DNA of 64,000 nucleotides, from contig CAVTSB010000003.1 of the NCBI GenBank assembly GCA_963737255.1, positions 1,255 through 65,254 of the forward strand, given 5' to 3'. A program made the position numbers and the translations under genes. The notes below the pieces were generated by a model that worked only from the letters and a program-made list of their open reading frames with translations, had not been told where the DNA came from and made no database searches. The DNA is from an uncultured Bacteroidales bacterium (GTDB taxonomy: Bacteria > Bacteroidota > Bacteroidia > Bacteroidales > VadinHA17). Shown one piece after another: positions 1 to 64,000 of this stretch; within the stretch, counting starts at the first letter, position 1, and each line of letters opens with the position of its first letter.

Positions 1-354
1 TGGAAAGATAATTTATAAAATGAGCTATTTTCCCTGAAAGATTCAAGCAATTATTCAGTAAATCATTATAAATTTCTTCATTAAAATGCTTTGCATCAAA
101 TGATCTGTAGACCTGAGACCGGGTCTCACCGAGTGAACCTTTAGATATATACAGAAAATTAATAAATTCCTTCTTCCCGTCTCTTTCAAATCCCTCTGCA
201 ATATTATCCATAACTGAACCGCTGGACCTAGAATCTGATCTTTTAATGAAAAGTCCTTCCCTAACGACGTAGTTTCTGCAATTCTTCTGATCTTCTTACA
301 CAATTCTCTGGCTTGCTGCCATACCTCAAGATCTTCAAATCTTTTTATTGTCAT
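1..354 (-). pseudogene. four-helix-bundle protein (23S rRNA intervening-sequence protein family), frameshifted as assembled, 3' end off window
   Basis: The N-terminus [22 protein letters not shown] is typical of the family. After ...KDQIL the family-like sequence [41 protein letters not shown] continues in another frame. The slip is near 228-233, and that frame stays open to position 1. Confidence 0.75.
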
Positions 355-375
355 TTCACTTGCTCTTTATATAAT

Positions 376-430
376 ACTCTGAAACTCTGAAACTCTGAAA
401 CTCTGATACTCTGAAACTCTACACTCTGAT
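376..430. repeat. tandem octamer array (ACTCTGAA) about 6.9 copies
   Basis: Read directly as actctgaa x3, actctgat, actctgaa, actctaca, ctctgat. It fills the gap between the four-helix gene start and the export-gene stop. Confidence 0.95.
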
Positions 431-1199
431 TACTTAAGCACATTCCACATCAACACAAACGTTGTGATCGTACTAAGAATAACTGAATACGGAAAGGCAT
501 TCATCCGGAAAAACTTACCTTTCATCGGCCTGGCATAAATGACATCGTTTGGCATTACATAAAAAAATTCAGAGGCCATAATGCTCCTGTCAGTCAGAGT
601 GAACTCCTTAACTATGTTGCCATCAGGTGTCTGCCTGATCATCTGTATTTTCTGCCTGTTGCTGAATTCGTCAGATCACCTCCCATGGCAAGCGCCTGGA
701 ATATGTTCATCCGCTCTTTGTATATCGGGTATCTGCCCGGACGCTGAACTTCTCCAATAAGACTCACATAGTTATTAACCATCTTTACGGTTACTGCTGC
801 ATCAGCGACATAGCCTTTCAGTATCTTCTCCACTTCATCTGTGACCATGGCCAGGGTTTTTCCGGCTACCATTATCCTGCCGGCATATGGAAGCTGTATG
901 AAACCTTCACCATCCACCGGATAGCTTACCAGGTCGGCACTCTGTTCGGTAACACTGATACTGTATGTTGCAACAGGCATCGTATTAAACATTGCAGACA
1001 ATTGCGGATCGGGGGTCACTACCCTGATAAAGAGGTTATCGTATGGTTGCAGAAGGTAAGCAGGTTGTGCAATGGGCATAAAGACACTCCGGCTATCATC
1101 TGTCTGGAGGTAGGTTAACTTTCTGTTTGTAACACAGGAGGAAAAAACCACTAAAGAGAAAATTGTGATAAGGAAAGGGTTTAATTTCATGAATTTCAA
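430..1199 (-). CDS. polysaccharide export outer-membrane lipoprotein (Wza-like, Poly_export/SLBB), one frameshift as assembled
   Basis: ORFs 639..1199 and 430..642 join across a 1-nt slip near 665-672 (AMGGDLT / EFSNRQKIQMIRQTPDG). It has a lipoprotein signal (VVFSSC) and the motifs PYDNLFIRV and GEVQRPGRYP. Confidence 0.7.
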
Positions 1200-1202
1200 A
1201 TT

Positions 1203-1448
1203 AAGATAAAAGAAAAGTATAAGATAAAAGATAAAAGGGGCCGAGCGTTAAGAAATTGCCCGTGGAGGGCCGAGCGTTAATAAAACACCCTGTGGGAGAT
1301 TTTAGTGAGGAGCCAGATTGCAGGTGGAAGGTAAGATCAAGATAAAAGATAAAAGTCACAAGATAAAAGTAAGGAAGCTAAAGAATTTGCAGAGGATAAA
1401 AGTTGGCGAAGGATAAAAGTAGAGGTGGCAAAAGACAAAAGTACAGGG
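1203..1448. repeat. purine-rich degenerate GATAAAAG/GACAAAAG array (left arm)
   Basis: At least 9 octamer copies are read directly. There is also a 14-bp direct repeat GGGCCGAGCGTTAA x2 at about 1238-1280. Confidence 0.85.
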
Positions 1449-1453
1449 ATTAG

Positions 1454-1741
1454 TTACCTTGTTTTTTGAACGATTGATCCTAATATACTTTTAAGTTCTC
1501 CTGATTCTTTGATTAGAAAGTCAAGGTCCTTTCCATTAATCTCTTTGACAGTTCTTTTAATGATTCGGAGCCAATAATTTGATTCCCTCATTTCGCGAAG
1601 CGAAATCCGTACTTTATTTGAAAAATCAGCCTTAGATGAACCTCCTTGTGATTCTTCATAATTAGCCCCGGATGAACAAGCACTTTTGGATAACTGAGTC
1701 CGGATAGTCTTATTTTCAGGGGAATAAGGCAATGTTTTCAA
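1454..1741 (-). CDS. four-helix-bundle protein (23S rRNA IVS protein family), N-terminally truncated
   Basis: The stretch IRTQLSKSACSSGANYEESQGGSSKADFSNKVRISLREMRESNYWLRII matches the family core. The frame stays open upstream (ERLFEFAVAVIEF) but has no ATG, and the ORF-track start is a TTG. Confidence 0.7.
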   Translation of the reverse strand: MKTLPYSPENKTIRTQLSKSACSSGANYEESQGGSSKADFSNKVRISLREMRESNYWLRIIKRTVKEINGKDLDFLIKESGELKSILGSIVQKTR

Positions 1742-1837
1742 AAATTCAATTACTGCTACCGCAAACTCAAAGAGTCTTTCACAAAGGACAAAAGTGTAAG
1801 AACTAATAACTTATTCACCACAATTTTGAATTGCCCT

Positions 1838-2030
1838 TCTTTTTCACTTTTATCCCCGCCTAAGCGTGATTTCGGAGTTACACTCCTCAACTTTTTGCTT
1901 TTGTCCTTTGTCTTGTTTTTGTCTTGTTCATTCTTCCACTTTTATCTTTATACTTTTGTCTTTTATCTTGTTTTCGTCTTGTTCCTTCTTCCTCTTTTAT
2001 CTTTTCACTTTGTCTTTTGTCTTCCCTCCA
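1838..2030. repeat. pyrimidine-rich CTTTTATC/CTTTTGTC array (right arm, reverse complement of the left arm motif)
   Basis: Read directly. The reverse complement of 1991-2029 aligns with 1203-1240 at roughly 27 of 31 positions. Confidence 0.85.
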
Positions 2031-2639
2031 GGGCATGCTTCCGCCCCGTCAGTCACAACTGAATTTGGATGTAACTATCTATTATTGAAATGGATATGGC
2101 CCTCAGATTGCTCTTCAGGCCATCTTGTTTTAGTCGCTGTAAACAGGTTCAGGTAAAGGTCTCAGAAACTTATATTTCTATGATAAAAATATGTATTCCA
2201 AGTGCTAATGCCAAATTTTATTGGAATCGAAATAGCTTAGTATGGCATAATTTGATCTCATTTTGCTATTCGGAATTGTATTTTAACTATGAAAAGGGCT
2301 TATTTATCTATGAATTAGAAGCGTTTGTCAAAATCCCAAAATAATAAAAATTCAGATTTTCGCTAAAACGTAATAACAGGAAAGCATCCCATGATGCCAC
2401 CCGTTATTACCCAATGAAAGATAAAAAGGCATTGGTAATGTTGCTAACAGGACCCGCTTTGGCCATTTCAGGAGAAAAGGGTTGGAAGCCAGTTTTTTAT
2501 AGCCCGACCGGGAAAGCACGGCACGGCAAAATAGAAGAGGATTATCCGGAAGACTTTGTATGCAATATGCCGGAGATAATTTTTACATAAGGAAATGCGT
2601 TACTAATTTGGCGAATTATAAACATAATGGTATGTAAAC

Positions 2640-3650
2640 ATGAAAAGTAAGGCCAATATTGATTTTATTACTTTAATACTGGGAATAGTATTACTTTTCA
2701 TGAATAGTTGCAGAAAAGAAGAAAATAAAGCCCCTGATGGTCAAATTGTGAGCCCCGCAAATGGTACTGAATTTGAGCAGGAAGATATAGTTACAATTTC
2801 GGTTGTAGCTGAAGATATGGATGGGAGTATTGCAGTAGTACGCTTTTTTATAGATGATACCTATGTTGGTACATCAGAAACAAAGCCGTATACTTATAAA
2901 TGGGATACAACAGATAAAACAACAGGGAATCATATTATTAAGATAATTGCTGTGGATGATGAAGGAAGTACCACTTCCTGTGAAATTTCAATTGTTCTGA
3001 AAACAAGGAACATCGCGATAATTTTTAATCCTGACTTATCATATGGTTCCGTTACTGATATTGAAGGTAATATCTATAAAACCATTGATTATGAAAATCG
3101 GACATGGATGGCAGAAAATCTGAAGACAACCAAATACAATGATGGTACTCCAATCACCTGGGAATCTGGTTTTGCAGCCTGGATCAACAGAACTACTCCG
3201 GCTTATTGCTGGTATGAAAATAACGAAATAAAATACAAAGACATTTATGGCGCTTTATATAACTGGTTTACAGTAGATACTAAAAAGTTATGCCCGACAG
3301 GGTGGCATGTTCCAGACGATTCAGAATGGTATTATACAGCCTATTTCAATGTTGATGTATTAGGAGGCAGGCTTAAAGAAACGGGTACAAGACACTGGGC
3401 CCCTCCCGAATCATACGGTGATCCAATTGAGTTATCAACTAACGAAAGTGGTTTTACAGCTCTCCCAGGCGGCTGGCGGAATTATGATGGTTTTGTATCT
3501 ATTAAACTGGCTGGTAAGTGGTGGAGTTCCACATCTCACACCGAATCTTCAGCCGGGTATGTATCTCTTGATCATAATTATAGTTATTCTGAAGGTAATT
3601 TTACTGACTTTCAGATGGGATTGTCTGTACGTTGTATCAAAGATAATTGA
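2640..3650 (+). CDS. lipoprotein with Ig-like domain and Fibrobacter succinogenes major paralogous (FISUMP) domain
   Basis: It has a signal with Cys (LFMNSC). FISUMP hallmarks are present: WMAENLKTTKYNDGTPI, YGALYNW, CPTGWHVPDDSEW, NESGFTALPGG, WWSST and GLSVRCIKD. Confidence 0.8.
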   Translation: MKSKANIDFITLILGIVLLFMNSCRKEENKAPDGQIVSPANGTEFEQEDIVTISVVAEDMDGSIAVVRFFIDDTYVGTSETKPYTYKWDTTDKTTGNHIIKIIAVDDEGSTTSCEISIVLKTRNIAIIFNPDLSYGSVTDIEGNIYKTIDYENRTWMAENLKTTKYNDGTPITWESGFAAWINRTTPAYCWYENNEIKYKDIYGALYNWFTVDTKKLCPTGWHVPDDSEWYYTAYFNVDVLGGRLKETGTRHWAPPESYGDPIELSTNESGFTALPGGWRNYDGFVSIKLAGKWWSSTSHTESSAGYVSLDHNYSYSEGNFTDFQMGLSVRCIKDN

Positions 3651-3727
3651 CCTGATAAGAATCCATTAAACAGCCCTCAGAAATCGCCAACCCGGGGCAT
3701 CTTTATATAGAAAAGCTTACCTTATCC

Positions 3728-3746
3728 TCGTGATTCCGGCGCGATT
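3728..3746. repeat. 19-bp copy of the 3' end of tRNA-Arg (att-like direct repeat)
   Basis: TCGTGATTCCGGCGCGATT is identical to 25981-25999 and lies in the same orientation. Confidence 0.8.
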
Positions 3747-3917
3747 GTTCGCTGCGCTCACGAGCTCGCCGCTCCGCTCCTCGGTCCCTGGCAAGGGTTC
3801 CGTTTTTTATTTTTCTCTCCCTCCGAAGGAGTGTAAGTCTTAAATATAAATCTTCAGCCCGCCTTTCATCTGACCGGTTGGTTTCTCCGGTTATGAAATG
3901 TGAAATAGCCGCTACAT

Positions 3918-4286
3918 TTAGGTATTAATAAGGTCAGATATAGCCTGTACAAATTCTTTGTGAACTAATGGCTTCTGAAAAACCAGATCAGCTCCCAGGT
4001 ATTTTGCACTTGTGAGGTATCCTTCATAATTAAATCTTCCACCACCGGATATTGCTACGATCTTTAATCCCGGATTCTTTTTTCTCAGGTAGAATATCAG
4101 TTCAAGACCTTCTTTCTCAGGCATCACAATATCAGTTACCAGGAGATCCGGAAGACAGCATTCAATCATTTCCAAACCTTCATTCCCGTTGCTGGCAATA
4201 TTAACTTCGTGTCCGGCTTTTTCAAGCATCCTTTTAAGCATTGCCAGTATCGAAGGATCATCATCAATTACTAAAATTTTCGCCAT
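3918..4286 (-). CDS. single-domain response regulator (CheY-like receiver)
   Basis: MAKILVIDDDPSIL...DLLVTDIVMPEKEGLELI...KIVAISGGG follows the receiver pattern, including the phospho-acceptor Asp context. Confidence 0.85.
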   Translation of the reverse strand: MAKILVIDDDPSILAMLKRMLEKAGHEVNIASNGNEGLEMIECCLPDLLVTDIVMPEKEGLELIFYLRKKNPGLKIVAISGGGRFNYEGYLTSAKYLGADLVFQKPLVHKEFVQAISDLINT

Positions 4287-4298
4287 CGCTAAAGTTGA

Positions 4299-6308
4299 TT
4301 AGTTTTCATCCAGGACTTTTCTGATAACCTTGCTGAACTCGCTCAGTTTGATTGGTTTCAGAATTATTTCATAAGAACGGTTTTTTGACTTTGTCACATC
4401 AGATAATTTGTCGATGTATCCGGTTATTATAATGACTTTCAGATGGGGATTTATTTTCCTCATTTCTCCGGCAAGTTCTGTTCCGAGCATTTTGGGCATA
4501 GTCTGATCTGTTACGAGTAATGAATATTTCCCGGGATTTCTTTTAAACTCCTCAAATGCTTCACTGCTGTTGGTCCTGGTGGTGACTTTATATCCGAGGT
4601 TTTCCAGCATCTTTTTGCCCATAAAAGTTATGTCCAGTTCATCGTCGACAAACAGTATGTGTTCGACTCCACGTGGAAGCAGATCTGAAGAATTGATTTC
4701 ATTGACGGGACCTGAAATGTTGTATGGGAAATAAACAGTGAATAATGTACCTTTCCCCGGAGTGCTTTCCACAGTTATTGCCCCATTATAGTTGCTGACT
4801 ATACCGTGCACTACAGAAAGACCGAGTCCTGATCCTGAACCCACTTCTTTCCTGGTAAAGAATGGCTCAAAAATTCTTTCCTTTGTTCTTCTGTCCATTC
4901 CATGACCAGTATCTGATAGTCTTATTCTTACATAAATCCCTATCTTAAGATTGTTGATTTTCTTCGCTGTATTCTGATCAACCATTACACTATCAACCTT
5001 TATGTCAAGGATGCCTCCCATATTTTTCATAGCATGGATGGCATTTGTACATAAATTCATGATAATCTGGTGTATATGAACTGGATCTGCAAGAATTATC
5101 CCTATTCCCGAATCAATACTTTTCCTTATCTCAATTTCATGAGGGAGGGATGCCTTGATAAGGTTTATTACTTCGACTACAATCTGGTTTAGTTCCACAG
5201 GCTTCCTCTCCACGTTCACTTGCCGGCTGAATGTAAGGATTTGCTGGACCAGGTCTTTCCCTCTTAAAGCTGCATTATTTATCTGTTCCATATCGAAACG
5301 CAGAGTGCTTTCCTCAGGAAGTTCTTCCAGGGCCATATCTGTGTAACCCAGGATCGGCGTCAGGATATTGTTAAAGTCATGCGCTATACCCCCTGCCAGC
5401 GTTCCGATCGTCTCAATTTTTTTGAGCTGAAAAAGCTGAGTTTCCAGTTCGCTTCTCTCCTTTTCGGATCTTACGCGAACCTCTATCTCTTTCTTAAGTT
5501 TTAAATTGGTATTTGTCAGCTGTCGGGTCCTTTCAATTACTCTTTTTTCCAGGGTGCTGTTAATTGCTTTGACTTTGTCCTGTTCCAGTTCAAGGAGTTT
5601 TCTCATATAAAAATCCCTCCGTGCGGATAGTTCCTGGGAATACCCTATGAGCATTCCGATAATATTTGAACTGATAAAGAAAAAATTGTTATTGACCAGT
5701 ATCGTGAAAGGCGTGTCTGAGATCCATATAGCTGATATCTCGTAAGCAATTACAATCAGCCAGCCCGCTAACGATGCATAAATAAAGCGCGCTTTAGCAA
5801 ATGTATATCCAAAAATGAAGATCAGTATAAGGCCGGCATAATATGAATAGTTGGATACCCTGGCACCAAGAATTATCATTATTATAATTCCGGATCCGGT
5901 AATAAACATGATGCATGATATCAACAATTGCATATATCTCCTGAACGTTTTGAAATATGAAAAGGCAAATACTGATATGAAAACCGGAAATACAACAGCG
6001 AACCTTATCATCCAGAATATTTTTTTCAGTTCCGGTACCGTGGCGGCATCAAGAAGTGCAAACGCACCGTAAAAAATCATCGCCAGGATCAGAGAAAACC
6101 TGAACGGGTTCAAAGCCTTAAGGTAGTAGTCATTAATAAATTCAGATTCATAATTCGACAAGTATCCTGTAAATGAAAGGGTTAATTTGTTAAAAGTCAT
6201 TGATTCCGATCTTTCCGGGCTCAATCCCAGGAAATTAATCCGCATATTTTTGAAAATATTCATTATTTTCTGACTATCTATCTTATAGTAAACGTCAGGA
6301 GTGGGCAT
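4299..6308 (-). CDS. hybrid sensor histidine kinase/response regulator with multi-TM N-terminal sensor
   Basis: About 6-7 hydrophobic helices are followed by a coiled coil, an H-box (GGIAHDFNNILTPILGY), an HATPase region (DTGHGM, GSGLGLS) and a C-terminal receiver (ILFVDDE...LVTDQTMP). Confidence 0.85.
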   Translation of the reverse strand: MPTPDVYYKIDSQKIMNIFKNMRINFLGLSPERSESMTFNKLTLSFTGYLSNYESEFINDYYLKALNPFRFSLILAMIFYGAFALLDAATVPELKKIFWMIRFAVVFPVFISVFAFSYFKTFRRYMQLLISCIMFITGSGIIIMIILGARVSNYSYYAGLILIFIFGYTFAKARFIYASLAGWLIVIAYEISAIWISDTPFTILVNNNFFFISSNIIGMLIGYSQELSARRDFYMRKLLELEQDKVKAINSTLEKRVIERTRQLTNTNLKLKKEIEVRVRSEKERSELETQLFQLKKIETIGTLAGGIAHDFNNILTPILGYTDMALEELPEESTLRFDMEQINNAALRGKDLVQQILTFSRQVNVERKPVELNQIVVEVINLIKASLPHEIEIRKSIDSGIGIILADPVHIHQIIMNLCTNAIHAMKNMGGILDIKVDSVMVDQNTAKKINNLKIGIYVRIRLSDTGHGMDRRTKERIFEPFFTRKEVGSGSGLGLSVVHGIVSNYNGAITVESTPGKGTLFTVYFPYNISGPVNEINSSDLLPRGVEHILFVDDELDITFMGKKMLENLGYKVTTRTNSSEAFEEFKRNPGKYSLLVTDQTMPKMLGTELAGEMRKINPHLKVIIITGYIDKLSDVTKSKNRSYEIILKPIKLSEFSKVIRKVLDEN

Positions 6309-6505
6309 TAGATTTTATCAAATGCTTTTTAAAATTATGGGATAATAGCATTTTTAACTTTTTTATATGGTAATGATTTGAATTGAGTTGGATTTCTGTT
6401 TAGACAAAAGCAGTTATTCATGGATCAAGGCAAATATACCTTGCTCAACTTACAGATTTTTGCCTCAAAGAGTATTTGAGGAAGGTTTACAGGCAGGAAT
6501 GTAAT

Positions 6506-7405
6506 TCAATGAATTTTAAGGAAAAGATTTACGCCAAGGGCTTCGGCATCAATAGAAACTTTCCCGTTCAGGAGACCTGCCTCTCCCGCAATCCTTAGCA
6601 GATCCTCTCTGCTTCTGTAGTTAAGGTACCAGTCAGATACGAGCTCCATAAAGTTTTTTGATGGATTTTCAGTGCTGAAATTGCCAATTACAAACTCCCC
6701 TCCTTCAGCCATGTAATTGATGTATTTTTTGACCAGGTAAACAAAGTGCTTCTCCCTGAAATAATCAAATAATCCGGCACTCCAGATAAGGTCATACCTC
6801 TGATAAGGCTCAAACCTTAAAACATTGACCTTGTAATAGGAAATCAGTTTTTCAAATTTTTTGTTCTTATTTGAGGAATAGTCAATAGCATTCTGGTCAA
6901 AATCCACCAGGTCAAACCTTATATCGTTTCCGGTGTATATGTTTAGAAATTCATTTACATCTGTTGCCGGTCCGGAACCGAGTATCAGGACCTTTTTTTC
7001 GCCATGTTTTTTAAAAGCAAGATTTCTGCATTGATTAAGGAAATAATCTTTACGGTTCCTCACAGCCCTGGATCCGGCCTGATTCTGAAAACAAATATCC
7101 CAGTTACGGTATTTTTTATTTCCATTAACATGGTGTGAATAAATATGATCGATCAAATAAAAATCTCCCGGATACCCAAATGGCTTTATGTAACAACGGC
7201 CAACCAGACTATTGATGTTAAGTATTGGGTTTAGTACTTCCCTGAACTCACGCAGATATTTTGGATCCAAAGTATTGACAATGAAAGTAAATTCTTCATA
7301 ATCACGAAGTTCAGGACCGCCGTTTTTGACCAGATATGTAAGGAATAATTTCTTATTAATATCAAATGCACAATCAGCCCTGTAAGTTACGTTAAGCATT
7401 TTCAA
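6506..7405 (-). CDS. class I SAM-dependent methyltransferase (KPxGYxGD N-terminal motif type, PhcB-like by memory)
   Basis: Motif I is KKVLILGSGPATD and the post-motif is DLIWSAGLFDYF. Upstream of these lies IKPFGYPGDFYLIDHIY. Confidence 0.65.
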   Translation of the reverse strand: MKMLNVTYRADCAFDINKKLFLTYLVKNGGPELRDYEEFTFIVNTLDPKYLREFREVLNPILNINSLVGRCYIKPFGYPGDFYLIDHIYSHHVNGNKKYRNWDICFQNQAGSRAVRNRKDYFLNQCRNLAFKKHGEKKVLILGSGPATDVNEFLNIYTGNDIRFDLVDFDQNAIDYSSNKNKKFEKLISYYKVNVLRFEPYQRYDLIWSAGLFDYFREKHFVYLVKKYINYMAEGGEFVIGNFSTENPSKNFMELVSDWYLNYRSREDLLRIAGEAGLLNGKVSIDAEALGVNLFLKIH

Positions 7406-7824
7406 TTATCAGGTTTAAAACAAAAACACTTTTGATACCCTTTAGGTTAAGAATTTTCCCATCATTAGGCAAACATAATTATATTTTTAGTATTCAAGTG
7501 CTCAGACGCTAATTTTTCTTCCTGACTTTGAGTATTATACACCGGAAAATTATTTGAATAGGTTGAAAAGCTCAACCTGTTGATGCTTAAAGGAGGGTCA
7601 ATTCCCGTGAGCACCTGGTCGGGTTGTTAAAAATAAACTTGACTCGTATCATATTTGTATCGTAACTTTGTTAAAGTCAATGTAATTCCCAATTGAGGCA
7701 AGCCAATGGTAAAGCTCCTTGTATTGGTGAGTCAATTAAATCCTGATGGATTTCAAGATACCCTGAATCGAAGGGCAAAATCTCATTATCTTAAGTAAAT
7801 GAAGTACTTAAAACTAACAGCATC

Positions 7825-9546
7825 ATGAGTAATAAAAGTGAATTTCAGGTAGCAGGCCAAAATAAGTTGGCTTTGTTTACATTAAAACTTCATCGTGGTG
7901 AGGGGAAGACTCTCATTGCAATGAGTTGGAAGAAAGACAAACCACCGGATGATTTTGAAGGCTTTGCAATCGAATATCAGGAACCCGGTGGTAATAGATT
8001 CTATCCCTTGAAAAACCGACTCAGATTTGAAAGTCCGAAGAAAAAAGTCAGTGCGAACAGTTTTTCCACCAGGTTGGCACCTATTCAGAAATTTCGCTGG
8101 GTACATTTTCCTCGCAATGCTGATTTGCCTGGCGAATTCGTATATAGAATTACTCCCGTTTTCATGAATGAGTATGACGAACTGAGTTATGGTGAATATC
8201 AAGAGGCTGCAATTGTCCTGAAGCGTGAAACATATCCAGGGCAGCTTAATGTGGCATTTACAAGAGGCTTTGTCTCTTCACAGGCATTTGTTGATCGATT
8301 TGAATCCAGAGGTGCAATTTCTACGTTACTGCCCTCAATTGCAAATAGGGGTCTTACTTTTAAACCGACACACCCTGAGACAAAGGAAGCACTTGAGTGG
8401 ATGGGCTTTGAGGCAAGGAGCGAAATTCTGGAGCTGTTGGATAAAGCAATTTCAGATCCTGGAGCACAAGTTTATGTAGTGGCGTATGATCTAAATGAAC
8501 CGGAATTAGTTACGCGCCTCGAGCAACTCAAATCCAGGCTAAAAATAATAATTGATGATGATGGTCCACATGGAGCCCAGGGTTCAGCAGAAAATGAAGC
8601 AGAAAAACTGTTAAAGAAATCTGCCGGAGTGAATAATGTGAAAAGGCAACATATGGGGAAACTTCAGCATAATAAGACTATAGTAGTCGAAGGCACAAAT
8701 ATTAAGGCAGCCGTCTGTGGTTCAACAAATTTCAGTTGGCGCGGACTTTATGTTCAGTCGAATAATGCAGTCATAGTCTATGGCGAAGAGGCAATAAAAC
8801 CATTCCTGGAAGCTTTTGATAATTATTGGACAAATAACTCTCCAGGAGGGTTTGGCACCACTAACTCGGCAACCATTATTGATCTTGGACTAGATGGGAT
8901 TGATGCTAAAATATCTTTTTCGCCACACTCAGCAAACAATGCATTACTGTCAACTATAGCTGATGATATAGAAAAAAATACAACATCAAGCTTATTTTAT
9001 TCGATAGCTTTTCTCTATATGACACCAGGTTCAATTAAAGAAGCTATTAAAAATGTTTCTTCAAAAAATAATATATTCAGCTATGGGGTTTCGGATAAAA
9101 AAGTCGGAGGATTAGATGTTCATAAACCCAATGGGAATATTTCGCCATTATATCCTGCTGCATTAAGTAAAAATGTCCCGGAACCTTTTAAATCAGAACC
9201 AACTGGAGGAGGAGGTACACGGATGCATCATAAATTTATTGTTATTGATTTCGATCGACCTACCGCCCGTGTATATCTGGGTTCTTATAATTTCTCAAAA
9301 GCAGCCGACACCAGTAACGGAGAGAATCTCCTCCTGATCCGGGATCGGAAAATAGCAGTATCTTATATGATTGATCTTTTGTGCCTGATTGACCATTATC
9401 ATTTCAGAGTTACCCAGAACGAAACCAGGAAAGCTAAGAAGGAACTTAAATTAACCAAACCACCTCGTTCTGCTAATGACATCCCCTGGTGGTCAGAGTA
9501 CTATACTGATGATATTAAAATTCAAGACAGAATCCTTTTTTCATAA
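7825..9546 (+). CDS. phospholipase D-like protein with two HKD-type motifs
   Basis: The two motifs are LQHNKTIVVEG...GSTNFS and MHHKFIVIDFD...GSYNFS. The N-terminal roughly 140 aa form a beta-rich domain of unknown type. Confidence 0.8.
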   Translation: MSNKSEFQVAGQNKLALFTLKLHRGEGKTLIAMSWKKDKPPDDFEGFAIEYQEPGGNRFYPLKNRLRFESPKKKVSANSFSTRLAPIQKFRWVHFPRNADLPGEFVYRITPVFMNEYDELSYGEYQEAAIVLKRETYPGQLNVAFTRGFVSSQAFVDRFESRGAISTLLPSIANRGLTFKPTHPETKEALEWMGFEARSEILELLDKAISDPGAQVYVVAYDLNEPELVTRLEQLKSRLKIIIDDDGPHGAQGSAENEAEKLLKKSAGVNNVKRQHMGKLQHNKTIVVEGTNIKAAVCGSTNFSWRGLYVQSNNAVIVYGEEAIKPFLEAFDNYWTNNSPGGFGTTNSATIIDLGLDGIDAKISFSPHSANNALLSTIADDIEKNTTSSLFYSIAFLYMTPGSIKEAIKNVSSKNNIFSYGVSDKKVGGLDVHKPNGNISPLYPAALSKNVPEPFKSEPTGGGGTRMHHKFIVIDFDRPTARVYLGSYNFSKAADTSNGENLLLIRDRKIAVSYMIDLLCLIDHYHFRVTQNETRKAKKELKLTKPPRSANDIPWWSEYYTDDIKIQDRILFS

Positions 9547-9617
9547 TAGCCTCAACTGATTATCCTTAATTAAACTGTTAATTTCTTATGCAACTTTTAA
9601 TCAATATACTCTAAACC

Positions 9618-10235
9618 ATGTTACAAGATAAGATTCCCATTCCAACTGATCATTTTTTTAAATTTCTTGCAATCTCTGGATTAGTTGCTACAATATACTG
9701 TGCATCCTTTCCATTAATTTTTATAACGCCTTATAATGACAAAATAGATGAACATAATTTGTTAGTCGCAGATCTTAAAGCAAAAGAAGGCTATCTTCTG
9801 GGAACTATTAGAGATTTAAAAGGTTATATACCAGATAGTTTAGAAAAGAATCAAATATTTTATTTCCTGAATCTAGGTGATGTCTCAGATACATGCTATT
9901 ATATAAACCTGACTGTTGATTCTTCATTAAATCGGCATATAAAAGAGCTTAATAAGAATTATTTTGAATTAGCAAGGACTAGGTTTAGTTCTGGGGTAAT
10001 GCATGTTTCTATGGATGTGGATTCAAAAAATTTGAAGATTCATGAAATATTAACTTATTTATGCGGATTCCTCGCTTTTGGCTTGACAATTTGGGGAATG
10101 TTCTTATGGTATCGATATCAGAAGAAACTTGATGGTTACCAAATGAAGGTCGACAATCACCAACGATTACTTATCCGTAAGCTTGAACTTGAAATAAAAG
10201 CCCTTGAAAAAAATAATGAGAACACGATTTTATAA
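9618..10235 (+). CDS. hypothetical two-TM membrane protein with C-terminal coiled coil
   Basis: The ORF has hydrophobic segments FLAISGLVATIYCASFPLIFI and ILTYLCGFLAFGLTIWGMFLWY. I recognise no family. Confidence 0.5.
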   Translation: MLQDKIPIPTDHFFKFLAISGLVATIYCASFPLIFITPYNDKIDEHNLLVADLKAKEGYLLGTIRDLKGYIPDSLEKNQIFYFLNLGDVSDTCYYINLTVDSSLNRHIKELNKNYFELARTRFSSGVMHVSMDVDSKNLKIHEILTYLCGFLAFGLTIWGMFLWYRYQKKLDGYQMKVDNHQRLLIRKLELEIKALEKNNENTIL

Positions 10236-10401
10236 GATTAGTGACCCAAGTAATAGCTATTCGGATTGCTCTCATTATGTTTTATCACAGTATTTTATAA
10301 TTACGATAATCAAGTAGTTTTAAGTGTATGATTTGTGAAGTGAACAATTCTGTTATAACAATAAACAATTAATAATTAAGATAATGAAAGGAGATTGAAC
10401 T

Positions 10402-11340
10402 ATGTACACCAAAATTATGAATTGGTCCATAAAAGGACTCAAACTGAAATTATTTTGTTTGTTACTGCCAATGAGTCTTCTATTGGTATCATGCAGCAAA
10501 CCCTTTTATCCGGGTAAATCTGATCCGCTATTGAAGACGATGCAGGCATGTTCAATGGAATGGGGTACGAAAGTAACAGCTAAGATTACTGCAAAATTTG
10601 AAGACCTTAAAAAGGGCGGAGTAGTTGAATGGGAGGCCGCAAGGGAAGCCGGCGGAATCTTGTTAAAAGACTTCAAGAACGATTCGATAAAAAAAGAGGT
10701 TTATGATAAATATATTAATTGCATTAAACCTGCTATTGAGAAATTAATATCCTCTGATCAACGGCCAACGGTTGTATTAATCGGATCTAAAGAGGATTAT
10801 ACAACTTATAAGATGAAGGACTTAGAGCAAACCAGTGTAGAATTGTTGCAGAAGAGATTTGGAAACTTCAATGTTTTACCATTCACTGTTAGTTACATTT
10901 GGGACAATGAAGAGTCGATACGTGAAGTCAAGCCGGCAGTCATTGTAATTCATGCTTCCGCATTTCATAATGATCAGCACAAGGACGAAGCGATATCTAA
11001 ATTTCAAGCCCTCATATTGTCTTTGTATGGATTGTCTGAAACAAAATTTTTGGTATTCTCGCGCCTTCCAGAAGAAAATCCTTCTCCTGATCTCTGTCAG
11101 AGATGGAACCGTCAAGTAGATTTCTTGAGTGGAAAAAAATTCCGCAACCGTCTAATTTTCTACCCGATGCCTGGGGAAGAATCAAACTTTACAGGTAAAG
11201 CAGGGATTGAAGTCAGCCAAATAGTAAGATGCTTAAGTGGATTAGAAGCAACGAGTTACAGTTCAGTTTACTTACGTGAAATTGAAAAAGAAGCGCAGCA
11301 ACGGATACTTAATAGTTCATGCACCCTAGTGAGACGTTAG
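10402..11340 (+). CDS. hypothetical lipoprotein
   Basis: The ORF has a signal and lipobox (LLLVSCSK). I recognise no family. Confidence 0.5.
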   Translation: MYTKIMNWSIKGLKLKLFCLLLPMSLLLVSCSKPFYPGKSDPLLKTMQACSMEWGTKVTAKITAKFEDLKKGGVVEWEAAREAGGILLKDFKNDSIKKEVYDKYINCIKPAIEKLISSDQRPTVVLIGSKEDYTTYKMKDLEQTSVELLQKRFGNFNVLPFTVSYIWDNEESIREVKPAVIVIHASAFHNDQHKDEAISKFQALILSLYGLSETKFLVFSRLPEENPSPDLCQRWNRQVDFLSGKKFRNRLIFYPMPGEESNFTGKAGIEVSQIVRCLSGLEATSYSSVYLREIEKEAQQRILNSSCTLVRR

Positions 11341-11470
11341 AACACCAAAATAACATGTAACTCAGGCAGACCGAGCAATTGCTAGTAATTTTAAGGGCTC
11401 GTTTGTAGTGTCGGGATATTAGGTTAGGGTTGAAGTTGAGAATCCTATTTCCGTAAGTTCTTAGGTGTTC

Positions 11471-11722
11471 GGGTTGCTCTCTTTATGTTGCATTGCAGAA
11501 ATGCTTAGGTAATAGGTATGCAACATAAATCGCAACCCTCACTATTGATTAATGCGAGCCTGCTGCATCCAATTTTAATCGGCAATTCGTGGGTTTGCAA
11601 GAAGCAATATTTCATGACACAGCAAGGCCAAGCCCTTCGGGTTACTGCGTAAGCCTTGCTTTAGTCATTAAATACCCCCACTTACATTTGCCGAAAATTG
11701 TCTGCTACTCGCGACGGCTCGC
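11471..11722. ncRNA. candidate structured RNA region (nested helices, class unknown)
   Basis: Hairpin 11471-11538 pairs GGGTTGC/GCAACCC and TTATGTTGC/GCAACATAA. A second domain at 11554-11722 has P1 GCGAGCC/GGCTCGC, P2 AATTTT-CGGCAA/TTGCCGAAAATT, and hairpin 11614-11668 with an 8+5 bp stem and a CCC-UUCG-GG tip. Confidence 0.35.
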
Positions 11723-12239
11723 CTGATAATTAATTCTCGATTTTATTTCAATGTCCAATAAATGTTAAAGGAAATAGGTTTTTTGGCTATGATGTTCAGG
11801 ATTAGAGCCAGTTCTAACCCATCTTAATCATAAATGCTTGTTTAATTGGTATTAGCCTGTATTTCAATAATATACGTATTATTGAATTTGGCAAATAAGG
11901 CCATTCCCAGCCCGTTTAAGACCCGATCTCCCTTTTCCTGGTATCTACCTATTTCTGAAATGCAAAGTGTCCTAAAATGCATTATATCAAGCAAATACGC
12001 GATTTTGTCATTTCTGACATTATATAACAGATTGTATTAATGTATGTTATTGTAATAATTGACACAGGGAATTTGGGAACAGAATTACGGAATAATAATT
12101 CATTACAGTCTTAGGATATCAATCAAAGGATAATAGTAAAATATTTCTGCGATTTTCACTTCCCTATTCTCCAGATATTGCCTAATTTCGATCAACGTAG
12201 AAAGTCAGACAATTGCATCAAGCATTGGAAGTGTTGAGG

Positions 12240-12470
12240 TTTGAAGGGAAGTGGCTGTTGTGACTGACCAGGCAGTGCTATAATAAAACCGTTATGGCAC
12301 AATTATGCCACATAACTGTTTGAAAAGGTGACTGATCTAAGCCATATCCAGGAGTTGCTGGGGCATAAGAGCAGCAGGGCAATTTTGATTTATACTCATG
12401 TATACGACTCAGAGCATACAGAAGATCAGTTGTCCGTTTGATGATCTTTAAGGAAGTTGAAAAAAGGACC
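12240..12470 (+). pseudogene. tyrosine recombinase/integrase, C-terminal fossil with stop and frameshifts
   Basis: AIIKPLWHNYAT*LFEKVTDLSHIQELLGHKSSRAILIYTHV corresponds to the family pattern HxLRHSFATHLLExGxDLxxIQxLLGHxSxxTTxIYTHV. The terminal SPFDDL-like CPFDDL lies in another frame. Confidence 0.7.
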
Positions 12471-12680
12471 ATCATTGAGAATATTTGGTATAAAAGATGA
12501 GTTACTTTAATATGAGTAATAGGAACGTAGATTTTCCGGGTTAGGAATTCTATAACTATAAATTCAACTCATGTGGACAGAGTTTACAACACCACAGAAA
12601 TAAAGCTACATTTTGATGATTTATAACCAGTTAGCAAAAATTTGTGATAATCATTAGAGTTTAATTTAACCCCTAAAGAA

Positions 12681-13901
12681 ATGAAAACAAAGCTTCTAAT
12701 TTTAACAATGATCCTGTTATGTTCCTGTGGCAGCAAAAGCACTCATGATAATAACAACTCTTTTATCAAAATCGACCTCTTTTCAGAGCCCTCATCTGTG
12801 ATTTCAAATCTATCTGACATCGCCTCTAATGTAGAATATGTTCCTCTTCAAACTTCTGAAAATTCTATGGTTTCTACAATTTCTAATGTGAAAACCAACG
12901 GCGATATAATAATTGTATCTAGTTTTAGTTTTAGTAATCCTGAATTAATTTGTTTCGATAGAAATGGGCGTTATCTTAAAAAATTAAGCAAATACGGCAG
13001 AGGACCAGGAGAATACTTTGTTATTGGAGATTTTGATATTAACTATAAAGCAAATATTCTTGTATTGTTATCAAACACCATTATAATGGTATATGACATT
13101 ATAGGGAACGAATTTGTTTTTAATAAGTCTTTGAATTATAACTCAACTTACTACAATCGAATTGATAAAATTAATTTTATTCCAGGTCAAAATAATATTT
13201 TACTTTCATACTTAAGCACTACGTTTGAAAAATTTCGAAATCTAGTAATCAACCTTAATGGAGATACACTTGATACCAGACTCAATAATTACAAATTCAC
13301 AATTGATCCAACTCAAGGAAAGGAACAACAGGTTCTTGCGTCACCCTATGAAAACATAAGTTACAATTATAATAATTCCCTGCATTTTAGAGACTGGTTC
13401 TCTGATACAGTCTTTACAATTGGTCAATCAAATAGTATCATTCCCTATTTAAGGTTTAATTCAAATGGCAAGCAATTTAATCCGGATGATTTGGCTAAAT
13501 TATATGTTTTGCAACATAGTGGAGGTAGTTATCCAGATGATTATGTTACAGTTGATTTTATTATGGAAAGTCCGCGATATATAGTTTACAACTATACATA
13601 TAAAAAGGCAACTATTTATGAATTACATGATAAGGTAATGAATAAAAAAATTGGAATTAGGACCAAACCTTTCTTAGAAGATGATATTACGGGCGGACTA
13701 AATGTTGAGCCTAAATTAAGTTTCAATGGCAAATTGTATTCCTGGGTTGAAGCAATCGATTTGAAGAACCATGTTTCAAGCGAGGAATTTAAGACTTCAG
13801 TTGTAAAAAATCCTAAAAAGAAACAAGACTTAGAAACATTGGCTAACACACTTAAAGAAACTGATAATCCGGTTCTAGTTGTAGTGACTCTTAAAAACTG
13901 A
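12681..13901 (+). CDS. 6-bladed beta-propeller lipoprotein (BF3164-like family), paralog A
   Basis: It has a lipobox (LLCSCG) and the shared motifs SDIASNVEYVPLQTS, GRGPGEYF and C-terminal ETDNPVLVVVTLKN. Confidence 0.7.
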   Translation: MKTKLLILTMILLCSCGSKSTHDNNNSFIKIDLFSEPSSVISNLSDIASNVEYVPLQTSENSMVSTISNVKTNGDIIIVSSFSFSNPELICFDRNGRYLKKLSKYGRGPGEYFVIGDFDINYKANILVLLSNTIIMVYDIIGNEFVFNKSLNYNSTYYNRIDKINFIPGQNNILLSYLSTTFEKFRNLVINLNGDTLDTRLNNYKFTIDPTQGKEQQVLASPYENISYNYNNSLHFRDWFSDTVFTIGQSNSIIPYLRFNSNGKQFNPDDLAKLYVLQHSGGSYPDDYVTVDFIMESPRYIVYNYTYKKATIYELHDKVMNKKIGIRTKPFLEDDITGGLNVEPKLSFNGKLYSWVEAIDLKNHVSSEEFKTSVVKNPKKKQDLETLANTLKETDNPVLVVVTLKN

Positions 13902-14332
13902 TCATCCCGATAGAAATAAAACAAAACTTTTGCTAACACGGATGGTATGGGTAATTGCCTTCAGCAGCCCGGACAGTTTGGTAATCAGCTCCAAAAGTCT
14001 ATGCGATGTAAATTCAGTATCACTTATTAAACTTTGTGTACCATGACTACTCCTGCTACCGAGACAAAGTCAATAGGGCTGCTGGCCGACGCGCAGTTGT
14101 CATGGTTTTTGCATCGCCAACTTAGACAGTTTTATCGTGACGGGACAAATCCTGCCCATCTACCGGGACTCAGCCATCTGGACAACTTTATCTGGACGAG
14201 AAAACTCTACGTCCGTCTACCGGGACTTTGCAAAAACTCATGCCAACCCTGACACAGACGGCAACTCCCTATACCACCGGGCCGTTAGCAATCATACGAG
14301 ACAATACACATTCCCATATAATATAAACTATT

Positions 14333-15064
14333 ATGCAGCAGATTGATTGGAATAAATGGCTAACATTAATTGCAACATTGGCTCTATTTGTTGCTATTCT
14401 AATACCATTAATTCAGAAAAAATATGAAGAAAGAAAAGCTAAAACTAGCTTTCAGATGTATCTCAAAAAATATTTTGGGATACTCTTTAATATACTAACT
14501 TACGACAAAATTGAATATACAAAGCCATCTGCAAAGGATTCCCCAGAAAAACTTCAATTATCATTTGGTGATTATATTAACAAGTTCGAGATAGACTTAA
14601 AAGAAAATCGAAATACAGTTCAATTTAGAGTCGCATTTTCAATTATTTTCAATCTTCAAAACTTACTATTTGTAATTCACCGGATTCAACTAGCAATTAA
14701 GCAAACTGATACAAATAAATTATATGAGCAAACTCTTGAATATGGGAACAGCCTGACTAAAAAAGAATTAAATAAAATATATGCAATTCTACTATTAATG
14801 GAGCATTTCACATCGGTTACCTCATTTCATGACAGGTTTGGGTCGATGAAATCTATTCAGCGAGAGAATAATGAAGAAGTATGGATTGGGCTAAAAGTTG
14901 ATCAAAAATTATTAAAAAACCAACAATTAATTCTAGAGGATTTTCAACACTTAAACAATGATGAATCAAGTATTCATGAAATAGTAAATATTAGCAAACT
15001 ATTGTTACAGGAAGTTAAAATCTTCTACGAATTTGAGAAACTAATGAAGAAGAAAAGAAAATAG
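14333..15064 (+). CDS. hypothetical membrane-anchored helical protein
   Basis: The ORF has one N-terminal TM segment (WLTLIATLALFVAILIPLI). I recognise no family. Confidence 0.45.
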   Translation: MQQIDWNKWLTLIATLALFVAILIPLIQKKYEERKAKTSFQMYLKKYFGILFNILTYDKIEYTKPSAKDSPEKLQLSFGDYINKFEIDLKENRNTVQFRVAFSIIFNLQNLLFVIHRIQLAIKQTDTNKLYEQTLEYGNSLTKKELNKIYAILLLMEHFTSVTSFHDRFGSMKSIQRENNEEVWIGLKVDQKLLKNQQLILEDFQHLNNDESSIHEIVNISKLLLQEVKIFYEFEKLMKKKRK

Positions 15065-15082
15065 TACAATTGCTGATACATA

Positions 15083-15120
15083 GGGCTTCATAAGGTGCGA
15101 AGCACCCAGTAATGAAGCCC
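15083..15120. repeat. conserved compound hairpin module, copy 1
   Basis: GGGCTTCAT-aa-GGTGC-gaa-GCACC-cagta-ATGAAGCCC lies directly downstream of the ORF ending at 15064. Confidence 0.8.
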
Positions 15121-15366
15121 ACATTGAAGTAAATCCCTTCCATGTCTTTAATATGGGGATTCAATGGGATCTTTTAATGATTGTTTATTTACGACACAAA
15201 GGAAGCCTTGAAAAAGATCCTGACAATCTTTCGGAAGATGCAGAGGTGTTCCTTAATTGCGGCTTTTAGTGAAAAGAACTGGGTAAACTGCCTGTTTCAT
15301 AGATTGGTTTTTTAATTTATCGGCTGAAGGAGTATCTAAGGATGCTCGTTTAAGTGTTTTTGTCCA

Positions 15367-15528
15367 TTTTCGACCTCACAGGAGCTGTTTTGAGGCATTT
15401 TGGTGGGCATGGAGTACTTATACCGGAATTTGCGGCATGTAGTAATGTTTCCGGGAAAAACCGCCATTATCGGGAAAACAATTAAAACCGGCAAGAATTC
15501 AGACAGTTTGTTAGACAGACTGCCGTTA
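15367..15528. repeat. 162-bp dispersed repeat, copy 1 (ends in the box TTAGACAGACTGCCGTTA)
   Basis: It aligns without gaps to 21478-21639. I counted about 13 mismatches in 162 positions by eye. Confidence 0.9.
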
Positions 15529-15569
15529 TAGGCAAGCACGAGGCTAATCACTACTTAAATTACCTGATT

Positions 15570-16817
15570 ATGATCTTAGACTTAGAGAAGCAGCTAGCAA
15601 AAAGCAAAAGCTACACATTTATAGTAGTTATGATCCTCTTAATTATAACCGTTAGTTGTGTTCCACCAACTAAAAAAGTTGATACACTCAAGGCAAAAAA
15701 TTCTTTCTACAAAATTGATGTAGCTAATCTAATGAATAAGCAAAGAGAGGTATATCTTTCCGAAATTGCTGATTCAATTGAGTATGTACCATTAGAAACC
15801 TCAAAAATCTCATTACTCGACTTTATTTTTGATGCTCAATTTACCAAAGATTTTATTTTTATTCATCAAGCTAAGGGTCCCCTAGCGCAGTTTGACAGGT
15901 CAGGGAAGTTTATCCGATACATTAGCCGAATTGGAAGGGGACCTGAAGAATACGGACTAATAAGGGAATTCAGCGTAGATGAAGTCAATCGCAATATTTT
16001 CATTCATTCGAATTATACCAGAACAATTAACATTTATTCCTTTGAAGGGGAATTTTTAAGAACCGTCAGATATCCAGACGATTATGGGAATATTGTGTGG
16101 AGCAGAGATAGTTTATTCATGTGCTTTAGTGAACCTAAAATGGGAAAAGAAGAAACTGTTTTTGATGAAAGAAATAGTAAGGGTGAAATTATTCAATCAA
16201 TTAAAAACCATTTTTTCTGGCAAAATAACAGCAATTATAGTTTTATGTCTGGGTTTAATGTAAGGAATGTATTTTACAGACTTCATAATACACTCAACTT
16301 CAAAGGTTGGTATAATGATACAGTATACACTTTCAGTGACGACAATAAATTCATTCCTAAGTTTCTTTTAGAACTTAGAAATAATAAATTGCCAGATCAA
16401 TTAAGACCGGAAGTGACACAAAAGCCCGTGAGTTCTCCTGAGTTCTATTGGGCTAGTGTTAAGGAATCATCTAGATTTGCTTTCATTATTTATGGCACCT
16501 ATGCAGATAAAAATTTACGAATTATTGATATTGGTCTAATCTGCTATGATAAATTGAATGCGACTGGTTTTTCTGTTTTAAACAAAAATGAGAAGTCTGA
16601 GTTCATAAATGACTTGGATAATGGGCCTGATTTTGAACCTGAATACATAAATGATTCATTGGCATTCTGTTTCATATCAGCTTCGAGGTTTTTAAGATTT
16701 CTAAAAACAGATAGTCCCCACGTAAATAATGACAAGAAGGAGATTCTTATTAACAAGTTCAAGAAATTAGAAGAGAGCGATAATCCTATATTAATGAAAG
16801 TAAGATTAAAGCTATAA
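15570..16817 (+). CDS. 6-bladed beta-propeller lipoprotein, paralog B
   Basis: It has a lipobox (ITVSCV) and the motifs SEIADSIEYVPLETS, GRGPEEYG and C-terminal ESDNPILMKVRLKL. It is closest to paralog D. Confidence 0.7.
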   Translation: MILDLEKQLAKSKSYTFIVVMILLIITVSCVPPTKKVDTLKAKNSFYKIDVANLMNKQREVYLSEIADSIEYVPLETSKISLLDFIFDAQFTKDFIFIHQAKGPLAQFDRSGKFIRYISRIGRGPEEYGLIREFSVDEVNRNIFIHSNYTRTINIYSFEGEFLRTVRYPDDYGNIVWSRDSLFMCFSEPKMGKEETVFDERNSKGEIIQSIKNHFFWQNNSNYSFMSGFNVRNVFYRLHNTLNFKGWYNDTVYTFSDDNKFIPKFLLELRNNKLPDQLRPEVTQKPVSSPEFYWASVKESSRFAFIIYGTYADKNLRIIDIGLICYDKLNATGFSVLNKNEKSEFINDLDNGPDFEPEYINDSLAFCFISASRFLRFLKTDSPHVNNDKKEILINKFKKLEESDNPILMKVRLKL

Positions 16818-16979
16818 TCAAATTATTATAGAATGAAGACCTTTAAATCAGACTACACAAAGAGACAAAAAAACATTCGTCTACCATGACAAATTGTGGA
16901 AGCCTGCCTATAACGGACGATAAAAGTCATTTTTTTGTCACGGTTTTTGCGGGCTTCCTCTTTCTAGCAAGTTTATCAT

Positions 16980-17290
16980 CCTAAGTTGTACCCGGATACG
17001 CTCATCTGCCCGCTACCAAAATTCTGCACCATGACAAATATATGGCTCCGACCCAATTTGTACCGCGACACTGCACCAACGGCTTCGAACAAGTTACTGC
17101 ACCATGACAGATACCGGTCACCCGCAAGTTTGTACCGCGATTACGCCTGCACGCCATAAAAATTGTACCATGACGGCAAAAACCGCGCCATGCTTCGCTC
17201 CCGACGGCCTTAGTAAAACCGTGATGAAAACGCGAAATCCTGCCGACGGCCCCCGGTCGCTCAGCAACAAAAACGCCTTCTATTGCCGGG
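16980..17290. repeat. GC-rich degenerate tandem repeat with roughly 35-bp period
   Basis: Successive units start AAnTT.TGYACC(AT/GC)GAC at about 17018, 17055, 17091, 17126 and 17158. Confidence 0.6.
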
Positions 17291-17294
17291 CCGT

Positions 17295-17403
17295 CAGTCT
17301 GTCTAATAACTAAAATGAAGCCCCTGAGAATTGAATATTTGAAATTTTTTGTGTATAGGTATCCAAAGAAATGAGTAAGCAAAATGGGTTATTAGACAGA
17401 CTG
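17295..17403. repeat. 16-bp perfect inverted repeat with a 77-nt loop
   Basis: CAGTCTGTCTAATAAC at 17295-17310 is the exact reverse complement of GTTATTAGACAGACTG at 17388-17403. Confidence 0.9.
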
Positions 17404-17502
17404 CCATTAGCAATAAGGCAATTTCAGTACGCAAATTTCAAATACAAATAATATCCTCTAGACAATAGTCAAGACTTAGATAGATTCAAAGAATCTTCAA
17501 AA

Positions 17503-19886
17503 ATGCTTATTAAAATGTTTAAAAATTATTTTAAATCAGCATTCAGTTTTTGGAAACATAACAAAATATTTGCATCCATAAATGCAATGAGTTTGTCAAT
17601 AGCACTTGCCATTTCTTTCATTATTATGCTTTATGTTGTAAATGAGTATAGTTATGATAGATGCCATGCAAATCATAAAGGATTTTCAGGGTTCTTAACT
17701 ATTATGTCGATTATAAGAAATCATATACAGAAACTCCATACGTTTTAGCCTCAGCACTAAAAGCTGAGTATCCCCAGGTTGAAAAATCCATATCTGTAAT
17801 ATCCAAAGCTAGCATAATAATAAAAGTTGAAGATGAAGATTTTACTGTATCTGATGCAGTTTTTACTAATTCTGAAGTTTTTGACATTTTCACACTTCCA
17901 ATTGTAAAGAAAGTACAACAAGGAGACCTTATGGAGGATAAAAATTCAATTGTCATTTCCCAGGAGTTAGCAAAAAAAATCTTCCCGGGACAGGATCCAA
18001 TCGGAAAGAGAATCACAATTAGTTCATCAGATGGAGATTTACAATTTTTTGTCAAAGCTGTTTTCAGGGATATCCCTTTGAATTCGACTTTCAAAGCTCA
18101 ATGTCTTTTTAGTAGTAAACTGATTATTGAAAACCTTAACAAAGCTTATAATGTTACAAATTCAGACAAGGACTGGACCAAAAACTCATTTGTAACCTGG
18201 ATTTTACTATCAAAAAACTCTGATGCAAAGGAATTAGAAGAACAATTCCAGGCTTTTGAGCTTAAGAACCTTGGCCAGAATTCTCATTATCATTATTTAC
18301 TTCAAAATTTATCAAAAGTTTACCTGGGTTCTGAAAATATCGGAAATGCCGGAATAAAAGGCAATACAAAGAATATAAAATTATTTATTACAATCGCTCT
18401 TTTAATAATTCTCGTTGCTTCAGCAAATTATATAATCCTGTCTACTTCTGTTTCATCTGAGCGTATGAAGGAAATTGGGTTGCGTAAAACATTTGGAGCA
18501 AATAATCGTGAAATTAAATATCAATTATACATCGAGTCTGTTTTAATGGCAATAGGGATAATGCCGATCTCAATTTTAATTATGTGGTCAGCTCTCCCAG
18601 CCGCAAGCAAGTTGTTCCAGACACCTATACAAATATTACCCTCAAACATACCGGCTTACATATTGATCTTCTTTACAATAACTTTGTCCATCGGTATTTT
18701 ATCCGGGGTATATATTTCCACAATCCTTTCAAGACTAGAGGTTACTAACATCATAAAGAAATCTATTCAAACAGGCAAAAGGAAAACTCTCCTACGCTCG
18801 TCGCTTATTGTATTTCAATTAATCATTTTTTGTTCTTTTGTATCATCCGTGCTCATTCTACACTCCCAATATCAATATGCAATTAAAAGAGATCCCGGAC
18901 ATTATAACAGTAACTTAATTATATTAAATCTTGGTCGAAATTTTAATGGATATTCAGCATTACTTAATGACCTTAAAGCTAATACTAATGTTATAATGGC
19001 TGCTGGATGTGCAGAATGCGTACCTATGCAGAATTCAGCAACAGGAATATACCAGAATTTCCAGGATAAAGAAGTTCGGGTACAAGTAGAGGCAATGTAT
19101 GTTGATTTCAATTTTTTGGAAACGTTGGGGATAAAACTGGTTGAGGGACGTTTTTTTTCCAAAGAATTTGGGAGTGATCAGACGCAATCTGTAATATTAA
19201 ACGAAACTGCTGTGAAGAAGTTAGGTATTGTAAATCCTGTTGGGCAAAAGATTGCAGGTTCGACTATTATAGGGGTTGTCGAGGATTTTAACCTTCATTC
19301 AATACATACAGAGATTCCACCAACAATGATTGAGTTGAAAAACGAAATTCATTGGCAGTTAGTTGTTCGTTATATGCCAGGTTCCTTTAAAAATGTCCTT
19401 CAGATGCTGGAGTCAGAATGGAAAAAATTTGATACCGGCCAGCCATTTAGTTATAATACAATTGAAGACCTGATTTCAGGCATATATTTATCAGAAAAGA
19501 AGTTGGGTATTTCAGTAGGTATTTATGCAATTATAGCAATTTTAATTGCTGCATCAGGATTATTTGGGTTAACTCTTTTTATTGCCAGAACCAGGACAAA
19601 AGAAATAGGAATAAAGAAAGTGTTTGGATGTTCTGAAAAATCAATTATTTACTCTTTTCTATGGGAAAACTTTGTCCTCGTACTTATAGCCGGATCAATA
19701 TCTATTCCTGTAACTCTTTATTTCATGACTAACTGGTTAAAGGATTTCGCTTATAAAATTAATATTAATTGGTGGGCATTAGTGATACCTTTTTTAATTG
19801 CTTTGATTATTGTTCAGTTGACCGTTTTTGTTTATTCATTCAACGTATCTAGAATCAATCCTGTTAACGCTCTGAAATACGAATAG
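17503..19886 (+). CDS. ABC transporter permease, FtsX/MacB-like, one frameshift as assembled
   Basis: ORFs 17503..17748 and 17931..19886 join if one A is added to the A-run at 17677-17679, giving HKRIFRVLNYYVDYKK. FtsX motifs are IGLRKTFGANNREI and IGIKKVFGCSEKSII. Confidence 0.8.
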
Positions 19887-19960
19887 CAATAAAAATTCTT
19901 TGTCTTTAATTAAATCTAAATTAACAGATTATATAAAATAGTCCTAACAGCTAATACATA

Positions 19961-19998
19961 GGGCTTCATACGGTGCGAAGCACCCAGTGGTGAGCCCC
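19961..19998. repeat. conserved compound hairpin module, copy 2
   Basis: GGGCTTCATACGGTGCGAAGCACCCAGTGGTGAGCCCC lies downstream of the FtsX stop. Confidence 0.75.
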
Positions 19999-20176
19999 GG
20001 TTGAAATAAATCTCAAAGGAAATTGAACTTTGTGGATATAAAGTGATGTTCCAGCCGTTTATCAGATTTTTGTTAAATGAACAGGAAAACTTCGGGGAAG
20101 AAATGTAAAGACAGACTCCCGTTAGCTGCAACAAATGTGCATAAGACGTGACTAATCAGCCTTTAATCCTTTTAAT

Positions 20177-21379
20177 ATGAAAGATTTATTCCCCCAAATG
20201 ATATTGCTTGATTTAAGGTTTATTAAGCTAGCATTATTGGCCATTTTGATTTGTTCATGTAACACATCTGATTCAAATCATTATGAGATCGATCCAAGAA
20301 CCTTTGGCGAGAATGATATTAAACTTTCAGATATTGCAGATGATATTACCTATATTCCCCTTGACAACAGCTTTCCGATAGCACTAGTCTATCATACTTC
20401 CATTAATATTTTGGAAAACTCGATATATCTATCAGCAAGGGATATAGGCATAATAAAATTTAACAGAAACGGAAAAATGCCTAAAGTAATAGGGAGGAGA
20501 GGTAGAGGCCCTGGAGAATGGCACTATTGCATGTCTGTTGCAGTAGACCCACGTAGTGAAACTATTTATGTAATGGACAATAGTAACGAAATTAAAGTTT
20601 ACTATAAAAGTGGAGTTTTTAAAGGTGCATTGAGATTACCAGGGAATGAAGATGGATTCGACTTCTCTCAAATAAATTTTTTTAATTCAAACCTTTTTGC
20701 TTCTCAATATATTAATATGGGACATGCAAAATATAACTGGATTATTATTGACACTCTAGGTAAAATAGTTACTTACAGATTTAATCCCATCCCAACATTC
20801 ACATCTAATATGGGGGGTAATGGTGGAATATTTAAATATGAAGATAAAATATCATACTGGGATTGGTATAATGACACAATCTTTACAATCTCTTCGGATT
20901 TAAACTATAAGGCATCTTATACATTTTCCTTTGGGGAAGGGAAAATCCCTCGAGATAAAATCCCGTCAAAAGATTTTTTCGACATTCTTTCTAAATATTA
21001 TCTAACAGCAAATATACTTGAGACAAAACGGTTTCTGTTATATATGTATGGACATAATAAAAGAGGGACACTGGCATTGATTGACAAAAAGACGAAAAAA
21101 AGTTATTTGACTCCAATTTTCGACGAAAAAGTTGATGGTATTTCTAATAATTTGGATGGAGGTTTGAAGTTTCTCCCTTTGTGTTATTTTACAGAAAATG
21201 AAAGAGAATATTTAATAAGTATCATTGACCCGTTCCAACTCAAAAAATATATCAATGGTGAGGAATTTATTAATTCAGCTTCTGAATTTCCACAAAAGAA
21301 AGGTTCATTAGTTAAGCTTGTAGAAAATGTAAAAGAGACTGATAACCCGATACTAATGCTCGTAAGATTAAAAAAATAA
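20177..21379 (+). CDS. 6-bladed beta-propeller lipoprotein, paralog C
   Basis: It has a lipobox (LICSCN) and the motifs SDIADDITYIPLDNS, GRGPGEWH and C-terminal ETDNPILMLVRLKK. Confidence 0.7.
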   Translation: MKDLFPQMILLDLRFIKLALLAILICSCNTSDSNHYEIDPRTFGENDIKLSDIADDITYIPLDNSFPIALVYHTSINILENSIYLSARDIGIIKFNRNGKMPKVIGRRGRGPGEWHYCMSVAVDPRSETIYVMDNSNEIKVYYKSGVFKGALRLPGNEDGFDFSQINFFNSNLFASQYINMGHAKYNWIIIDTLGKIVTYRFNPIPTFTSNMGGNGGIFKYEDKISYWDWYNDTIFTISSDLNYKASYTFSFGEGKIPRDKIPSKDFFDILSKYYLTANILETKRFLLYMYGHNKRGTLALIDKKTKKSYLTPIFDEKVDGISNNLDGGLKFLPLCYFTENEREYLISIIDPFQLKKYINGEEFINSASEFPQKKGSLVKLVENVKETDNPILMLVRLKK

Positions 21380-21412
21380 TCTACTAGTAAAAAATTGCAG
21401 CAGCTAATCCAT

Positions 21413-21440
21413 GGGGCTTTACACGGTGTGAAGCACCCGT
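21413..21440. repeat. conserved compound hairpin module, copy 3 (degenerate)
   Basis: GGGGCTTTACACGGTGTGAAGCACCCGT lies downstream of paralog C. Confidence 0.6.
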
Positions 21441-21477
21441 TATAGATTACAGGTTGTACTAAATCCATTCTGAAATA

Positions 21478-21639
21478 TTTTCGACCTCACAGTAGCTGTT
21501 ATGATGCGTTTTGGTGGGCATGGAGTACTTATACCGGAATTTGCGGCATGTTGTGATGTTTCCGGAAAAAACCTCCTTTATCGGGAAAACAATTAAAACC
21601 GGCAAAAATTCAGACAGGTTGTTAGATAGACTGCTGTTA
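21478..21639. repeat. 162-bp dispersed repeat, copy 2
   Basis: It aligns to 15367-15528 and ends in TTAGATAGACTGCTGTTA. Confidence 0.9.
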
Positions 21640-21854
21640 GCGGGCATTTGTCACAACCTCTGAACCACTGACTACCATATTATTACAATCTGACAATCTC
21701 TTTATATCAAGACAAATTCGACTGACCTGAAAGACACAAAAGGAAAATAAAAAACGCCCGCTAACTCCTCTTATTGAAATTCTAAATCCTTATGAATATA
21801 TTGCTATGACAATTTTCTTTTAATCTTGACTCTCTAAACTAAAAGTATGAACGC

Positions 21855-22892
21855 ATGAAAGTAAATGAAGTCCCTTTTATTGAAAACATTTTTATTGATA
21901 CCTCAATTTTTGAAGACCAAAATTTCTTTCATGGTAGTAAAATCCGCAGCCTGCTCCACTATTCAAACCTTGAATTTATTTCAATTTTCATGACAACGAT
22001 ATCTAAAATGGAATTAATTAATAGAATGAAAACAAGGTTAGAGAACTGTAAATCTGACTATAATAAATTAATAAAGGAACTTAACAATCATGAACAAAGA
22101 ATTTTAAAAAACATTGACATCTATGATCTAATCCAAGTTCCATTAATAACTGTAAATAGCAGTCTCCAGAGACTTATCAATAAGCTTGAAACTAATATTA
22201 ATGCCAATAAAATTAAAATTATAAATACTGAAAACTTAGCAGCAGAGGACGTATTTAATCGTTATTATAATAACATGCCTCCATTTGGGCCTGGTAAGAA
22301 AAAGTATGGATTTCCTGATGCATTTATCATAATGAGTTTGGAATCATGGTGTAAGAAAAATAGAAAGAAGATGCTTGTCTTAAGTAAAGACACTGACTTT
22401 CATAAATTTAAAAGCAGATACCTAATCTCCCAGGATAACATAACTGAATTGCTCCAGACTATTACTTTAAAATATGATTCATTTCAAGAGACACATATAC
22501 TCCCCACTATAAAGCAACTTTTAACCAAGTTCCATAAGGAATTGATTCAAGAGATTGAAAATCAAATTCAGGACAATGTCATACTAAAGACTGACTATGA
22601 AAAAACTGGTAACTTCAAAATTGAAAAGATGAATTTCTTGTCTGAGAAGGTAACCTCAATTAGAGACACTTACGCTGAAGTGGAAATAATGATGGAGGTG
22701 ACTAGTAGCATGACTGTTTTCCCAAGCCCTCAAGACATAGACCGTGCAATATTTGAAGACAAAATATCAAAACACAAACTTGTTCAACACATTTCGGTGC
22801 CAATAGACATTGAAGTTTACTATACGAGAGAGCAAACTGTTAAAATTAAATGGATCAACACCAATGAACCATTGGTTATCGAATACTATTAA
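21855..22892 (+). CDS. PIN-like domain protein (DUF4935-like)
   Basis: The N-terminal IFIDTSIFEDQNFF and the central GFPDAFIIMSLESW...VLSKDTDF resemble the PIN-like DUF4935 pattern as I remember it. Confidence 0.5.
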   Translation: MKVNEVPFIENIFIDTSIFEDQNFFHGSKIRSLLHYSNLEFISIFMTTISKMELINRMKTRLENCKSDYNKLIKELNNHEQRILKNIDIYDLIQVPLITVNSSLQRLINKLETNINANKIKIINTENLAAEDVFNRYYNNMPPFGPGKKKYGFPDAFIIMSLESWCKKNRKKMLVLSKDTDFHKFKSRYLISQDNITELLQTITLKYDSFQETHILPTIKQLLTKFHKELIQEIENQIQDNVILKTDYEKTGNFKIEKMNFLSEKVTSIRDTYAEVEIMMEVTSSMTVFPSPQDIDRAIFEDKISKHKLVQHISVPIDIEVYYTREQTVKIKWINTNEPLVIEYY

Positions 22893-23155
22893 TAAAAAAA
22901 CACTCCGCTAACTCGGACAATATGAGTAAGTTGTTTGTCACACTTTTTGCCCCGCCAAGGCGGGATTTCGTCTCCGCCTGTTGGCGGATCCTCAACTTTT
23001 GCTCCAGCACCCATGACAATTTTCTGGCTTTAGTACCATCCCGAGTACTCGGGACTGTCCAGCGCTGTCGTCGGGTAACACAACCTCCCTTTATTGTTGG
23101 GCTGTTAGGTTCAATTTACGTCGTATAAAGAACAAACAAACTCATTGAACAATAA

Positions 23156-24424
23156 ATGAATAGAATATTTTTCTTTTTCATGATCATTCTGACTTTCGGA
23201 TGTAATTCCCAAAATGGACAAAGAAATAAATTCGGTGATATTCAAGTAGACAGTCCATTCTACACAATCGACTTTCCTGCAATACTTGAAAATAAAAGGG
23301 AGGTACCAATTTCTGAAATAGCTGAAAATATAACCTATATTCTCCTCGAATCCACTGGTGAATCAGCATTAGGTAGAATTCATGATGCAAAGTTCACCAA
23401 GGACTATATATTCATTCATGCTTATGGGACACCTCTCCTTGCTCAATTTGATGTAAAGGGTAAATTTTTGCGATACATAGGGAAAATTGGCAAAGGCCCT
23501 GAAGAATATGATCTGATCCGGCAATTCAGTGTTGATGAAAAAACAGGGTTAATTTATATACAACCTAATAGGGTAAGGAATATTCAGGTCTATTCCTTCA
23601 CGGGTAAATTTGTAAAGACAATTAAGATTAATCGTGACGAAAGAGCAATCGTTTGGTGTAGAGACAGTTTATTTTTGTGTTATAGTGAGCCCTCAATTGG
23701 AAATGAAGAATATGTTTTCAAAGAAACAAACTCTCTTGGCGAAATAAGGCAAACGGTAAAAAACTACTACCAATGGAAAGATCCGCCTCCATTTGGGCGG
23801 ATGATGAGTTACCCGGGCCAACATTTCTTTTATCATCTTGACAATCGCCTTCATTTCAAGGGAGTCTATAACGACACAGTTTATTCATACAACAAAAACA
23901 GTAAGATTATTCCTAAGTTTTCAGTAGACCTCGGAAAATACAAGTTACCTGAAGAAATGATATTTGAACGTGGTTTAGTACGACGAATACCTCCTAAATA
24001 TTTGTGGGCTTGTGTCAATGAATCCGCAAACTATGTCTTCATCTATTATTCTGCTTATGATACTGATGATACTCAAGGACCAGGACATGGGCCCCTGGAG
24101 GCCGGATTTATGATTTATAATAAAAAAGAAGGTAAAGGAACTTCCATTAGGAGTAAAGATGGCAAAATGATTTTATTCAATAATATAGGTGATTGGGGAT
24201 TTATAAATGATATTGATGGAGGACCTGAATTGATACCTGAATACATCAATGATTCTTTGGCTTTTCGATTTATAAGTTCAATTGCGATGAAAAAATATCT
24301 TATGTCGGACGAATTCTTAAACTCAACACCAAAGGATCAAACTAAAAAAGCGATGCTTATTAACCAGATGGTTGGACTAAAAGAGACTGATAACGATCTG
24401 TTGATGATTGCTAAGTTGAAATGA
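23156..24424 (+). CDS. 6-bladed beta-propeller lipoprotein, paralog D
   Basis: It has a lipobox (LTFGCN) and the motifs SEIAENITYILLEST, GKGPEEYD and C-terminal ETDNDLLMIAKLK. Confidence 0.7.
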   Translation: MNRIFFFFMIILTFGCNSQNGQRNKFGDIQVDSPFYTIDFPAILENKREVPISEIAENITYILLESTGESALGRIHDAKFTKDYIFIHAYGTPLLAQFDVKGKFLRYIGKIGKGPEEYDLIRQFSVDEKTGLIYIQPNRVRNIQVYSFTGKFVKTIKINRDERAIVWCRDSLFLCYSEPSIGNEEYVFKETNSLGEIRQTVKNYYQWKDPPPFGRMMSYPGQHFFYHLDNRLHFKGVYNDTVYSYNKNSKIIPKFSVDLGKYKLPEEMIFERGLVRRIPPKYLWACVNESANYVFIYYSAYDTDDTQGPGHGPLEAGFMIYNKKEGKGTSIRSKDGKMILFNNIGDWGFINDIDGGPELIPEYINDSLAFRFISSIAMKKYLMSDEFLNSTPKDQTKKAMLINQMVGLKETDNDLLMIAKLK

Positions 24425-24615
24425 GCTTTGACTTTGTATCCTATCTCCCTAAGAATTGAGCGTCCTATATCGCTTAATAACAGGTAAATACAGCATTTAT
24501 AATAATTAATCTACGATCTAACTAATTATATATCATCACTATATATCTATGCAACATAGCCTGGGATTTTAATTCCGGGCTTTTTTATTTCTACTAACCC
24601 TTAAATCAAATAAAT

Positions 24616-24906
24616 ATGAAAACACGACAGACAAATATATCTGAAGTAAGACTTGTTTACAGAACAAAAGTCAAAGCTTCAGAGAGACTTAAGGTTAAAT
24701 GCTTAAAGAATGCCTTTGACATATTTATGGAAAGTTGGGACCTGGATTCCATCGAACATATTGAAGAGTTTAAGCTCATGTTACAGCGGGCGCAGCAAAT
24801 GAAATTTTTGGGCGAACTTGCAATAAAAAGACAAGGATATAATTCTACCGATGGGGATAAATCCTTTTGGGATAGTGTTGCATTTCGGTTGTGTTCATAT
24901 CTATAA
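24616..24906 (+). pseudogene. RadC-like JAB-domain protein, truncated fossil
   Basis: The first roughly 55 aa (ISEVRLVYRTKVKASERLKVKCLKNAFDIFMESWDLDSIEHIEEFKLML) match the N-terminus of RadC-like proteins from Bacteroidetes mobile elements. The HNHPSG metalloprotease core is missing. Confidence 0.6.
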
Positions 24907-25179
24907 GTTTTAGTTTATAATAGGGTAAAGGTATAATGTATAAATGAATGTAATAAATTAAATATCAATTATATAGTTGCTTTTTATCAACAAAATTAGT
25001 GACATTTATCAGTGATGCAAGGGTTATTTTGCAGTAATAGTGATACGCGTGTACAGGATTTGAGGCCAGGCGGCTGCGGAATTTTGGAAGTATCAGAAAA
25101 TAATAAATAATGATTCTAAATAACTTTTATCCTGGACTCTCTTAAATTTGATCTAATTATTTACCATAAGATCATAACT

Positions 25180-25842
25180 ATGTTGACGAATGATTGCCTG
25201 TCAGATTGGTTTAAGGATTTAAGTAAGATCATATTTGATACCAAAATATCAATTGACAACATTAGAAGAATAACACACCCAGAAGATGACATTGAAGAAA
25301 AAGTTTTAAAACATGGCTTTTTTTCGCATTGTTATCGTCAATCACGATTTACTATTATTGTACAATTGTGTAAAATTTTTAATAAAACCAGTAACCAAAA
25401 AAGAAATTTCTATAAACTCTTCAATCGACTTTCTATTGACAAATATGATAAGACTATTACAGATATCCTGAAAGAAAACGAATCATCAAACCATGCATTT
25501 GCTAATTGGGGTAATCTTGAAAGATCGGGTTTATTCACAAACAGAGTTGACATTGTAAATGAAATAAATTCGCTGATGAGTGAAATTGAAATTCAAAAAG
25601 GAATAATAGAACGAATTCTTGTTCTTAGAGACGGTCAATATGCTCACTCTGATCCTGATTCCAGATTACCAAATGTATCAAATCAAGAATTAGAAATTCT
25701 AATTAATCTGGCAATCAAAATTTATAACAACTTATATGGTAAATTTTATGATACCACACTGGTATTTGCCCATACTATTGACTGGAAAATTGATTATCCA
25801 ATTAAAGCTTTAGCAAAAATTAGGAGGGAAAGACTTAAATAA
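25180..25842 (+). CDS. HEPN-like (AbiU2-like) protein, putative
   Basis: The protein looks all-helical and carries an Rx5H motif in LVLRDGQYAHSD. The family assignment is from memory only. Confidence 0.4.
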   Translation: MLTNDCLSDWFKDLSKIIFDTKISIDNIRRITHPEDDIEEKVLKHGFFSHCYRQSRFTIIVQLCKIFNKTSNQKRNFYKLFNRLSIDKYDKTITDILKENESSNHAFANWGNLERSGLFTNRVDIVNEINSLMSEIEIQKGIIERILVLRDGQYAHSDPDSRLPNVSNQELEILINLAIKIYNNLYGKFYDTTLVFAHTIDWKIDYPIKALAKIRRERLK

Positions 25843-25983
25843 ATCCTCTTCAAATTTCATTATTATATGTACTTGTTAGGCCAGTTAGTTTCCTGTTGTA
25901 GATTTGTTGAAGGTTTCAGAAAAAATAAAAAGTGCAATTATCTGTATTTCAAGGTAATTGCACTATGAAGCACGACTGTTTCG

Positions 25984-26057
25984 TGATTCCGGCGCGATTC
26001 GAACGCGCGACCCACAGCTTAGAAGGCTGTTGCTCTATCCAGCTGAGCTACGGAACC
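25984..26057 (-). tRNA. tRNA-Arg (anticodon TCT)
   Basis: The 74-nt cloverleaf reads GGTTCCG TA GCTC AGCTGGATA GAGC A ACAGC CTTCTAA GCTGT GGGTC GCGCG TTCGAAT CGCGC CGGAATC A. No CCA is encoded. Confidence 0.95.
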
Positions 26058-26065
26058 AATATTTT

Positions 26066-26158
26066 ATTCAGAACGCACGACCCATCCCGAAGCCTCGGGA
26101 TTGCTCTATCCTCCCGTCCCGATAGCTATCGGGAGCTATCGGGATGAGCTACGGAACC
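26066..26158 (-). pseudogene. degenerate tRNA-Arg duplicate with palindromic insertions, lacking the 3' acceptor/T-arm half
   Basis: It shares GGTTCCGTAGCTCA and GGATAGAGCAA with the intact tRNA. A 33-nt insertion containing the palindrome TCCCGATAGCTATCGGGA sits in the D loop. The anticodon arm is replaced by the TCCCGAGGCTTCGGGA hairpin. Confidence 0.7.
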
Positions 26159-26262
26159 CTTCACGATGCCGGCTGCAAAAATACATTATTTTTCAATTTC
26201 ATCAATGTGAATTGTTCTGAAACACTCGTGCCGGCAGTCCCGAAGTTTTGCTCAGTATTATA

Positions 26263-26760
26263 TCATACTGACTTCATGTAATTTACAAGACCCTTTTTGT
26301 CGATTATCTCCCTGAGCTTATCCGGAAGAGGATCAAACTCGAACCTGTTTTTCCCAACAATGATTTCCCCTCTTTCAAGTCTTATCTCGACATTATCTCC
26401 CGGTCTGTAAGCCTCAACAGCTTCCTTATGCACAAAAAGCGCCAGCCCCTGGTTTATTGATGACCTGTAAAAGATCCTGTTCACCGATTTCACGATCACA
26501 GCCTGTACACCGGCATACGCAAGTCCTACCGATGGATGCTCCCTGGAGCTGCCACAGCCAAAATTCTCGCCCGCGATGATTATGTCACCTGCCTTCACCC
26601 CGGAACTGAACGAAGGATCAAAATCCTCAAAAAGATGTGGAATAATCGATGCCGGATCAGAGCTTAAAACATTGTAAGTGTATTTTCCCGGAAACATCTG
26701 ATCGGTATTCAGGTTGTCAACATCCGAGTAGTTCCAGACAGTTCCGACCTCCTGTTCTCT
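26263..26760 (-). CDS. aconitase-family small subunit (LeuD-like, short archaeal type), pair 1
   Basis: GDIIIAGENFGCGSSREHP is present. The frame is open upstream through VGTVWNYSDVDNLNTDQMFPGKY, and the start codon is unclear. Confidence 0.7.
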   Translation of the reverse strand, partial: REQEVGTVWNYSDVDNLNTDQMFPGKYTYNVLSSDPASIIPHLFEDFDPSFSSGVKAGDIIIAGENFGCGSSREHPSVGLAYAGVQAVIVKSVNRIFYRSSINQGLALFVHKEAVEAYRPGDNVEIRLERGEIIVGKNRFEFDPLPDKLREIIDKKGLVNYMKSV

Positions 26761-28055
26761 CCCTGCCTGATCTCCGATGTTTTGCTCTGTCCGGCGGAAA
26801 AGGGATACCTTTTGTTGTCCGGAATTCTTCGGGGATCGGTAATTACACCCGTCAGCGCCGAAGCAGCCACGGTGGCCGGAGATGCCAGATAAATTGAGGC
26901 CTCCCTGTTTCCCATTCGTCCCGGGAAATTACGGTTGGCCGAGGAGATTACAACGTGCCCGTTCGCGGGTATCCCCTGGCCTGTACCGAGACATGGTCCG
27001 CACGAAGGGGTCAGGATGTTGGCTCCCGATTCAATGAATGTTGTTATGAGTCCTTCACTGACAGCCTGAAGCAATATCTGCTGTGAAGCTGGTATTATAC
27101 TGAGCTGAAATCCCTCCTTGATCCTGTTCCCCTTCAGGATTCCGGCAGCGGCTCTCAGATCTTCAATCCGGCCGTTTGTGCATGTTCCGATAAGGCCTTC
27201 ATGAACAACAGTGCCGGCTGTTTCCGGAACTGACCGGACATTGTCAACATTATGGGGTGCTGCAACCACAGGAACAATCGCGGAGATGTCTATGCTATCT
27301 CCCGGGAATAAATCGCACCTTCGTCGGCCCAGACAGGATTTATACTTTGTGTTTTATCCGCCAGGAATTCCCCGAGTATCTCATCAGCCGGGAAAACGGC
27401 ATTTTTTGCTCCCATTTCCGAAGCCAGATTAGCCATAGTCATTCTGTCGGAAATTGAAAGATTTCTGACCCCTTCGCCATGGTATTCTATTGACATATAA
27501 TTTGCACCATCCGATCCGATCATTCCAATTATCCATAGGGCAAGATCTTTTGCATATACCTCTTCCTGCAATTCACCCTAAGATTAATCCTGATTGATTC
27601 AGGAACCCTGAACCAGGTCTCTCCCCTTTTCCAGATCCCTGCCGATTCGGTTCTGTCGATACCTGCAGCAAAAGCATTAAAAGCTCCGGCTGTTGATGTA
27701 TGGCTGTCGCTTCCTACAATCAGCATTCCCGGCCTGGCATGGTACGACATTATCTGGTGGCATATTCCTTTGCCGGCATCATAGAATTTATTAATTCCCT
27801 GATCTGCAACAATATCCCTTATTTCCTGATATTGTGTTGCCAGCTTTGCATCAGCCGGCGGGGCATTATGGTCAAGAACAACAAGCATCTGACCGGGATT
27901 AGCCACCCTGGTACCTCCCATTTTCTGAAAAGTCCTGTAAGATGCTTGCGGTGTTGTCGTGTGTAAGAATAATATCGGGACGGGCAAATACAATTGCTCC
28001 GGCATTTGCCCTAAAAATTTTTTCAGCGAATGTCAATGGTTTCATTTTGCACTAA
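26709..28055 (-). pseudogene. aconitase-family large subunit (LeuC/homoaconitase-like), pair 1, at least 3 frameshifts
   Basis: The pieces are 27529..28005, 27290..27571 and 26709..27269, plus an N-terminal MKPLTFAEKIF in a fourth frame. Motifs are IVGSDSHTSTAG, GTCTNGRIEDL, SCGPCLGTGQG and SSANRNFPGRMG. Confidence 0.8.
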
Positions 28056-28087
28056 TATGGTTTTGACAAAAGGGGATCCCGGATTCA

Positions 28088-28600
28088 TCAGAGAAGCCCC
28101 CCTTTCTGATATATTTCAAACTGGACTTCGGAAAATGGATCAGCTGCGACATTTTTATTATTTGCCTGATTTTCAATTTTTCCGTGTTATCAAATTGATA
28201 CTGTACCCGATCTCCATCAGATATTCCGAGATCTCCGATATTTTTGCACGTAATGACCGGGAAGGCTGCATTTATTGCATTTCTCTCATAAATTGCCCCG
28301 AACGATTCTGCAACAATAGCCTGAATACCAAGTGAAATAAAACAATCAACTGCCTGCTGGCGTGAACTTCCTGATCCGAAATTCTTTCCCGCAAAAACAA
28401 TATCACCCGGATGTGCTTTTTTTGCAAAATCCTCATACCCTTTAAGGTTATCGAATGTGTATTGCCCCATTTCCCTGATATCGGTTATTGCCAGGTACCT
28501 GTTATGAAAGATCATATCAGTATCGATATTGTCCTTTCTGACAAACCAGATCCGTCCTTCAATTATCTCAGGCTTCTTGTTTTCTACAGTAATCGGAACT
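28088..28600 (-). pseudogene. aconitase-family small subunit (LeuD-like), pair 2, frameshifted near both ends
   Basis: GDIVFAGKNFGSGSSRQQA is present. The family-like C-terminus PFSEVQFEIYQKGGLL* lies in another frame, and the N-terminal IEGRIWFVRKDNIDTDMIF lacks an in-frame ATG. Confidence 0.7.
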
Positions 28601-28619
28601 CTCCCGGCATTCCTGCCCT

Positions 28620-29901
28620 TTACCGGATTATGGCTGACCCGAATACAGCAGGTTTATCCGGGATCCTGTCGGGTGTTGTAATAAATCCTGCAATTGCAGA
28701 GGCAGCAACAATTTCGGGTGATGCCAGATAAACGCTTCCCTTTCCCTGTTTGCCCGGAAAGTTCCTGTTTCCGGTGCTGATTGTAACCTCACCCTGTCCG
28801 TTCTGCCCAACCTGACCTGCTGCACATCCTGCACAGCCGGCATTTGAAACAAGGGCTCCTGAATTCTTGAAATATCGAAATCAGGCCCTTTTCAAGGCAG
28901 CTTTTCCATATCCGGTCAGTTGCCGGCACAATTTTAAGAACAACTCCCGGAGCAACCTTTCTTCCCTTCAGTATCCGTGCAGTTTTCAGCATATCCTCCA
29001 TCCTTCCGTTTGTGCAGCTGCCGATGAAAGCGGAGTCAATCTTCATTCCGTACAAATCCCCTGCGTAAACTGTATCATGAGGTTCTCCCGGTCGGGAAAC
29101 CATAGGCCTGAAATCGTGAAACATCAATGTCGAAAGTTTTGGAATACCAGGCATCAGTATCAGCATATACAGGATCAAAGCCTTCATCTGACCGGGATGA
29201 ACAATATTCAATAATTTCTTCTGAAGGAGGAAACAGAATTATTATTGCACCCATTTCTGTTGCCATTGATGAAATTGTTATCCTCTCGTCAAGAGTCAGA
29301 TTTTCAGATGCTTCTCCATAAATTTCAACTGAGTAGCCAAGGAGAGAATTGGCTCCGAACACACTAGCAGGTTCAGAACAATATCCTTTGCACTGATATT
29401 CGCAGAAATTCCCCGGTAAGTTTAATTTTACTGATTCCGGGATTTTGAACCATATTTTGCCCTTGTTCCATGCCGAGCGATATCCATATCGCCCATTCCC
29501 TGTCCGAATGCACCGATTGCTCCAAGAATATTTGCATGCGAATCGGTAGAAACTGCAGTTGAACCGGGATAGACAATCCCCTCTTCAATAAGTATATGAG
29601 TTCCGATACCTGCATCAATATCATAAACTTTTATTCCGTTCTCACGTGCAAAGAGGCTGCAGATATGCTGGTTTACAGCATATTTCTGATCAGAGCCCGT
29701 AGGATTGCAGTCGAATGTGAAAAATGTTTTCTCCGGATTTTCGATCTCAAGTCCAAAATCCCTTATATTCCTGACAACATTTGCTCCCCCGAAATCGCGG
29801 GCAACCCTTGCATCTATTTCTATATCCACAATATCACCCGGCTTAAGTATATCATATTTTGAATGAAGAGCCAGTATCTTCTCAATCATGGTCATTGCCA
29901 T
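28620..29901 (-). pseudogene. aconitase-family large subunit, pair 2, at least 6 frameshifts
   Basis: The start MAMTMIEKIL is at 29901. Motifs VSTDSHANILGAIG, ISAKDIVLNLL, FIGSCTNGRMEDM, GCAGCAAGQVG and ISTGNRNFPGKQGKGSVYLASPE are scattered over three frames. Confidence 0.8.
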
Positions 29902-29950
29902 ATGCTCAAAATGTTTAATAATTGCGAAGATAATAAATATTTTGCAGAGA

Positions 29951-30805
29951 CTATTTAAATTGTGCCCTGTAATCTCTGGGGGAAAGACCTTCGGTTTTCC
30001 GGAATTGTTTATTAAAGTTGGAAATGCTCGAAAATCCGCATTCAGAGGCGATTTCATTAACCTGGTACTCGGTTTCACGAAGAAGGTAACAGGCTTTGTT
30101 CATCCTCACCCTGTTAAGATATTCGACAAATCCGGCGCCGCAGTTCTTTTTAAAGTACCTGCTGAATGAAAATGGACTCATATGGGCTACCTGTGAAACC
30201 TTTTCGAGAGTTATACGGTTTGTGAATAATTTTCCCTTATGATAATTATAAACATCAGTCATTTTTTTATTTCCTCTTTCATCAAATGCCTGTTTATAAT
30301 TTTCTGAGCAAAATAGATCTCTTTTGTCGGAGGCGGAAATCAATTTGATAGATCTTGAAAAAAACTAATCATTTTTTCAATTCCCTTATTGTGAACCATG
30401 TTTACGAGGTAAGGTTCAGCTTTTCTGCATCATCGACAGAAAATGCAATTCCCCTTTCCGAATCAATAAGCAGCTCTTTAACAGAATGAAGTTCGTGCTG
30501 TGACAGCAGTGCTTCACCAAGTGATGATAGCTTAAAATGAAGCAAAATGCTCCTGGCTCTTCCGGAGCATGAAGAACCATTCCTGTAATAGTTCCAGCAA
30601 TGCGGAATATTACCACCAATAAGCACAAGATCATAATTATCGAAGATCTCAACACTGTCTCCGACAATTCGTGTTCCGTTGCTTTTGGTGTTAAGTACAA
30701 TCTCATATTCAGGATGAAAATGCCAGAACCCGTTGGTTCTGAAATATATTCAGCCCTGAATCCACCACTGTCGTCATAAGTTATCTTTTCAAGTTCAGCA
30801 ACCAT
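29951..30805 (-). pseudogene. AraC family transcriptional regulator (cupin-like N-terminus plus HTH), frameshifted
   Basis: The C-terminal HTH reads ITLEKVSQVAHMSPFSFSRYFKK...GFSSISNFNKQFRK. The N-terminal half is split between ORFs 30416..30805 and 30402..30626. Confidence 0.75.
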
Positions 30806-30967
30806 AATAATCAGTTATTAATGTGAGGAAAATGAGGATTTTTATCAAATTTAATCAATAGTTGGTCGTATATCAACAAATAATTAATTCACTAATTATT
30901 TTTTAGTTTATTATTTTGATTATTAATTTTATTATTATTAAATTTGTTCCTAGCTCATGCTATTGGT

Positions 30968-31167
30968 ATAAGAGGAGAGAGCAAGGGTTGAGAGTGGAAA
31001 TCATCAGGATTGTATTGCAGACATTGACTTTCACATCTGGAACCTGAGGATTAGCGCCAGCTTACCATGGTTCCGTCCTTTTATCAGACAGTAGACACGG
31101 GAATTATCTCACTAATAAAGCCCGCTCCCTGATTTTCACAACAACCCTTTCTCCTCTTATTTTTTTT
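30968..31167 (+). other. 193-nt element closed by a long imperfect inverted repeat and followed by a T8 run (candidate sRNA or MITE)
   Basis: Pairing is 30968-30980 with 31148-31160 (13 bp), 30985-30990 with 31142-31147, and 30994-31003 with 31130-31139. TTTTTTTT follows at 31160-31167. Confidence 0.35.
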
Positions 31168-31324
31168 GGCAATACTTCAATAATTTCAGTCTCAATTTTT
31201 ATCTTTAATTCATGTTCATCGAATTAAAATCGTTATCTTTGATTTAAAGGAACTCGGTGGAAAGAGATTTTAGTTCCCGAAAACGGAGGGGAAATGAAGA
31301 CATATATCAGAAGAAGGGAAAAGA

Positions 31325-32008
31325 ATGATGATCTTGATCGTGCTTTACGGGGGTTGGGGCACTGATGAGAATGTGTTCACTCCCCTTTGCACCGATGATT
31401 TTGATTTTATTCTTTTTTATAACTATTCGGCCGACGAAGCTCTTCTGCTTCCCGAAACAAAAACATACAAGTCAATTACTCTTATCGGCTGGTCACTGGG
31501 TGTCTGGGCAGCAGAATATCTTTCACCCAGGACAGGAATAAAGCCCGATCTTACAATAGCAGTTAACGGAACACCTGTACCGGCCGATGACCATTATGGA
31601 ATTCCGCTGAACATATTTGAAGGAACACTCAATAATATCACTGAGAAGCATATGGAGAAATTCTACCTCAGGATGTTTGGAGACAAGAAGACCTATTTCC
31701 GAAATTCAGACAGGATCCCTCACAGGACCATTAAATCGCTGCATGATGAACTGAGATGGCTCTACAACCGGATAATGGAACAGAAAGAGCCCGGATTCAG
31801 ATGGGATTATGCCGTCACAAGCGAAATCGACAGGGTATTTCCGGCTAAAAACCTGAATGATTATTGGGAAAAGGAAACAGAAACAAAACATATTGTGTTG
31901 CCACTCCCCCACTATTTCTTTCATGAATGGCAGTCTTTCAATAAATTTACAGATTTTGTCAGGGGTTTTGATGAATCAGGTAAGGCTGAAAAAGGGACCG
32001 TAAAGTAA
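31325..32008 (+). CDS. bioG: DUF452 family pimeloyl-ACP methyl ester esterase (BioG-like)
   Basis: LIVLYGGWGTDENVF, LIGWSLGVW and NGTPVPADDHYGIPLNIFEGTLNN match the BioG/DUF452 pattern. Confidence 0.6.
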   Translation: MMILIVLYGGWGTDENVFTPLCTDDFDFILFYNYSADEALLLPETKTYKSITLIGWSLGVWAAEYLSPRTGIKPDLTIAVNGTPVPADDHYGIPLNIFEGTLNNITEKHMEKFYLRMFGDKKTYFRNSDRIPHRTIKSLHDELRWLYNRIMEQKEPGFRWDYAVTSEIDRVFPAKNLNDYWEKETETKHIVLPLPHYFFHEWQSFNKFTDFVRGFDESGKAEKGTVK

Positions 32009-32057
32009 GGATTTACTATATCAGGTACAGGATCAGAAAAGTGCCTGTCAGCATTTT

Positions 32058-33395
32058 TCAGAGGTCTTTTACCAGTATGTTGGAGTCAGACTTGGAGACC
32101 AGTTTGTCAAATTTCTCAAGCATTCCCGTTACCTTTTCGTATTCCTTGCTTTTTGCAAATATCTGATTCGGGTACCCTTCTTGTCAAGCTTGTTCAGGAT
32201 ATAACTTACGGACAGTTTATTGATATCCATTGCAGGCTGGATACAATCTTTCTTCATGTTCATTTTCGTGAATCACCGAAACCAGTTCCACATTGTTTAG
32301 GTCCTGAAGTATGTCAGTGACCAGTCTGACAGGAATCTTGAGGCTTTTGGCGATGGTTTCGGCACTGATTGGTTTTTCTCCTTCTGAGAAATTCCTTACC
32401 AGTTTGTTCATTATCATAAGGACAAGGGCTCTCTTCTGGAAATGGCTTACGTTAAGTGCATCAGATTCAAATTCATACCTCGAAAGGTTCTGGTTCGCAA
32501 ATGAAAGCTCTGCTCCCAGAAGAAGAATGATCCAGCTGGCCTGGACCCATAATATGAAAAGGGGAATTGCTGCAAAGCTTCCGTAAATCGCATTAAGCTT
32601 TGTAATACCAAACTGAAGGTCAATATATAGCCATTGCAGGAGCTGAAGAATCGTACCGGCAATAATTCCTGCTACCAGTGCAGGCATGAATTTTACCCTG
32701 GTATTAGGCATTATCATAAACAGAAGGGCAAGTGCCATCCATGTCAACAGGTACGGTGCAAATTTCACAAGAAAGCTCACGACAGGCTTGAAGAAATCAA
32801 GAATTGCTGCCCGTGAGATAAAATTAGAGAGTTCTGTGCCAACAAACACTGTTATACTGCTCGACAGGATCAGAAGCACGGGGCCAATCAGCATTATTGT
32901 AAGATAGTCGGTAAATTTACGATACCATGGCCGCGGAATCCTGATCTGCCATATATGATTGAAAGAACTCTCTATCTGATCGAGAAGTGACATAACGGAC
33001 CAGAAAAGGATAATTACACCGATACCGGCAATATAACCACCCCTTGTCTCCTGAAGTGCATTCCTCGAAACATTCAGCATCCAGTTCAGCACTTCAGGCT
33101 GCGTCTTAAATTCCTTTGTCACAATTTCTTCAAGATTCAGGTCGAGACCAAAGCCCTTGGCAATTGCAAAGGCAATTGCTACAATCGGAATGACTGACAG
33201 GAGGGTGTAAAATGTCAGGGCGGAAGCCCTGAGAGTTACTCTGTCGTTCAGAAATCCGCGGGCTGCAGCTACAATTATGCGTGACTGTTTTATCAAAAAC
33301 GACTTGCGCTTCGACAGGTCAGAAAGTGAAGTATGCCAGATGATATCATTTAAGGATCTGGCTTTTTCAAGTACCCAGGAAACAGGATTTGCCAT
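32058..33395 (-). CDS. YihY/BrkB family membrane protein, C-terminal frameshift as assembled
   Basis: TLRASALTFYTLLSVIPIVAI and YGSFAAIPLFILWVQASWIILLLGAE are present. The C-terminal tail continues in another frame (PAMDINKLSVSYILNKL...) down to a stop at 32058. Confidence 0.75.
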
Positions 33396-33572
33396 AACTC
33401 TTATTTAAAAGCTCTCAGGCGCAAAGATACGAAATACCTCAGGGTGTATAAACGGATAATCCGATTATTTATTGATTGATACGAGCTTGAATCATTCAGA
33501 GCAACAGACCGTGTAGTTTTTTTCATATCCCGGATTAAAATAATTGCTAATTTTCACCCTAATCTGCCGTAA

Positions 33573-34264
33573 ATGAAAATCGAGATCCTGGAATTTGTTG
33601 ACGGGGCAAAACAGGCAAAAGGCCTGACCGTAATAATTGATGTATTCAGGGCTTTTTCAGTTGAGTGCTATGCCTATTATGCAGGAGCGGCAAGGATGAT
33701 AGCGACGGGTGAGACGGGTGAGGCATTGAGGCTGAAGAAAGATTACAGGAATGCAGTCCTGGCCGGGGAAAGGCATGAAAAAAAGGTTCAGGGATTTGAC
33801 CTTGGAAACAGTCCGACGGAGATACTTAAGTCTGATCTTACCGGCAAAACGATGGTGCATTCAACAACCGCCGGTACAAACGGACTGGTAAGTGCCGCAG
33901 GAGCTGATATTCTGCTTGCTGCGAGCCTTGTTAATGCATCGGCAACTGCACGTTACATAAGGAGTATAAATCCCGGCCTCCTGTCCCTTGTAGCGATGGG
34001 TTACCGGGCAAAGGAACCGGCCCTGGAGGATCTCCTGTGTGCCGAATACATTAAATCGCTTTTGACAGGTCAGGAAAATCGTTTGAAAAGGAAATATCGG
34101 ATCTGAAAAACAGCTCCGGGAAAAGGTTTTTTAATCCTGCAAACCTTGGCTTCTCCCCTCCTACCGATTTCTTTCTCTGCACCATGACCGACAGGTTCGG
34201 ATTTGTGCTCAAGGCAGAAAGAAGGCTTGACGGGAATATTGATATTGAAAGGATCGATGTCTAA
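33573..34264 (+). CDS. comB: 2-phosphosulfolactate phosphatase family protein (ComB-like), one frameshift as assembled
   Basis: IIDVFRAFS and LAGERHEKKVQGFDLGNSP are present. The C-terminal 60 aa continue in another frame after about 34085. Confidence 0.6.
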
Positions 34265-35216
34265 ATCGTATCAGGCGGTATATTGAACATCGGAAGGATC
34301 TTTCTCCTCCTGTGAATTTCGCGGTATGTGCAAAACATACTGATTTTGTAAAACCTGAATAACTCAAGGGATACCTTTGATGAATCAAGTTTTATCTCCA
34401 TTTTGTCCCTGAACCTTATAAACAGACCTGCCATAATCCTGGTAAGATGAAAAAACCTCAGGAACCTGTATATCCGCAATAAGCCCACAATTGAAGAAAA
34501 GGTCTTCTTATCGGTCACATTATCGTATAGCTTGCTGAGATTTTCAATGCTGTATTTAGTTTTTACAAGGTACTCTTTGTTCGTTTCAAGGCCTTCATGA
34601 ACCAGTCCGTTATCGATATGAAGCATATTTATCCCTGCTTTTTTCAGCTGGTAGCCAAAAAGCGTGTCTTCGAAGCCGTATTGTTTAAGTTCCTCGTAAA
34701 ATCTGAACTTTGAGAAGATTGTCTTGTCAATAAGCACATTGAATGTTGAAAACCTGGAATAAGGATGTTTATTCCTCTTTCTGCCTTTCTCTGTTCCATT
34801 TTCCTGCCATATTTCCATCTGAGGATCTTGTCAGGATCGCCCGGAGGCGTATGAGCTGTATATTATCCCCCCGCATATCACCCTTGCCGATCGACGTAAT
34901 CAAGCCACTTCTGAAGGAATGTCTCGGCAGTACCCGGAATCATTGCGTCGGCATCAATAAACAGCAGGTAATCACCCTTTGCTTCGAGAATAAGACGGTT
35001 CCTTATTGCTGCCCTGCCTATATTCTTTTCTGACACAATAACCTTGACCTTATCGTCAGCAAGCGACAGATATTTTTTCCTGTAATCTTCAGACGATCCG
35101 TCATCACCGATTATTATTTCACAGAATTCCCTTACCTTTTCCATTCCGTTGCTCATGCTGTGGACCAGGGCGACAATATCAAAATCATTGACCGGAATCA
35201 GGATCGAAATCTTCAT
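34261..35216 (-). CDS. family 2 glycosyltransferase, one frameshift as assembled
   Basis: The N-terminal piece 34878..35216 reads MKISILIPV...IIIGDDGSSEDY...LLFIDADA. The C-terminal piece is 34261..34818. Confidence 0.7.
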
Positions 35217-35337
35217 TTACCGGAATTTCAGGTTTAAGGTTATCAAATGTACAATTTATTTTCAATATTCCGAAAACACTGCTTTGGCAAAGAAATTGCA
35301 ATGACTATTTTTGCTTTTGCTAATTAGCTTAAAAAAA

Positions 35338-36758
35338 ATGAAAAAAACATTATTTTTCGTGATCCTCATTGCCGCATCGCTGGTTTTAACAGTCAGATAA
35401 AAAAGGGTTATGAAATTGCCGTTAGTATCTCAGGTCTTCAGGATTCAACAATTTATCTTGCTTATCATCTTGGCGACAAGCAATATATCAAGGATACCAT
35501 TAAACTTGACAAAAAAGGATATGGAATCTTCAGAGGCCCTGAAAGCCTGCCGCAGGGTATTTATATGGTAGTGCTCCCGGGCAGGCAATACTTCGAAATA
35601 CTGATGCCGGATGATCAGTTCTTTTCAGCATCATGCTCATTTCCTGATTATTTTAATACATTGAAGTTTTCCGGATCAGATGAAAATACTTCCTTTGTTG
35701 CTTACCAGAAGAAATGGGTCGAAATGCAGAAGAAGGCTTCGGCTATAGTTAAAAGGCTTCAGAATAACAAACAGAATCCTGATTCCCTAAAAATCCTCTC
35801 CCAGAACCAGAAAGAGCAGGAAGAATCGATGAAATCATATCTCCGGGGTGTCATAAGCGAAAACAAGGGGAATCTTCTTTCGGTACTTGTCAGGGCAATG
35901 CTTCCTGTGGAAGCCCCGGAAATCAAAGTCCCTGCAGTAATCACGAATCCTGATTCAGTAAAGTGGATACGCACTTATCTTTATAACAAGGATCACTTCT
36001 TTGACAATATCGACCTGACTGATGAAAGGCTTCTCCGGACTCCTATTCTGCAGGCCAGGCTGAATGCCTTCTTTACAAATGTTGTAATCCAGTCGCCTGA
36101 TTCCATTAACAAGGAGATTGACAGGATAGTAAAGAAAGTAAGCAAAAACCATACTATATTTCAGTTTATTTCTGTTTATCTTTTCAATCATTTCAGGGAA
36201 AGCGAAATAATGGGACATGATGCCGTGGTTGTCAAACTTGCTGATGATATCTATCTGTCGGGGAAAGCCGACTGGGTTTCGGATGAATTCAAAGATGATC
36301 TCAAAAAACAGGTCGATCTGATTCGCCCAAACCTGATCGGGAAAAAGGCTCAGAATCTTATAATGGACTCATACAAAGGGATTTTTGTTTCACTGTATGA
36401 TGTTGAAAAGGATTTTACAATTCTCTATTTCTGGGAACCTGACTGCGGCCATTGCAAGGAGGCCACTCCAAAACTGAAAGCTTACTACGATAAGGCTAAA
36501 AATGAAGGAGTTGAAGTATTCTCAGTGTGCACAACATCTGACCGGGACAAATGGGAGAAATATATTTCAGAGAACAAACTTACATGGATCAACGGGTGGG
36601 ACCCGGAAAGAAGGACCAATTTCGGTTATTATTACAATGTCCAGAGCACTCCCATGATTTATATCCTTGACAGGAACAAAACCATTATTGCCAAGAAGAT
36701 CGGAGTGGATGATATTCAGTCATTCATCGATAATTACAGGAAATACTTCAGGAATTAA
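35338..36758 (+). CDS. TlpA-like thioredoxin-fold (redoxin) protein, one frameshift as assembled
   Basis: The signal peptide MKKTLFFVILIAASLVL from the ATG at 35338 is separated from the main ORF by a slip at the A6 run 35399-35404. The active site is WEPDCGHCKE. Confidence 0.7.
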
Positions 36759-37770
36759 CCGTATTGGTTCTGATCCAGTTTATCAGGTCATAAATATTTT
36801 CAAACTCGGCCGTATGGCCGGGGATATTACATTTCCACCCGGAATCAGGACCGGATCTCACTTCAACCGAAATATCCGATGATTTAGATTCCGAAACTGA
36901 ATATCCTGCTCTTGTTATGGCTTTCTCCGTCCAATATTTGAAATCTCCATCCCCTGACACAGTAATGAAACCCCTGGGTTTGCTTCTTAATGAAAAACTT
37001 CCATTCTGAGTGTTAAAGCTGACTTTTGATTCATCGAACAGGTTTTTGAATGATCCGCTGATCATGATATCCTCGGGAGCTCCTTCAAGCAGGCCGTCAT
37101 CGAGCATGAGCCATATCTTGTCGGCCTGGCTGACAGCCATGTAAAAATCATGGGTGGAATAGATGATCGTTTTGTTTCTCTTCCGGGCCAGATCGTGCAT
37201 AAGGTTCATCACTTCATATTTACTGCTGATGTCGAGAAATGCGGTTGGTTCATCCATAACCAGTATCACGGCATCCTGCGCAAGAACCATGGCGATCATT
37301 GCCCTCTGGCGCTCACCGTCGGAAAGCTCAGTCACCGGCCTGTCGATGAATTCACTCATTCCCGTTTTCATAATAGCATCCATAACTGCCTTGTGGCTGG
37401 CTGTGTCAATCCGGCCAAACCAGTCGGTATGCGGAAAGCGTCCGAGGGCGACCAGGTCATAGACTCTCAGGTTACTGACCTTTACTATTTCTGTTGAAAT
37501 ATATCCGACCTTTCCTGACAACTGCATCCTTGAGTATTCATGAATATTCCTGCCATCAATTCTGACCATTCCGCCCAGCAACGGACGAAGGCCGGCTATT
37601 GTACCCAGAAGAGTGCTTTTCCCAATTCCGTTTTTACCTATAACAGCAATCAGTTCGCCTGCAGAGGCTGAAGCATTCAACGGAGGAAGAAGGACTTTCC
37701 TGAATTTCCCGGATTCATACCCGATCTGAAGCGATGAAAAAGATACTATTTCCTTCCTTTTGTCTTTCAT
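36748..37770 (-). CDS. ABC transporter ATP-binding protein (iron-siderophore/B12 type) with C-terminal extension
   Basis: Walker A is GKNGIGKST, the signature is LSDGERQR and Walker B is ILVMDEPTAFLD. Confidence 0.85.
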   Translation of the reverse strand: MKDKRKEIVSFSSLQIGYESGKFRKVLLPPLNASASAGELIAVIGKNGIGKSTLLGTIAGLRPLLGGMVRIDGRNIHEYSRMQLSGKVGYISTEIVKVSNLRVYDLVALGRFPHTDWFGRIDTASHKAVMDAIMKTGMSEFIDRPVTELSDGERQRAMIAMVLAQDAVILVMDEPTAFLDISSKYEVMNLMHDLARKRNKTIIYSTHDFYMAVSQADKIWLMLDDGLLEGAPEDIMISGSFKNLFDESKVSFNTQNGSFSLRSKPRGFITVSGDGDFKYWTEKAITRAGYSVSESKSSDISVEVRSGPDSGWKCNIPGHTAEFENIYDLINWIRTNTVNS

Positions 37771-38836
37771 CAGAAAATATCTGAATACCTGCGGTTTCTA
37801 AGAATGACCCAGATCACAACGGGTATGCCTATCAGGGCTGTAATCGAATTAACAGGCAACACATTATCCGACCACGGCATCTGGGAAATGATGTCACTGA
37901 CAAGCATAATGATCCCGCCTAACAGAATGGTGCCGGGTATCAGTATCTTATGATCAGATGTTCTGAATACTATTCTTGCCAGATGAGGAACTGCAATTCC
38001 GATAAATCCTATCGGTCCGCAAAAGGCCGTTACGGTGCCTGCAAGTATGCTGGTTCCGGTGATCACGATGAAACGGGCAACTTTTACGTTCAGACCGATA
38101 CTCCCGGCGTAATTTTCACCAAGGAGCATTGCGTTCAGCATCTTTACCGATGCCAGGCACAGAATGAGACCGGCAGCCACTGACACCACCATAACATTCA
38201 TTTGTGAGGAGGTCAGGTTGCCAAGGCTGCCCATTGTCCAGATAATATATGACTTCAGCATGGTCTCGTTGCTGAAATACTGCATTATGCTGACGATTGC
38301 AGAAATTCCGCTCGACAGCATAATTCCCAATATCAGGATTGTCATAATGTTTCTGACCCGGGCAGAAATGACCATTATGAGGATCATTACAGAGCCTGCT
38401 CCCACCCAGGCGGCAGCTGCAATAGCCCAGTTCCCGGTAACGCTGACAGCATCGGGTGTCAGATTTGAAGAAAAGCCCAGTATCACAAATGCAACTCCCA
38501 GGCTTGCTCCCGAACTGAGACCAAGGACATAGGGACCTGCCATGGGATTCCTGAATAGAGTTTGCATCTGCAATCCACTTATTGACAGTGCAATACCAAC
38601 TGCCATTGCAGTAATTGCCTTTGGCAGCCTGAACTTTGTAATAATGATATCCGCCATTCCGCCTGAATCGGAAAAAAGCGCTTTAAATACCTCCGAGGTC
38701 TTAACATTACCGAACCAAGCAAAAGATCGAGCAGGAAGAAAAAGATAACCAGCACCATCAAAATCGTAAAGATCAGCTTATAGTTTCTTCCCGGTATATG
38801 AAACTCGATTGCCGGTATGCGTTCGCCTGGTTTCAA
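37770..38836 (-). CDS. FecCD/BtuC family ABC permease, one frameshift as assembled
   Basis: ORFs 38579..38836 and 37770..38657 overlap in different frames. The protein has multiple TM helices and a typical FecCD C-terminus (ALIGIPVVIWVILRN). Confidence 0.8.
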
Positions 38837-38845
38837 GAAACTGGA

Positions 38846-40027
38846 TCAGTTAAGTTTTTTATAAAAGATTAATTCATCTCCCGGAAAAAGTTCAGGATGA
38901 AGGATTGTTGCAATATCTTTTAAAACTATATCAGGATTGATACATCCTCCTTCCCAGTAATCATTTCCGCCATCCGGTTTTCTCCGCTTCGTATTATTAT
39001 AGAGGTTACCCTTTTTGAAACTTTGCAGGTCGGCCAGGCGGGGGTCAATGGAAATGATCTGCGTTTTTGAATCAGCCGTTCCGATGTTAAGCCAGTAATC
39101 GGCATTCAGTGCCTTCATATAAACATTTTCAAGTGCGGTGGGCAGTGAGACTGACGATTCGGTTGTTTGCCAGAGGTAATTTCCCCCGGCATCATTGATC
39201 AGCCGGCTTATATATGAGTTCCCGGGCGATATATACCATGTGTCCTTGAACGGCAGGCCAAGCAGGACATCCGGTCGTTCACCGGCCTTTTCACTCATTA
39301 AATTCCTCAGATCAATGTATTTCTTTTCAGTTTCCCTGAAAATTGAATCGGCCAGGTGCTCCTTGCAGTACAGTGCTCCCAAAAGCTTTATCCATTCAGC
39401 CTTTCCCAGAGGATCGTTTTCAAGATAATCGGCATTGAAAACCACCTTTATCCCAAGTTCTTTCAGCTTTCCGATATAACCTGCCGATTCACTTCCTATG
39501 CCATAGACCATTACCAGATCAGGATCCAGCTTTATGATCAGTTCCTTATTCAGATTATCGTCATACCCTATTTCCCTGATCTCCCCATCCTCAACCAACT
39601 CTCTGAGATCATCCCCATAGATGAACCCTGTTCCTGAAAATCCGGTTACAGATCCTGCTTCATCCAGCGCTGAGATCATTGCAAGATGAGTTGTCGACAT
39701 GCAGATGATATTTCTTACCGGAACCCTTATCACCTCTGATTTGTCAGTTCCTGCCGGAAGATCTTTCCCCTCCTTTACGAGATACCATTTCTGTACAACA
39801 TTGCTTGCACCCTGCCAGGGATTGAATACCGAGACCTGCGAATACCCATGCAATTTTTCTATTTTTAGTCTCTTCGCATACGATATAATGGGCACTTGAG
39901 GAATTTCATGAATATTCCTGACAGTTTTGTTTTTACATGTGCAGGAAAATGGCAAAACTATGATAAACAGAAGGCAGATCTTTAAAAACCTGACAAGAAA
40001 ATCAGTTATTTTCCCGGTAAAAATCAT
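38846..40027 (-). CDS. ABC transporter periplasmic substrate-binding protein (BtuF-like)
   Basis: Its position in the operon fits, and it shows class III binding-protein features (DPDLVMVYG). Confidence 0.7.
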   Translation of the reverse strand: MIFTGKITDFLVRFLKICLLFIIVLPFSCTCKNKTVRNIHEIPQVPIISYAKRLKIEKLHGYSQVSVFNPWQGASNVVQKWYLVKEGKDLPAGTDKSEVIRVPVRNIICMSTTHLAMISALDEAGSVTGFSGTGFIYGDDLRELVEDGEIREIGYDDNLNKELIIKLDPDLVMVYGIGSESAGYIGKLKELGIKVVFNADYLENDPLGKAEWIKLLGALYCKEHLADSIFRETEKKYIDLRNLMSEKAGERPDVLLGLPFKDTWYISPGNSYISRLINDAGGNYLWQTTESSVSLPTALENVYMKALNADYWLNIGTADSKTQIISIDPRLADLQSFKKGNLYNNTKRRKPDGGNDYWEGGCINPDIVLKDIATILHPELFPGDELIFYKKLN

Positions 40028-40088
40028 TCTGTATAAGGATCAGGATTGTTTTTAAAGCAGATTCCGCCCGGAATAATATCAGCCTGCA

Positions 40089-41084
40089 TCAGTGAAACCA
40101 GCCCTCCTTCGAATTGTATCTCAGAACATTTCCTTTATTCTGATAATCAGAGGCATCGGTGACGAATATATCATCATTTGCCGGATTGATTCCCAGCTTA
40201 TAGAAATTGTAGCTTGAATTCTGGATAAAAACAGATGACGGCAGGGCAGATTCATTTATGTTCATTCGTCTTATCCCATTCTGAAGATAAAAAAGTGTTT
40301 CACCTGTTCTGTTGATCTGCAGGCATGTCGGGGAATCATTAATTGAAGGGAACTGAAACCTGTTTATTATTTCAAGGCTCTGGGGATTTACTGCAATCAG
40401 CTCGGCAAAGTGCTCACGCTGCCAGCCTCCGTTGCACAGAATCCAAAGTGTGCCGTTCCGGTCGAAAACCATGCTCTCCGGCTCCATTCCCACTTCGATG
40501 GAATCGATTACCGTGTTATCGGGTGTATTGATCACGAAGACCTTATTTCCTCCGGCCCAATGGGCTACAAATGCCTTTGAATTGTAGACGGAAACAGCTT
40601 CCGAAGGATGCTTCAGGGCGATGTACCCGGAAATTGTGTTTGAAGCCAGATCAAGAATTGTTATGGAATCGGAATAGAGGCTTGTAACATAAGCCTTATC
40701 GCGGTCCAATACAGAAATATATCTTGGAGCGATAAGTCCGTTAATCGTTGCTATCGATCTGAGAAAATCCCTGTCGACCACTTCTATCTTTCCCGAGTTG
40801 TTCACAACAATATACATTCTGGTTCCGGCAATCTCGGCTGAATAAGGTACATCGCCCAGTGGACGGTGGTTGACCGAGAGAAAAGCGTGGTTGAACAATT
40901 TGACCGAGTCGTATGAAAAGAAGGAGAGCGATCCGTTTCCCGATCTGAAATTGCCTTCATTTACAATGAAAACGCCCGGGCCCGACAGGAATGATTCTTC
41001 AATATCATTAATTACAGGATCGGTAAGCTTCAGACAGGAGCTCAACGAAATGAATACAGCTGCAATGATTAAAAATTTCCGCAT
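40089..41084 (-). CDS. cell-surface beta-propeller lipoprotein (YncE/DUF5074-like; BtuG-like position next to the receptor)
   Basis: It has a lipobox (SLSSC), a repetitive beta-propeller pattern, and lies immediately downstream of the riboswitch-controlled receptor. Confidence 0.55.
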   Translation of the reverse strand: MRKFLIIAAVFISLSSCLKLTDPVINDIEESFLSGPGVFIVNEGNFRSGNGSLSFFSYDSVKLFNHAFLSVNHRPLGDVPYSAEIAGTRMYIVVNNSGKIEVVDRDFLRSIATINGLIAPRYISVLDRDKAYVTSLYSDSITILDLASNTISGYIALKHPSEAVSVYNSKAFVAHWAGGNKVFVINTPDNTVIDSIEVGMEPESMVFDRNGTLWILCNGGWQREHFAELIAVNPQSLEIINRFQFPSINDSPTCLQINRTGETLFYLQNGIRRMNINESALPSSVFIQNSSYNFYKLGINPANDDIFVTDASDYQNKGNVLRYNSKEGWFH

Positions 41085-41087
41085 AAC

Positions 41088-43004
41088 TTAACTTTTAATT
41101 TGAAAAATAACCGAAAGTAAATAAGAACGTCCCGGCATCGGATACCAGGCAATATTCTGGTAACTTACATTAAACAGATTATCAACGATAATGCTCAGTT
41201 CATATGTTGTTTTTTTTGAATTTATTCTCCCTCCGAAACTGAGGTCACTCACCGCATATCCGGGAAGATAGCTTGAGTTATCAGCAGTCAGGTATCTGCG
41301 GCTGATACAGTTGGCACCGAATGAGGTATAAAGGCTTTTCCAATTTATTCTTACGATTGAACTAAACTGATTTTCAGGTATATAAATAAGCTGCCTGTCG
41401 CCTGAGTACCCTGATGCTTCCCCTGATCTTTCAGGTGTCGCTTTCGTATGGGAATAGAGTACCGTAAGCAAAGTTTTGAAATGCGACTGCGAATAAACAA
41501 GGGATACCTGTGATTCAATTCCTGCTGTACTGATTTTGGCAACATTGTCCGCAACCCAGTAGCTATTATCTCCCGGGAGCCATTGTATCATATCTGTTAT
41601 ATAGTTCCTGAAAGCGGTCAGACTGCCATTTACATTAACCGAAGAAGAGACCGGAACTGCAATTTCCCATCCTATCTCAGCCGTATACCCGTTCTCGTTT
41701 TTAAGTTCCTGATTTCCGCCCGGAGACCAGTACATATCGTTGAGTGTCGGGACTTTTGAATTTTTTGAAAAATTTGCCCGTAGAAAATAATCCTTTTCTG
41801 AGAATGGTTTGATTTCAGTTCCGGCTGAAAAATCGGGCACGAGAAACTCTTTGTCATGAAGAGTTTCCCTTATCAGTAAACGAGTTACAAGCCACCGGGT
41901 CAGCCTTGTTTCAGACGAAATGGCGAGAGATGCAGTGTTCCTGTTACGTTTTCCTGTATAGTTATTTGAATTTATGAAGTTCAGCTCGTTGTCGAGCGAG
42001 ATCTTCAATCTGGTAGTTGGGCCGATTTCAGTCAACATCCCTGTTTTAACTATAAAGCTGCGGGCACTATTCCTTGAATCGATAGAGACAAGCCTGTTTG
42101 TATAATTAAGCTTGTCTGAGATAAAAGCGCCCGTTATGTTGAAATTGGCTTTTTTGTTAAGCGATTCATAGCTGACGAGGCTGCGCACCGACAGGTCATT
42201 CTGTTTCTCGCCGGGATTAGCTGAAAGCATGCTCAGGGGGACAGGAAGATTTCTTGAGGTTTCCTGATACCAGAATCTTGTTGAAAAGATACCTTCTGAT
42301 CCCTTAAAATAGAGCTCCTGAATAAATCCCCTCTGGCTTACCTGACTGTTTTTCCGTCTTTCAATAACAGGTTCCGTACCAGCCAGATTATTCACAAAAG
42401 GAAAGTTGTTTTCTGCAGAGTTCAAAAATCCCCTGGTTATGGATTGAAATCCCGAATTACCCGTTTTTACTTTGACCAGTCCTGAATATCTTCCGAAACT
42501 TCCCAGGCCAGGATTTATAAAAAGGACGTCTTCCTTCTTCCAGTCAGGTTTTGTTTCAAGATTTATTATTCCGCCAAAACCGCCACCGCTGATATCCATC
42601 GATCCCCCACCGTATGAGACCTCAACTGCATCGGCAAATCCTGCCGGAACCAGCGACAGGTCGAATTGTCCGAGCATAGGATTATTAATATTTATTTCGT
42701 TCCAGACTATCCTGGTATGACCCGGTCCTGTACCTCTGAAAGATGGAGTCGCAATCCCGCCTGAACCATATGATTTGACAAACAAAGATGTTCTTTTCGA
42801 AAGCAGGTCAGCAATTGTCCGGTGGGTGTATTCGCTTAAAACGGCAGAATCAAGACGGATCGACCTGAAGCCGGCTGAAGGATGTCCATTCTCTTTTGCA
42901 GAGATCAAAACCTCCCTGATCACGATCGTGTCGTTCCGGAACATATCCTGTGCCTGCAGGCTTGCAGTGAATAAAAGGGCAGTATAAAAAATGGCAGTTC
43001 TCAA
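41088..43004 (-). CDS. btuB: TonB-dependent receptor (BtuB-like)
   Basis: A signal peptide, a plug region and a long beta-barrel pattern are present. It is the first gene after the cobalamin riboswitch. Confidence 0.8.
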   Translation of the reverse strand: MRTAIFYTALLFTASLQAQDMFRNDTIVIREVLISAKENGHPSAGFRSIRLDSAVLSEYTHRTIADLLSKRTSLFVKSYGSGGIATPSFRGTGPGHTRIVWNEININNPMLGQFDLSLVPAGFADAVEVSYGGGSMDISGGGFGGIINLETKPDWKKEDVLFINPGLGSFGRYSGLVKVKTGNSGFQSITRGFLNSAENNFPFVNNLAGTEPVIERRKNSQVSQRGFIQELYFKGSEGIFSTRFWYQETSRNLPVPLSMLSANPGEKQNDLSVRSLVSYESLNKKANFNITGAFISDKLNYTNRLVSIDSRNSARSFIVKTGMLTEIGPTTRLKISLDNELNFINSNNYTGKRNRNTASLAISSETRLTRWLVTRLLIRETLHDKEFLVPDFSAGTEIKPFSEKDYFLRANFSKNSKVPTLNDMYWSPGGNQELKNENGYTAEIGWEIAVPVSSSVNVNGSLTAFRNYITDMIQWLPGDNSYWVADNVAKISTAGIESQVSLVYSQSHFKTLLTVLYSHTKATPERSGEASGYSGDRQLIYIPENQFSSIVRINWKSLYTSFGANCISRRYLTADNSSYLPGYAVSDLSFGGRINSKKTTYELSIIVDNLFNVSYQNIAWYPMPGRSYLLSVIFQIKS

Positions 43005-43089
43005 TTACACACTTCATTTTATGCTGCCGGGAAAAGTAAGATCAGGGAATCTTTGAATGATTCTGCGCTTTTCTTCCCGAAAGCATTGA

Positions 43090-43262
43090 ACTAATAGCTT
43101 GTCTGGCAGGTCTTCTGACTTGTCCCGGTTTTAAGAAGCCTTCCCATCCCTGACTATGGAACAGTGGCAGGTATTTCTTGAAACCATCGTCGTTTAAACG
43201 ACCGGGCATCACAGCAGCGGGTACTGTCGCGGATTCATACCGCATTCCCTTTTCACTACAAT
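43090..43262 (-). promoter_or_regulatory. cobalamin (B12) riboswitch
   Basis: The minus strand reads AAAAGGGAATGCGGTATGAATCCGCGACAGTACCCGCTGCTGTGA...CCTGCCACTG...GGGATGGGAAGGC...CAGAAGACCTGCC. The B12-box GCCACTG and the flanking conserved blocks are present. Confidence 0.85.
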
Positions 43263-43467
43263 GATTTTATTTCATTGTAAAACCAATACAGGGCAAAGGT
43301 AATGGAATTTCAAATAGATCTATATCGAGATATTAACAATTTATTAATCGTTAAGTTGCAGGTTGCCAGCCTTCGCTACCTCCTTCGCTAAAGCTACGGA
43401 GGTCAAAGAAAGCTACGGCTGGTAAAACTGGTTGAAGGTTGCTGGTTAATCTGCACATGCAACTTAA

Positions 43468-46091
43468 TTATTCTATGTTCTTGAGGATCTGCTCCCCTAT
43501 CCCTATTCTGTATCCTGATGACCTGTAGATGATATTGCCGTTTTTGTCCACAAGGATAATATAGGGGAAGCTGATGCCGGAGCCGTCATTGCTGATTGTT
43601 TTCAGTATTTCCAGATTTTTGTCATATACCGGCCTCTGAGCTCTCAGGCAATCCTTTGTAGTTCTCCGGTTTAAACTCACTTCCTGAAACCCGCTGATCG
43701 ACGAGGAAAATAAAGCCTCCTCCCCAGGAATCAAGTTCTTTTTTAAGCAGGGGCAGATCGTTAAGAACATGCTTTGTCGGTTCTTTTTCAGGCTCAAGCC
43801 ATGCCATGACCACTCCTTTATCCAGGATCTTGTCTGCCAGCGATTCCCGGACCGGTATCATTTCCATTACTTTCTTAAGGTCGAGTCTGCCGCTTATTTC
43901 AGGGGGCATATTGTCTTTTCTCAAGTTTACTTCGATGGAGAGGTGCTGGTTTTCCTTCAGATCAAAAAATGAAATATCCGAAAGTATCTTGTTATCATTG
44001 AGCCTGTTACCTGTTACGAGCATATAATGTCCCGGAACCAGTTGAAGCTCTTCCCTGAAATCGGTTATCCGCCTGTTAAATTCATAGTCGAGAGTATTGT
44101 ACCTTCCGTTTTTAAAATGAGCTATTGTAAAATGTATATGGTACTCAGGAACAGGATTTGATTCGGCGGAAAATATCCTGAGATATCCTTTCGGTCCGGA
44201 TGGCCTTTTTTCGGATGCGAAATAGACGTCGTTCCATTTCTGATCAAAGTAATACTGGGGAATATTGCTTCCCGGTTCGAGTCGTGAAGGTATGCCCAGC
44301 GTCCGGCAAAGCGCAACAAAATAGATCGAACGTGATTTTGTGTCTGAAACTTTTAACTGATGGACACCTCCGGGTGTAAGCGGAGTTTTATAGTAGTTTG
44401 CGGCATCTTCGATGGTAATATTTTTGTCAACATAATCCCTGATAACTTCGGGATTGCTCCCTGCTTCCTTTACCAGTTCAGGGGGAAGCCCGTTAAGAAG
44501 AAATCCCCGCCACCCTGTCAGGAGTTCGTCTGATACCCTGGGATTAAGAATGTATCTGACAAACAATTCATTATTGGTACCCATGTCCGGCAGGGTCATT
44601 ACATTCTCAAGATGATCGTTAAGCACCGGAATCTTTGTATCCCTGAGGTCCTTGTCGGCAATTACTCCAAGCAGGGCGAGGGCAAGTTTCCGCCTGGCCG
44701 CAGGTGCATTGGAAAGAAAGGAGGCAATTGTTGTGTAATTGCCCATACTCCTGGTAATCAGATCGCCAATAAGTGCCGTATCCGCATTAATCTGACGGGC
44801 AAGGGAGTAAGCTTTTTCAGGTTTCATCCAGGTATCAACGTATGCCTGCCTTATCTGGTTTTCAGAATTTATGCGTTCCGTGTTCCCTGCAGCAAGATCA
44901 GCTGACGGGGCATCGAACGGAGTGCGGAGGACTGGAACCTTAAGGTCGTATTCCTCTCTGTAGGTCCCTTGCGGCACCCGGTCGAGCTTCAGAGTAACCG
45001 TATCAATATCGGCAACTGATATTTTTGCAAAACTGAAATCATCACCCTTCCTGGCCCATACAACCAGATCCCCAAGTCCTGTTTCAAAGCTGCTGACTCC
45101 CTCATTATTCACCGGTACTGTTGCAATTGGGTAAAACTCGGCATAATTATAAAGCTGGTACTCGACCAGGGCACCTGTGGCAGGTAATCCTTCCCGGTCA
45201 AGGACCTTTGTGAAAATCTTTTTTGTTACGGCATATTTTGAAGTGTTATTGATCTCGGAATAATCCCTGTATTGATTAATAACATTTTCAGTTCCTGTTG
45301 AAGCCCCGAATGATTTGGTATGAACAAGCATTGCCCGTCGTGCCGGTTCGGTAAACCAGCCAAGGTCGAGGACAGGTTCCGGCTCACAGGCACCCATATA
45401 ATACCACTGCCCGTCAATCCATATTTCAACCCAGGCGTGGTTATCGTCAGTGTGCGCCCACCGCGGTGTATAGACCTGGCGCGCAGGAATTCCCGCGGTA
45501 CGGAGAGCGCTTACTGTAAAGGTTGATTCCTCGCCGCATCGTCCTCGGGCTGAAAGGATTGTACTCAGAGGTGCTGAAGTCCTGCTGTCGGACGGCTGAT
45601 AAGTAACTTTTTCGTGGCACCAGTGGTTTATTTCAATAGCTGCCTGCTCCATTTCCATTCCCCTGATCCTTTCTCTAATTTCATCATAAAAGACTATTCG
45701 GAATGAATCAAGGTTTTCATTGTTGACCCTGCAGGGCAGAACATAATGGAGGAATATATCCCATGGGATTTTTCTGCCCCATGGTGATTCATTTCGTGCT
45801 GCGAATTGCCACATCGGTATTTGCCAGGAAGAATTCTCCGGAATAGTCGGCAAGGTCGCTTAACGGCATAAATGCAAAAAGGAACTTCAGCGCCTCAGTC
45901 TGTGAAGCCGTCAGGTCACGGTTAAAAACTTCAAACAGCTCTTCCTTACGGTTTGAAGCCAGCCTCTGCTTTTCAGCAAAAACCGATTCAACGGTACCAT
46001 GGTATTCCTTATCTGTTATCAGCTGTTGCTCCGAGCATCCTGCTGCAAAGAAAAAAGTAAGAATTATCAGAATGCTCTCAGGAACCTTCAT
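43468..46091 (-). pseudogene. transglutaminase-like domain protein with C-terminal thioredoxin-like region, at least 2 frameshifts as assembled
   Basis: The pieces are 45789..46091 (signal and lipobox AAGC), 43622..45853 (core GRCGEES...HAWVEIWIDGQWYYMGACEPEP) and 43468..43797. Confidence 0.7.
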
Positions 46092-46102
46092 TAACAGTTA
46101 AT

Positions 46103-47137
46103 CTAAATTGTACCGCAGGAACTCCTTACAATAAGGTCGGGAGTAATATTAACCTGCCGCTTGTACTTGCTCTTTCCGGAGTTCCTGACCTCAGACCAGA
46201 TCATATTAGCCACTTTGAGGGCCATTCCGGTAAGCGGCTTTCTCAGGCATGTAACCGGAGAGGAAAGAATGTCAAAGCCTATGCCCTCCTCCATCGAGAT
46301 CAGCGCTATATCCTGAGGGATCCTTATCTTCTTCCTGTTGAGCATCGCCATTACCCTGTAAACAAGTCCGGCATGCATAATTATCATTATATCGGCCCGG
46401 TAAGGCGGGCGCATGAATTTCTCAATTTCTCCCAGTTCGGGGTCATTTCCATTGATCTGGTGGTCAAATTCCACAACAACCGGTTTATTAATACCCGGTT
46501 TGGCCGCCAGGGCATCCTTGAGTATCTCTATTGCAGGAGCATCCCTCAAAGTGCAGCCCCGCTCAGTAACCAGCAAAACGTTTTTGTAACCGAGTTTATC
46601 GATATGGTCGGCAACGCGTCTTGACCCTTCAGTAAGATCGGTACAGACCGTGTTGAGTCTGAGTATTTTTATTGATTTTTCAAGCATTACAAAAGGGTAA
46701 CCAGATGTCCTCAGGGCACGTATAGTATAATCATCGGCAGCTTCCCCCACAAGAATAAGACCGCTGTAGAATTTCTTAAAAGCTCCGACAAGCCTGTTGT
46801 ACCTTCCGTCGTCAGGATCCTTTGTAATAATCGAAAAGCCTACTCCAATGCTTGCGAAAGCCTTCTGGAGAAAGGGAGTGATCTCGTACACAAACGGATC
46901 ATGAAGAGATGGCACGATCATACCTATCACTCCGGGTTTTTCCTCAACCGGCAAAATTTCATGTTTGTCTTTCTGAAGCTCAAAATACCCCATCTGCCTG
47001 GCGAGGGCAAGGACTCTTTCCTGGGTATCTTTTCTGATACCATGCTGGTCAGCTTTATTGTTTAAAACAAGTGAGACCAATGTACTTGAAACATTTAACC
47101 TTTCAGCTAAATCTTTGTTCTTAACTTTTTTCCCCAT
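46103..47137 (-). CDS. LacI family transcriptional regulator
   Basis: The HTH reads KDLAERLNVSSTLVSLVLNNK, followed by a periplasmic-binding-like fold. The likely start is MGKKVKNK. Confidence 0.85.
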   Translation of the reverse strand: MGKKVKNKDLAERLNVSSTLVSLVLNNKADQHGIRKDTQERVLALARQMGYFELQKDKHEILPVEEKPGVIGMIVPSLHDPFVYEITPFLQKAFASIGVGFSIITKDPDDGRYNRLVGAFKKFYSGLILVGEAADDYTIRALRTSGYPFVMLEKSIKILRLNTVCTDLTEGSRRVADHIDKLGYKNVLLVTERGCTLRDAPAIEILKDALAAKPGINKPVVVEFDHQINGNDPELGEIEKFMRPPYRADIMIIMHAGLVYRVMAMLNRKKIRIPQDIALISMEEGIGFDILSSPVTCLRKPLTGMALKVANMIWSEVRNSGKSKYKRQVNITPDLIVRSSCGTI

Positions 47138-47301
47138 TTCCCCTAAAAATTTGAATCCTAATTTATAACAATTTTTAAATGCAATATACCTTAATAACAT
47201 AATTATTAAGATAATTTAACATTCAACGCTGAAAAACACAGGAACGGGCCTTCTAAACTTAAAATCAGGTTGGCCCTATCCTTTCAGGGGATATTGAAAT
47301 T

Positions 47302-49269
47302 TTACCTTTTTGCGGGTTGAATTCCTCTTTGTTTAGCTGCTTCCTCAAGCCGTTGCTGCCATTTGGATTTCTTTAGCGGTTTTTTCCTGTTTTCCTCGAG
47401 TGTTGCAAGCAGTTTCTTCTGATCGATAAATCTCTTTGAAATGTAGTTTTGCAGCAAGGAAAGAACGTTGGCAAGAAAATAATAGTAAGTCAGCCCTGAT
47501 GAGAAATTGTTAAGCATGACCATGAACATGACGGGCATCATGTACATCATCATTTTCATCCCCGGCTGATCCTGGCCTGCCGACGAACCTGAAAATTTAG
47601 TTGCCAGGACCGTGGATGCAGTCATAAGAAGAGTCCAGAGACTCACGTGGCTTCCGTATATGGGTATATTAAATGGCAGAGTCAATATGGAATCATATGT
47701 TGAAAGATCGGTTGCCCACAGGAAAGGTTCCTGTCGCAACTCAATCGAAACCGGGAAGAACCTGAACATTGCAAATAATATTGGCATCTGAAGCAGCATG
47801 GGAAGACATCCTCCCATGGGGTTAACGCCGGCCCTTTTATAAAGATCCATGGTTGCCTGCTGCTTTTTCATGGCATCTTCCTTTTTAGGATATTTGCTTC
47901 CCAGCTCATCAACCAACGGTTTCAACACCTGCATCTTTGCCTGCGAATTGTACGATTTAAGGGTCAGAGGCAATAATATTAGCTTTATAATGATAGTAAG
48001 AAGAAGAATTATGAGGCCGTAACTTGTAATATATTTTTCAAGCCAGTTAAAAACCGGAATAATTATAAACCTGTTTATCCACCCAATAATATTTTTCCCG
48101 AGGAAAACGAGCTGGTCGAGTTCCAGTCCCTCCTTGCGCAAGGTCGAAATATGATTCGGGCCATAGTATAATTTCATGCTTACAGGTGCAGACGGCCCTG
48201 AAGCGAACGGGACTCCTGCTTCAGCTGTAAAATACCTTGTATACTTTTCGGATGCGACAGTTTTTGTTGAAGTGACAAGTCCGTTCAGAAAGAATTCATC
48301 GGTTATGAGAACTGAAGAAAAGAACTGATCCTGAAAGGCAATCCAGCTCAGCTTCGTTGTAATATCGACTGTCTCGGTCTCTTTTTGCGATCTTAATCTG
48401 AGCCCATCAACTTCATCCTGGTAGTATTTATATTTTATAGTTGTGTAGCTGTCTTCGTTCTGCCTCCCCTTCTCCTGCTGCGGTATATACATCTTCCAGT
48501 CGAATGTCAGGCTGTTCAGATTTGATGCGACGACATCTTCCATTGATTTGAAAATGACATCAAAATCCACCATATATTTATCAGGCTCAAGCGTATATTT
48601 ATACTCAATATATTTCTCTTCGCCGGCCATAAGTCTGAGACTTACGCTTTCGGGTTGTGATGTTACGCTGAAAGAGCGATTTTCAGAAACAGGCGTAAAA
48701 TAGAGGTTATTTGTCTCAATCGCTTTATTATCAGAGGTATAAAATTTAAATCCAAAGACCGTTGAGTCGCCTGAGAATAATACCAGGGGAAGGGAATCGT
48801 GTGTACGGTAATCCTTTAATCGCGCGGAGTATACCCTGCCGCCTTTTGGCGAGATCTTGAGTTCCAGCTTATTGTTTTCCAGAGTTATCAAACCGGAATC
48901 ACCGGTGGAAGAACCGCCAAAAACTCCAAAACGGCTTGAGTCGGGTTGTGCGCTGGCAACTGCCTGTACAGATTGTTCACCCTCGACCGGAGCAACAACA
49001 AGTGAATCTGATTTTTGAGCGGCAGGAACAAGACCCAGCAGATTATTCAATTCATTGATTCTTGCAACCGTTTCCGGCTCATTTGGTTTAAATCGCAGGG
49101 CATTCATATATTCAGCCCTGGCATTTTCCATATCGCCCCTGGCGTACAACGAATCTGCCTTTTCAATTACCGCCTCATACGATTTATTTAATTTGCTGCT
49201 GTTATATACGCTAAATCCTATAAAGATCAGAAATATCAGAATTATACCAATTATCGTGTTTTTATCCAT
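47302..49269 (-). CDS. yidC: membrane protein insertase YidC
   Basis: It has a long periplasmic domain and the conserved core MQVLKPLVDEL...LYKRAGVNPMGGCLPMLLQMPILFAMF. Confidence 0.9.
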   Translation of the reverse strand: MDKNTIIGIILIFLIFIGFSVYNSSKLNKSYEAVIEKADSLYARGDMENARAEYMNALRFKPNEPETVARINELNNLLGLVPAAQKSDSLVVAPVEGEQSVQAVASAQPDSSRFGVFGGSSTGDSGLITLENNKLELKISPKGGRVYSARLKDYRTHDSLPLVLFSGDSTVFGFKFYTSDNKAIETNNLYFTPVSENRSFSVTSQPESVSLRLMAGEEKYIEYKYTLEPDKYMVDFDVIFKSMEDVVASNLNSLTFDWKMYIPQQEKGRQNEDSYTTIKYKYYQDEVDGLRLRSQKETETVDITTKLSWIAFQDQFFSSVLITDEFFLNGLVTSTKTVASEKYTRYFTAEAGVPFASGPSAPVSMKLYYGPNHISTLRKEGLELDQLVFLGKNIIGWINRFIIIPVFNWLEKYITSYGLIILLLTIIIKLILLPLTLKSYNSQAKMQVLKPLVDELGSKYPKKEDAMKKQQATMDLYKRAGVNPMGGCLPMLLQMPILFAMFRFFPVSIELRQEPFLWATDLSTYDSILTLPFNIPIYGSHVSLWTLLMTASTVLATKFSGSSAGQDQPGMKMMMYMMPVMFMVMLNNFSSGLTYYYFLANVLSLLQNYISKRFIDQKKLLATLEENRKKPLKKSKWQQRLEEAAKQRGIQPAKR

Positions 49270-49306
49270 CTATAAGAAAATATTGAATGAGTATATGTTG
49301 TCAAAG

Positions 49307-52937
<3,631 letters not shown>

Positions 52938-53225
52938 ATTCAATCCTTTATGGTTCAATAGCTTTATGAACTTAAAACTCCATGACAATCCATGGATTTT
53001 TAAGAGTACGAAATTATCGAATTATTTATAAAAACTCAAGTTTTACCATAAATTAAAATGATTATCAATTATTAAGCCTTCATTGAGGAAAATAAATGCG
53101 TAACAAGAGTCTTTGAAAGGAGAGTTGAAAACAGAGTTGAAAATCATATATTGATTATATTTACTTTCTGAAGATTTGAATTTTTCCGGAAATAAAAAAC
53201 CTAATCCGGACTAATATTTAATGAG

Positions 53226-53399
53226 ATGGATCAGAAAGAAATAATAATTCTTGTTGCAGTTCTTGTTTTCGTAGCTGTTCGGTTATATCAGAAGTATGCA
53301 AAGAAGGGCAAGGGTGTAAAAGGCACCAGGGAAACCACTTCTTCAAGCTTTTCCCAGTCGGCAGGTGAGGATGATTATGAGCCTTATTCGAAAAAGTAG
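53226..53399 (+). CDS. 57-aa single-TM small protein (hypothetical; not in ORF track)
   Basis: I translated MDQKEIIILVAVLVFVAVRLYQKYAKKGKGVKGTRETTSSSFSQSAGEDDYEPYSKK myself. It has one hydrophobic helix and a charged tail. Confidence 0.3.
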   Translation: MDQKEIIILVAVLVFVAVRLYQKYAKKGKGVKGTRETTSSSFSQSAGEDDYEPYSKK

Positions 53400-53400
53400 A

Positions 53401-54690
53401 TCAGCTTCGGTTCCTCGAAATCAGGTAACGGAACGGATTAAAGATCTTCTGCAGCAGACGCAGGTCATCTGTGATTATCTCTGCGGTGCCCTGCATATTC
53501 TGGGTGAAGTCAAGCTTATTACCGTACAGTGTGGTCAGTCCCGACGGAAAATTAAGCTCTATAATATAGGTGTCGCCTGATGGAACAAGGGACTTTGATT
53601 TTACAACACCTTTTATCATGCCATATTCAAGATACGGGTAACCGCTCAGTTTGATATTGACTTCCTGTCCGGGTCTGACTTTCCCGGAGCGGTTCATCTT
53701 CAGATTTATCCTTCCGACAAAATCACCGGTAACAACCGGAACAATACTCATTACCGGCTCGTCTCTGTTAACAGTCTGGTTTTCGCTCCAGAATTTAGTA
53801 AATGTCACGACGCCGCTGAATCGTGCAACAAGCAGATAGGTGTTTTCCCACATCTTCAGCTGGGCTTTAAGGTTCAGGAAAGATTCGCTGAGCACTGAAT
53901 TGTATTTTTCCCCCTCCTCCAGCTTTTTTATCCTGTAATCCTGGAGAAGCTGCCTCTTCTCGGCAAGTTCGATTGATTTTGCCGAATGATCGAGGCGTAC
54001 CTGCTGGAGTTCGATATTAATCCTGATAAGCGACTGGCGCGATTTTTCAAGTTCACTTTCGGAAAATACCCCGCTTTCGTGAAGCAATGAATCCCGACGG
54101 TACTTTCTGGCTTCCAGCGTCTGGTTCTCCGCATATAATTTCTCCTTTACCTTTACCCTGCCTATGTAGGCAAGTATGCCGTCTATTTCGTCGGTAATGG
54201 AGTTGGCCTTATTGCCGTAGAAATCATTGATGTTGTAATTATTGTAATCTGAGAGAGCTTTCCGGAAGGTACCCCAGAATCCCTGAATTTCTCCCAGTTC
54301 AGTAAATTCAGGCAGATCAGGTGGCAGGAGCGAACCCGGATTTTTTAGAGTGTCAATGAAGGACCGTAGTTTTTCAATTTCACTGACTGATGCTGCAGTC
54401 TCCATGACGGCCAATAATTTACCCTCATTTACAATTTCCTTGTCCTTCACATAAAGGTTCTGAATCTGACCCGTAACTTTGGATAAAAGGGTAACAGGTG
54501 GATTGACTGTTGTAATTTCCACAGGAGCAGGTATGGTATCGGGATATTTTATCAGCCACGCAAAAAATATAAGCACTGCAAAAACAAGAAGTATTATTGT
54601 ATTGCCACATCTTACAATCTTTGCCGGGGTATGCCCCATTATTTCATTTACCGGTTCAGAGTAGATTATATCGCTTTTCTTTTCATCCAT
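53401..54690 (-). CDS. HlyD family secretion (membrane fusion) protein
   Basis: It has an N-terminal TM segment, a long coiled coil and a beta-barrel C-terminus. It lies immediately downstream of the peptidase-ABC exporter. Confidence 0.8.
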   Translation of the reverse strand: MDEKKSDIIYSEPVNEIMGHTPAKIVRCGNTIILLVFAVLIFFAWLIKYPDTIPAPVEITTVNPPVTLLSKVTGQIQNLYVKDKEIVNEGKLLAVMETAASVSEIEKLRSFIDTLKNPGSLLPPDLPEFTELGEIQGFWGTFRKALSDYNNYNINDFYGNKANSITDEIDGILAYIGRVKVKEKLYAENQTLEARKYRRDSLLHESGVFSESELEKSRQSLIRINIELQQVRLDHSAKSIELAEKRQLLQDYRIKKLEEGEKYNSVLSESFLNLKAQLKMWENTYLLVARFSGVVTFTKFWSENQTVNRDEPVMSIVPVVTGDFVGRINLKMNRSGKVRPGQEVNIKLSGYPYLEYGMIKGVVKSKSLVPSGDTYIIELNFPSGLTTLYGNKLDFTQNMQGTAEIITDDLRLLQKIFNPFRYLISRNRS

Positions 54691-54698
54691 ACTCAGGT

Positions 54699-56887
54699 TC
54701 AGTTTCCAAGTTCAAGCTGGTTTTTTACAAGATTATAATAAGCTCCGCGCTTTTCAATAAGATTTTCATGTGTTCCTGTCTCGGTGATCTGCCCGTCATC
54801 AAGAACGACAATCTTATCGGCATTGCTTACTGTACTTAGCCTGTGAGCGACAATTATCACTGTTTTCCCCCTGAAAAAATCTCTCAGGTTTTCAACTATT
54901 GCCTTTTCAGTATTGGCATCGAGTGAATTTGTTGCCTCATCAAACATAAGAATATCAGGATCTTTATAAACGACCCGGGCGATCAGTAACCGTTGTTTCT
55001 GTCCTTCGCTGAGTCCATGGCCGTCGGACCCAATTTTCGTATTGTAACCAAGGGGCAGGGATTCAATAAATTCCCTGATATTTGCCGTGCCTGCAGCTTT
55101 TTTAAGCTTTTCTTCATCGAGTTCGCGTATTCCAGGTGCAATATTTCCGGCAATCGTATCAGGAAATAAAAATCCATCCTGCATTACTGCCCCTGCTTTC
55201 TCCCGCCACAATTTCAGGCTGATATTTGGAAGGGGGATATCCCCTATCGTGATTTCTCCTGTTACTGGCTGATAAAATCCCAGAAGCATCTTAAGCAGCG
55301 TTGTCTTTCCGCTTCCGCTCACACCTACAATTGCAGTTATTTTATCCTGTTCAATAACAAGATCAGTATTTTTTAATGCAAATGGGGAACGCGGCCCTTC
55401 ATACTGATAAGAAAGATTAGTCAATCTGATATTTTTATTTTCAGGAAGCCTGGCTACCTTGTTCTCAGAATCAGTCTCTTCATCATCCATATTATGAACC
55501 TCAGCCAGCCTGTCGAGGCTCATCCTGGCATCCTGTGACAGTTCTGAAGAATCCTATGATCTGGTTGACCGGGACATTAAGCTGACCGATTATGAACTGA
55601 ACGGCAAGCATCATACCCAGGGTCATGTTTCCCTTAAGAACTGCGGTGGCAGCAACAATTGTAATCAGTATGTTCATTATTTCGTTTATCAGGGTGGCTC
55701 CGGCCGACTGGTACTGGATTAGCCCGAGTCCTTTGACTTTCAGCCCGAAAAGTGAAGCCTGATGCGTTTCCCAGTCCCACCGCTTGCTTAATTCGCTCTG
55801 CGTAAGCTTTATCTCCTGCATACCGTTTATTATGTTTATAAGCTTTGAATTGGAGGCTGACATCTCTTTAAACCTCTGGGTATCGAGCTTCGCCCTTGAG
55901 TTCATGAAAAGCGACACCCACAGCAGATACAGAAGGGTGCCTGCAAGGAAGATCAGAAATATCTTAAGACTGAATATTGCCAGTACAATACCGAATACTA
56001 TCAGGTTAAAGAATGAAAACAATATGCTGAGGCTTGCCGATGTAAGAAATTCCTCAATCCTGTTGTTGTCATCGATGCGCTGAAATATGTCGCCTGTCAG
56101 CCTTGTATCAAAAAATGCAATCGGAAGGGCCATAAGCTTCTGAAGGAATCCGGAAATTATTGCCACGTTTACACTTGATCCGATATGAAGAAGCAGCCAA
56201 CCGCGCATGAATTCGACTGACATTCTTCCAATAACCAGGGCGAGCTGGGCAAAAAGAATCAGGTAAATAAATCCTATGTCATTATTATTCAGTCCAATAT
56301 CGATTATTGACTGGGTAAGGAAAGGTACGATAAGCTGAATCAGACTCCCGATAAGGAGGCCAAGAATAAGCTGTCCGAGATACTTTTGATACAGTTTGAA
56401 ATACTTCAGAAGGAATCTGAAACCTTTTGATTTTTGATGTTCATCTTCAATATTGTAAAGAGCCGGTGTAGGTTCTATTATCAGTGCGAGCCCCGTTTGC
56501 TTTCCTTCGGTTGCCGAACTGATCCATTTTTTTTCAAATTCTTCACGTGAATATCTGACGAGCCCGGTTGCCGGATCGGCAACCCATACTTTTTCCCTGC
56601 TGATCTTGTAAACAACAACAAAATGCTTCTGGCCCCAGTGCACAATACACGGGAGGGTCATTTTTTCCGCAAGCATTTCAAACGGGATCTTTACCCCAAG
56701 TGTCCTGAATCCCAAAGAATCAGCTGCCTCGGAAAGTCCCAGAAACGAAACACCGCTTTTTGTTATGAAGCATCTTTTTCTCAAGGTAATCGAGTGAAAA
56801 GTTCTTTTTGTAAAACGCTGCTACCATTTTCAGGCAGGCAGGACCGCAATCCATCGCATCATATTGTTTTACAAACGGAAATAACAT
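54699..56887 (-). pseudogene. peptidase C39 domain-containing ABC transporter (PCAT), at least 2 frameshifts as assembled
   Basis: The N-terminus MLFPFVKQYDAMDCGPACLKMVAAFY, from the ATG at 56887, carries the C39 catalytic Cys. The TM domain is ORF 55501..56784. The NBD is ORF 54699..55523 (GVSGSGKTT, LSEGQKQR, ILMFDEATNSLD). Slips lie near 56783 and about 55530. Confidence 0.85.
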
Positions 56888-57020
56888 TTTCTACGATCTT
56901 GTCGTTTAAATACGAAAGTAAAGATATTTATTATTTAGTAAAAAATACTTCATTAATTCGGGCATCCGAACTGACAGATCAACACTTTTAACCGGGGAAA
57001 TACTATATTTGTCAACAATT

Positions 57021-57600
57021 ATGCAGAAATAATCAGCGATTGTTCCGCAAAATTTCAGATAGTAGCAATAATTGAAGGCATTCGCCAGCAGGACGACGAA
57101 ATACTTAACTGGCTTTATGATAATTATCGTGAGACGGTCAGGCACCATATACTCAAGAACAGTGGCTCCGAAGCTGATGTCTCTGATGTATTCCAGGAAT
57201 CAATTATAACCCTCTACAATCAGATATCGGGAAATGAACTTAAGCTGACAACTGATCTTAAGGGTTACTTTTTTGGTATCGCGAGGAATATCTGGAGCGC
57301 CACTCTGCGGAAAAAGCTGAGAAATACTGAAATTGATCCTGACTTTCCTGATGACGGTGGCAGTGATGAAGCCGGGAGTGAAATTCTTGAAAGAATTGTG
57401 AGCAGGGCATTCCGAAACTTAAGCCTGATTCCCAGACTATTCTTACTCTGTTTTCGGAAGGCAATTCATATGAGGAAATAGCGCTGAAAATGAATCTCAA
57501 GAATGAAGACCTAGCAAGGAGAAAGAAGTATCTGAGCAAAGAAACCCTCATGGAACTTATCAAAGAGGATCCTGAATATAAGGATTATCTGAATTTATAA
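57021..57600 (+). pseudogene. sigma-70 family (ECF-like) RNA polymerase sigma factor, frameshifted
   Basis: The region-2-like part is DVFQESIITLY...GYFFGIARNIW. The region-4-like part SQTILTLFSEGNSYEEIALKMNL lies in another frame after about 57420. The ATG at 57021 is also out of frame. Confidence 0.65.
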
Positions 57601-57749
57601 TAATAGAGGAATAAGAACCAATCCGAGCAATATTGCTGCAGCACCTGCCAGAATATCAGATCTTTCTTGAATAATAAAGGGATTCATTGTTCCCGTAAAT
57701 AACCAGCGCAGACCAGAAATAAGGATGTGACCGCAGCATATCGGCTTTC

Positions 57750-60689
57750 TTAAGATAATTCATGCCTTGCTTTTCTGAGTGCATCACTTTTTGTTTCTCC
57801 CTTTTTGAGATATTTGTAAAAATTCTTTACAATTTCGGTACCTGACCTGTCCTCAATCTCCCACATTGACATAACAACTGACTGACTTCCGGAATATATA
57901 AATCCCCTTGCCAGGCTCAGTATACCCTCACCTGAATTCAACTTTCCCGATACCAGTGTTGCACGAACTGAGTATTACCATTTTGGCCTTAAGCGGTATA
58001 TCATATACCTCATAAGTATTCAGGTTGCCGTCCTCAACAGAGTCCGTCGGCCTGGTAAAACAGCATTTTGGAATGCATCGGATACTGATCATTCAGGACA
58101 GTATGCATCGCAAGGTGAATAATATCATAATTATGTGCTTCCGCCTTAAACCTCATTTCCGTAGCGCCGTCATTTATACACAGAGTTCCTTCCGTAAGTT
58201 CTGAAACATATTCAGCTTCCTGGCGGGCAAACGGCAGATCATTGATACCTGACAACCTGACCTGCCTGGTCTGAAGCACTGAATCGATGTTGATCGTCCT
58301 GGTATAAACCGGGGCAAATGCTATAAGACTGTTTGACATGCTGACAGTCATTTTTTTCACTGACTCTGCCAGCAGTGTTGCAGAATAAGTATACGAGATC
58401 CTGAATTCATTCATCATATAGGGGAGTTCCCTGTAAAGGATATCATCCCCTTTGAATTCCTGATAAGGAATCGTCTCAAAAGGGATATATGAAAGAATAT
58501 TATCGGGAGAAATTAATAACTTGTCTGATATCAGGTACTTTCGCACGGGTTCCAGAATTTTCCTGTAAATCCGGCCACCGTAAAGTTGATATTTCATGAA
58601 TTCTGACTTTGCATCCATGAAAGGTGAAGGCAATGAGAGAAGCTTTCTGAATTCCCTTACATTATCAAAAAAACCGGAATCAACAGGCATGGTAAAAAGT
58701 TTGGTGAATTTCCTGTTAGCCAGAAAAATATAGATAACAGTATCAGATACCACGTAATTCAAATAGTTCGTGTTTCTGCCGGCAACGGAAGGAATATCAC
58801 CGGGCTTTACGACTTCTGTGTTATATTTCAATAAGTAATAACCGGGATACTGCTTCTCGAATAGTTTCACAAGCGAATCACGTCCCTGCGCAGCATTAAA
58901 GACATTACCCTTCCATTCTGCTATAAGCTGGGCGTCAGGTGATTTTTTATTGTTTTCCTCCGAAATTTTGGCGTTATAGAAACTGATCTCTGTTTTGAGC
59001 TTTCGCTCAAGCTCTGCAACCTCAGCGGGAATATGGAACTGAGTTGCCTTAAGTTCACGGGTTGATGCGAGCAGTCCAGCTACTTTGCTCTTTTCAGCGT
59101 ATTCAAATGCCTTCTCCAAGGTATTCCTCACGCCCGGTATGCCTGTAACATAAATCAAAATCCCTGATTGCTTCAACGTAGGCATCCCTGTAACGGTCTC
59201 CCAGTACGAGCCTGCTTTCCTCTTCGGTGATATTGATCCTTACCTTTTCCAATAACGCAACAATTATTTCAGACGTGCCGGAAGCTGCGATCAGATAACC
59301 GTAATTATCAGATTTTCTGAAAATATCCCATAGGATCCGGTATTTTGCGTTCAATAAATCGATCGACCATCTGTCGGGCTCAATCAACGCAATATCAGGA
59401 TTTTCAACGCCGGTATACCCCGGATTGTCCGGAACAGAGGTGAAGAGTAATTCCTGTATCCTCCTGAGAGCCTTTGCCGAATCTCCGTTCTCATTCAGCG
59501 TCAGGGCATACCCGAGAATAACCTGGTTTCTCAATGACAGATCTTCCTTATGATCATTGAGATAACCGATACACAGTTCATAAAAAAGAAGCGATTTTTT
59601 GATGTCCTTCCTGAATGTTCTCAGGTATTCTGCATAGTTTTTCAGCACCTCAAAATAATCTTTCGAATTCTCTCCATACGATTTTTTAGCTTTTTCAAGA
59701 GAATTCAGGATAAGCTCCTCGCCCTGATCAATCCTTCCTGCGTTAGCAAGCACAACAGCAAAACTGTTTACAAAGTTAAACGACAATATTGAATTTGATG
59801 ATTTTGTCATTTCAAACCCACGCTTAAAATACTCATCGGCCTTGTCGTTCAGCCCAAGGAAGAAATATGTGGCCGCCAGACTATTGAGCAGATTAATATA
59901 ATTTGCATCCTTCGGAAGGAAGTTTTCTTCATAAATCAATTCCGCCTTCTCAAGGTAAAGAGCAGCCCTGGAATAGTCGGACAAGCTTATATAGCATATC
60001 CCGATATTGGAGTAGATCGTTGCCCGATCCTGACTGTAATTATCATTTCCCCCGTTTATCAGTTTCAAAGCTTCATTTCCGAAACTGATTGCCCTGGTAT
60101 ATTCGTAAAGTCCGAAATTTGCCGTGATAAGATTCGACAGACCCTTTAACAACACAGGGCTTGATTCACCATGGAGCTTTTTATCTATTTCAAGCGACAT
60201 GAGGGTATATTCCTCCATCCTCTTGAAATCACCGAAATTGTTATACACTACTCCCAGGTTAAAAAGACATTTTGCATGAATTTCATCATCGCATTTCAGG
60301 CGTTCCCGTATGGATGAAGAAAGAGAGAACCAGACTGCAGCTTCCTTGTTTTTACCTGTTATCAGATTATACACACCAATGTAATAATAGGAATCGGAAA
60401 AAATCAGATTATCATTTTTTTGTCCACTTAGATTTTTTATGATGGAATTTACGACGATTCCTGACCTGACGGTATCGCCTGAAGTCATATAAGCCTGAAA
60501 TTCATTATTCAACCTTTCGAGCGCACGGTTTAAAGAATCATCCTGGAGTCCGGTGCCTGATTCCTGGTAATTATTAACCAGCGACCTTGTGAAATCAGGT
60601 TCCTCCGTATCTGAAGCAGTTGCACAGGCTATCCCTGAAATGCAAAGGAAGATTAGTTTAAACCACCATATATGATTCTTATAAATCAT
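57750..60689 (-). pseudogene. TPR-repeat plus CHAT (caspase-like) domain protein, at least 3 frameshifts as assembled
   Basis: The pieces are 59103..60689 (signal and TPRs), 58034..59185 (ending HLAMHTVLND) and 57750..57941. The catalytic-Cys context VILSSCNTG is readable between the pieces, in another frame. Confidence 0.75.
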
Positions 60690-60926
60690 CTGGTACTTGC
60701 TGATATTTATGAAAATCCCCGCTTAAAGATCACAAGTATAATTGAAAATGCCAAAATTTATCTCAATCTATCAATTTTTTTTCATCAGTAAGTTACTGAT
60801 TTTCTTGACATAAGTTTTTTTATGAAAAAAAGTTGACTTTTTTTGGTCACAAAACCATAGTTTCCGACATGTAACAATAGAATTGCGAATTACCCTGACT
60901 AAGTATCAACGACTAAAATTAAAAAG

Positions 60927-61064
60927 ATGAAAAACCTGAATTTTGAAAAAACCGAAGAGATTTTTGATGAGTACACCCTTACTCCGGAAGAAATGATTTG
61001 TATTAAAGGTGGTGATGCCGGCGATCCGATTGTAAAACCAATGCCTCCGGTTGTCAGAATTTGA
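60927..61064 (+). CDS. double-glycine leader peptide precursor (GG-Bacteroidales type), 45 aa, not in ORF track
   Basis: I translated MKNLNFEKTEEIFDEYTLTPEEMICIKGG / DAGDPIVKPMPPVVRI myself. The leader ending LTPEEMxxIKGG is the pattern cleaved by C39 exporters. A weak hairpin plus a T-rich tract follows at about 61079-61107. Confidence 0.65.
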   Translation: MKNLNFEKTEEIFDEYTLTPEEMICIKGGDAGDPIVKPMPPVVRI

Positions 61065-61310
61065 AAAAGGAATAATCCTCCCGCCTTGGCGAAGGCAGGA
61101 ATTTTATAACATTATTGGCTGTGTTTTGTAGTTGAGTTTTCAGCTATCGATGCCGGAAGATATGTATTACGATCGGTGTCGGATGGCATGCGAAGGAAGC
61201 AGGTCGCATTTAAGTCCTGCGCGAATGATATTCTGAATTATAGATTTAATGGATATATGAATATCTGTATAATTAAGTATGGAAATAAATATTAAACAAA
61301 ACATAAAATT

Positions 61311-62055
61311 ATGAAAACAATTGATTTTTCATATTTCATCGAAAGGTACATAGCCGGAGAGATGGATGAAGCCGAGAAACAGTGGTTCAGAAATGAAATG
61401 GACGGAAACGAAAAGCTTCGAAAAGAAGTGGAGATCAGACGGAAAACGGAAGCAATCCTGAAAAATCAGGATCTTCTGAATCTCAGAATTAAGCTGGACT
61501 CCATAGAAAAGAAAAGAGCTGTTGAAGTTAGCGTCAGGAGGCAGACAAAGCATACAACAGTTAAGTATGCCGCAATATTTGCCGGTCTGATTATTATCGG
61601 CGGGATTGCACTGTTCTCGAATAAAGGTCCTGATTCAGGCGAAATTTTTGAGAAGTATTACACACCATACGAGGCAACGACAACACTCAGGTCCGACGTT
61701 GTAATGGATAATTCTGATTTTAACCTGGCCCTTGAGTATTATGAAATACATGACTACAGGAATGCTGCCATATACTTCTCCAGAGCTCTTGAGAACACAC
61801 CGGGGGACATGCATTCAGCTCTGCTGAACGGGATTTCGAATTTTGAAATCAGCAATTATCCTGAAGCCGAAGAGTTCATTATCAAAAGTGATCGATGACA
61901 ATAAAAACCTGTATATCGATCACGCTCAGTGGTACCTGGCTCTATGCTACATAAAAACTGACGAAAATCAAAAAGCAGCTGAACAGCTGGCCATAATTGA
62001 AAAATCAAAAAGCATTTACAGGAAGGATGCCAGGAAAATTCTAAGAAGCCTGTAG
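61311..62055 (+). CDS. anti-sigma-like single-TM protein with periplasmic TPR region, one frameshift as assembled
   Basis: The N-terminus FIERYIAGEMDEAEKQWFRNEM is typical of anti-sigma N-termini. The TM segment is YAAIFAGLIIIGGIALF. TPR-like repeats continue in ORF 61843..62055. Confidence 0.55.
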
Positions 62056-62074
62056 CAATATTAATAACAAGCAA

Positions 62075-62911
62075 ATGTTTAATCTTTCGGGAAATAATAA
62101 GGGAGAATCGGTTAAACCGGATACAACCGGTCAGACCAGTGAAAAGGTCCTGCAATCGTTGAATCAGAATTTAATTAATTGTCCTGCAGTATTGTCCGGA
62201 ATGTCCCGCGAAATGCGGACTCAAATGAACTCAATTGTTGCATTTGCATATCTTCTTAATAAAAAGGAATATACAGACGAGGAGAGGGATGAATTCAGCC
62301 TTCAGATCTATAACTCATGCGAACAGATGATATTGTCTTTTTGACAATTTTCTTGATTCAGCAGTCATTGATACGGGTAATTCAAAAACTGAAGCAGGAA
62401 TTTGCAATCCAGACGAAACATTTAGTGATCTTTTTACGGAATTCAGGGAAGATATTGAGAAAGGATAAATACAAGGACATTATCCTTGTGTCCGAAAACC
62501 AGCCGCTTAAGAATGCGTGAGTACCTGGTTGATACTAACAGGGTGACAAGGGTAATTCGCAATTTGTTCCAGAATGCCCTCAGCAATACAAAATCAGGTT
62601 ACATTAAGGTCGGTTATTATGTCAGGAATGGTGACTGACATTCTATATCCTTGATTCCGGCGAGGGATACTTCAGGTGCCGGGAATTTCTTCAGACGCAG
62701 GATCTGGCCGAATCCCTTTCAAAGTTCAATGATACATATTCAGCCATGAATCTGATCCTTACAAGGAATCTTATTAAAATGATGAATGGATCGGTATGGA
62801 TTGAATGCAACGGATTAACAGGATCCGGTATTTACTTTTCAATTCCGGTTTCAACTTCAGATGTTGAATCTTTGCCCAAAGAATATACGAACAGTATGAT
62901 TGCTATCTGAT
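62075..62911 (+). pseudogene. soluble sensor histidine kinase (no TM), several frameshifts
   Basis: The H-box context is SREMRTQMNSIVAFAYLL. The N-box VIRNLFQNALSNT and the G-boxes (ILDSGEGY, GSGIYFSIPV) are readable only by switching frames. Confidence 0.65.
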
Positions 62912-62992
62912 ACCAGATGTCTCTTTTCTTAATGTCTGAATGCCCCCAAAGCATGCGCCAGAAAATAGTTGTCCACCCGGGCAGCTATTTTT

Positions 62993-64000
62993 TTACTTTT
63001 TCATTTCCAGGATCTGGACTTCAGTTCTTCTGTTGAGCCTTCTCCCCTCTGATGTAACATTGTTCCCTATGGGCGACGCATTTCCATAACCTTTATATTT
63101 CAGCCGTTCAGCCGATACTCCGTTTTCGGTAAGAAAATTGACTACAGACAGCGCCCTTTTTTCAGAAAGGACAAGATTGTGTTCATTATTTCCGGTGGCA
63201 TCAGTGTATCCTCCAATCTCAACTATCAGCTGATTGTTGCCGCTCAGAAGATCTGAAAGCTTGTTCAGTTCCGACAGAGATTCCTTTCTTAAGTTCCCAG
63301 GAATCCGTTTCGTAGAAAATGTTGGCGAGGAGCATCTTTTCACCAACCTTCAATGGACTCAGCTTTATCTTCATCAGGTACGGTTTGAGGACAGAGTGCT
63401 GTCCTTCAAACATAAAATTTTCCGAATAAAACAAATAACCTGCCTTGCTGACATTCAGTGCATAATTAAATCCTGAAGGCAGGCAGACCAGGAAATTCCC
63501 GTTTCTGTCGGTAGTATTCTTCAGGACTGGTTTCCCGGTGGAAAGATTGATCAGTTCAAAGTCGGAAATAAGCATTTTCCCGTTCTCCCTGTCCGTTACC
63601 TTACCTTTAAAATATGCAACAGGGTCAGGTCTGTACCGATTCAGGGAGGTTAAAAGAGTAAATGTTTTTTCCGGTTTCGTTATCTCTTTTTGAAGAAAAA
63701 TAAGCTTTCTGGCCGCCAGATTCAATCACCAGCCCCATTTCATCATTAAATGTATTTATAGGATAACCAAGGTTCAATGGTTCAGTCCAGGTAGTATCAT
63801 CAAGCATACGGGTCATGTAGATATCGAATCCTCCCATTCCCGGCAATCCGTTTGAAGAAAAATAAAGTGTCTTACCGTCAAAATGAATGAATGGCGACAT
63901 TTCATCACCTTCAGTATTTATTTTCTCTCCCAGGTTTACAGGTTCCTTCCATTTGCCTTTTTGATCTGAAACTGAATACCAGAGATCCTTTCCTCCTATC
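62993..64000 (-). pseudogene. OmpA-family protein with PD40/TolB-like repeats and carboxypeptidase-regulatory-like domain, frameshifted, 5' end off window
   Basis: The C-terminus reads IVEIGGYTDATGNNEHNLVLSEKRALSV...NRRTEVQIL. Upstream pieces 63219..63725 and 63625..63900 lie in other frames. Confidence 0.7.

Follow-up and report, generated by a model that had tools for sequence, protein, structure and literature searches.

Transposable elements such as Tn7, Mu, and En/Spm carry iterated subterminal protein-binding sites and have MITE derivatives, and the Avd protein of diversity-generating retroelements is pentameric and binds nucleic acids. Four-helix-bundle proteins of the PF05635 family are homologous to Avd (PMC10053308). 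The family is also encoded in intervening sequences (IVS) of 23S rRNA: the helix-45 IVS of Coxiella burnetii (S23p) contains GACAGAT heptamers and a 28-bp stem that is cut by RNase III, and its RNA was judged to be more relevant than its protein (PMC4990558). Tandem heptamers have additionally been described as orphan repeats, among them the cyanobacterial STRR and the GGGNATC repeats of Xanthomonas and Nostoc (PMC4692102), four-unit repeats in Geobacter metallireducens (PMC2700814), and the TAACTGA repeats of Beggiatoaceae (PMC4679880). The respective papers invoke G-quadruplexes or regulation and draw no link to PF05635 (PMC4692102, PMC2700814, PMC4679880). In the literature, we found no report connecting PF05635 genes outside rRNA with flanking repeat arrays.

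The window analyzed in this study is a stretch of 64,000 nucleotides from an uncultured Bacteroidales bacterium. Its positions 1–2062 probably contain two small cassettes of a single class, both in decay and each a self-recognizing unit that moves as a whole and is akin to the ORF-bearing rRNA IVS. Such a cassette would consist of a gene for a four-helix-bundle protein of ~120 amino acids between inverted arrays, canonically comprising five core motifs at 7-nt spacing (31–32 nt). The features of both cassettes are summarized in Table 1.

Table 1. Features of the two cassettes and the gene between them (positions in the window)
Feature	Position	Strand	Description
FHB1, cassette 1 gene	1..354	-	PF05635 four-helix bundle; frameshift near 228-230
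Cassette 1, 5' arm	376..429	-	ACTCTGAA x6.9, 8-nt unit (TTCAGAGT in gene orientation); TRF
wza-like polysaccharide export gene	430..1199	-	PF02563 Poly_export, 59.1 bits
Cassette 2, 3' arm, outer secondary copy	1203..1237	-	Three AAG in 7-nt phase on the + strand; 74-76% complementary to 1953-2023
Insertion within 3' arm	1238..1335	.	60-nt dispersed motif GGGCCGAGCGTTAA..GAGCCAG..CTGCAGG
Canonical 3' arm	1338..1370	-	Five AAG at 7-nt spacing on the + strand (CAAGATAAAAGATAAAAGTCACAAGATAAAAGT); module also in relatives
Degenerate units, canonical 3' arm to stop codon	1371..1448	-	Repeat search
FHB2, cassette 2 gene	1454..1807	-	118-codon open frame, PF05635/TIGR02436, without in-frame start
Cassette 2, 5' arm	1891..2023	-	55-nt module x2.4 (TRF, score 203)
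Motif just beyond 5' arm	2041..2062	-	TGTGACTGACGGGGCGGAAGCA in gene orientation; common to the G010 and L144 copies

A sequence-only reading of the window had assigned both genes to the IVS-protein family, and the profile searches agreed, with PF05635 matches above the cut-off. FHB2 matches PF05635 at 1454–1741 on the minus strand with 43.4 bits (curated cut-off 33.8), and TIGR02436 matches the frame 1454–1807 with 77.6 bits (cut-off 24). FHB1 is matched by PF05635 in two frames, with 62.1 bits in the C-terminal frame and 26.1 bits in the other. Furthermore, FHB2 is related to the four-helix bundle structure PDB 2rld (E 7.8e-14), and a paralogue on contig C7 to PDB 2gsc (E 1.5e-14), which is XCC0516 from the Xanthomonas genome with GGGAATC repeats. 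The four-helix-bundle protein is the only ORF of the cassette, and Pfam and NCBIfam revealed no recognizable catalytic domain (nuclease, recombinase, or transposase).

Neither FHB2 nor the split FHB1 is a complete ORF of ~115–130 amino acids with a start codon. The same reading had considered both genes to be damaged, and for FHB2 this held. Neither an ORF scan nor the alignment with orthologues revealed an in-frame ATG, GTG, or TTG ahead of helix 1, and a net change of +14 nt around 1790–1812 displaces the GTG start seen in intact orthologues. Compared with these orthologues (G010, 92% identical; L144, 94% identical), FHB2 has truly lost its start. Most of helix 1 is still encoded, contrary to the view that the gene lacks it. 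The ORF of FHB1 ends outside the window, 28 nt before its first position, at contig C3:1226, and the family match lies at C3:1280–1590. Its frame is shifted by 1 nt (CTAGG instead of the expected CTAAGG). The polysaccharide-export gene (Poly_export, wza-like), correctly placed between the two cassettes by the earlier reading, is split into ORFs 639–1199 and 430–642, the frame shifting within a T/A run near 647–650 (A4 instead of A5); its L144 orthologue is 80% identical. Since one base appears to be missing from a short A run in both genes and the essential leuS has a similar frameshift beside a GGG run, all three shifts are probably assembly errors, and so, probably, is the damage seen in gene 1.

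In cassette 1, the 5' arm is well formed, the 3' arm weak. The former is the distinct octamer array previously noted 5' of the gene (6.9 copies at 376–429), and its partner lies outside the window at C3:1190–1225 (TCCCTGAAATCCTGAAATACTGA). The arm score of this cassette, 10.0, is below the 99th percentile of random windows (12.5).

Cassette 2, the copy without a start codon, has amplified arms and lies in the leader of the polysaccharide locus. Its flanks are purine-rich at 1203–1448 and pyrimidine-rich at 1838–2030, and the complementary repeat arms proposed around FHB2 were found, the best pair (1338–1370 and 1938–1970) spanning 33 nt with 88% complementarity. The local alignment of the arms scored 23.5, a value reached by none of 500 dinucleotide-preserving shuffles (mean 11.4, sd 1.7, max 19.5). 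Two details of the arms required correction. What had been described as an octamer is the heptamer AAGAYAA, because the final G of GATAAAAG already begins the following unit; accordingly, counting at period 8 gave zero chains and counting at period 7 did give chains, so the unit is 7 nt long. Moreover, the outer ~32 bp (1203–1237 and 1991–2023), formerly regarded as the terminal inverted repeat, are only secondary copies with 76% complementarity and three AAG in phase. The primary arms contain five AAG each at 7-nt spacing, and the 5' arm holds both the canonical five-unit arm at 1938–1970 and the secondary copy at 1991–2023. The insertion within the 3' arm includes a partial duplication (1238–1255 and 1267–1284), and its 60-nt motif, of which there are six further copies in the genome, is unrelated to the arms.

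A survey of other family genes for complementary arms, suggested together with the first description, gave the same picture. Inverted short-period arrays were present on both sides of all eight PF05635 loci of this genome. Among relatives of the same genus and the same order, 52 of 55 loci exceeded the random threshold (99th percentile of 1500 random windows), counts that are not phylogenetically independent. By comparison, arrays on both sides were found for only 38 of 4130 crude gene calls genome-wide (0.9%). That the arms are ordinary slippage-prone low-complexity intergenic DNA, in which the gene lies by chance, is hence very improbable. The genome does contain 515 merged short-period arrays, 356 of them intergenic and most without a family gene, as such a reading would have it. 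Chance was rejected by the shuffles, which never matched the arm score, and by the random-window controls; in addition, the units are lineage-specific across phyla and some gene-less arrays are demonstrably remnants of cassettes.

The eight copies in this genome have eight different arms, and near-identical dispersed cassettes were not detected within it. The same build of gene plus arms occurs in plasmids of cultured Nostoc and Anabaena, with perfect 31-nt arms; perfect copies were found in the cultured strains Nostoc punctiforme PCC 73102, Nostoc flagelliforme, and Anabaena cylindrica PCC 7122. A phage collection yielded one weak match only and hence no evidence of phage carriage.

The leuS-type lineage (proteins 78–86% identical) is located at three unrelated sites, namely tRNA-leuS, G006:C13 (MBL/esterase), and G010:C27. 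The similarity between these copies spans the arms plus the gene only, and homology of copies at unrelated sites stops at the outer edge of the arrays. A target-site duplication was not seen at the three leuS-lineage sites, the sequences of which have diverged. Judged by these homology boundaries, the comparison shows that gene and arms are passed on together and change their place, from one intergenic spacer to another, as a single unit. With respect to the hallmarks of transposons and MITEs, terminal inverted repeats and the same element at different sites were found, and a transposase was not.

Relatives of FHB2, gathered with the single FHB2 protein as query, are 62–94% identical and fall into at least 24 synteny clusters, with hosts among Bacteroidales, Ignavibacteria, Lentisphaeria, Chlorobiota, Thiohalospira, and others. 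At least three NNNAAAAG units per arm, in both arms and in the correct orientation, were found at 57 of 71 loci of this lineage compared to 2 of 80 loci of other lineages. For pairs with ≤75% amino acid identity, third codon positions were 45% identical and the arms aligned in 74% of pairs (controls 1–6%). Similarly, the 6-mer overlap between arms of non-syntenic pairs grew with protein identity. The unit types of the lineages include AAGAYAA, GAAGACS, and AGTGCCTAGAG, as well as AATTCAA in the Nostoc flagelliforme copy, and the relatives of FHB1 have arms with a common GTTY core. At the leuS site, both arms are built from GAAGACS in G000, G013, G015, and G031, and from GATGACS in G003 and G005. 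These data show that each protein lineage retains its own unit in both arms and that both arms change together. In principle, a host factor or a mutational process, and not the encoded protein, could account for the conservation of the arm units.

Lineage-specific units also resemble operators. The four-helix-bundle protein might accordingly regulate the downstream genes (the polysaccharide locus, imuB-dnaE2, or leuS), as a repressor or by binding RNA, with the arrays as iterated operators of a host regulatory module. The cassettes immediately precede the next gene on the same strand, with 0–45 nt between the end of the right arm and the start codon, and the lineage associated with imuB/dnaE2 has been retained throughout the genus. 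However, a single lineage is found in 24 or more unrelated contexts in several phyla; sites are filled, empty, or occupied by a gene-less remnant among sister species; the genes are often broken; and different lineages are found at one junction, WxcM-wecB (G000 C5 and G131). A regulatory role of this kind is therefore unlikely.

The geometry of the arms points to a preferred number of units. The modal chain consists of five AAG (32 of 68 left arms and 36 of 68 right arms), and the lengths of period-7 arrays genome-wide peak at 31–32 nt, with 44 arrays versus 4–7 per neighboring length. Of 83 cassettes, 71 have a purine-rich 5' arm. Both related PDB entries (2rld and 2gsc) contain five chains, although the number of chains in a crystal is no proof of a pentamer. 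In the proposed mechanism, a pentamer of the four-helix-bundle protein would recognize the repeats of its own arms, with one unit for each subunit. The cassette would be maintained and spread by virtue of this recognition, and host enzymes of replication or recombination would do the chemistry. That the protein recognizes its own arm units and thereby drives maintenance and spread with host enzymes seems to us to have nearly an even chance of being correct. A function as Avd-type accessory protein of a diversity-generating retroelement, suggested by the homology of PF05635 to Avd (PMC10053308), was rejected because the whole genome gave no match to the reverse transcriptase family RVT_1. There is likewise no template/variable repeat (TR/VR) pair, and the arms are non-coding arrays, which makes such a function exceedingly improbable.

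The cassettes of this class are prone to decay. Many copies of the family genes are broken. At the leuS site of G031, the gene is lost and the arms are kept. Gene-less hairpins with the same units were found in G008, G009, and G012 where G000, G016, and G018 carry the gene, and the hairpin at G000 C10:189690–189870 still contains the leader plus the initial 33 nt of the ORF. Empty sites, which had been proposed as a check of mobility, are represented by spacers of 0–10 nt in G032 and G004. This series of intermediates shows, by comparison of corresponding sites, that cassettes decay by internal deletion to gene-less hairpins that litter the genome. The pattern was to fail if the arms were ordinary low-complexity DNA present all over this genome. 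This applies by half: arrays are abundant and mostly gene-less, but at least some of them are decayed cassettes of the same kind and not background, a status established for few of the 515. TRF listed 360 period-7 rows in the genome, comprising many sequence families, and the families of array units outnumber the FHB genes. Arrays in direct orientation were also found around ordinary genes. The neighbors of the arrays (co-directional, convergent, or divergent) differ little from the genome background, and the gene-less arrays thus follow no evident orientation rule.

At the RNA level, the fold of the whole cassette 2 showed the outer arms paired around the ORF (dG -209.8 kcal/mol), as had been anticipated, with a modest z-score of -2.34. 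The likeness in layout to ORF-bearing 23S rRNA IVS was also confirmed, without rRNA: the neighbors are protein-coding, and an Rfam scan of positions 1–2700 gave zero matches at E ≤ 1, neither to rRNA nor to any other known RNA family, the inserted 60-nt motif included. Arm mismatches on the sense strand comprised 165 G.U and 203 A.C. As G.U is not in excess, selection for RNA pairing is not visible. On a read-through transcript, the arms could fold into a long stem, and RNase III, the gene of which is present in this genome, may cut it as in the rRNA IVS; we propose that such cutting would make an insertion between genes harmless. We regard folding on read-through transcripts, with possible RNase III cleavage that renders the insertion harmless, as possible but rather doubtful. 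Improbable as well is a purely RNA-level IVS, in which the arms serve only to form a stem for RNase III and the protein is a dispensable passenger, as argued for Coxiella. The predicted fold, the RNase III gene, the many broken genes, and the RNase III-cut rRNA IVS of the same family, in which the RNA was deemed more relevant than the protein (PMC4990558), are in line with it. Complementarity alone, however, explains neither the units kept within lineages across phyla at third-codon-position identities of 45% nor the five-unit length mode, and the G.U count not exceeding A.C on the sense strand and the direct-orientation arrays around ordinary genes also speak against it.

Returning to recognition of the arms by the protein, a broader view can be put forward tentatively, with our confidence falling somewhat short of even. 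Pentamers of PF05635 proteins might be sequence-specific readers of five-unit heptamer arrays, and gene plus inverted arrays might constitute widespread minimal mobile cassettes. Their decay products would be the bacterial heptanucleotide repeats (cyanobacterial STRR, Xanthomonas, Geobacter, and Bacteroidota), and the ORF-bearing rRNA IVS would be copies that landed in rRNA. If true, this would tie the function of the "23S rRNA IVS protein", a puzzle since the 1990s, to that of the excess of tandem heptamers in many bacterial genomes, and the cassettes would represent a new kind of mobile element without recognizable transposase. If each lineage reads its own repeat, they would also provide a natural set of orthogonal protein-repeat pairs. 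Annotators should recognize cassettes and remnants, since these break assemblies, yield spurious ORFs, and sit inside operons such as the imuB-dnaE2 mutasome operon, cas1-cas2, and polysaccharide loci.

Compared with the known systems, the cassette protein has the homologous four-helix-bundle fold of Avd (PDB 4DWL; PMC10053308), but its gene sits between its own inverted arrays. With orphan heptanucleotide repeats, the cassettes have in common tandem 7-nt units that are mostly intergenic and belong to many families per genome, with a preference for about four full units. The units described here are inverted pairs around a PF05635 gene and often A/T-rich, so that a quadruplex is impossible for many of them. 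Similar to Tn7, Mu, En/Spm, and MITEs, element-specific repeated sites are inverted at both ends, and gene-less derivatives with internal deletions exist. In contrast to those elements, there is no transposase or catalytic domain, no target-site duplication was seen, recent multi-copy bursts are absent, and the cargo is a single protein of 120 amino acids. In protein and layout, the cassettes resemble the 23S rRNA IVS of Coxiella burnetii and Leptospira (PMC4990558): a protein of the same family is encoded inside stem-forming terminal inverted repeats, tandem heptamers adjoin the ORF, the ORF is prone to decay, and a selfish or mobile nature has been proposed. Cleavage by RNase III is known for the rRNA IVS and may occur in the cassettes described here. 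Unlike the rRNA IVS, these cassettes lie between protein-coding genes, each of their arms is an entire array of about five units with a sequence specific to the protein lineage, and their gene-less derivatives are dispersed through the genome.

The first 2.06 kb of the window hold two minus-strand genes of PF05635/TIGR02436, a four-helix-bundle family named '23S rRNA intervening-sequence protein', with a wza-like Poly_export gene on the same strand between them. The window spans C3:1255-65254 in a 5.1-Mb Bacteroidales MAG of 12 contigs (G000). For this region, the most fitting description is a pair of worn, self-contained cassettes of one four-helix-bundle class, each a gene between two inverted short-repeat arrays (arms). 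The features are summarized in the table.

Table. Features at the window start and at other loci of G000 (C, contig; otherwise window positions)
Feature	Position	Strand	Remarks
Gene 1 (FHB1)	1-354	-	extends 28 nt beyond window; divided over two frames
1-nt shift, gene 1	228-230		CTAGG instead of CTAAGG
1-nt shift, wza	647-650		A4 instead of A5
Purine-rich flank, cassette 2	1203-1448
Outermost repeat copies, cassette 2	1203-1237 / 1991-2023		three in-phase AAG
Break in 3' arm, cassette 2	1238-1335		60-nt dispersed motif
Top inverted pair, cassette 2	1338-1370 / 1938-1970		33 nt
Gene 2 (FHB2)	1454-1807	-	open frame, 118 codons; PDB 2rld match at E 7.8e-14
Pyrimidine-rich flank, cassette 2	1838-2030
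~60-nt motif, six other copies	C1:587674-587732, C1:587828-587886, C4:331441-331500, C10:470858-470910, C6:7935-7994, C6:12989-13048
AAGAYAA-type array beside motif	C1:5879xx
Gene-less hairpin upstream of window	C3:36-224		(GTTCAAG)8, then AACTTTGAACTTTGAAC 115 nt on
SPOR-domain-like gene	C3:469-969
AGCGTAG arrays	C3:229-274, 971-1041		direct, not inverted; on both sides of SPOR-domain-like gene
Single shift, leuS	C7:30262+470		beside GGG run
imuB-dnaE2 operon	C10:189690-191680		SOS mutasome
RND-transporter ORF end	C11:206640-206740		runs through 5' array of cassette

Complementary arms around gene 2, proposed in the sequence-only reading, were confirmed. The top inverted pair is 88% complementary, and one arm aligned locally to the reverse complement of the other with a score of 23.5, above all of 500 dinucleotide-preserving shuffles (11.4 +/- 1.7, maximum 19.5). 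When folded as RNA, the arms pair around the ORF (-209.8 kcal/mol, z -2.34). Two details had to be corrected: the unit is the heptamer AAGAYAA instead of an octamer, as the closing G of GATAAAAG opens the next unit, and the outermost ~32 bp, singled out in that reading as a terminal inverted repeat, are secondary copies. The inner pair represents the canonical arms, each containing exactly five AAG in 7-nt steps. The length of the arms results from amplification and invasion, the 5' arm consisting of 2.4 copies of a 55-nt module and the 3' arm being broken by an unrelated dispersed motif.

This ~60-nt motif is built as GGGCCGAGCGTTAA-(hairpin)-TTTAGCGAGGAGCCAG-CTGCAGG and has no Rfam match. 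Two tandem copies lie immediately 5' of a tRNA, with the tRNA's first 11 nt (GCCCGGATGGC) in common. The motif adjoins AAGAYAA-type arrays at two places in G000, in cassette 2 and on C1, and an element of similar appearance lies between CTTTTGA and CTTTTTAC arrays in another genome, G014.

That both genes are damaged was upheld for gene 2. It shares 92% identity with a copy from the same genus (G010:C27) and 94% with the syntenic copy of another Bacteroidales MAG (L144), both of which start with a GTG within the last 5'-arm unit (N-terminus MEEKKNDLC..). Gene 2 itself has a net +14-nt change downstream of that GTG, which breaks the frame, so that helix 1 is mostly encoded and an in-frame start codon is absent. 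The shifts in gene 1 and wza both resemble a single base lost from a short A run; given this, and the shift in the essential leuS of the same assembly, they are probably assembly errors. Homopolymer-associated shifts at these three genes suggest indel errors in the assembly, and pseudogene calls need caution.

All eight PF05635 loci in G000 carry a short-period array 5' and its reverse complement 3', with a unit that differs from locus to locus (AGCTATC, GACTAAGA, GACGGAA, GTCRTGCA, CAGAGTTT, AGTTTGGAGTGAGCTAA, AAGAYAA, and GGCTCAG). Arms were scored by aligning 300 nt upstream with the reverse complement of 300 nt downstream, and 52/55 loci from same-genus and same-order relatives exceeded 12.5, the 99th percentile of 1500 random windows. 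Arrays on both sides were found for 38 of 4130 crude G000 genes (0.9%), four of the 38 being family members. The alternative, that such arms occur everywhere in this genome, was half right: G000 holds 515 merged arrays of period 6-9 (TRF; 21 kb in total), 356 of them intergenic (~12% of the genome is intergenic). Many are gene-less back-to-back inverted pairs (hairpins), and identical units return at many loci. The nature of the gene-less arrays thus becomes the key question.

Two further repeat families are abundant genome-wide. One is a 12-mer palindromic array, AATACGTATTAT, at ~30 loci; the other consists of CGCAAAGAA arrays, 36 nt in length (exactly so in 27 TRF rows), which look like pieces of a larger hairpin element. 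On C11, an upstream RND-transporter ORF continues through a cassette's 5' array into a repetitive C-terminal tail (..SHASHAGRAGHASHASHASQSN), so arrays can lengthen or create coding sequence.

Comparison within the genus (G002-G032) bears on the gene-less hairpins. The tRNA-leuS spacer contains gene and arms in G000, G003, G005, G013, and G015; in G031, with flanks like those of G015, the gene is lost and both arms are left as a hairpin. Other species have other gene-less hairpins there, or nothing. The unit is GAAGACS in G000, G013, G015, and G031 and GATGACS in G003 and G005, a difference found in both arms, hence covariation of whole arrays. The imuB-dnaE2 junction carries gene and arms in G000, G016, and G018, gene-less hairpins of the same unit family in G008, G009, and G012, unrelated arrays in seven other species, and an empty spacer of 0-10 nt in G032 and G004. 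At a site 5' of imuB, G009, G002, and G012 have an intact member of this lineage. At this position G000 has a hairpin in which the leader and the initial 33 nt of coding sequence (ATGGAAAATAAAGAGTTTAGCAAGAAGCTTGAG) are joined to the 3' arm; this remnant indicates that at least some gene-less hairpins are cassettes after internal deletion. This operon (orthologous loci L090-L108) thus has one cassette site 5' of imuB and another at the imuB-dnaE2 junction, and species differ in which site has the gene and which a solo hairpin.

Copies whose proteins share 78-86% identity with the leuS-site gene product also lie in G006:C13, between an MBL-fold and an esterase gene, and in the polysaccharide locus of G010. 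In the multiple alignment of these copies, similarity is confined to the gene with its left and right arrays and stops at the outer array edges; no target duplication is visible. A search with FHB2 against one genome per species gave 80 loci (62-94% identity) in Bacteroidales, Ignavibacteria, Lentisphaeria, Saprospiraceae, Chlorobiota, a Thiohalospira, an Aminicenantes, and others. These loci represent at least 24 synteny clusters; true synteny with the window was limited to L144.

At least three correctly oriented NNNAAAAG units were present in both arms at 57/71 scoreable FHB2-lineage loci versus 2/80 other-lineage cassettes, and the lineage's most frequent units (GATAAAAG, GACAAAAG, GTAAAAAG) are identical between arms. 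In 483 pairs whose proteins are ≤75% identical, identity at third codon positions is 45%, yet 74% of the pairs have arms that align (score ≥16), compared to 1-6% in wrong-orientation and far-flank controls. For non-syntenic pairs of all lineages, arm 6-mer overlap rises from ~0.03 to 0.10-0.20 once the proteins are ≥60% identical, a rise not seen in the reversed control, which is flat. Relatives of FHB1 (40-64% identity) have a GTTY-core unit in common, and the imuB/dnaE2 lineage AGTGNCTARAG. This conservation per lineage implies constraint on the unit sequence itself, beyond complementarity. The comparisons argue that the specificity determinant moves with the cassette, and the encoded protein would be the simplest candidate for it.

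The unit of the gene-less hairpin upstream of the window matches the arms of FHB1-lineage cassettes in other genomes (L253, L235, and L234). The CTCTACGCT unit around the SPOR-domain-like gene is also the arm unit of a second four-helix-bundle cassette, located beside the FHB2 orthologue in G010. Contig C3 has a G+C content of 39.7% (42.5-43.9% in the other contigs, except 36.6% in the 4.3-kb C9) and begins with a polysaccharide locus, and the closest extra-genus FHB2 relatives belong to other families and phyla. C3 may have been acquired horizontally.

In the FHB2 lineage, 32/68 left and 36/68 right arms have exactly five AAG in their longest in-phase chain. Period-7 arrays of G000 peak sharply at 31-32 nt (44 arrays versus 4-7 per neighbouring length); smaller peaks lie at 24 and 38 nt. 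Avd is a pentamer, and both PDB relatives were deposited with five chains. As the units are A/T-rich, G-quadruplex formation was ruled out as the reason for this length, which fits the 'four-unit' preference published for heptamers of Xanthomonas/Nostoc (PMC4692102) and Geobacter (PMC2700814). The 5' arm is purine-rich in 71/83 cassettes (p ~2e-11, uncorrected for phylogeny), implying that one strand matters. Selection for sense-RNA pairing that tolerates wobble is not visible in the arm mismatches (165 G.U versus 203 A.C on the sense strand). The genome encodes RNase III and no reverse transcriptase.

Copies also occur on cyanobacterial plasmids: with perfect 31-nt arms, (AATTCAA)4.4, on pNFSY05 of Nostoc flagelliforme, with GTCGGAR arms on pNPUN01 of Nostoc punctiforme PCC 73102, and with GTAAAAA arms on pANACY.01 of Anabaena cylindrica PCC 7122 (L254, 155585-155932), there lying between cas2 and cas1 in opposite orientation, which explains the family's pick-up in cas loci (PMC3936711). 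Public records annotate these genes only as 'four helix bundle protein'. ORF-bearing rRNA intervening sequences, including Coxiella heptamers (PMC4990558), PF05635 homology to Avd (PMC10053308), scattered members in CPR rRNA inserts (10.1101/2024.02.27.582315), and orphan heptamer repeats (PMC4692102, PMC2700814) have been described; no paper was found in which free-standing PF05635 genes are connected with inverted arrays specific to a lineage.

The observation behind the sequence-only reading was thus confirmed, and its interpretation was partly supported. RNA processing like that of intervening sequences is proposed by analogy with the published elements (PMC4990558). Although related to rRNA intervening sequences, the cassettes are free-standing, move as a unit, and have lineage-specific arms.

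Follow-up and report, generated by a model that had tools for sequence, protein, structure and literature searches.

The region behind tRNA-Arg(TCT)

The window, meaning the whole 64,000-nt stretch of DNA that was analyzed, contains an intact tRNA-Arg(TCT) gene and, 3' of it, 22.25 kb of accessory DNA lying between two directly repeated copies of the tRNA 3' end. The features at the locus are as follows.

2640-3650, plus: FISUMP (Fib_succ_major) lipoprotein gene, left flank (Pfam, NCBIfam)
3728-3746, minus: distal repeat copy, a displaced fragment of the tRNA 3' end (exact 19/19 match)
3747-3786, minus: remnant of a tRNA-derived module preceding the distal repeat, blocks CCGAGGAGC...GAGCTCGTGAGC...GCAGCGAAC
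3787-7548, mixed strands: four-part block made up of the next four features (Pfam; translation of the remnant)
3787-3843, plus: histidine-kinase C-terminal remnant, PGKGSVFYFSLPPKECKS* (translation; conserved in another species)
3918-4286, minus: response regulator (Pfam)
4299-6308, minus: hybrid histidine kinase (Pfam)
6506-7405, minus: SAM methyltransferase (Pfam)
7825-9546, plus: PLD-like protein with weak DrmC-like domain matches (Pfam, PADLOC, NCBIfam)
9618-10235, plus: ORF without family match (Pfam, PADLOC, NCBIfam)
10402-11340, plus: ORF without family match (Pfam, PADLOC, NCBIfam)
11341-12157: gene-free stretch (ORF list)
12158-12634, plus: truncated recombinase head unit (PF00589; paralogue comparison)
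12681-24435, plus: co-directional gene array (Pfam; repeats D1, D2, D7)
12681-13901, 15570-16817, 20177-21379 and 23156-24424, plus: four DUF5128 beta-propeller lipoproteins (Pfam)
14333-15064, plus: 243-aa ORF in the array
17931-19886, plus: FtsX/MacB-type permease (Pfam)
21855-22892, plus: PIN_12 protein (Pfam)
24616-24906, plus: ORF of the RadC-like fragment, with similarity at 24640-24849 (tblastn)
25180-25842, plus: HEPN_AbiU2 protein (Pfam PF18734)
25886-25983, minus: tRNA trailer and intrinsic-terminator hairpin, AGTGCAATTA...TAATTGCACT, then a T-run (sequence reading)
25984-26057, minus: tRNA-Arg(TCT), intact (ARAGORN; Rfam RF00005, 67.5 bits)
26067-26160, minus: 5' part of a pseudo-tRNA that lies upstream of the intact gene (sequence reading, comparison with congeners)

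The repeat is the 19-mer TCGTGATTCCGGCGCGATT, present in two exact copies at 3728-3746 and 25981-25999, both read on the plus strand. Because the tRNA lies on the minus strand, the proximal copy spans the final 16 nt of the gene and 3 nt of its trailer. This places the enclosed DNA 3' of the tRNA with the repeats in direct orientation, the side expected for insertion into a tRNA 3' end. An earlier note on this DNA had described the repeat and its placement in these terms, and we arrive at the same description. The 19-mer does not occur many times elsewhere: the two copies are the only ones in the 5,126,065-bp genome at up to one mismatch, and the window holds no third copy at up to two mismatches. 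The accessory DNA begins, at its proximal edge, with the tRNA trailer and terminator.

The enclosed genes were likewise confirmed as accessory. Within 18 kb of tRNA-Arg(TCT) in 12 congeners there is no homologue of any island protein, and none of these relatives carries the same 22 kb at this place. The leuD-tRNA-Arg(TCT) synteny is kept in more than 20 congeners, and the DNA behind the tRNA is hypervariable over 0.8-12.5 kb in all 11 same-genus congeners examined; in 10 of these 11 the backbone resumes with the genes found from C10:12.8 kb onward in the genome studied. The variable region extends beyond the distal repeat. From 8.7 to 26 kb, 5-kb windows fall at or below the 1.6th genome percentile for GC and at or above the 96.5th for tetranucleotide distance, and composition changes sharply at the tRNA. 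The earlier impression that the enclosed DNA is AT-richer than its flanks is confirmed with qualifications: 3.7-8.7 kb is just mildly atypical (75th-90th percentile), and the left flank outside the distal repeat is also low in GC (0.364-0.387), leaving no compositional step at that repeat. A chance repeat in ordinary chromosome is hardly credible. The shortness of the repeat speaks for it and nothing else does, whereas none of 100 shuffles gave two matches, the pair is unique in 5.1 Mb, composition is extreme and the region is missing from congeners.

If the 22 kb is removed in thought, the FISUMP gene of the left flank is convergent with tRNA-Arg(TCT), and FISUMP homologues (36-43% amino-acid identity) lie 100-230 bp beyond this tRNA in 3 of 12 congeners (G001, G018 and G020). 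The metagenome contig L044, from a near relative, has a 96% FISUMP homologue and the same distal junction, with two mismatches in its copy of the distal repeat; L045 has an 85% homologue, and its homology stops about 15 bp short of the repeat.

These data also bear on whether the region is a still-mobilizable island, excised at the 19-bp repeats by an integrase encoded elsewhere in the genome. Its repeat copies are still 19/19 identical and intact tyrosine recombinases occur elsewhere in the genome. However, we found no excisionase, mobilization or transfer genes in the region (Pfam, PADLOC, NCBIfam), the repeat copy of the nearest relative, L044, is already mutated, and an exact-pattern metagenome scan returned no empty or circular junction, which makes this explanation very improbable. 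Nor did the analysis turn up an empty site at strain level or a variant with partial occupancy.

The tRNA-derived unit at the distal repeat

In an island, the displaced fragment is expected to abut island DNA. Here, at least 55 nt of tRNA-derived unit sequence precede it. Block for block, the distal repeat and at least 55 nt on its inner side can be aligned with tRNA-derived units of congeners (G139, G024, G199 and others), which lie 94-180 bp behind tRNA-Arg(TCT) with no genes between. The module sequence adjoining the repeat is CCGAGGAGC...GAGCTCGTGAG...CGAAC. Among 349 family genomes, a pattern for the module hit 10, every one of them from this single genus. The congener units contain TCCCGA...TCGGGA-type hairpins with compensatory variants. 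Of the genomes with a completeness of 90% or more (143), about 20 have 2-5 closely spaced copies, and genes stand between the copies in only two, the genome studied (G000; 22,253 bp) and G233 (5,778 bp, no integrase). The unit of L044 is fuller, with a D-arm remnant, a hairpin remnant and the 5' half of the T-arm, and it adjoins the same response-regulator block. Judged from these alignments, the distal repeat is most likely the tail of a degenerate, older tRNA-derived module that would predate the present content. Integrase events may also have left the tandem units of congeners as scars, in which case they would not be duplications of an independent kind.

A further tRNA-derived sequence, the pseudo-tRNA at 26067-26160, has a 33-nt palindromic insert in its D-loop and the hairpin ATCCCGAGGCTTCGGGAT in place of the anticodon arm, and it stops within the T-loop. 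Similar pseudo-copies are found in congeners G005 (five copies), G018, G015 and G019, and the palindromic insert occurs at about 14 sites genome-wide. The earlier note had taken the 11-mer AAGGGTTCCGT (3793-3803) for an inverted copy of the tRNA 5' end that hinted at past rearrangement. We rejected it as a rearrangement trace: it is a chance-level match (E=3.2) inside the conserved histidine-kinase coding remnant 3787-3843, and what it matches is the pseudo-tRNA (26148-26160), not the intact tRNA.

The GC hairpin that replaces the anticodon arm in this pseudo-tRNA and in the congener units is a feature shared with tRNA-linked GIY-YIG/hairpin cassettes. In the same genome, GIY-YIG genes sit in hairpin units behind tRNA-Asn, tRNA-Pro and tRNA-Met, and all seven of its small GIY-YIG genes are behind other tRNAs. 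Unlike those cassettes, the tRNA-Arg(TCT) locus is without a GIY-YIG gene (no PF01541 match in the window or at this locus); the sequence resemblance of the units hints at a possible link between such cassettes and the distal repeat.

A mosaic interior

The blocks between the repeats differ in history. The two-component/methyltransferase block (3787-7548) is 93.6% identical over 3,769 bp to contig C8 of G203, where it has a non-tRNA context, and it adjoins the repeat in L044 too. Within the array, 17414-19957 matches sequence in G197, G236 and G183 at 96% identity, there with D2-type hairpin elements on either side, and 23071-24435 matches G233 at 94%. These array windows have different neighbors in the other genomes, and the identity of the shared blocks (93.6-96%) compares with about 70% for the species backbone. 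The array genes are set apart by repeated non-coding elements (D1, D2 and D7). A 65-nt hairpin element follows three of the genes (one copy folds with z=-3.7, the other two are unremarkable) and is found on the flanks of the shared FtsX gene of G197 and G236 as well. Another element, of 355 bp (13934-14288), is also present in the array that follows the intact recombinase on contig C5. The gene-free stretch has a 260-bp element (11462-11722) that many genomes of the genus also contain, at 86-93% identity.

The array is preceded by a head unit consisting of about 130 nt, the last 52 codons of a recombinase and a conserved stretch of about 190 nt that closes with GTTAG (12630-12634). This unit is repeated four times in the genome (further copies at C1:11.4k, C10:153.3k and C8:62.8k), and homology between the copies ends at GTTAG in every one. 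The integrase remnant (12292-12448, plus strand, one frameshift; PF00589, 27.7 bits) matches the C-terminal 52 residues of a recombinase of 387 aa; compared with the C-terminus of the intact 387-aa paralogue (C5:648181-649344), its amino-acid identity is 70-87%. The paralogue scores best against Xer/IntI models, all under cut-off (189 bits against 265 for TIGR02249; 203 against 220 for NF040815). The integrase fossil reported earlier is present, but by its similarity it is an Xer/integron-integrase-like remnant of an array-head unit and not a tRNA-targeting island integrase. No island integrase gene was found in the region, in which this 52-codon 3' remnant is the sole recombinase trace.

At the end of the region closest to the tRNA lie the RadC-like fragment and the AbiU2 gene. 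The RadC-like fossil, also reported earlier, is undetected by Pfam and was recovered by tblastn with the genome's own RadC paralogue (24640-24849, E=1e-9, 37% identity). Contig C1 of the same genome carries a classical island at tRNA-Arg(CCT), 27.4 kb long and with a 59-nt repeat; its integrase is at the far end, and its RadC gene is next to the tRNA. Since the RadC-like fragment beside tRNA-Arg(TCT) mirrors this layout, part of the region may, by analogy, derive from a true tRNA-integrating element.

Origin of the region

In kind, the region is an ordinary one, a decayed composite tRNA-hotspot island. We favor, with a probability of roughly 0.55, the reading that 3747-25980 is a non-mobile composite accessory region at a genus-variable hotspot 3' of tRNA-Arg(TCT), in which the repeat is older than the cargo. 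The older unit would be a pseudo-tRNA whose anticodon arm is replaced by a hairpin and whose T-loop carries an insertion, of a kind that stands directly behind the tRNA, in one to four tandem copies, in many congeners. Accessory DNA would then have piled up in the short gap separating this unit from the tRNA terminator, in several independent steps, bringing in (i) the two-component/methyltransferase block, (ii) the PLD-like gene group, (iii) the co-directional array headed by a now-truncated Xer/integron-integrase-like gene, its genes probably exchanged singly between species, and (iv) the RadC-like/AbiU2 end piece. Site-specific recombinases, now lost or truncated, would have done the inserting; the order of events is one that we infer.

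The classical route is a possible but less probable origin. Here one or more tyrosine-integrase elements would have entered the T-loop/3' end of tRNA-Arg(TCT), the tRNA would have been rebuilt and its old 3' end pushed outward, and the integrases and most of the DNA would since have decayed or been replaced. The 19-bp repeat would be an attL/attR pair, and the tRNA-derived sequences by the distal copy would be older att scars. The tRNA 3' end is directly repeated on the correct side, the repeat reaches 3 nt past the tRNA, and this agrees with the signature by which islands are mapped (PMC4383910, PMC9897764). Elsewhere in the genome, fragments of tRNAs form seven more long-range repeats (18-59 nt, 2.9-47 kb), and one of these is accompanied by an intact integrase and RadC. 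The RadC-like fragment at the tRNA-proximal end and the hypervariability behind the tRNA in congeners are also consistent with it. In contrast, neither a tRNA-type integrase nor a remnant of one was found in the region, the only candidate being the Xer/IntI-like piece in mid-region within a repeated unit; 12 congeners have no integrase within 18 kb of tRNA-Arg(TCT); a pseudo-tRNA-type unit rather than element DNA precedes the distal repeat, and congeners share that unit without an element; and the interior blocks differ in history. A single element inserted into the tRNA 3' end, as the earlier note had proposed, is not supported, given the probably older tandem-type unit around the distal repeat, the mosaic blocks, the non-island integrase remnant and variability that continues past the repeat.

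Islander-type mapping delimits islands by an intact tRNA gene paired with a displaced fragment of it (PMC4383910), and tRNA gene fragments have been treated as integration scars (PMC9897764, which cites the sublocation classes of Williams 2002). Like Islander-type islands, the region runs from an intact tRNA to a directly oriented copy of that tRNA's 3' end and has low-GC accessory cargo that includes defense-type genes and is missing from related species. Unlike them, it has no island integrase, its fragment is within a tRNA-derived unit that congeners have without an island, and its interior consists of separately acquired mosaic blocks, with variability running past the fragment. Accessory regions of this sort with displaced tRNA fragments are routine, and the island call adds little; the notable cargo amounts to a few defense-type genes (AbiU2, PIN, PLD-like) and a lipoprotein family. 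The case does carry a caution for the automated mapping of islands in genomes like those of Bacteroidota: two perfect copies of a tRNA end, 22 kb apart, do not necessarily delimit one integrated element, and where tandem tRNA-derived units surround tRNA genes the repeat can be older than the cargo.

Of more interest than the island, and deserving separate study, are the recombinase-headed gene arrays and the tRNA-fragment/hairpin units. Set beside integrons and integrase-less cassette arrays (IntegronFinder categories; PMC4889954), 12158-24435 shares a truncated Xer/IntI-like gene with a GTTAG-ending site (GTTRRRY-like) behind it, co-directional genes with hairpin-forming repeats between them and, as in cassette arrays, single genes 94-96% identical to those in arrays of other species. 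Unlike in integrons, its recombinase is co-directional with the array, and the intact paralogue has a 115-aa N-terminal extension and reaches 189 of the 265 bits required of an integron integrase. The inter-gene elements, of 65 to about 460 nt, are candidate attC sites, and the cassettes are large, up to 2.5 kb. The recombinase co-directional with its cassettes, the entry site ending in GTTAG and the long hairpin spacers might nonetheless be read as integron-like. A doubtful extension of this is that 12158-24435 is a Bacteroidota-type integron-like cassette platform that uses tRNA-derived hairpin units as landing sites and would settle between the tRNA gene and the displaced fragment. As hints in its favor, four of the six array loci of this kind in the genome are within 3-14 kb of tRNA genes, and on contig C10 a truncated head unit lies 55 nt from a tRNA-Gly fragment.

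The repeat and the DNA it encloses

The 22 kb next to tRNA-Arg(TCT) had been read in an earlier note as an accessory region bounded by a direct repeat of the tRNA 3' end. This repeat was confirmed: the 19-mer TCGTGATTCCGGCGCGATT is found on the + strand at 3728-3746 (distal copy) and at 25981-25999 (proximal copy), both in the same orientation. The proximal copy comprises the final 16 nt of the tRNA gene plus 3 trailer nt, and the enclosed 22.25 kb lie 3' of the tRNA. No further copies were found at ≤2 mismatches, two matches were obtained in 0 of 100 shuffles, and a chance origin of the repeat is excluded. Nor does the genome hold many copies of the 19-mer, an outcome that the earlier note had named as counting against an island: the whole assembly (5.13 Mb, 12 contigs) contains exactly two at ≤1 mismatch. 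Inside 3.7-26 kb, additional tRNA 3'-end copies, a sign of tandem accretion, were not found, and an Rfam search over the island at a permissive threshold matched the tRNA only. The window (C3:1255-65254) covers nearly all of the 66-kb contig C3, with just ~5 kb of sequence left of the distal copy. Island ORFs were annotated with Pfam, PADLOC and NCBIfam; the order from the distal repeat to the tRNA is as follows.

3918-4286, minus strand: response regulator
4299-6308, minus strand: hybrid histidine kinase
6506-7405, minus strand: SAM methyltransferase
7825-9546: PLD-like protein
then: two ORFs without a family match
then: gene-free stretch of 0.8 kb
then: recombinase remnant
then, plus strand gene run: four DUF5128 propeller lipoproteins, a 243-aa ORF, an FtsX/MacB-type permease, a PIN_12 protein, a RadC-like fragment and a HEPN_AbiU2 protein
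25984-26057, minus strand: tRNA-Arg(TCT)

PADLOC and NCBIfam gave nothing for the island ORFs beyond weak DrmC-like and mad2-like matches. Exact-protein look-up of AbiU2 matched just two contigs of ~1 kb each, and that of LeuD returned no record.

Computed composition bears out an interior richer in AT than its flanks for 8.7-26 kb, where 5-kb windows have a GC of 0.338-0.351 (≤1.6th percentile; genome 0.434) and tetranucleotide distances of at least the 96.5th percentile, and where typical composition returns abruptly at the tRNA. It does not do so for 3.7-8.7 kb, which departs only slightly from the genome, and GC is likewise low to the left of the distal repeat. Therefore, the compositional boundary is sharp at the tRNA, and there is none at the distal repeat. 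The low-GC left flank (1-2100), which contains fragments of two 23S-rRNA-IVS-family (four-helix-bundle) genes and of Poly_export, is itself accessory.

Both gene fossils previously seen in the region are present. PF00589 positions 134-171 match at 12298-12411, and tblastn identified this remnant as the last 52 residues of a 387-aa recombinase that is intact on contig C5 (648181-649344); identities of 70% and 87% are split over two frames, hence one frameshift. RadC was missed in the window by Pfam and by a whole-genome HMM search, though a tblastn search using the RadC paralogue of this genome as query found a fragment at 24640-24849 (E=1e-9). The inverted 11-mer AAGGGTTCCGT, once thought to hint at past rearrangement, was rejected: it is a chance-level match (E=3.2) to the pseudo-tRNA upstream of the tRNA gene, not to the intact tRNA, and lies within PGKGSVFYFSLPPKECKS*, a coding remnant (3787-3843) that, by its motif, we take to be the C-terminal end of a histidine-kinase ATPase domain. 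This remnant is conserved in the relative G203 and in the metagenome contig L044.

The tRNA locus in relatives and tRNA-derived units

The leuD-tRNA-Arg(TCT) synteny is kept in >20 congeners at ~70% DNA identity (2.5-kb right-flank probe). When the 18 kb past the tRNA were compared in 12 genomes, we found neither homologues of island proteins nor integrases next to the tRNA. In 10 of 11 same-genus congeners, 0.8-12.5 kb of unrelated DNA is followed by backbone genes corresponding to contig C10:12.8-31 kb of the genome under study. At its start, contig C10 carries an IS21 copy, and we infer that the left end of C3 joins this start; the variable region here would then span ~40 kb, from the tRNA to the pcm gene, with the repeat-bounded 22 kb as just a part of it.

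A precise empty site would read ...GCGCGTTCGAATCGCGCCGGAATCACGAGGATAAGG and an excised circle ...GCGCAGCGAACAATCGCGCCGGAATCACGAAACAGTCG. An empty tRNA-Arg site in relatives was supported by gene order only: in G001, G018 and G020, a FISUMP lipoprotein homologue (36-43% aa identity) lies 100-230 bp past the tRNA and convergent with it, which is the layout expected of our genome minus the 22 kb. These homologues are no nearer to the C3 copy than to its paralogue on C11. A metagenome search with the flank protein returned two close contigs and no empty site, and an exact-pattern metagenome scan with the repeat plus left flank gave no matches. The first contig, L044 from sample Ga0105101 (FISUMP 96% aa), has the junction of the window, with the gene, a repeat copy carrying 2 mismatches and the response-regulator block. 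In the second, L045 (FISUMP 85% aa), homology stops ~15 bp short of the repeat, which is absent, and other genes follow.

Inward of the distal copy, 40-55 nt (...ACCGAGGAGCGGAGCGGCGAGCTCGTGAGCGCAGCGAAC/AATCGCGCCGGAATCA) share homology with units that congeners have immediately after tRNA-Arg(TCT). By pattern search, the GAGCTCGTGAG...ATCGCGCCGGAATCA module occurs in 10 of 349 family genomes, all 10 from this genus. These congener units form a graded series: (i) pseudo-tRNAs with a GC hairpin in place of the anticodon arm (G018, G198, G274), (ii) hairpin pseudo-tRNAs with an additional T-loop insertion, TTCGAA/CCGAG...GAGCTCGTGAG...CGAAC/AAT (G135, G139), and (iii) more strongly remodelled units (G024, G199). 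In alignments, the side of the distal repeat corresponds to the 3' two-thirds of a G139-type unit, and L044 also retains the 5' part (D-arm remnant, hairpin remnant and T-arm 5' half). Thus, judged from these alignments, the distal copy would form the tail end of a type of tRNA-derived unit that is present in the genus without an island. The accessory DNA occupies the position of the 30-90 nt spacer that elsewhere separates the tRNA terminator from the unit. At 26067-26160, upstream of the intact tRNA, there is a comparable 5' fragment of a pseudo-tRNA.

A search for tRNA 3' ends in 143 genomes (≥90% complete) showed that about 20 have 2-5 copies spaced 94-180 bp apart, often in tandem units without a single difference. 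At 133-bp spacing, G174 carries five copies (four units behind the tRNA); G024 carries four (three units). Genes between copies were found only in the genome under study (22,253 bp) and in G233 (5,778 bp, with two genes and no integrase).

All 44 tRNA genes of the genome were scanned Islander-style, which revealed eight long-range repeats of tRNA fragments (18-59 nt, 2.9-47 kb apart) and many short-range arrays of 5' and 3' fragments. Among the former is a classical island at tRNA-Arg(CCT) (C1:170.8-198.3 kb; 59-nt repeat, 27.4 kb) with an integrase (170917-172083) at the far end, RadC (197521-197985) adjoining the tRNA, type I restriction-modification fragments and a FISUMP gene. Such islands elsewhere in the genome and the RadC-like end piece would fit one or more classical integrase-mediated insertions into the tRNA-Arg(TCT) 3' end followed by decay. 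We regard this origin as the main alternative, though a less likely one: no remnant of a tRNA-type integrase was found, the repeat is adjoined by a pseudo-tRNA unit, and congeners without the island have such units.

Tandem units stand 3' of tRNA-Asn, tRNA-Pro(GGG) and tRNA-Met (C1:357.5-359.5 kb, C5:644.8-646.0 kb and C8:270.5 kb, respectively), each with a small gene of the GIY-YIG type (PF01541, E about 5e-15) and a partial tRNA copy whose arms are replaced or interrupted by GC hairpins. The genome has seven small GIY-YIG genes, all immediately 3' of tRNA genes; none is in the window. Upstream of tRNA-Asn, Pro, Ala and Leu there are arrays of two to four 5' tRNA fragments.

A mosaic interior and recombinase-headed arrays

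Probing the genus with 6400-25980 and aligning the fetched loci resolved several blocks. The first (3787-7548: kinase remnant, regulator, kinase and methyltransferase) is 93.6% identical to G203 over 3,769 bp, where it lies among unrelated genes with no tRNA nearby. The permease block (17414-19957) matches G197, G236 and G183 at 96% identity, and copies of a 65-nt hairpin element border it there. In the window, this element follows three genes (15072, 19950 and 21403). One DUF5128 gene (23071-24435) is 94% identical to G233. Because these identities (93.6-96%) contrast with ~70% for the backbone, the blocks are separate recent exchanges.

The recombinase remnant belongs to a unit (12158-12634) of ~130 nt, the last 52 codons and ~190 nt, with further copies at C1:11.4 kb and C10:153.3 kb and an incomplete one at C8:62.8 kb; in all copies homology stops at GTTAG. 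The intact C5 paralogue scores best against Xer/integron-integrase models, yet below their cut-offs, and is followed by a co-directional array with a 355-bp spacer element also present at 13934-14288. The repeated GTTAG-ended unit, the model scores and the C5 array support 12.2-25.8 kb as a candidate integron-like array.

Together with the repeat, the accessory content upholds a tRNA-bounded 22-kb accessory region; the mosaic and the probably older tRNA-derived unit speak against a single insertion into the tRNA 3' end. We favor, at a probability of roughly 55%, the distal repeat as the relic of a tRNA-derived unit that would have been in place behind tRNA-Arg(TCT) before the accessory DNA. 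The 22 kb would have piled up step by step between the tRNA and that unit, partly via a recombinase-headed gene array, and the whole region would now be immobile; an island that can still be mobilised is unlikely. The region is a decayed, composite tRNA-hotspot island, ordinary in kind.

Further features of the arrays, the tRNA and the window

Co-directional arrays led by an Xer/integron-integrase-like gene were seen at 12158-24435, C5:648181-658294, C8:62.8-68 kb, C10:153.3 kb and C1:11.4 kb. The head gene is intact at C5 and reduced at the four other loci to the common 3' unit, with a GTTAG-ended site after it. Single array genes are common to arrays of other species at 94-96% identity, and 4 of 6 recombinase-headed loci lie 3-14 kb from tRNA genes. 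The 355-bp element, which is non-coding and lacks an ORF, occurs at 80-90% identity in dozens of congeners, often in multiple copies (one genome has as many as 10 window-derived matches), and recurs within the C5 and C6 arrays. An 18-nt box (TTAGACAGACTGCCGTTA) was rejected as a genome-wide array signature; its absence from the C5 array suggests a link to the neighbourhood of DUF5128 genes instead.

G005, G024 and G015 share the allele of the intact tRNA (25984-26057; D-loop GCTGG, T-loop TTCGAAT) at 100% identity. A different allele is found in those congeners whose LeuD is the most similar, and the T-stem of the upstream pseudo-tRNA (GTGCG) is of the G018 type, so the working copy may be a replacement. 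A 33-nt palindromic element, TCCCGATAGCTCCCGATAGCTATCGGGACGGGA, is inserted in the D-loop of this pseudo-tRNA (26112-26144) and found at about 13 other genome sites; it tops longer hairpins at many loci and is present at 100% identity in several congeners.

To the right of the tRNA, 26263-30078 holds two aconitase-family (LeuD/LeuC-like) gene sets, in each of which the large-subunit gene is broken into two ORFs, either as genuine pseudogenes or through assembly frameshift errors; if the latter, other "truncated" genes of the window need caution. Multiple genomes also have matches, at 76-93% identity, to three more conserved segments of the window, each 260-400 bp long (11462-11722, 16899-17298 and 24466-24784); the last overlaps the RadC-like fragment. 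A cobalamin riboswitch (RF00174, 93.8 bits) is located at 43088-43303 on the minus strand.

Follow-up and report, generated by a model that had tools for sequence, protein, structure and literature searches.

Nine open reading frames (ORFs), all on the + strand and separated by gaps of 170–690 nt, occupy positions 12681–25842 of the window (the whole 64,000-nucleotide stretch analysed), as a preliminary description had pointed out, and they raise the question of whether this is an ordinary gene cluster or an array of exchangeable cassettes. We consider the region from 12.3 to 24.4 kb to be probably, though by no means certainly, a decayed, integron-like chromosomal cassette array that recombines at G/TTA (the slash marking the proposed point of exchange) on folded single strands. 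The gene content largely agrees with that description: four of the ORFs encode DUF5128 six-bladed beta-propellers, the paralogues it had recognised, and its permease, PIN-like and HEPN-like proteins are annotated as FtsX/MacB, PIN_12 and HEPN AbiU2. Its 'RadC fossil' (24616–24906) has no family match even at E<=1.

The array holds seven cassettes, all in the same direction; features below are on the + strand unless stated. The first junction, in an attI-like position (12630..12643, GTTA GCAAAA A TTT), has no spacer module before it. Cassette 1 (12631..13936, ORF 12681–13901) encodes a DUF5128 propeller lipoprotein between the ends TTAGCAAAA-A-TTT and AAA-C-TTTTGCTAA, cassette 2 (14285..15076, ORF 14333–15064) a 243-aa membrane protein of unassigned family between GCAATC-A-TAC and GTA-C-AATTGC, and cassette 3 (15526..16913, ORF 15570–16817) a DUF5128 propeller between TTATAGGCA-A-GC and GC-C-TGCCTATAA. 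Cassette 4 (17407..19954) carries the FtsX/MacB-type permease, its ORF split by a frameshift (17503–17748, 17931–19886), and cassette 5 (20122..21407, ORF 20177–21379) another DUF5128 propeller, with ends GCTGCA-A-CAA and TTG-C-AGCAGC. A mini-cassette of 125 nt without ORF (21637..21765), bounded by GTTAGCGGGC-A-TTT and AAA-C-GCCCGCTAAC, is then joined with no spacer to the PIN_12 gene segment (21766..22911, ORF 21855–22892), which terminates in CTCCGCTAAC; this layout is kept in two orthologous loci (L033, L034). Cassette 7 (23105..24424, ORF 23156–24424), again a DUF5128 propeller, closes the array, since no recognisable site lies downstream. Two more ORFs (24616..25842), of 96 aa without family and 220 aa (HEPN AbiU2), lie beyond the recognisable array and within a low-GC island whose right edge is a tRNA-Arg(TCT) (25983..26057, − strand). 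Array ORFs are likewise co-directional in five other contigs (L002, L014, L020, L026 and L038), and L026 has an ORF-less cassette of 215 nt.

The central claim of the preliminary description was an integron-type relation, in which, for any one gene, the bases that follow GTTA upstream complement those that precede TAAC downstream; we recovered this relation. Gene modules begin TTA-N6-A-N3 and end N3-C-N6-TAA, the N6 and N3 stretches being complementary and module-specific. N6 pairs at 6/6 positions in cassettes 1 and 3 and at 5/6 in cassettes 2 and 5, each time followed by A/G at position 7 and by 3/3 further pairs (2/3 in cassette 3). All six inverted pairs quoted earlier are present where they had been placed, with the identities given, and the sequence said to be shared 5' of GTTA among sites is indeed shared. 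The list needs amending: the cassette 4 pair is weak (N6 3/6, A/A); the site at 21636 has a better partner in the inner site at 21762 (GTTAGCGGGC A TTT against GTTAGCGGGC G TTT); the cassette 7 pair (23104/24516) is unsupported because no spacer module follows it; and cassette 2 contributes an additional pair, GTTA GCAATC A TAC (14284) and GTA C AATTGC TGAT (last base 15077).

Within the window alone and without anchoring, support is only marginal: searching for the longest exact inverted match between 120-nt flanks, only the first (10 nt) and third (12 nt) genes stand out, with an off-diagonal maximum of 11 and a trace p of ~0.05. Once site boundaries are set by the ends of the conserved spacer modules, the permutation check that had been suggested for ORF flanks places cognate matches far above non-cognate ones. 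Of 720 permutations within the window, the cognate assignment ranks first, and after adding 13 cassettes from independent contigs (19 non-redundant cassettes, 7 contigs) cognate ends agree at a mean of 6.95 of 9 variable positions and non-cognate ends at 3.08 (0 of 10^6 permutations). The signal is absent from 21 flank pairs that span spacers (p ~0.16). The seventh base past the core (+11) is A in 33 of 34 upstream sites, and downstream the top strand has C (mirror G) in 34 of 49, so that in the stem the two bases form a mismatch (A.C) when the top strand folds and a wobble (T.G) when the bottom strand does; past this position pairing continues over another 2–3 bp.

Between the modules lie spacers whose intact form we call type A sites: GC-rich (~50% GC), branched, with ends paired by a conserved stem, and alternating with gene modules in a single orientation throughout. 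As the preliminary description had warned, they exceed attC sites in size, at 200–390 nt against 57–141 nt (2–3 times longer than any attC). Homology of these sites between contigs spans TAAC to GTTAG, with unrelated genes on either side; spacer 1 (13934..14287, 354 nt, TAAC ACGGATGGTATGGG ... CCCTATACCACCGGGCC GTTA), for instance, is 81–86% identical to sites in L026 and L008 despite unrelated neighbour genes. Spacer 3a (16911..17293) is an intact member of a second subfamily (nhmmer E 3e-97, bottom strand stabler), to which spacer 6 (22909..23107, 199 nt) also belongs, with an internal deletion that leaves model positions 1–91 and 282–397. Folding by eye had failed earlier, whereas computed folds of intact spacers run end to end and favour the bottom strand: −68.9 kcal/mol (z −6.6) against −55.5 (z −3.5) for the top strand of spacer 1, and a difference of 3–16 kcal/mol in 7/7 type A sites. 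Reconstituted circular cassettes close with 12–15 bp. Pairing in the closing stem is maintained via compensatory changes at 5 pairs; such changes are equally expected for transposon terminal inverted repeats. All 36 profile matches to type A in 317 kb searched are on the cassette strand. The motif YACC(N2-3)GAC, present 1–8 times per site, occurs 39 times on the top strand and 0 times on the bottom, a bias unexplained by a hairpin model.

The complementarity is also seen in orthologous PIN_12 cassettes of three different contexts on independent contigs. Every one of them starts exactly at (G)TTAGCGGGCA, after three different upstream sequences. An orthologue with 63% aa identity has another self-complementary pair, GTTGGCTGTA/TACAGCCAAC, in which the core itself is altered on both sides (GTTG/CAAC). 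A 92%-identical one is followed by a type A site of a different subfamily, and L006 and L022 diverge starting exactly at the TAAC-side junction; judging by these sequences, the two cases suggest exchange at the R''/TAAC boundary too. Distant PIN_12 homologues in ordinary defence islands lack such flanks.

In the mechanism that we propose, the two module ends of a free circular cassette would close a type A site into one long hairpin, with an R-box-like stem of 13–17 bp containing the bottom-strand T.G wobble, an asymmetric internal loop and an L-box-like stem. The bottom strand, once folded, would be recognised by a recombinase through its shape and the GTTA core, and strand exchange would take place at G/TTA, so that an integrated cassette would start with the 3' half of the stem. 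Both the single-strand mechanism and the place of crossover are inferred, as is the enzyme; neither a circular junction nor an empty site was seen.

As it stands the array is no longer active. In 3 of the 6 window spacers the site has given way to what is left of parasites with precise G/TTA insertion, namely an IS91-family element with an Xer/IntI-like recombinase and a 110-nt MITE, and these spacers do not themselves count as recombination sites; one more site is internally deleted and one is wholly lost, where the mini-cassette and PIN gene are fused. This debris, which makes up the spacers that are not type A (type B), sits exactly at G/TTA. The first ~125 nt of spacer 2 (15074..15528) are a remnant of the oriIS end (TGATACATAGGGCTTCATAAGGTGCGAAGCACCC...), and its last 163 nt (15366–15528) are a repeat, D1, terminating in the D7 terminus AGACAGACTGCC/GTTA. 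Spacer 4 (19952..20124) combines an oriIS-end remnant with the D7 terminus, and spacer 5 (21405..21639) a diverged oriIS-end remnant with the D1/D7 repeat. A complete MITE (17294..17406, ~110 nt, 18-nt terminal inverted repeats, TCAGTCTGTCTAATAAC ... GTTATTAGACAGACTGCCA) interrupts spacer 3, with GGGCCG on its left and TTAGC on its right; on the right it ends in the D7 terminus, which recurs at four junctions of the window and at many in metagenomes. G/TTA is a hot spot of breakage and joining, as the place of the MITE and the eight loci of the IS91-like element given below show.

Another possible engine, which we judge unlikely, is IS91-type rolling-circle mobilisation of the cassettes as non-autonomous IS91-family units. 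Here the Y2 HUH transposase of the associated IS91-like element would nick single strands at G/TTAG beside hairpins, on the top strand at each upstream junction and on the bottom at each downstream one, and segments freed as single-stranded circles would re-insert at other G/TTAG sites; because either strand could be cut, exchange at the GTTA as well as the TAAC boundaries would be accounted for. The autonomous element is a genuine IS91-family member (NF033538 385 bits, Zn-binding and Y2 domains), adjoins CAAC/ACGGAC in 8 loci and inserts exactly at G/TTA(G). IS91-family elements have a target tetranucleotide by oriIS, a similar one at terIS, subterminal palindromes and bottom-strand ssDNA circles (PMC13181058), and a cassette that starts TTAG and is followed by TTAG imitates the oriIS/terIS layout. 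However, known IS91 ends use local subterminal palindromes and not pairing of two ends separated by over 1 kb, type A sites have no sequence similarity to the IS ends, and neither module-specific complementarity nor the T.G wobble has a known role in IS91 transposition. Many arrays and contigs also lack the transposase, and the damage that the IS does to type A sites, in their 5' half, is of the kind expected from a parasite. The element is a parasite specific to the array sites and not demonstrably what drives them.

That the locus has never been mobile, being an ordinary gene cluster with MITE and IS debris in its intergenic hairpins and gene-flanking repeats that serve the genes (e.g. by 5'/3' UTR pairing or as terminators), seems to us improbable. 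Half of the window spacers are IS91/MITE remnants, type A ends resemble terminal inverted repeats and the unanchored statistics are marginal within the window. Nevertheless, the complementarity spans genes rather than inserted elements, a sense RNA would have an A.C mismatch at the one invariant position, and units without ORF have the identical end type. Orthologous PIN cassettes in three contexts with borders exactly at the core, the defence-island homologues without such flanks and the fact that sites and genes all strictly face one way, unexpected of MITEs, also argue against it.

The recombinase said to head the array is present, 180 nt ahead of the first junction, as a tyrosine-recombinase C-terminal fossil (12292..12450, ~55 aa, ..WHNYAT*LFEKVTDLSHIQELLGHKSSRAILIYTHV.., with RHxxAT-like, LGH and YTHV motifs), too short to classify. 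Its closest relative found is the IS91-linked recombinase (40% identity over 37 aa, tblastn). No integron integrase was found, the array head of L038 (a MAG) has no recombinase and none of the heads examined is linked to an intact one. The sole recurrent recombinase, borne on the IS91-like element, belongs to the Xer/XerA/IntI clade and lacks the IntI-specific insertion (TIGR02249 matched in two stretches, 138–168 bits against a cut-off of 265). Double-strand exchange by a host or IS-borne Xer-like recombinase, with genes and spacers as two module kinds split by copies of a single duplex site in inverse orientation as in Acinetobacter plasmid pdif modules, would suit this clade, the alternating modules with inverted TAAC/GTTA borders and the two boundary kinds that look like exchange points, but it is the least probable reading, as dif-like arms around a 6-bp centre are absent, a gene-side arm free to vary leaves no duplex binding site on that side, a duplex model needs no complementarity of module ends and would have T instead of C at the mirrored +11, and no inverted module occurs among the 36 type A matches.

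Set beside known systems, the array resembles integrons (including sedentary chromosomal integrons and CALINs) in its co-directional, mostly single-gene and partly ORF-less cassettes, its GTT-containing core (here GTTAG or GTTAT, in integrons GTTRRRY) with crossover at G/TT, the complementarity of bases after the upstream core to those before the downstream inverse core, and imperfect palindromes with R-box-like stem, unpaired spacer and L-box-like stem plus bulge. The bottom strand folds better, sites within an array resemble each other, cargo is enriched in defence, toxin and surface proteins, and specialised insertion elements target the sites. IS1111-attC elements and group IIC-attC introns target attC sites. 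Unlike integrons, the cassette-specific paired stretch extends 9–13 nt past GTTA instead of 4, an invariant A (mirror C) stands 7 nt past the core, YACC(N2-3)GAC repeats are strand-specific, no IntI was found and exchange seems to occur also at the TAAC boundary. The type B source element is like IS91/ISCR in its transposase, subterminal palindromes, tetranucleotide-specific insertion and lack of target duplication, and represents an IS91 subgroup in which tnpA is preceded by a tyrosine recombinase ORF (Bacteroidota plasmids have annotated pairs of IS91-transposase and integrase genes); its target is G/TTA(G), not CTTG/GTTC, and the window holds only ~120-nt end remnants and no transposase. 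With pdif (XerC/XerD) the array shares alternating modules and a short core in inverse copies, but there is no 28-bp XerC/XerD site, there are no inversions, and one arm is unconstrained in sequence yet complements the opposite end of its own module. Structured intergenic repeats downstream of genes recall REP/BIME (RAYT transposases) and MITEs, of which 17294–17406 is a true example, whereas type A sites, ten times the length of REPs, are strictly oriented, without target duplications and with complementary flanks that are gene-specific rather than element-specific.

The integron reading thus holds for the complementarity, the recurrence and the bottom-strand folding, and not for the missing IntI, the non-attC sites, the debris spacers and the apparent exchange at TAAC. 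IntegronFinder surveys report essentially no integrons in Bacteroidales (PMC9024848). The system is best read as an analogue of the integron and not a member, a gene-shuffling system apparently new to the literature, and the family of arrays to which this decayed copy belongs is widespread in uncultured Bacteroidales/Bacteroidia of sediments and wetlands.

The array occupies a stretch of low G+C content (~33% at 12.0–25.95 kb vs ~42% outside) that is limited on the right by a tRNA-Arg(TCT) gene (25983–26057, − strand) and holds nine ORFs, all on the + strand. Four of these encode six-bladed propeller lipoproteins of the DUF5128 type (g1, 12681–13901; g3, 15570–16817; g5, 20177–21379; g7, 23156–24424). 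The others code for a membrane protein of 243 aa without family (g2), a frameshift-split FtsX/MacB permease (g4, split at 17748–17931), a PIN_12 protein (g6, 21855–22892), a HEPN AbiU2 protein and a 96-aa product that again has no family; the label of RadC fossil attached to this last ORF in the preliminary description is not confirmed. On the same strand, the last ~55 residues of a tyrosine recombinase survive as a fossil (12292–12450). An Rfam scan of 10–28 kb at E ≤ 1 returned the tRNA only. Low-GC ORFs directly left of the array (7825–11340), encoding a 573-aa two-domain PLD-like nuclease (PLDc_2; weak DrmC-like match) and two proteins without family, may form a defence island continuous with it. 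Just upstream of the tRNA-Arg lies a second, degenerate tRNA-like sequence (26090–26160, − strand), the 5′ part of which (GGTTCCGTAGCTCATCCCGATAG) shows 87% identity to the 5′ end of tRNA-Arg and which appears to be broken by a ~30-nt palindromic insert (CCCGATAGCTCCCGATAGCTATCGGGA). At 26263–30078 (− strand) the genes for the large and small subunits of an aconitase/isopropylmalate dehydratase appear as several fragments (144, 186, 158, 157 and 216 aa); together with the split FtsX gene they reflect either many pseudogenes or assembly indel errors.

A degenerate pattern derived from one spacer end (the D2 hairpin repeat) had no exact match in 185,579 species genomes and was found in 25 JGI metagenome contigs (L001–L025). 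Homologues of the PIN protein led to three further contigs (L026, L033 and L034), an exact look-up of this protein giving no usable locus, and a profile of the associated transposase to 14 MAG contigs (L035–L048), mostly assigned to Bacteroidales, Bacteroidia or Rikenellaceae. The same anatomy recurs in these contigs, i.e. co-directional ORFs separated by spacers that run from TAAY to GTTA, and one contig encodes a T9SS sorting domain. One MAG contig, CAWDOL010000016.1 (L044; 324 kb), carries the same IS91-like element and two type A sites (a class of spacer, see below) and is binned as Candidatus Aminicenantes, which is due either to cross-phylum horizontal transfer or to a binning error. The PLSDB plasmids gave no match to a type A site.

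Short inverted pairs had been reported to bracket the better-preserved ORFs, and every one of them is present where it was described. When all upstream and downstream combinations of 120-nt flanks were compared, those of g1 (10 nt) and g3 (12 nt) stood out, while the others lay within a background that reaches 11 nt (trace p ~0.05; the DNA is AT-rich). The six window spacers belong to repeat families in which the conserved part extends precisely from TAAC/TAAT to GTTA, and these ends thus provide objective anchors for a pairing test. Anchored in this way, the cognate assignment (the two ends of one gene module, TTA-N6-A-N3 ... N3-C-N6-TAA) ranks first, in the window alone, among all 720 permutations. 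Nineteen non-redundant cassettes, taken from 7 contigs, were scored by matches at nine variable positions (1–6 and 8–10 after the core): cognate ends share a mean of 6.95 matches vs 3.08 for non-cognate ends, and the observed sum was reached in 0 of 10^6 permutations. The site list was curated; loose regular-expression calling, which produced many false sites, was discarded. By the same measure, the two flanks of each of 21 spacers show no signal (p ~0.16), so that the complementarity belongs to the gene modules and not to the spacers. Examples of such end pairs (upstream with downstream) are GTTAGCACAC with GTGTGCTAAC and GTTAGGCAAA with TTTGCCTAAT in L002, GTTATGGGCAaTA with TAcTGCCCATAAT in L014, GTTATAAGCAaGCT with AGCcTGCTTATAAT in L038 and, in L026, GTTGGCTGTAaTTT with AAAcTACAGCCAAC (PIN gene), GTTAGGTAA with TTACCTAAC (an ORF-less unit of 215 nt) and GTTAGGTTTAaGATT with AATCcTAAACCTAAC. 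The relation proposed from integrons holds for these arrays: the 5′ TTRRRY of a cassette is the complement of the inverse core at its own 3′ end, and the sequence 5′ of G|TT is shared between sites.

The pairing has one regular exception, and the lower-case letters in these end sequences are not noise. Of 34 upstream sites, 33 have A as the seventh base after GTTA (consensus CC|GTTA|G-N5-A). The mirrored base of the downstream sites, taken from the reverse complement, is G in 34 of 49 cases; the combination A/G occurs in 16 of 19 cognate pairs, and beyond it pairing resumes for two or three bases. If the module ends pair, the top strand would carry an A.C mismatch here and the bottom strand a T.G wobble. 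Such a mismatch in the top strand speaks against a function of the pairing in sense RNA, and the presence of C rather than T at the mirrored position against a symmetrically bound duplex site. An asymmetry of this sort is the kind of feature by which a structure-reading enzyme could tell the strands apart.

The spacers fall into two types. Type A comprises GC-rich sites, 200–390 nt long, represented in the window by spacer 1 (13934–14287), the first part of spacer 3 (16911–17293) and the internally deleted spacer 6 (22909–23107). Between contigs, homology extends from TAAC to GTTAG, and the genes that flank it on the two sides are unrelated. Spacer 1 folds end to end, with −68.9 kcal/mol (z = −6.6) for the bottom strand and −55.5 (z = −3.5) for the top strand; in silico the bottom strand is the more stable one in seven of seven sites, by 3–16 kcal/mol. 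Among six aligned sites resembling spacer 1 (66–86% identical), five pairs of the closing stem (CGGATGGTATGGG.../...CCCTATACCACCG) have changed on both sides with pairing retained. The architecture, a core stem of TAAC/GTTA plus module-specific bases, an asymmetric internal loop and a bulged second stem of 9–10 bp, is comparable to that of attC with its R box, unpaired spacer and L box. Sites joined in silico to the 5′ end of their own cassette, as in a free circle, close the hairpin base with 12–15 bp. The attC sites of integrons are imperfect palindromes of 57–141 nt with R″-L″...L′-R′ boxes and extrahelical bases; type A sites are larger and had no match in Rfam. Searches with nhmmer profiles (rather than a covariance model of the 380-column alignment) placed all 36 matches in 317 kb of non-redundant sequence on the cassette strand. 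MITE and REP families are defined by terminal repeats specific to the element, insertion in both orientations and flanks that have no relation to nearby genes. The single orientation of type A, and complementary flanks that belong to the genes, led us to reject such a family as its identity. A motif YACC(N2-3)GAC, which could represent accessory or arm-type binding sites, occurs 39 times in the top strand of the three window sites and those of L026, L008, L043, L044, L022 and L037, and is absent from their bottom strand (~10 per kb vs 0.3 per kb elsewhere in the window, ~30x).

The type B spacers (spacers 2, 4 and 5) have no end-to-end fold, and we rejected an attC-like nature for them, as their 5′ part (TAATACATAGGGCTTCATAAGGTGCGAAGCACCC...GTTGAACTAAATCCC) proved to come from one end of an IS91-family element. 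This end is followed in L003, L015, L023, L024 and the MAG loci, on the opposite strand, by a gene for a 381-aa IS91 transposase (NF033538, 385 bits) that overlaps one for a tyrosine recombinase of 212–274 aa; a Y2 HUH transposase with an N-terminal Zn-binding domain is present in the related elements of L003, L015, L023, L024 and L035–L046. Gene-less type B spacers have their first ~170 nt in common with the full element, and the window, devoid of the IS91 transposase, retains remnants of the oriIS end only. Annotated pairs of IS91 transposase and integrase also occur on Bacteroidota plasmids. The element has a double hairpin at its D2 end and a single one at the other; hairpins of this arrangement, subterminal palindromes, a tetranucleotide-type target next to oriIS and the lack of target duplication are features of the IS91 family (PMC13181058). 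In eight loci the second end (...GGGATTTAGTTCAAC) abuts ACGGAC..., the start of type A, which indicates that insertion always took place between G and TTA of the bottom-strand core, without duplication. Four window spacers have a 3′ terminus (AGACAGACTGCC|GTTA) in common, which corresponds to the right arm of a ~110-nt element that qualifies as a MITE; a complete copy with 18-nt inverted repeats lies at 17294–17406, between GGGCCG and TTAGC of spacer 3. The insertion points show two different parasites homing to a single phosphodiester step (G|TTA), each to a different arm of the core stem. Two further observations concern this terminus. A direct repeat of 163 nt (15366–15528 and 21477–21639, 92% identical), forming the 3′ part of spacers 2 and 5 and related to spacer segments of L014, is probably a longer variant of the MITE ending AGACAGACTGCC. 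In L038 (reverse-complemented, 3745–3795) two MITE-type termini stand in tandem, 30 nt apart (...GACTCCC|GTTAGCGGTAAGGTTGTCAGACAGACTCCC|GTCAGG), an arrangement resembling either an "empty" cassette or insertions nested at the core.

The PIN_12 cassette allowed comparison of the same module in different surroundings. It is present in the window, L033 (92% aa identity) and L034 (81%), and all three copies start with (G)TTAGCGGGCATT, preceded 5′ of GTTA by different sequences (a MITE end, an unknown sequence and the 3′ end of a type A site). The L026 orthologue (63%) has different ends that are again self-complementary. As a negative control, homologues at 45% identity reside in compact defence islands without spacers or such flanks. 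In the copies of the window, L033 and L034, the best partner of the upstream core is an inner TAAC lying 125 nt further on (GTTAGCGGGC-A-TTT vs GTTAGCGGGC-G-TTT); the 125-nt segment represents a mini-cassette without ORF that, with the loss of a site, became joined to the PIN gene. The type A subfamily 3′ of the PIN gene in L033 differs from that of the window. Moreover, L006 and L022 (also L011 and L012), from different samples, are 99.6% identical over 5 kb, spanning four genes and a degenerate IS copy, and then diverge completely, exactly at the TAAC-side junction of IS end and type A site; this is weak evidence of recombination at TAAC|, an assembly chimera at the repeated IS being possible. 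Neither the subfamily switch nor this divergence fits a strict integron. Both boundaries would exchange under the main rival explanation, IS91-type rolling-circle mobilisation by a Y2 transposase that cuts G|TTAG on either strand, which would also account for the shared target. It leaves unexplained, however, the long-range complementarity of the module ends and the wobble.

A duplex mechanism of the Xer/pdif kind fits poorly. A pdif site is 28 bp long, with two conserved 11-bp arms around a 6-bp centre; we rejected such a site because no conserved gene-side arm appeared in a position table of 34 upstream and 49 downstream junctions. The recombinases borne by the IS elements fall in the Xer/XerA/IntI clade. 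Their match to TIGR02249 comes in two stretches (138–168 bits vs a cut-off of 265) with the insertion region unmatched, and they thus lack the IntI insertion. No integron integrase, a tyrosine recombinase with the additional domain specific to IntI, was found next to the array, the window having only the 55-aa C-terminal fossil, too short to classify; a search with 54 aa of it returned nothing, and three-frame translation of 11341–12480 revealed no more recombinase remnants. Ordinary genes, and no recombinase, head the 16-kb array of L038, and the array flanks in L043, L044 and L045 are likewise free of integrases, with ordinary metabolic or surface genes as neighbours. A second, unrelated C-terminal fossil of a tyrosine recombinase (..SKTSEIYTHITTKDFDQIKSPHDTLDL) is found in L026 (~2330–2450), within a cassette, between the upstream core and a 400-aa gene. 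Purely passive "debris" fits poorly as well.

The data are best accounted for by an integron-like system, in which free circular cassettes would carry the giant hairpin site, its base formed by the module-specific stem around GTTA/TAAC; recombination at G|TTA of the folded bottom strand would split this stem and leave its 3′ half before the gene. The first junction (12630) has no spacer module, as expected of an attI junction. Judged by the defining features, the array falls outside the integrons, since it has no IntI and its sites exceed attC in size, yet in every respect visible from sequence it appears to work like one. The chance is substantial that its enzymology sets it apart as a new system. 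The window copy is decayed: of the recombinase at its head only a fossil is left, IS/MITE debris has taken the place of three sites, one further site is deleted and another lost, and the last cassette has no site.

Among systems that stockpile and shuffle single genes by recombination of folded single-stranded DNA, integrons are, to our knowledge, the only well-understood one. We tentatively propose, giving it somewhat less than an even chance, that uncultured Bacteroidales possess a second, independently organised gene-capture platform, an integron analogue with module-specific stems at a GTTA core and a giant folded single-strand site, in which the strand is read via the conserved T.G wobble and which is served not by IntI but by another enzyme. 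This enzyme is possibly the Xer/IntI-like recombinase or the Y2 HUH transposase of the IS91-family element homing to G|TTA. Our literature search did not reveal arrays of this kind. Surveys with IntegronFinder recorded next to no integrons in Bacteroidetes (PMC9024848). The near absence from current surveys of the phylum stems from detection relying on IntI and attC sites <200 nt.

The arrays form a widespread family in sediment and wetland Bacteroidales, that follows the same cassette logic with sites of three times the size and another conserved signature, and that lacks IntI. If the proposal is true, cassette-based gene capture would be broader than current tools detect, and the family would offer a natural comparison for the evolution of strand choice and structure recognition. 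It would also link IS91-type rolling-circle elements with Xer/IntI-like recombinases to cassette sites, a link that bears on the origin of integron cassettes and attC sites. For the bacteria themselves, the cargo (surface lipoproteins, PIN, HEPN, BlaR/BlaI and T9SS-sorted proteins) suggests a role in surface variation and defence.

Follow-up and report, generated by a model that had tools for sequence, protein, structure and literature searches.

An 18-nt box in a Bacteroidales gene-cassette array read as the end of an IS1182-type element inserted in integron-like recombination sites

The 18-nt box that recurs upstream of four open reading frames in the window (the whole stretch analysed, 64,000 nt of an uncultured Bacteroidales bacterium) is very probably a junction and not one functional motif. 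Nucleotides 1-12 (TTAGACAGACTG) would come from an IS1182-family IS or its 109-nt MITE and form the outermost part of the terminal inverted repeat on its right side. The next four (CCGT) would be the target-site duplication from the insertion, and with the last two (TA) the GTTA core would be complete, which is R' of a recombination site of integron-like, attC-like type. Read in this way, the box is a transposon tip inserted precisely at the crossover point of the site, and therefore it marks cassette boundaries and is not the recombination site. Similarity between the copies ends past GTTA because the cassette boundary lies there and the cargo of the next cassette begins. The element is best regarded as an IS/MITE specialised on integron-like sites, and as a DDE-transposase counterpart of the IS1111-attC elements.

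Copies of the box and identity of the element

A pattern search allowing up to three mismatches returned four matches within the window, all on the plus strand (Table 1), against a chance expectation of 0.04. The original prediction of four copies is borne out, and they are non-random, as 0 of 100 dinucleotide shuffles yielded four matches. The distances it gave to the next start codons, 42, 94, 53 and 216 nt, agree with starts at 15570, 17503, 20177 and 21855, and the abrupt loss of similarity past GTTA (ATTA in copy 2) was also recovered, as the next bases differ in all four copies. The two GTTAG half-sites described for the box did not hold up. The upstream GTTAGA is present in copies 1 and 4 only, the same region reads GTTATTAGAC in copy 2 and TGTAAAGAC in copy 3, and the 3' end of copy 1 is GTTAT, not GTTAG. 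The fit of the first GTTAGAC to the integron core GTTRRRY is coincidental, this motif being located within the transposon end. In the 5.1-Mb genome the box occurs six times, i.e., the four copies here and those at C1:562469 and C8:67751. Two relationships had been missed: a 163-nt repeat terminates on its 3' side in copy 1 and again in copy 4, and an inverted counterpart of copy 2 (17295-17310) lies 97 nt upstream of it.

Table 1. Features of the cassette array, with positions in the window (a slash within a motif marks the cassette boundary)
Feature	Position	Strand	Basis and remarks
Fossil Xer/IntI-related tyrosine recombinase, C-terminal fragment, 41 aa (...HIQELLGHKSSRAILIYTHV...)	12316-12441	+	TIGR02249, ORF list, tblastn
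attI-like region, ends at first cassette boundary G/TTAGC (G at 12630)	12442-12633	+	blastn
Intact P-type attC-like site of cassette 1, without IS	13925-14287	+	Sequence, R'' complementarity, covariation; order R'' AACTTTTGCTAAC, AC, GG, bulged A, stem TGGTATGGG, ~300 nt, CCCTATACCA, CC, GGGCC, G/TTA; R'' fits complement of cassette-1 start at 12/13 positions
R'' of cassette 2 (TACAATTGCTGAT) and H module	15065-15131	+	nhmmer match C3:16321-16385
IS1182-family right-end fragment: transposase C-terminal pseudogene (...RLKEYLRMLV...KTGKNSDSLLDRL) and right inverted repeat	15303-15522	+	tblastn, blastn; final 12 nt (15511-15522, TTAGACAGACTG) in box copy 1
Box copy 1	15511-15528	+	0 mismatches
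CCGTTA: CCGT target duplication and TA; R' core G/TTA; cassette 3 starts after G15525	15523-15528	+	
P-type attC-like site of cassette 3	16902-17294	+	12/13 positions complementary to cassette-3 start; R'' GCCTGCCTATAAC, L'' GGACGATAAAAG, L' CTTCTATTGCC, GGGCCGT (left target-duplication copy)
Complete 109-nt MITE, box copy 2 as right end	17295-17403	+	Terminal inverted repeats of 16 bp without mismatch, CAGTCTGTCTAATAAC (17295-17310) and GTTATTAGACAGACTG (17388-17403), flanked by CCGT and CCAT
Box copy 2	17392-17409	+	1 mismatch
CCATTA: right target-duplication copy (one mismatch to CCGT) and TA; cassette 4 start	17404-17409	+	
R'' of cassette 4 (CCTAACAGCTAAT) and H module	19943-20009	+	
Degraded right-end remnant of related IS, ends AAAGACAGACTC, CCGT, TA (box copy 3)	20062-20124	+	Alignment with C1:562469 copy; extent uncertain
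Box copy 3; cassette 5 begins after G20121	20107-20124	+	3 mismatches
R'' of cassette 5 (TGCAGCAGCTAAT) and H module	21396-21462	+	
Second IS right-end fragment: transposase C-terminal pseudogene and right inverted repeat	21465-21633	+	163-nt repeat (92% identical to 15366-15528), tblastn; final 12 nt (TTAGATAGACTG) in box copy 4
Box copy 4	21622-21639	+	2 mismatches
CTGTTA: target duplication (one mismatch) and TA; cassette 6 (PIN_12 gene) starts after G21636	21634-21639	+	
Short P-type attC-like site of cassette 6, without IS	22900-23107	+	ACACTCCGCTAAC TC GGACAATATGAG ... CCCTTTATTGTTGGGCTG/TTAG; cassette 7 (DUF5128 gene) next

Sister genomes carry full copies of the IS (~1.7 kb). The full-length IS of G191 (C1:218767-220461, 1695 bp) has its left repeat CAGACTGTCTAAAAAC immediately 3' of CCGCCGGGCCGT, and CCGTTAGCC comes after its right repeat GTTTTTAGACAGACTG. 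The 441-aa ORF between the repeats contains the Pfam domains DUF772 and DDE_Tnp_1_6 and scores 300.5 bits against the NCBIfam IS1182 model NF033551 (cut-off 270). MITEs of ~110 nt with identical ends are found at a minimum of eight sites of the G191 array, and the MITE of the window recurs at C8:67751 of its own genome. At locus L132, an IS with both inverted repeats lies within CCGGGCCGT...CCGTTA, and the right end of this IS matches copies 1 and 4. The letters of the box translate as LDRLPL in the transposase frame.

The array of the window holds a whole MITE at one site (copy 2), 5'-truncated IS right ends at two (copies 1 and 4) and a short remnant at one (copy 3). A blastn search with the G191 IS found remnants only and no complete IS with a transposase gene in this genome; therefore, the identity of copies 1, 3 and 4 rests on homology to the sister-genome element. 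The fragments of copies 1 and 4 (~170-220 nt) still encode the transposase C-terminus. By tblastn, the copy-1 fragment matches 62 aa of the L132 transposase C-terminus at 55% (E 1.4e-17), rising to 83% in the last 18 aa, and it also aligns to the full IS of G191 (blastn); the copy-4 fragment matches at 50% over 42 aa (E 1.3e-10). The copy-3 remnant shows weak tblastn similarity only (E 0.7) and is too degraded for a significant protein match. Upstream of copies 1, 3 and 4 no CCGGGCCGT arm is recognisable, and the 5' neighbour is a different module, the H hairpin. The truncated copies may have arisen by deletion; for copies 1, 3 and 4 the history may have been either deletion or insertion into another site type.

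The element is a transposon with inverted repeats that duplicates its target and chooses it specifically. Across nine same-genus genomes, right ends are followed by exactly CCGTTR in 41 of 47 cases (44/47 with one mismatch allowed), CCGGGCCGT or a close variant stands before ~33 of 34 left ends, and the orientation does not vary. The insertions are nearly all in one orientation at CCGGGCCGT^TA. In this genus, folded sites of ~350 nt lie between the gene cassettes, and CCGGGCCGT^TA forms the 3' end of such a site. Uninterrupted sites hold a single CCGT (CCGGGCCGTTAG), and the duplication is thus confirmed by empty sites. When 25 sites were sampled, 17 were intact without the box and eight were interrupted, all at the same base. 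Same-genus genomes contain up to 20-24 box copies each, and dozens of insertions lie beside different cassettes across the nine genomes; judged from sequence, these many independent insertion sites may be taken as evidence of element movement. Since a second mobile element recognises CCGGGCCGT^TA precisely, CCGGGCCGT^TA must be a discrete, conserved DNA target.

Cassettes, folded sites and recombinase

The window contains a decayed array of ~7 cassettes (12630 to ~24430) with a fossil recombinase gene at its head. Cassettes start with TTA and unique bases and end with the complement of these: the reverse complement of the start recurs just past the point where the ORF of that cassette stops, and TAAC or TAAT comes next. 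A start and its R'' read, for example, GTTATAGGCAAGC with GCCTGCCTATAAC and GTTAGCAAAA with TTTTGCTAAC. The complementarity of the ends is cassette-specific, as R'' complements its own start at 10-12 of 13 positions in five of the seven cassettes, and the pairing sum of starts with their own R'' (70) was reached by 2 of 5040 permutations. The sites also contain a folded stem. In the 25 sampled sites, the P-type fold begins with an R box (TAAC with GTTA), after which come an asymmetric loop, a bulged A that is invariant and a stem of 11 bp. It is 87% paired, and compensatory changes are seen at 10 of the 13 pairs of the stem; none of 500 shuffles was as high in pairing or covariation. This fold with an L box and an extrahelical base was seen in the P-type sites; the H module is a conserved 60-nt hairpin found after stop codons at ~20 places in the genome. 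Sites are 175-504 bp long in the window (intact P-type ~205-365 bp) and thus fall outside the ~57-141 bp of integron attC sites. The 5' arm of the cassette-6 site is kept in 100 of 201 same-genus genomes, and its PIN cargo in 0 of 201.

The fossil recombinase gene, where TIGR02249 matches C3:13546-13668 (window 12292-12414), is related to an intact 387-aa gene at C5:648178-649344, with 72% identity by tblastn. Window 12292-12634 aligns to C5:649186-649532 at 70% (blastn), and further fossil copies are found on C1 and C10. The attI-like region is homologous to the DNA 3' of the intact gene, and both copies end in ...TTTTGATGATWTATAACYAGTTAG and then diverge. The intact homologue is followed by this same attI-like DNA and by its own array of cassettes with the same site type, in which one cassette of 353 nt, cut at G/TTAG, stands six times in tandem. 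The IntI-specific domain was not found in this genome, as the best TIGR02249 match reaches 189 bits (cut-off 265), is in two pieces and misses model positions 180-238. The recombinase has an extra N-terminal domain of ~115 aa, and its closest solved relatives are XerA and XerD. It is likely this Xer-like recombinase that recombines the sites. Clean cassette chains also stand behind homologues of the recombinase gene in Brumimicrobium, in Flavobacteriaceae and at further loci; the non-IntI integron-like system is widespread in Bacteroidota, a phylum with almost no integrons by standard tools.

Alternative readings of the box and the sites

The original prediction mainly read the whole box as an intrinsic L'/R' arm of the attC-like site, recognised by the recombinase and with the crossover at its 3' end. 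This reading stands for the 3' GTTA, which is an integron-type cassette boundary with a cassette-specific flank and R'' complementarity. The box always adjoins a cassette boundary, its last 4-6 nt belong to the R' core, and it is kept across a family of genomes. However, the 12-14 nt upstream are the right inverted repeat of the IS1182-family IS/MITE with the CCGT duplication, and the sampled sites without the box nevertheless retain an R/L-box structure that is complete, covaries and ends CCGGGCCGTTA. The box comes with an inverted counterpart and is flanked by a direct repeat of 4 bp, full copies enclose an IS1182 transposase gene, and the 5' arm of the sites offers no complementary partner to the box, which makes an intrinsic arm very unlikely. 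A shared promoter, operator or 5' leader for the downstream ORFs, as had also been suggested, is found without support and scarcely probable. The box is on the coding strand 5' of the four starts, and outward promoters are known in IS ends and in attC-targeting elements, i.e., group IIC-attC introns and IS1111-attC (PMC3001079). Yet the distance to the start varies five-fold, the downstream genes are partly unrelated (two DUF5128, one FtsX/MacB permease and one PIN_12), no Bacteroidota-type promoter motif (TTTG ... TAnnTTTG) was seen by eye in the box, no Rfam family matched, and the conservation is fully accounted for by transposon identity.

It could also be argued that there is no recombination system, and that the elements between ORFs are ordinary repeated extragenic palindromes or terminators, where the IS prefers a common repeat in the way of REP-targeting IS. 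Sites of 175-500 nt are far beyond classical attC length, IntI is absent from the genome, and where other Bacteroidota have recombinase homologues, the chained GTT.../...AAC pairs that lie downstream are enriched only about two-fold, by a crude measure. Still, we consider this unlikely, as a REP or terminator model does not predict the complementarity between cassette start and end. Nor does it agree with a fossil recombinase and an attI-like region exactly at the array head, with an intact homologue that has the same arrangement and the tandem cassettes, with the cassette chains after homologous genes in other Bacteroidota, or with cargo that is strain-specific while sites are genus-wide.

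Comparison with known systems

The IS1111-attC group (ISPa21, ISPst6, ISKpn4) and group IIC-attC introns are described as targeting integron attC sites (Tetu & Holmes 2008, Post & Hall 2009 via PMC11187229; PMC3001079). The box element resembles them as a mobile element that enters cassette recombination sites specifically and in one orientation; therefore, it is found repeatedly where cassettes meet and can be carried along by them. In contrast to these DEDD/seekRNA-guided IS and retro-elements, it is a DDE element of the IS1182 family with 16-bp inverted repeats, a 4-bp duplication and MITEs. It is oriented in sense and occupies the 3' (R') end of the site, whereas the known elements are antisense near the 5' end (PMC3001079), and its targets are the sites of a non-IntI system of Bacteroidota. 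Membership in the IS1111-attC group, which has a DEDD IS110/IS1111 transposase, subterminal repeats and no target duplication, was rejected given the IS1182-type DDE transposase, terminal repeats and duplication, and the likeness is functional only. The transposase above the NCBIfam cut-off, terminal inverted repeats, short target duplication and non-autonomous miniatures agree with IS1182-family IS/MITEs, from which the element differs by its strict choice of CCGGGCCGT^TA in a folded recombination site. A description of IS1182-type targeting of such sites was not found in the literature searched.

The array resembles sedentary chromosomal integrons and CALINs with co-oriented intI (Cury 2016; IntegronFinder 2.0, PMC9024848) in several respects. 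Its cassettes are co-oriented, begin with TTR... and end in a site whose R'' complements their own start, the sites have an R box, an unpaired loop and an L box with a bulged base, a tyrosine recombinase gene is followed by an attI-like region, and decayed arrays without integrase occur. It differs in the recombinase, which lacks the IntI-specific insertion and has the additional N-terminal domain, in sites of 130-500 nt compared to 57-141 nt, and in cassettes of 1.2-2.7 kb. Its host also differs, as IntegronFinder surveys report almost no integrons in Bacteroidales. Bacteroidota might carry their own, undescribed integron class, with a Xer-like recombinase without IntI domain, folded sites of up to several hundred nt and an IS1182-type IS/MITE as a dedicated parasite, and we put this forward as a serious but tentative proposal. 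If true, the IS/MITE settles at the crossover point and is carried from genome to genome by cassettes; it may then prevent excision, or drive expression of the cassette that follows. Insertion may either impair cassette mobility or hitch-hike on it.

This DDE transposon and its MITE are specialised on an integron-like crossover point, a strategy known so far from classical integrons, where IS1111-attC elements and group IIC-attC introns use it. Recognising a striking, conserved motif as the remains of a transposon keeps the recombination site from being defined wrongly, and the transposon end provides a simple sequence tag for finding cassette arrays of a non-IntI, integron-like gene-capture system. 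Roughly one in three sampled sites is interrupted, a proportion relevant to the present mobility of the arrays.

Indirect signs of cassette excision and integration by the recombinase are confined to the tandem cassette duplication cut at G/TTAG and the strain-specific cargo.

The conserved box is a transposon end with its target duplication

The four plus-strand copies of the 18-nt box lie at the coordinates given in the original prediction with 0 to 3 mismatches, against a chance expectation of 0.04, and four matches were obtained in none of 100 shuffles. The gaps of 42, 94, 53 and 216 nt to the next start codon were also correct, and similarity between the copies does stop directly after GTTA. 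The proposal that the box marks a recombination crossover holds for GTTA, which is the cassette crossover core, but the box itself is a transposon end plus target duplication. Two features had been overlooked: a 163-nt repeat (92% identical) that ends with copies 1 and 4, and an inverted partner of copy 2 at 97 nt upstream. Only two more copies occur elsewhere in the 5.1-Mb, 12-contig genome of this uncultured Bacteroidales bacterium. In the family the box is common, with up to 20-24 copies per genome compared to 0-3 for a reversed control pattern.

A simple attC hairpin that takes in the box was ruled out by folding the shortest inter-ORF element (19940-20140) as ssDNA. Neither strand gave a significant structure (z -1.7 and -0.95), and the sole pairing formed was between the ends CAGCTAA/TTAGCTG. 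By eye, no pairing or covariation was found between the box and the H module, a hairpin located past stop codons, and an Rfam search of the window matched only a tRNA and a cobalamin riboswitch, with no match at the box.

The full transposon is found in a sister genome of the same genus (G191), where CCGCCGGGCCGT is followed by CAGACTGTCTAAAAAC, a 441-aa ORF, GTTTTTAGACAGACTG and CCGTTAGCC. This ORF scores 300.5 bits against NF033551 (cut-off 270), carries DUF772 and DDE_Tnp_1_6 domains, and is an IS1182-family transposase. The element measures 1695 bp and is bounded by 16-bp terminal inverted repeats, flanked by the 4-bp direct repeat CCGT. As empty sites hold a single CCGT, this repeat is the target-site duplication. 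At least eight further sites of the G191 array are filled by miniature versions of about 110 nt that share the ends of the full element. Across nine same-genus genomes, exact CCGTTR follows 41 of 47 right ends (44 with one mismatch), while CCGGGCCGT or a near match precedes about 33 of 34 left ends, always in the same orientation. The box can therefore be divided into TTAGACAGACTG (transposon end), CCGT (duplication) and TA (the remainder of the outer core R'). No intact IS of this IS1182-type family was found in the genome under study. In the commonest type of inter-cassette site (P-type), the terminal GTTA is replaced by GTCA in 8 of 25 sampled sites because the element inserted there. Collectively, our results show that the DDE transposon and its MITE select CCGGGCCGT^TA, at the 3' end of the P-type site, in one orientation and duplicate CCGT, and that the right-hand CCGT copy regenerates G|TTA beside the downstream cassette. 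This regeneration accounts for the constant position of the box beside a cassette start, and for the loss of similarity at that point.

The window copies differ in how much of the element they retain. Copy 2 is a complete MITE, whereas copies 1 and 4 are right-end fragments in which the C-terminal coding region of the transposase can still be recognised, with a match of 55% over 62 aa for copy 1 (E 1.4e-17) and 50% over 42 aa for copy 4 (E 1.3e-10); in-frame stops make both of them pseudogenes. Both are similar to the right-hand end of an IS at locus L132 of another genome; that IS is internally deleted, has both inverted repeats and sits at CCGGGCCGT...CCGTTA. Copy 3 belongs to a related IS subfamily and is reduced to a short, degraded piece, akin to a copy on another contig of the same genome (C1:562469). 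Copies 1, 3 and 4 have the H module as 5' module, without a recognisable CCGGGCCGT arm, and probably arose by deletions between site and inserted IS. The box encodes LDRLPL in the transposase frame, so coding constraint adds to its conservation. In L132 (1026-1760) and the window copies, this frame continues through the right inverted repeat into the flanking cassette and so takes its stop codon from the target.

Coordinates of the features (C1, C5, C6, C10 and C11 are other contigs of the same genome)
Feature	Position	Strand	Details
Recombinase C-terminal remnant	12316-12441	+	tyrosine recombinase, 41 aa; array head
Cassette start and partner past stop	12630; 13925		GTTAGCAAAAATT; AACTTTTGCTAAC
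Cassette start and partner past stop	15525; 16902		GTTATAGGCAAGC; GCCTGCCTATAAC
Cassette start and partner past stop	20121; 21396		GTTAGCTGCAACA; TGCAGCAGCTAAT
Box copies 1-4	15511-15528, 17392-17409, 20107-20124, 21622-21639	+
MITE (copy 2)	17295-17403		109 nt; perfect 16-bp inverted repeats; between GGGCCGT and CCATTA of a P-type site
P-type site examples	13925-14287, 16902-17294, 22900-23107
Units of about 56 nt	13990-14240, 16980-17260; L009:9062-9149, 10082-10170		P-type interior; L009 is a C5 locus
H module examples, window	15067-15131, 19947-20009, 21398-21462
H module examples, elsewhere	C1:544277-577665; C10:481316-483479; C11:4681, 12545
FtsX/MacB-type permease	17503-17748, 17931-19886		cassette 4; two frames
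PIN_12 gene	21855-22892		cassette 6
HEPN AbiU2-like gene	25180-25842
tRNA gene	25984-26057	-
Aconitase-family sequence	26709-30078	-
353-nt cassettes	C5:649499-651656 (L009:4499-6656)		six tandem copies
Second P-type array	C6:2646-36032		at least 11 sites
XerC/D-like gene	C6:30660-31469	-	299 aa

Cassettes and their attC-like sites

All ORFs from 12681 to 24424 are on the plus strand and encode four DUF5128 paralogues, one unknown protein, a split FtsX/MacB permease and a PIN_12 protein. Every unit starts with G|TTA and unique bases, and the reverse complement of these bases, followed by TAAC or TAAT, is found shortly past the stop codon of the ORF. When all cassette starts were compared with all post-stop regions and the matches summed over 5040 permutations, the correct pairing gave 70 matches, which only 2 permutations reached. 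Complementarity between the first bases of a cassette and the outer core R'' of its own site is the signature of integron cassettes.

The 5' arm of the P-type site consists of unique'-TAAC, (A/T)C, GG, a bulged A and a 9-11-nt stem, and the 3' arm of the complementary stem, CC, GGGCC and G|TTA-unique, with an interior of about 300 nt between the arms. Joining both arms of 25 P-type sites from this genome and two sister genomes in one alignment gave a structure that was 87% paired, compared to 21-47% with the partner slid. Compensatory changes were present in 10 of the 13 stem pairs, and neither the observed pairing nor the covariation score was reached by any of 500 shuffles. The P-type site has the architecture of an attC at several times the length: an R box, an unpaired asymmetric loop, and an L box in which one extrahelical A is invariant. 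The interior is made up of 2-4 tandem units of about 56 nt with typical motifs ...TTGTACCSGGA...CTGCACCATGACA... and GCCATCTGGACAAYTTTATCGTGAC; no function is evident, and they could be protein-binding repeats.

The H module (TAATACATAGGGCTTTAAACGGTGCGAAGCACCCGGTGGTGAGCCCCGGTTGAACTAAATCCC) is a conserved 60-nt imperfect hairpin found directly past stop codons at about 20 places genome-wide. Outside the window its partner is a 3' module ...GACTGTGTATAAAACACTATTTAGTTA, and together these are probably a second attC-like site family. The 3' halves of the window H-module sites fail to align with those of the other H-module sites ending ...GACTGTGTATAAAACACTATTTAGTTA.

The P-type 5' arm of the PIN cassette site is conserved in 100 of 201 same-genus genomes, and the PIN cargo in none. 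A search for the PIN_12 cassette among 200 same-genus genomes likewise found none, the match being limited to the 5' arm. The start of this cassette (GTTAGCGGGC) has a perfect 10-nt complement, GCCCGCTAAC, just 122 nt downstream and upstream of the PIN_12 gene (21636-21767); this second complement may be the leftover of a deleted cassette or site. The permease gene of cassette 4 is split either because it is a pseudogene or through misassembly. Past the last recognisable cassette, a HEPN AbiU2-like gene lies between the array end (about 24430) and a tRNA gene. Defence- or toxin-like genes such as PIN_12 and HEPN AbiU2-like genes are frequent cargo of sedentary integrons.

A Xer/IntI-related recombinase at the array head

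Between the recombinase remnant at the array head and the first G|TTAGC lie about 190 nt of DNA. An intact locus on C5 is homologous to remnant and DNA alike: its 387-aa recombinase gene precedes the same DNA, which ends ...TATAACTAGTTAG. Directly behind that gene are the six copies of one ORF-less cassette, each cut at G|TTAG and ending ...CTTACCGGCTAAACG|TTAG, and then ORF cassettes. These 353-nt cassettes carry a classical-looking attC of about 127 nt, CCCTAAC AAGCCGGTAA ... TTACCGGCT AAAC GTTAGGG.

Searching the whole genome with TIGR02249 (IntI) gave no match above the cut-off. The recombinase scores 189 bits (cut-off 265) and lacks the IntI-specific insertion at model positions 180-238. 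It fits a XerA-like family best (203 bits, cut-off 220), the nearest solved structures are XerA and XerD, and it has an extra N-terminal region of about 115 aa. It is thus Xer/IntI-related and not a classical IntI. Homologues are widespread in Bacteroidota, with 587 confirmed loci, several of which have clean GTTRnnnnnnn ... nnnnnnnYAAC cassette chains directly after the gene, including six in a row in a Brumimicrobium contig. Chained GTT.../...AAC pairs are about two-fold enriched downstream versus upstream of 43 homologues; this aggregate statistic is weak, and the signal is clearer at single loci. Near the arrays of G191 and of a further genome, G161, the search for a recombinase found just a short fragment and, on the opposite strand, a 36%-identical partial gene. 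The genome under study holds another large P-type array on C6; a XerC/D-like gene lies near it and is not obviously its head.

Relation to known systems and state of the array

IS1111-attC elements and group IIC-attC introns are described as inserting specifically into integron attC sites (PMC11187229; PMC3001079). This site-specific insertion is the closest known behaviour to that of the present element, an IS targeting cassette recombination sites. However, the present element is a DDE IS1182 element, while IS1111-attC is DEDD and the introns are retro-elements. It inserts at the 3' R' end and in sense orientation, whereas the known elements are found at the 5' end and in antisense, and the host systems differ as well. 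The present host system is similar to those sedentary integrons whose integrase is co-oriented, but it is not classed as an integron because it falls outside the IntI-domain and site-length tests. IntegronFinder surveys report almost no integrons in Bacteroidetes (PMC9024848). In the literature searched, we found neither this recombinase-and-array system nor an IS1182 element that targets attC sites described, an absence that does not prove novelty.

The Xer-like recombinase would recombine the sites at G|TTA, and an inserted element would separate the inner stem arm L' from the R' core, which the self-folding hairpin of the MITE may rejoin. Insertion might therefore impair cassette excision, and the element could hitch-hike on cassettes. 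The window array has seven cassettes, the last without a recognisable site, and transposon debris in 4 of the 6 recognisable sites. Together with the fossil recombinase gene, this debris indicates that the array is probably frozen.

Beyond the array, frameshifts divide an aconitase-family coding sequence into four or more ORFs, reflecting either decay or assembly errors. After the tRNA gene comes another tRNA-like stretch that is split by an insertion (...GGGATTGCTCTATCCTCCCGTCCCGATAGCTATCGGGAGCTATCGGGATGAGCTACGGAACC); the pair (25984-26160) could represent a duplicated attachment site where the array-bearing island ends.
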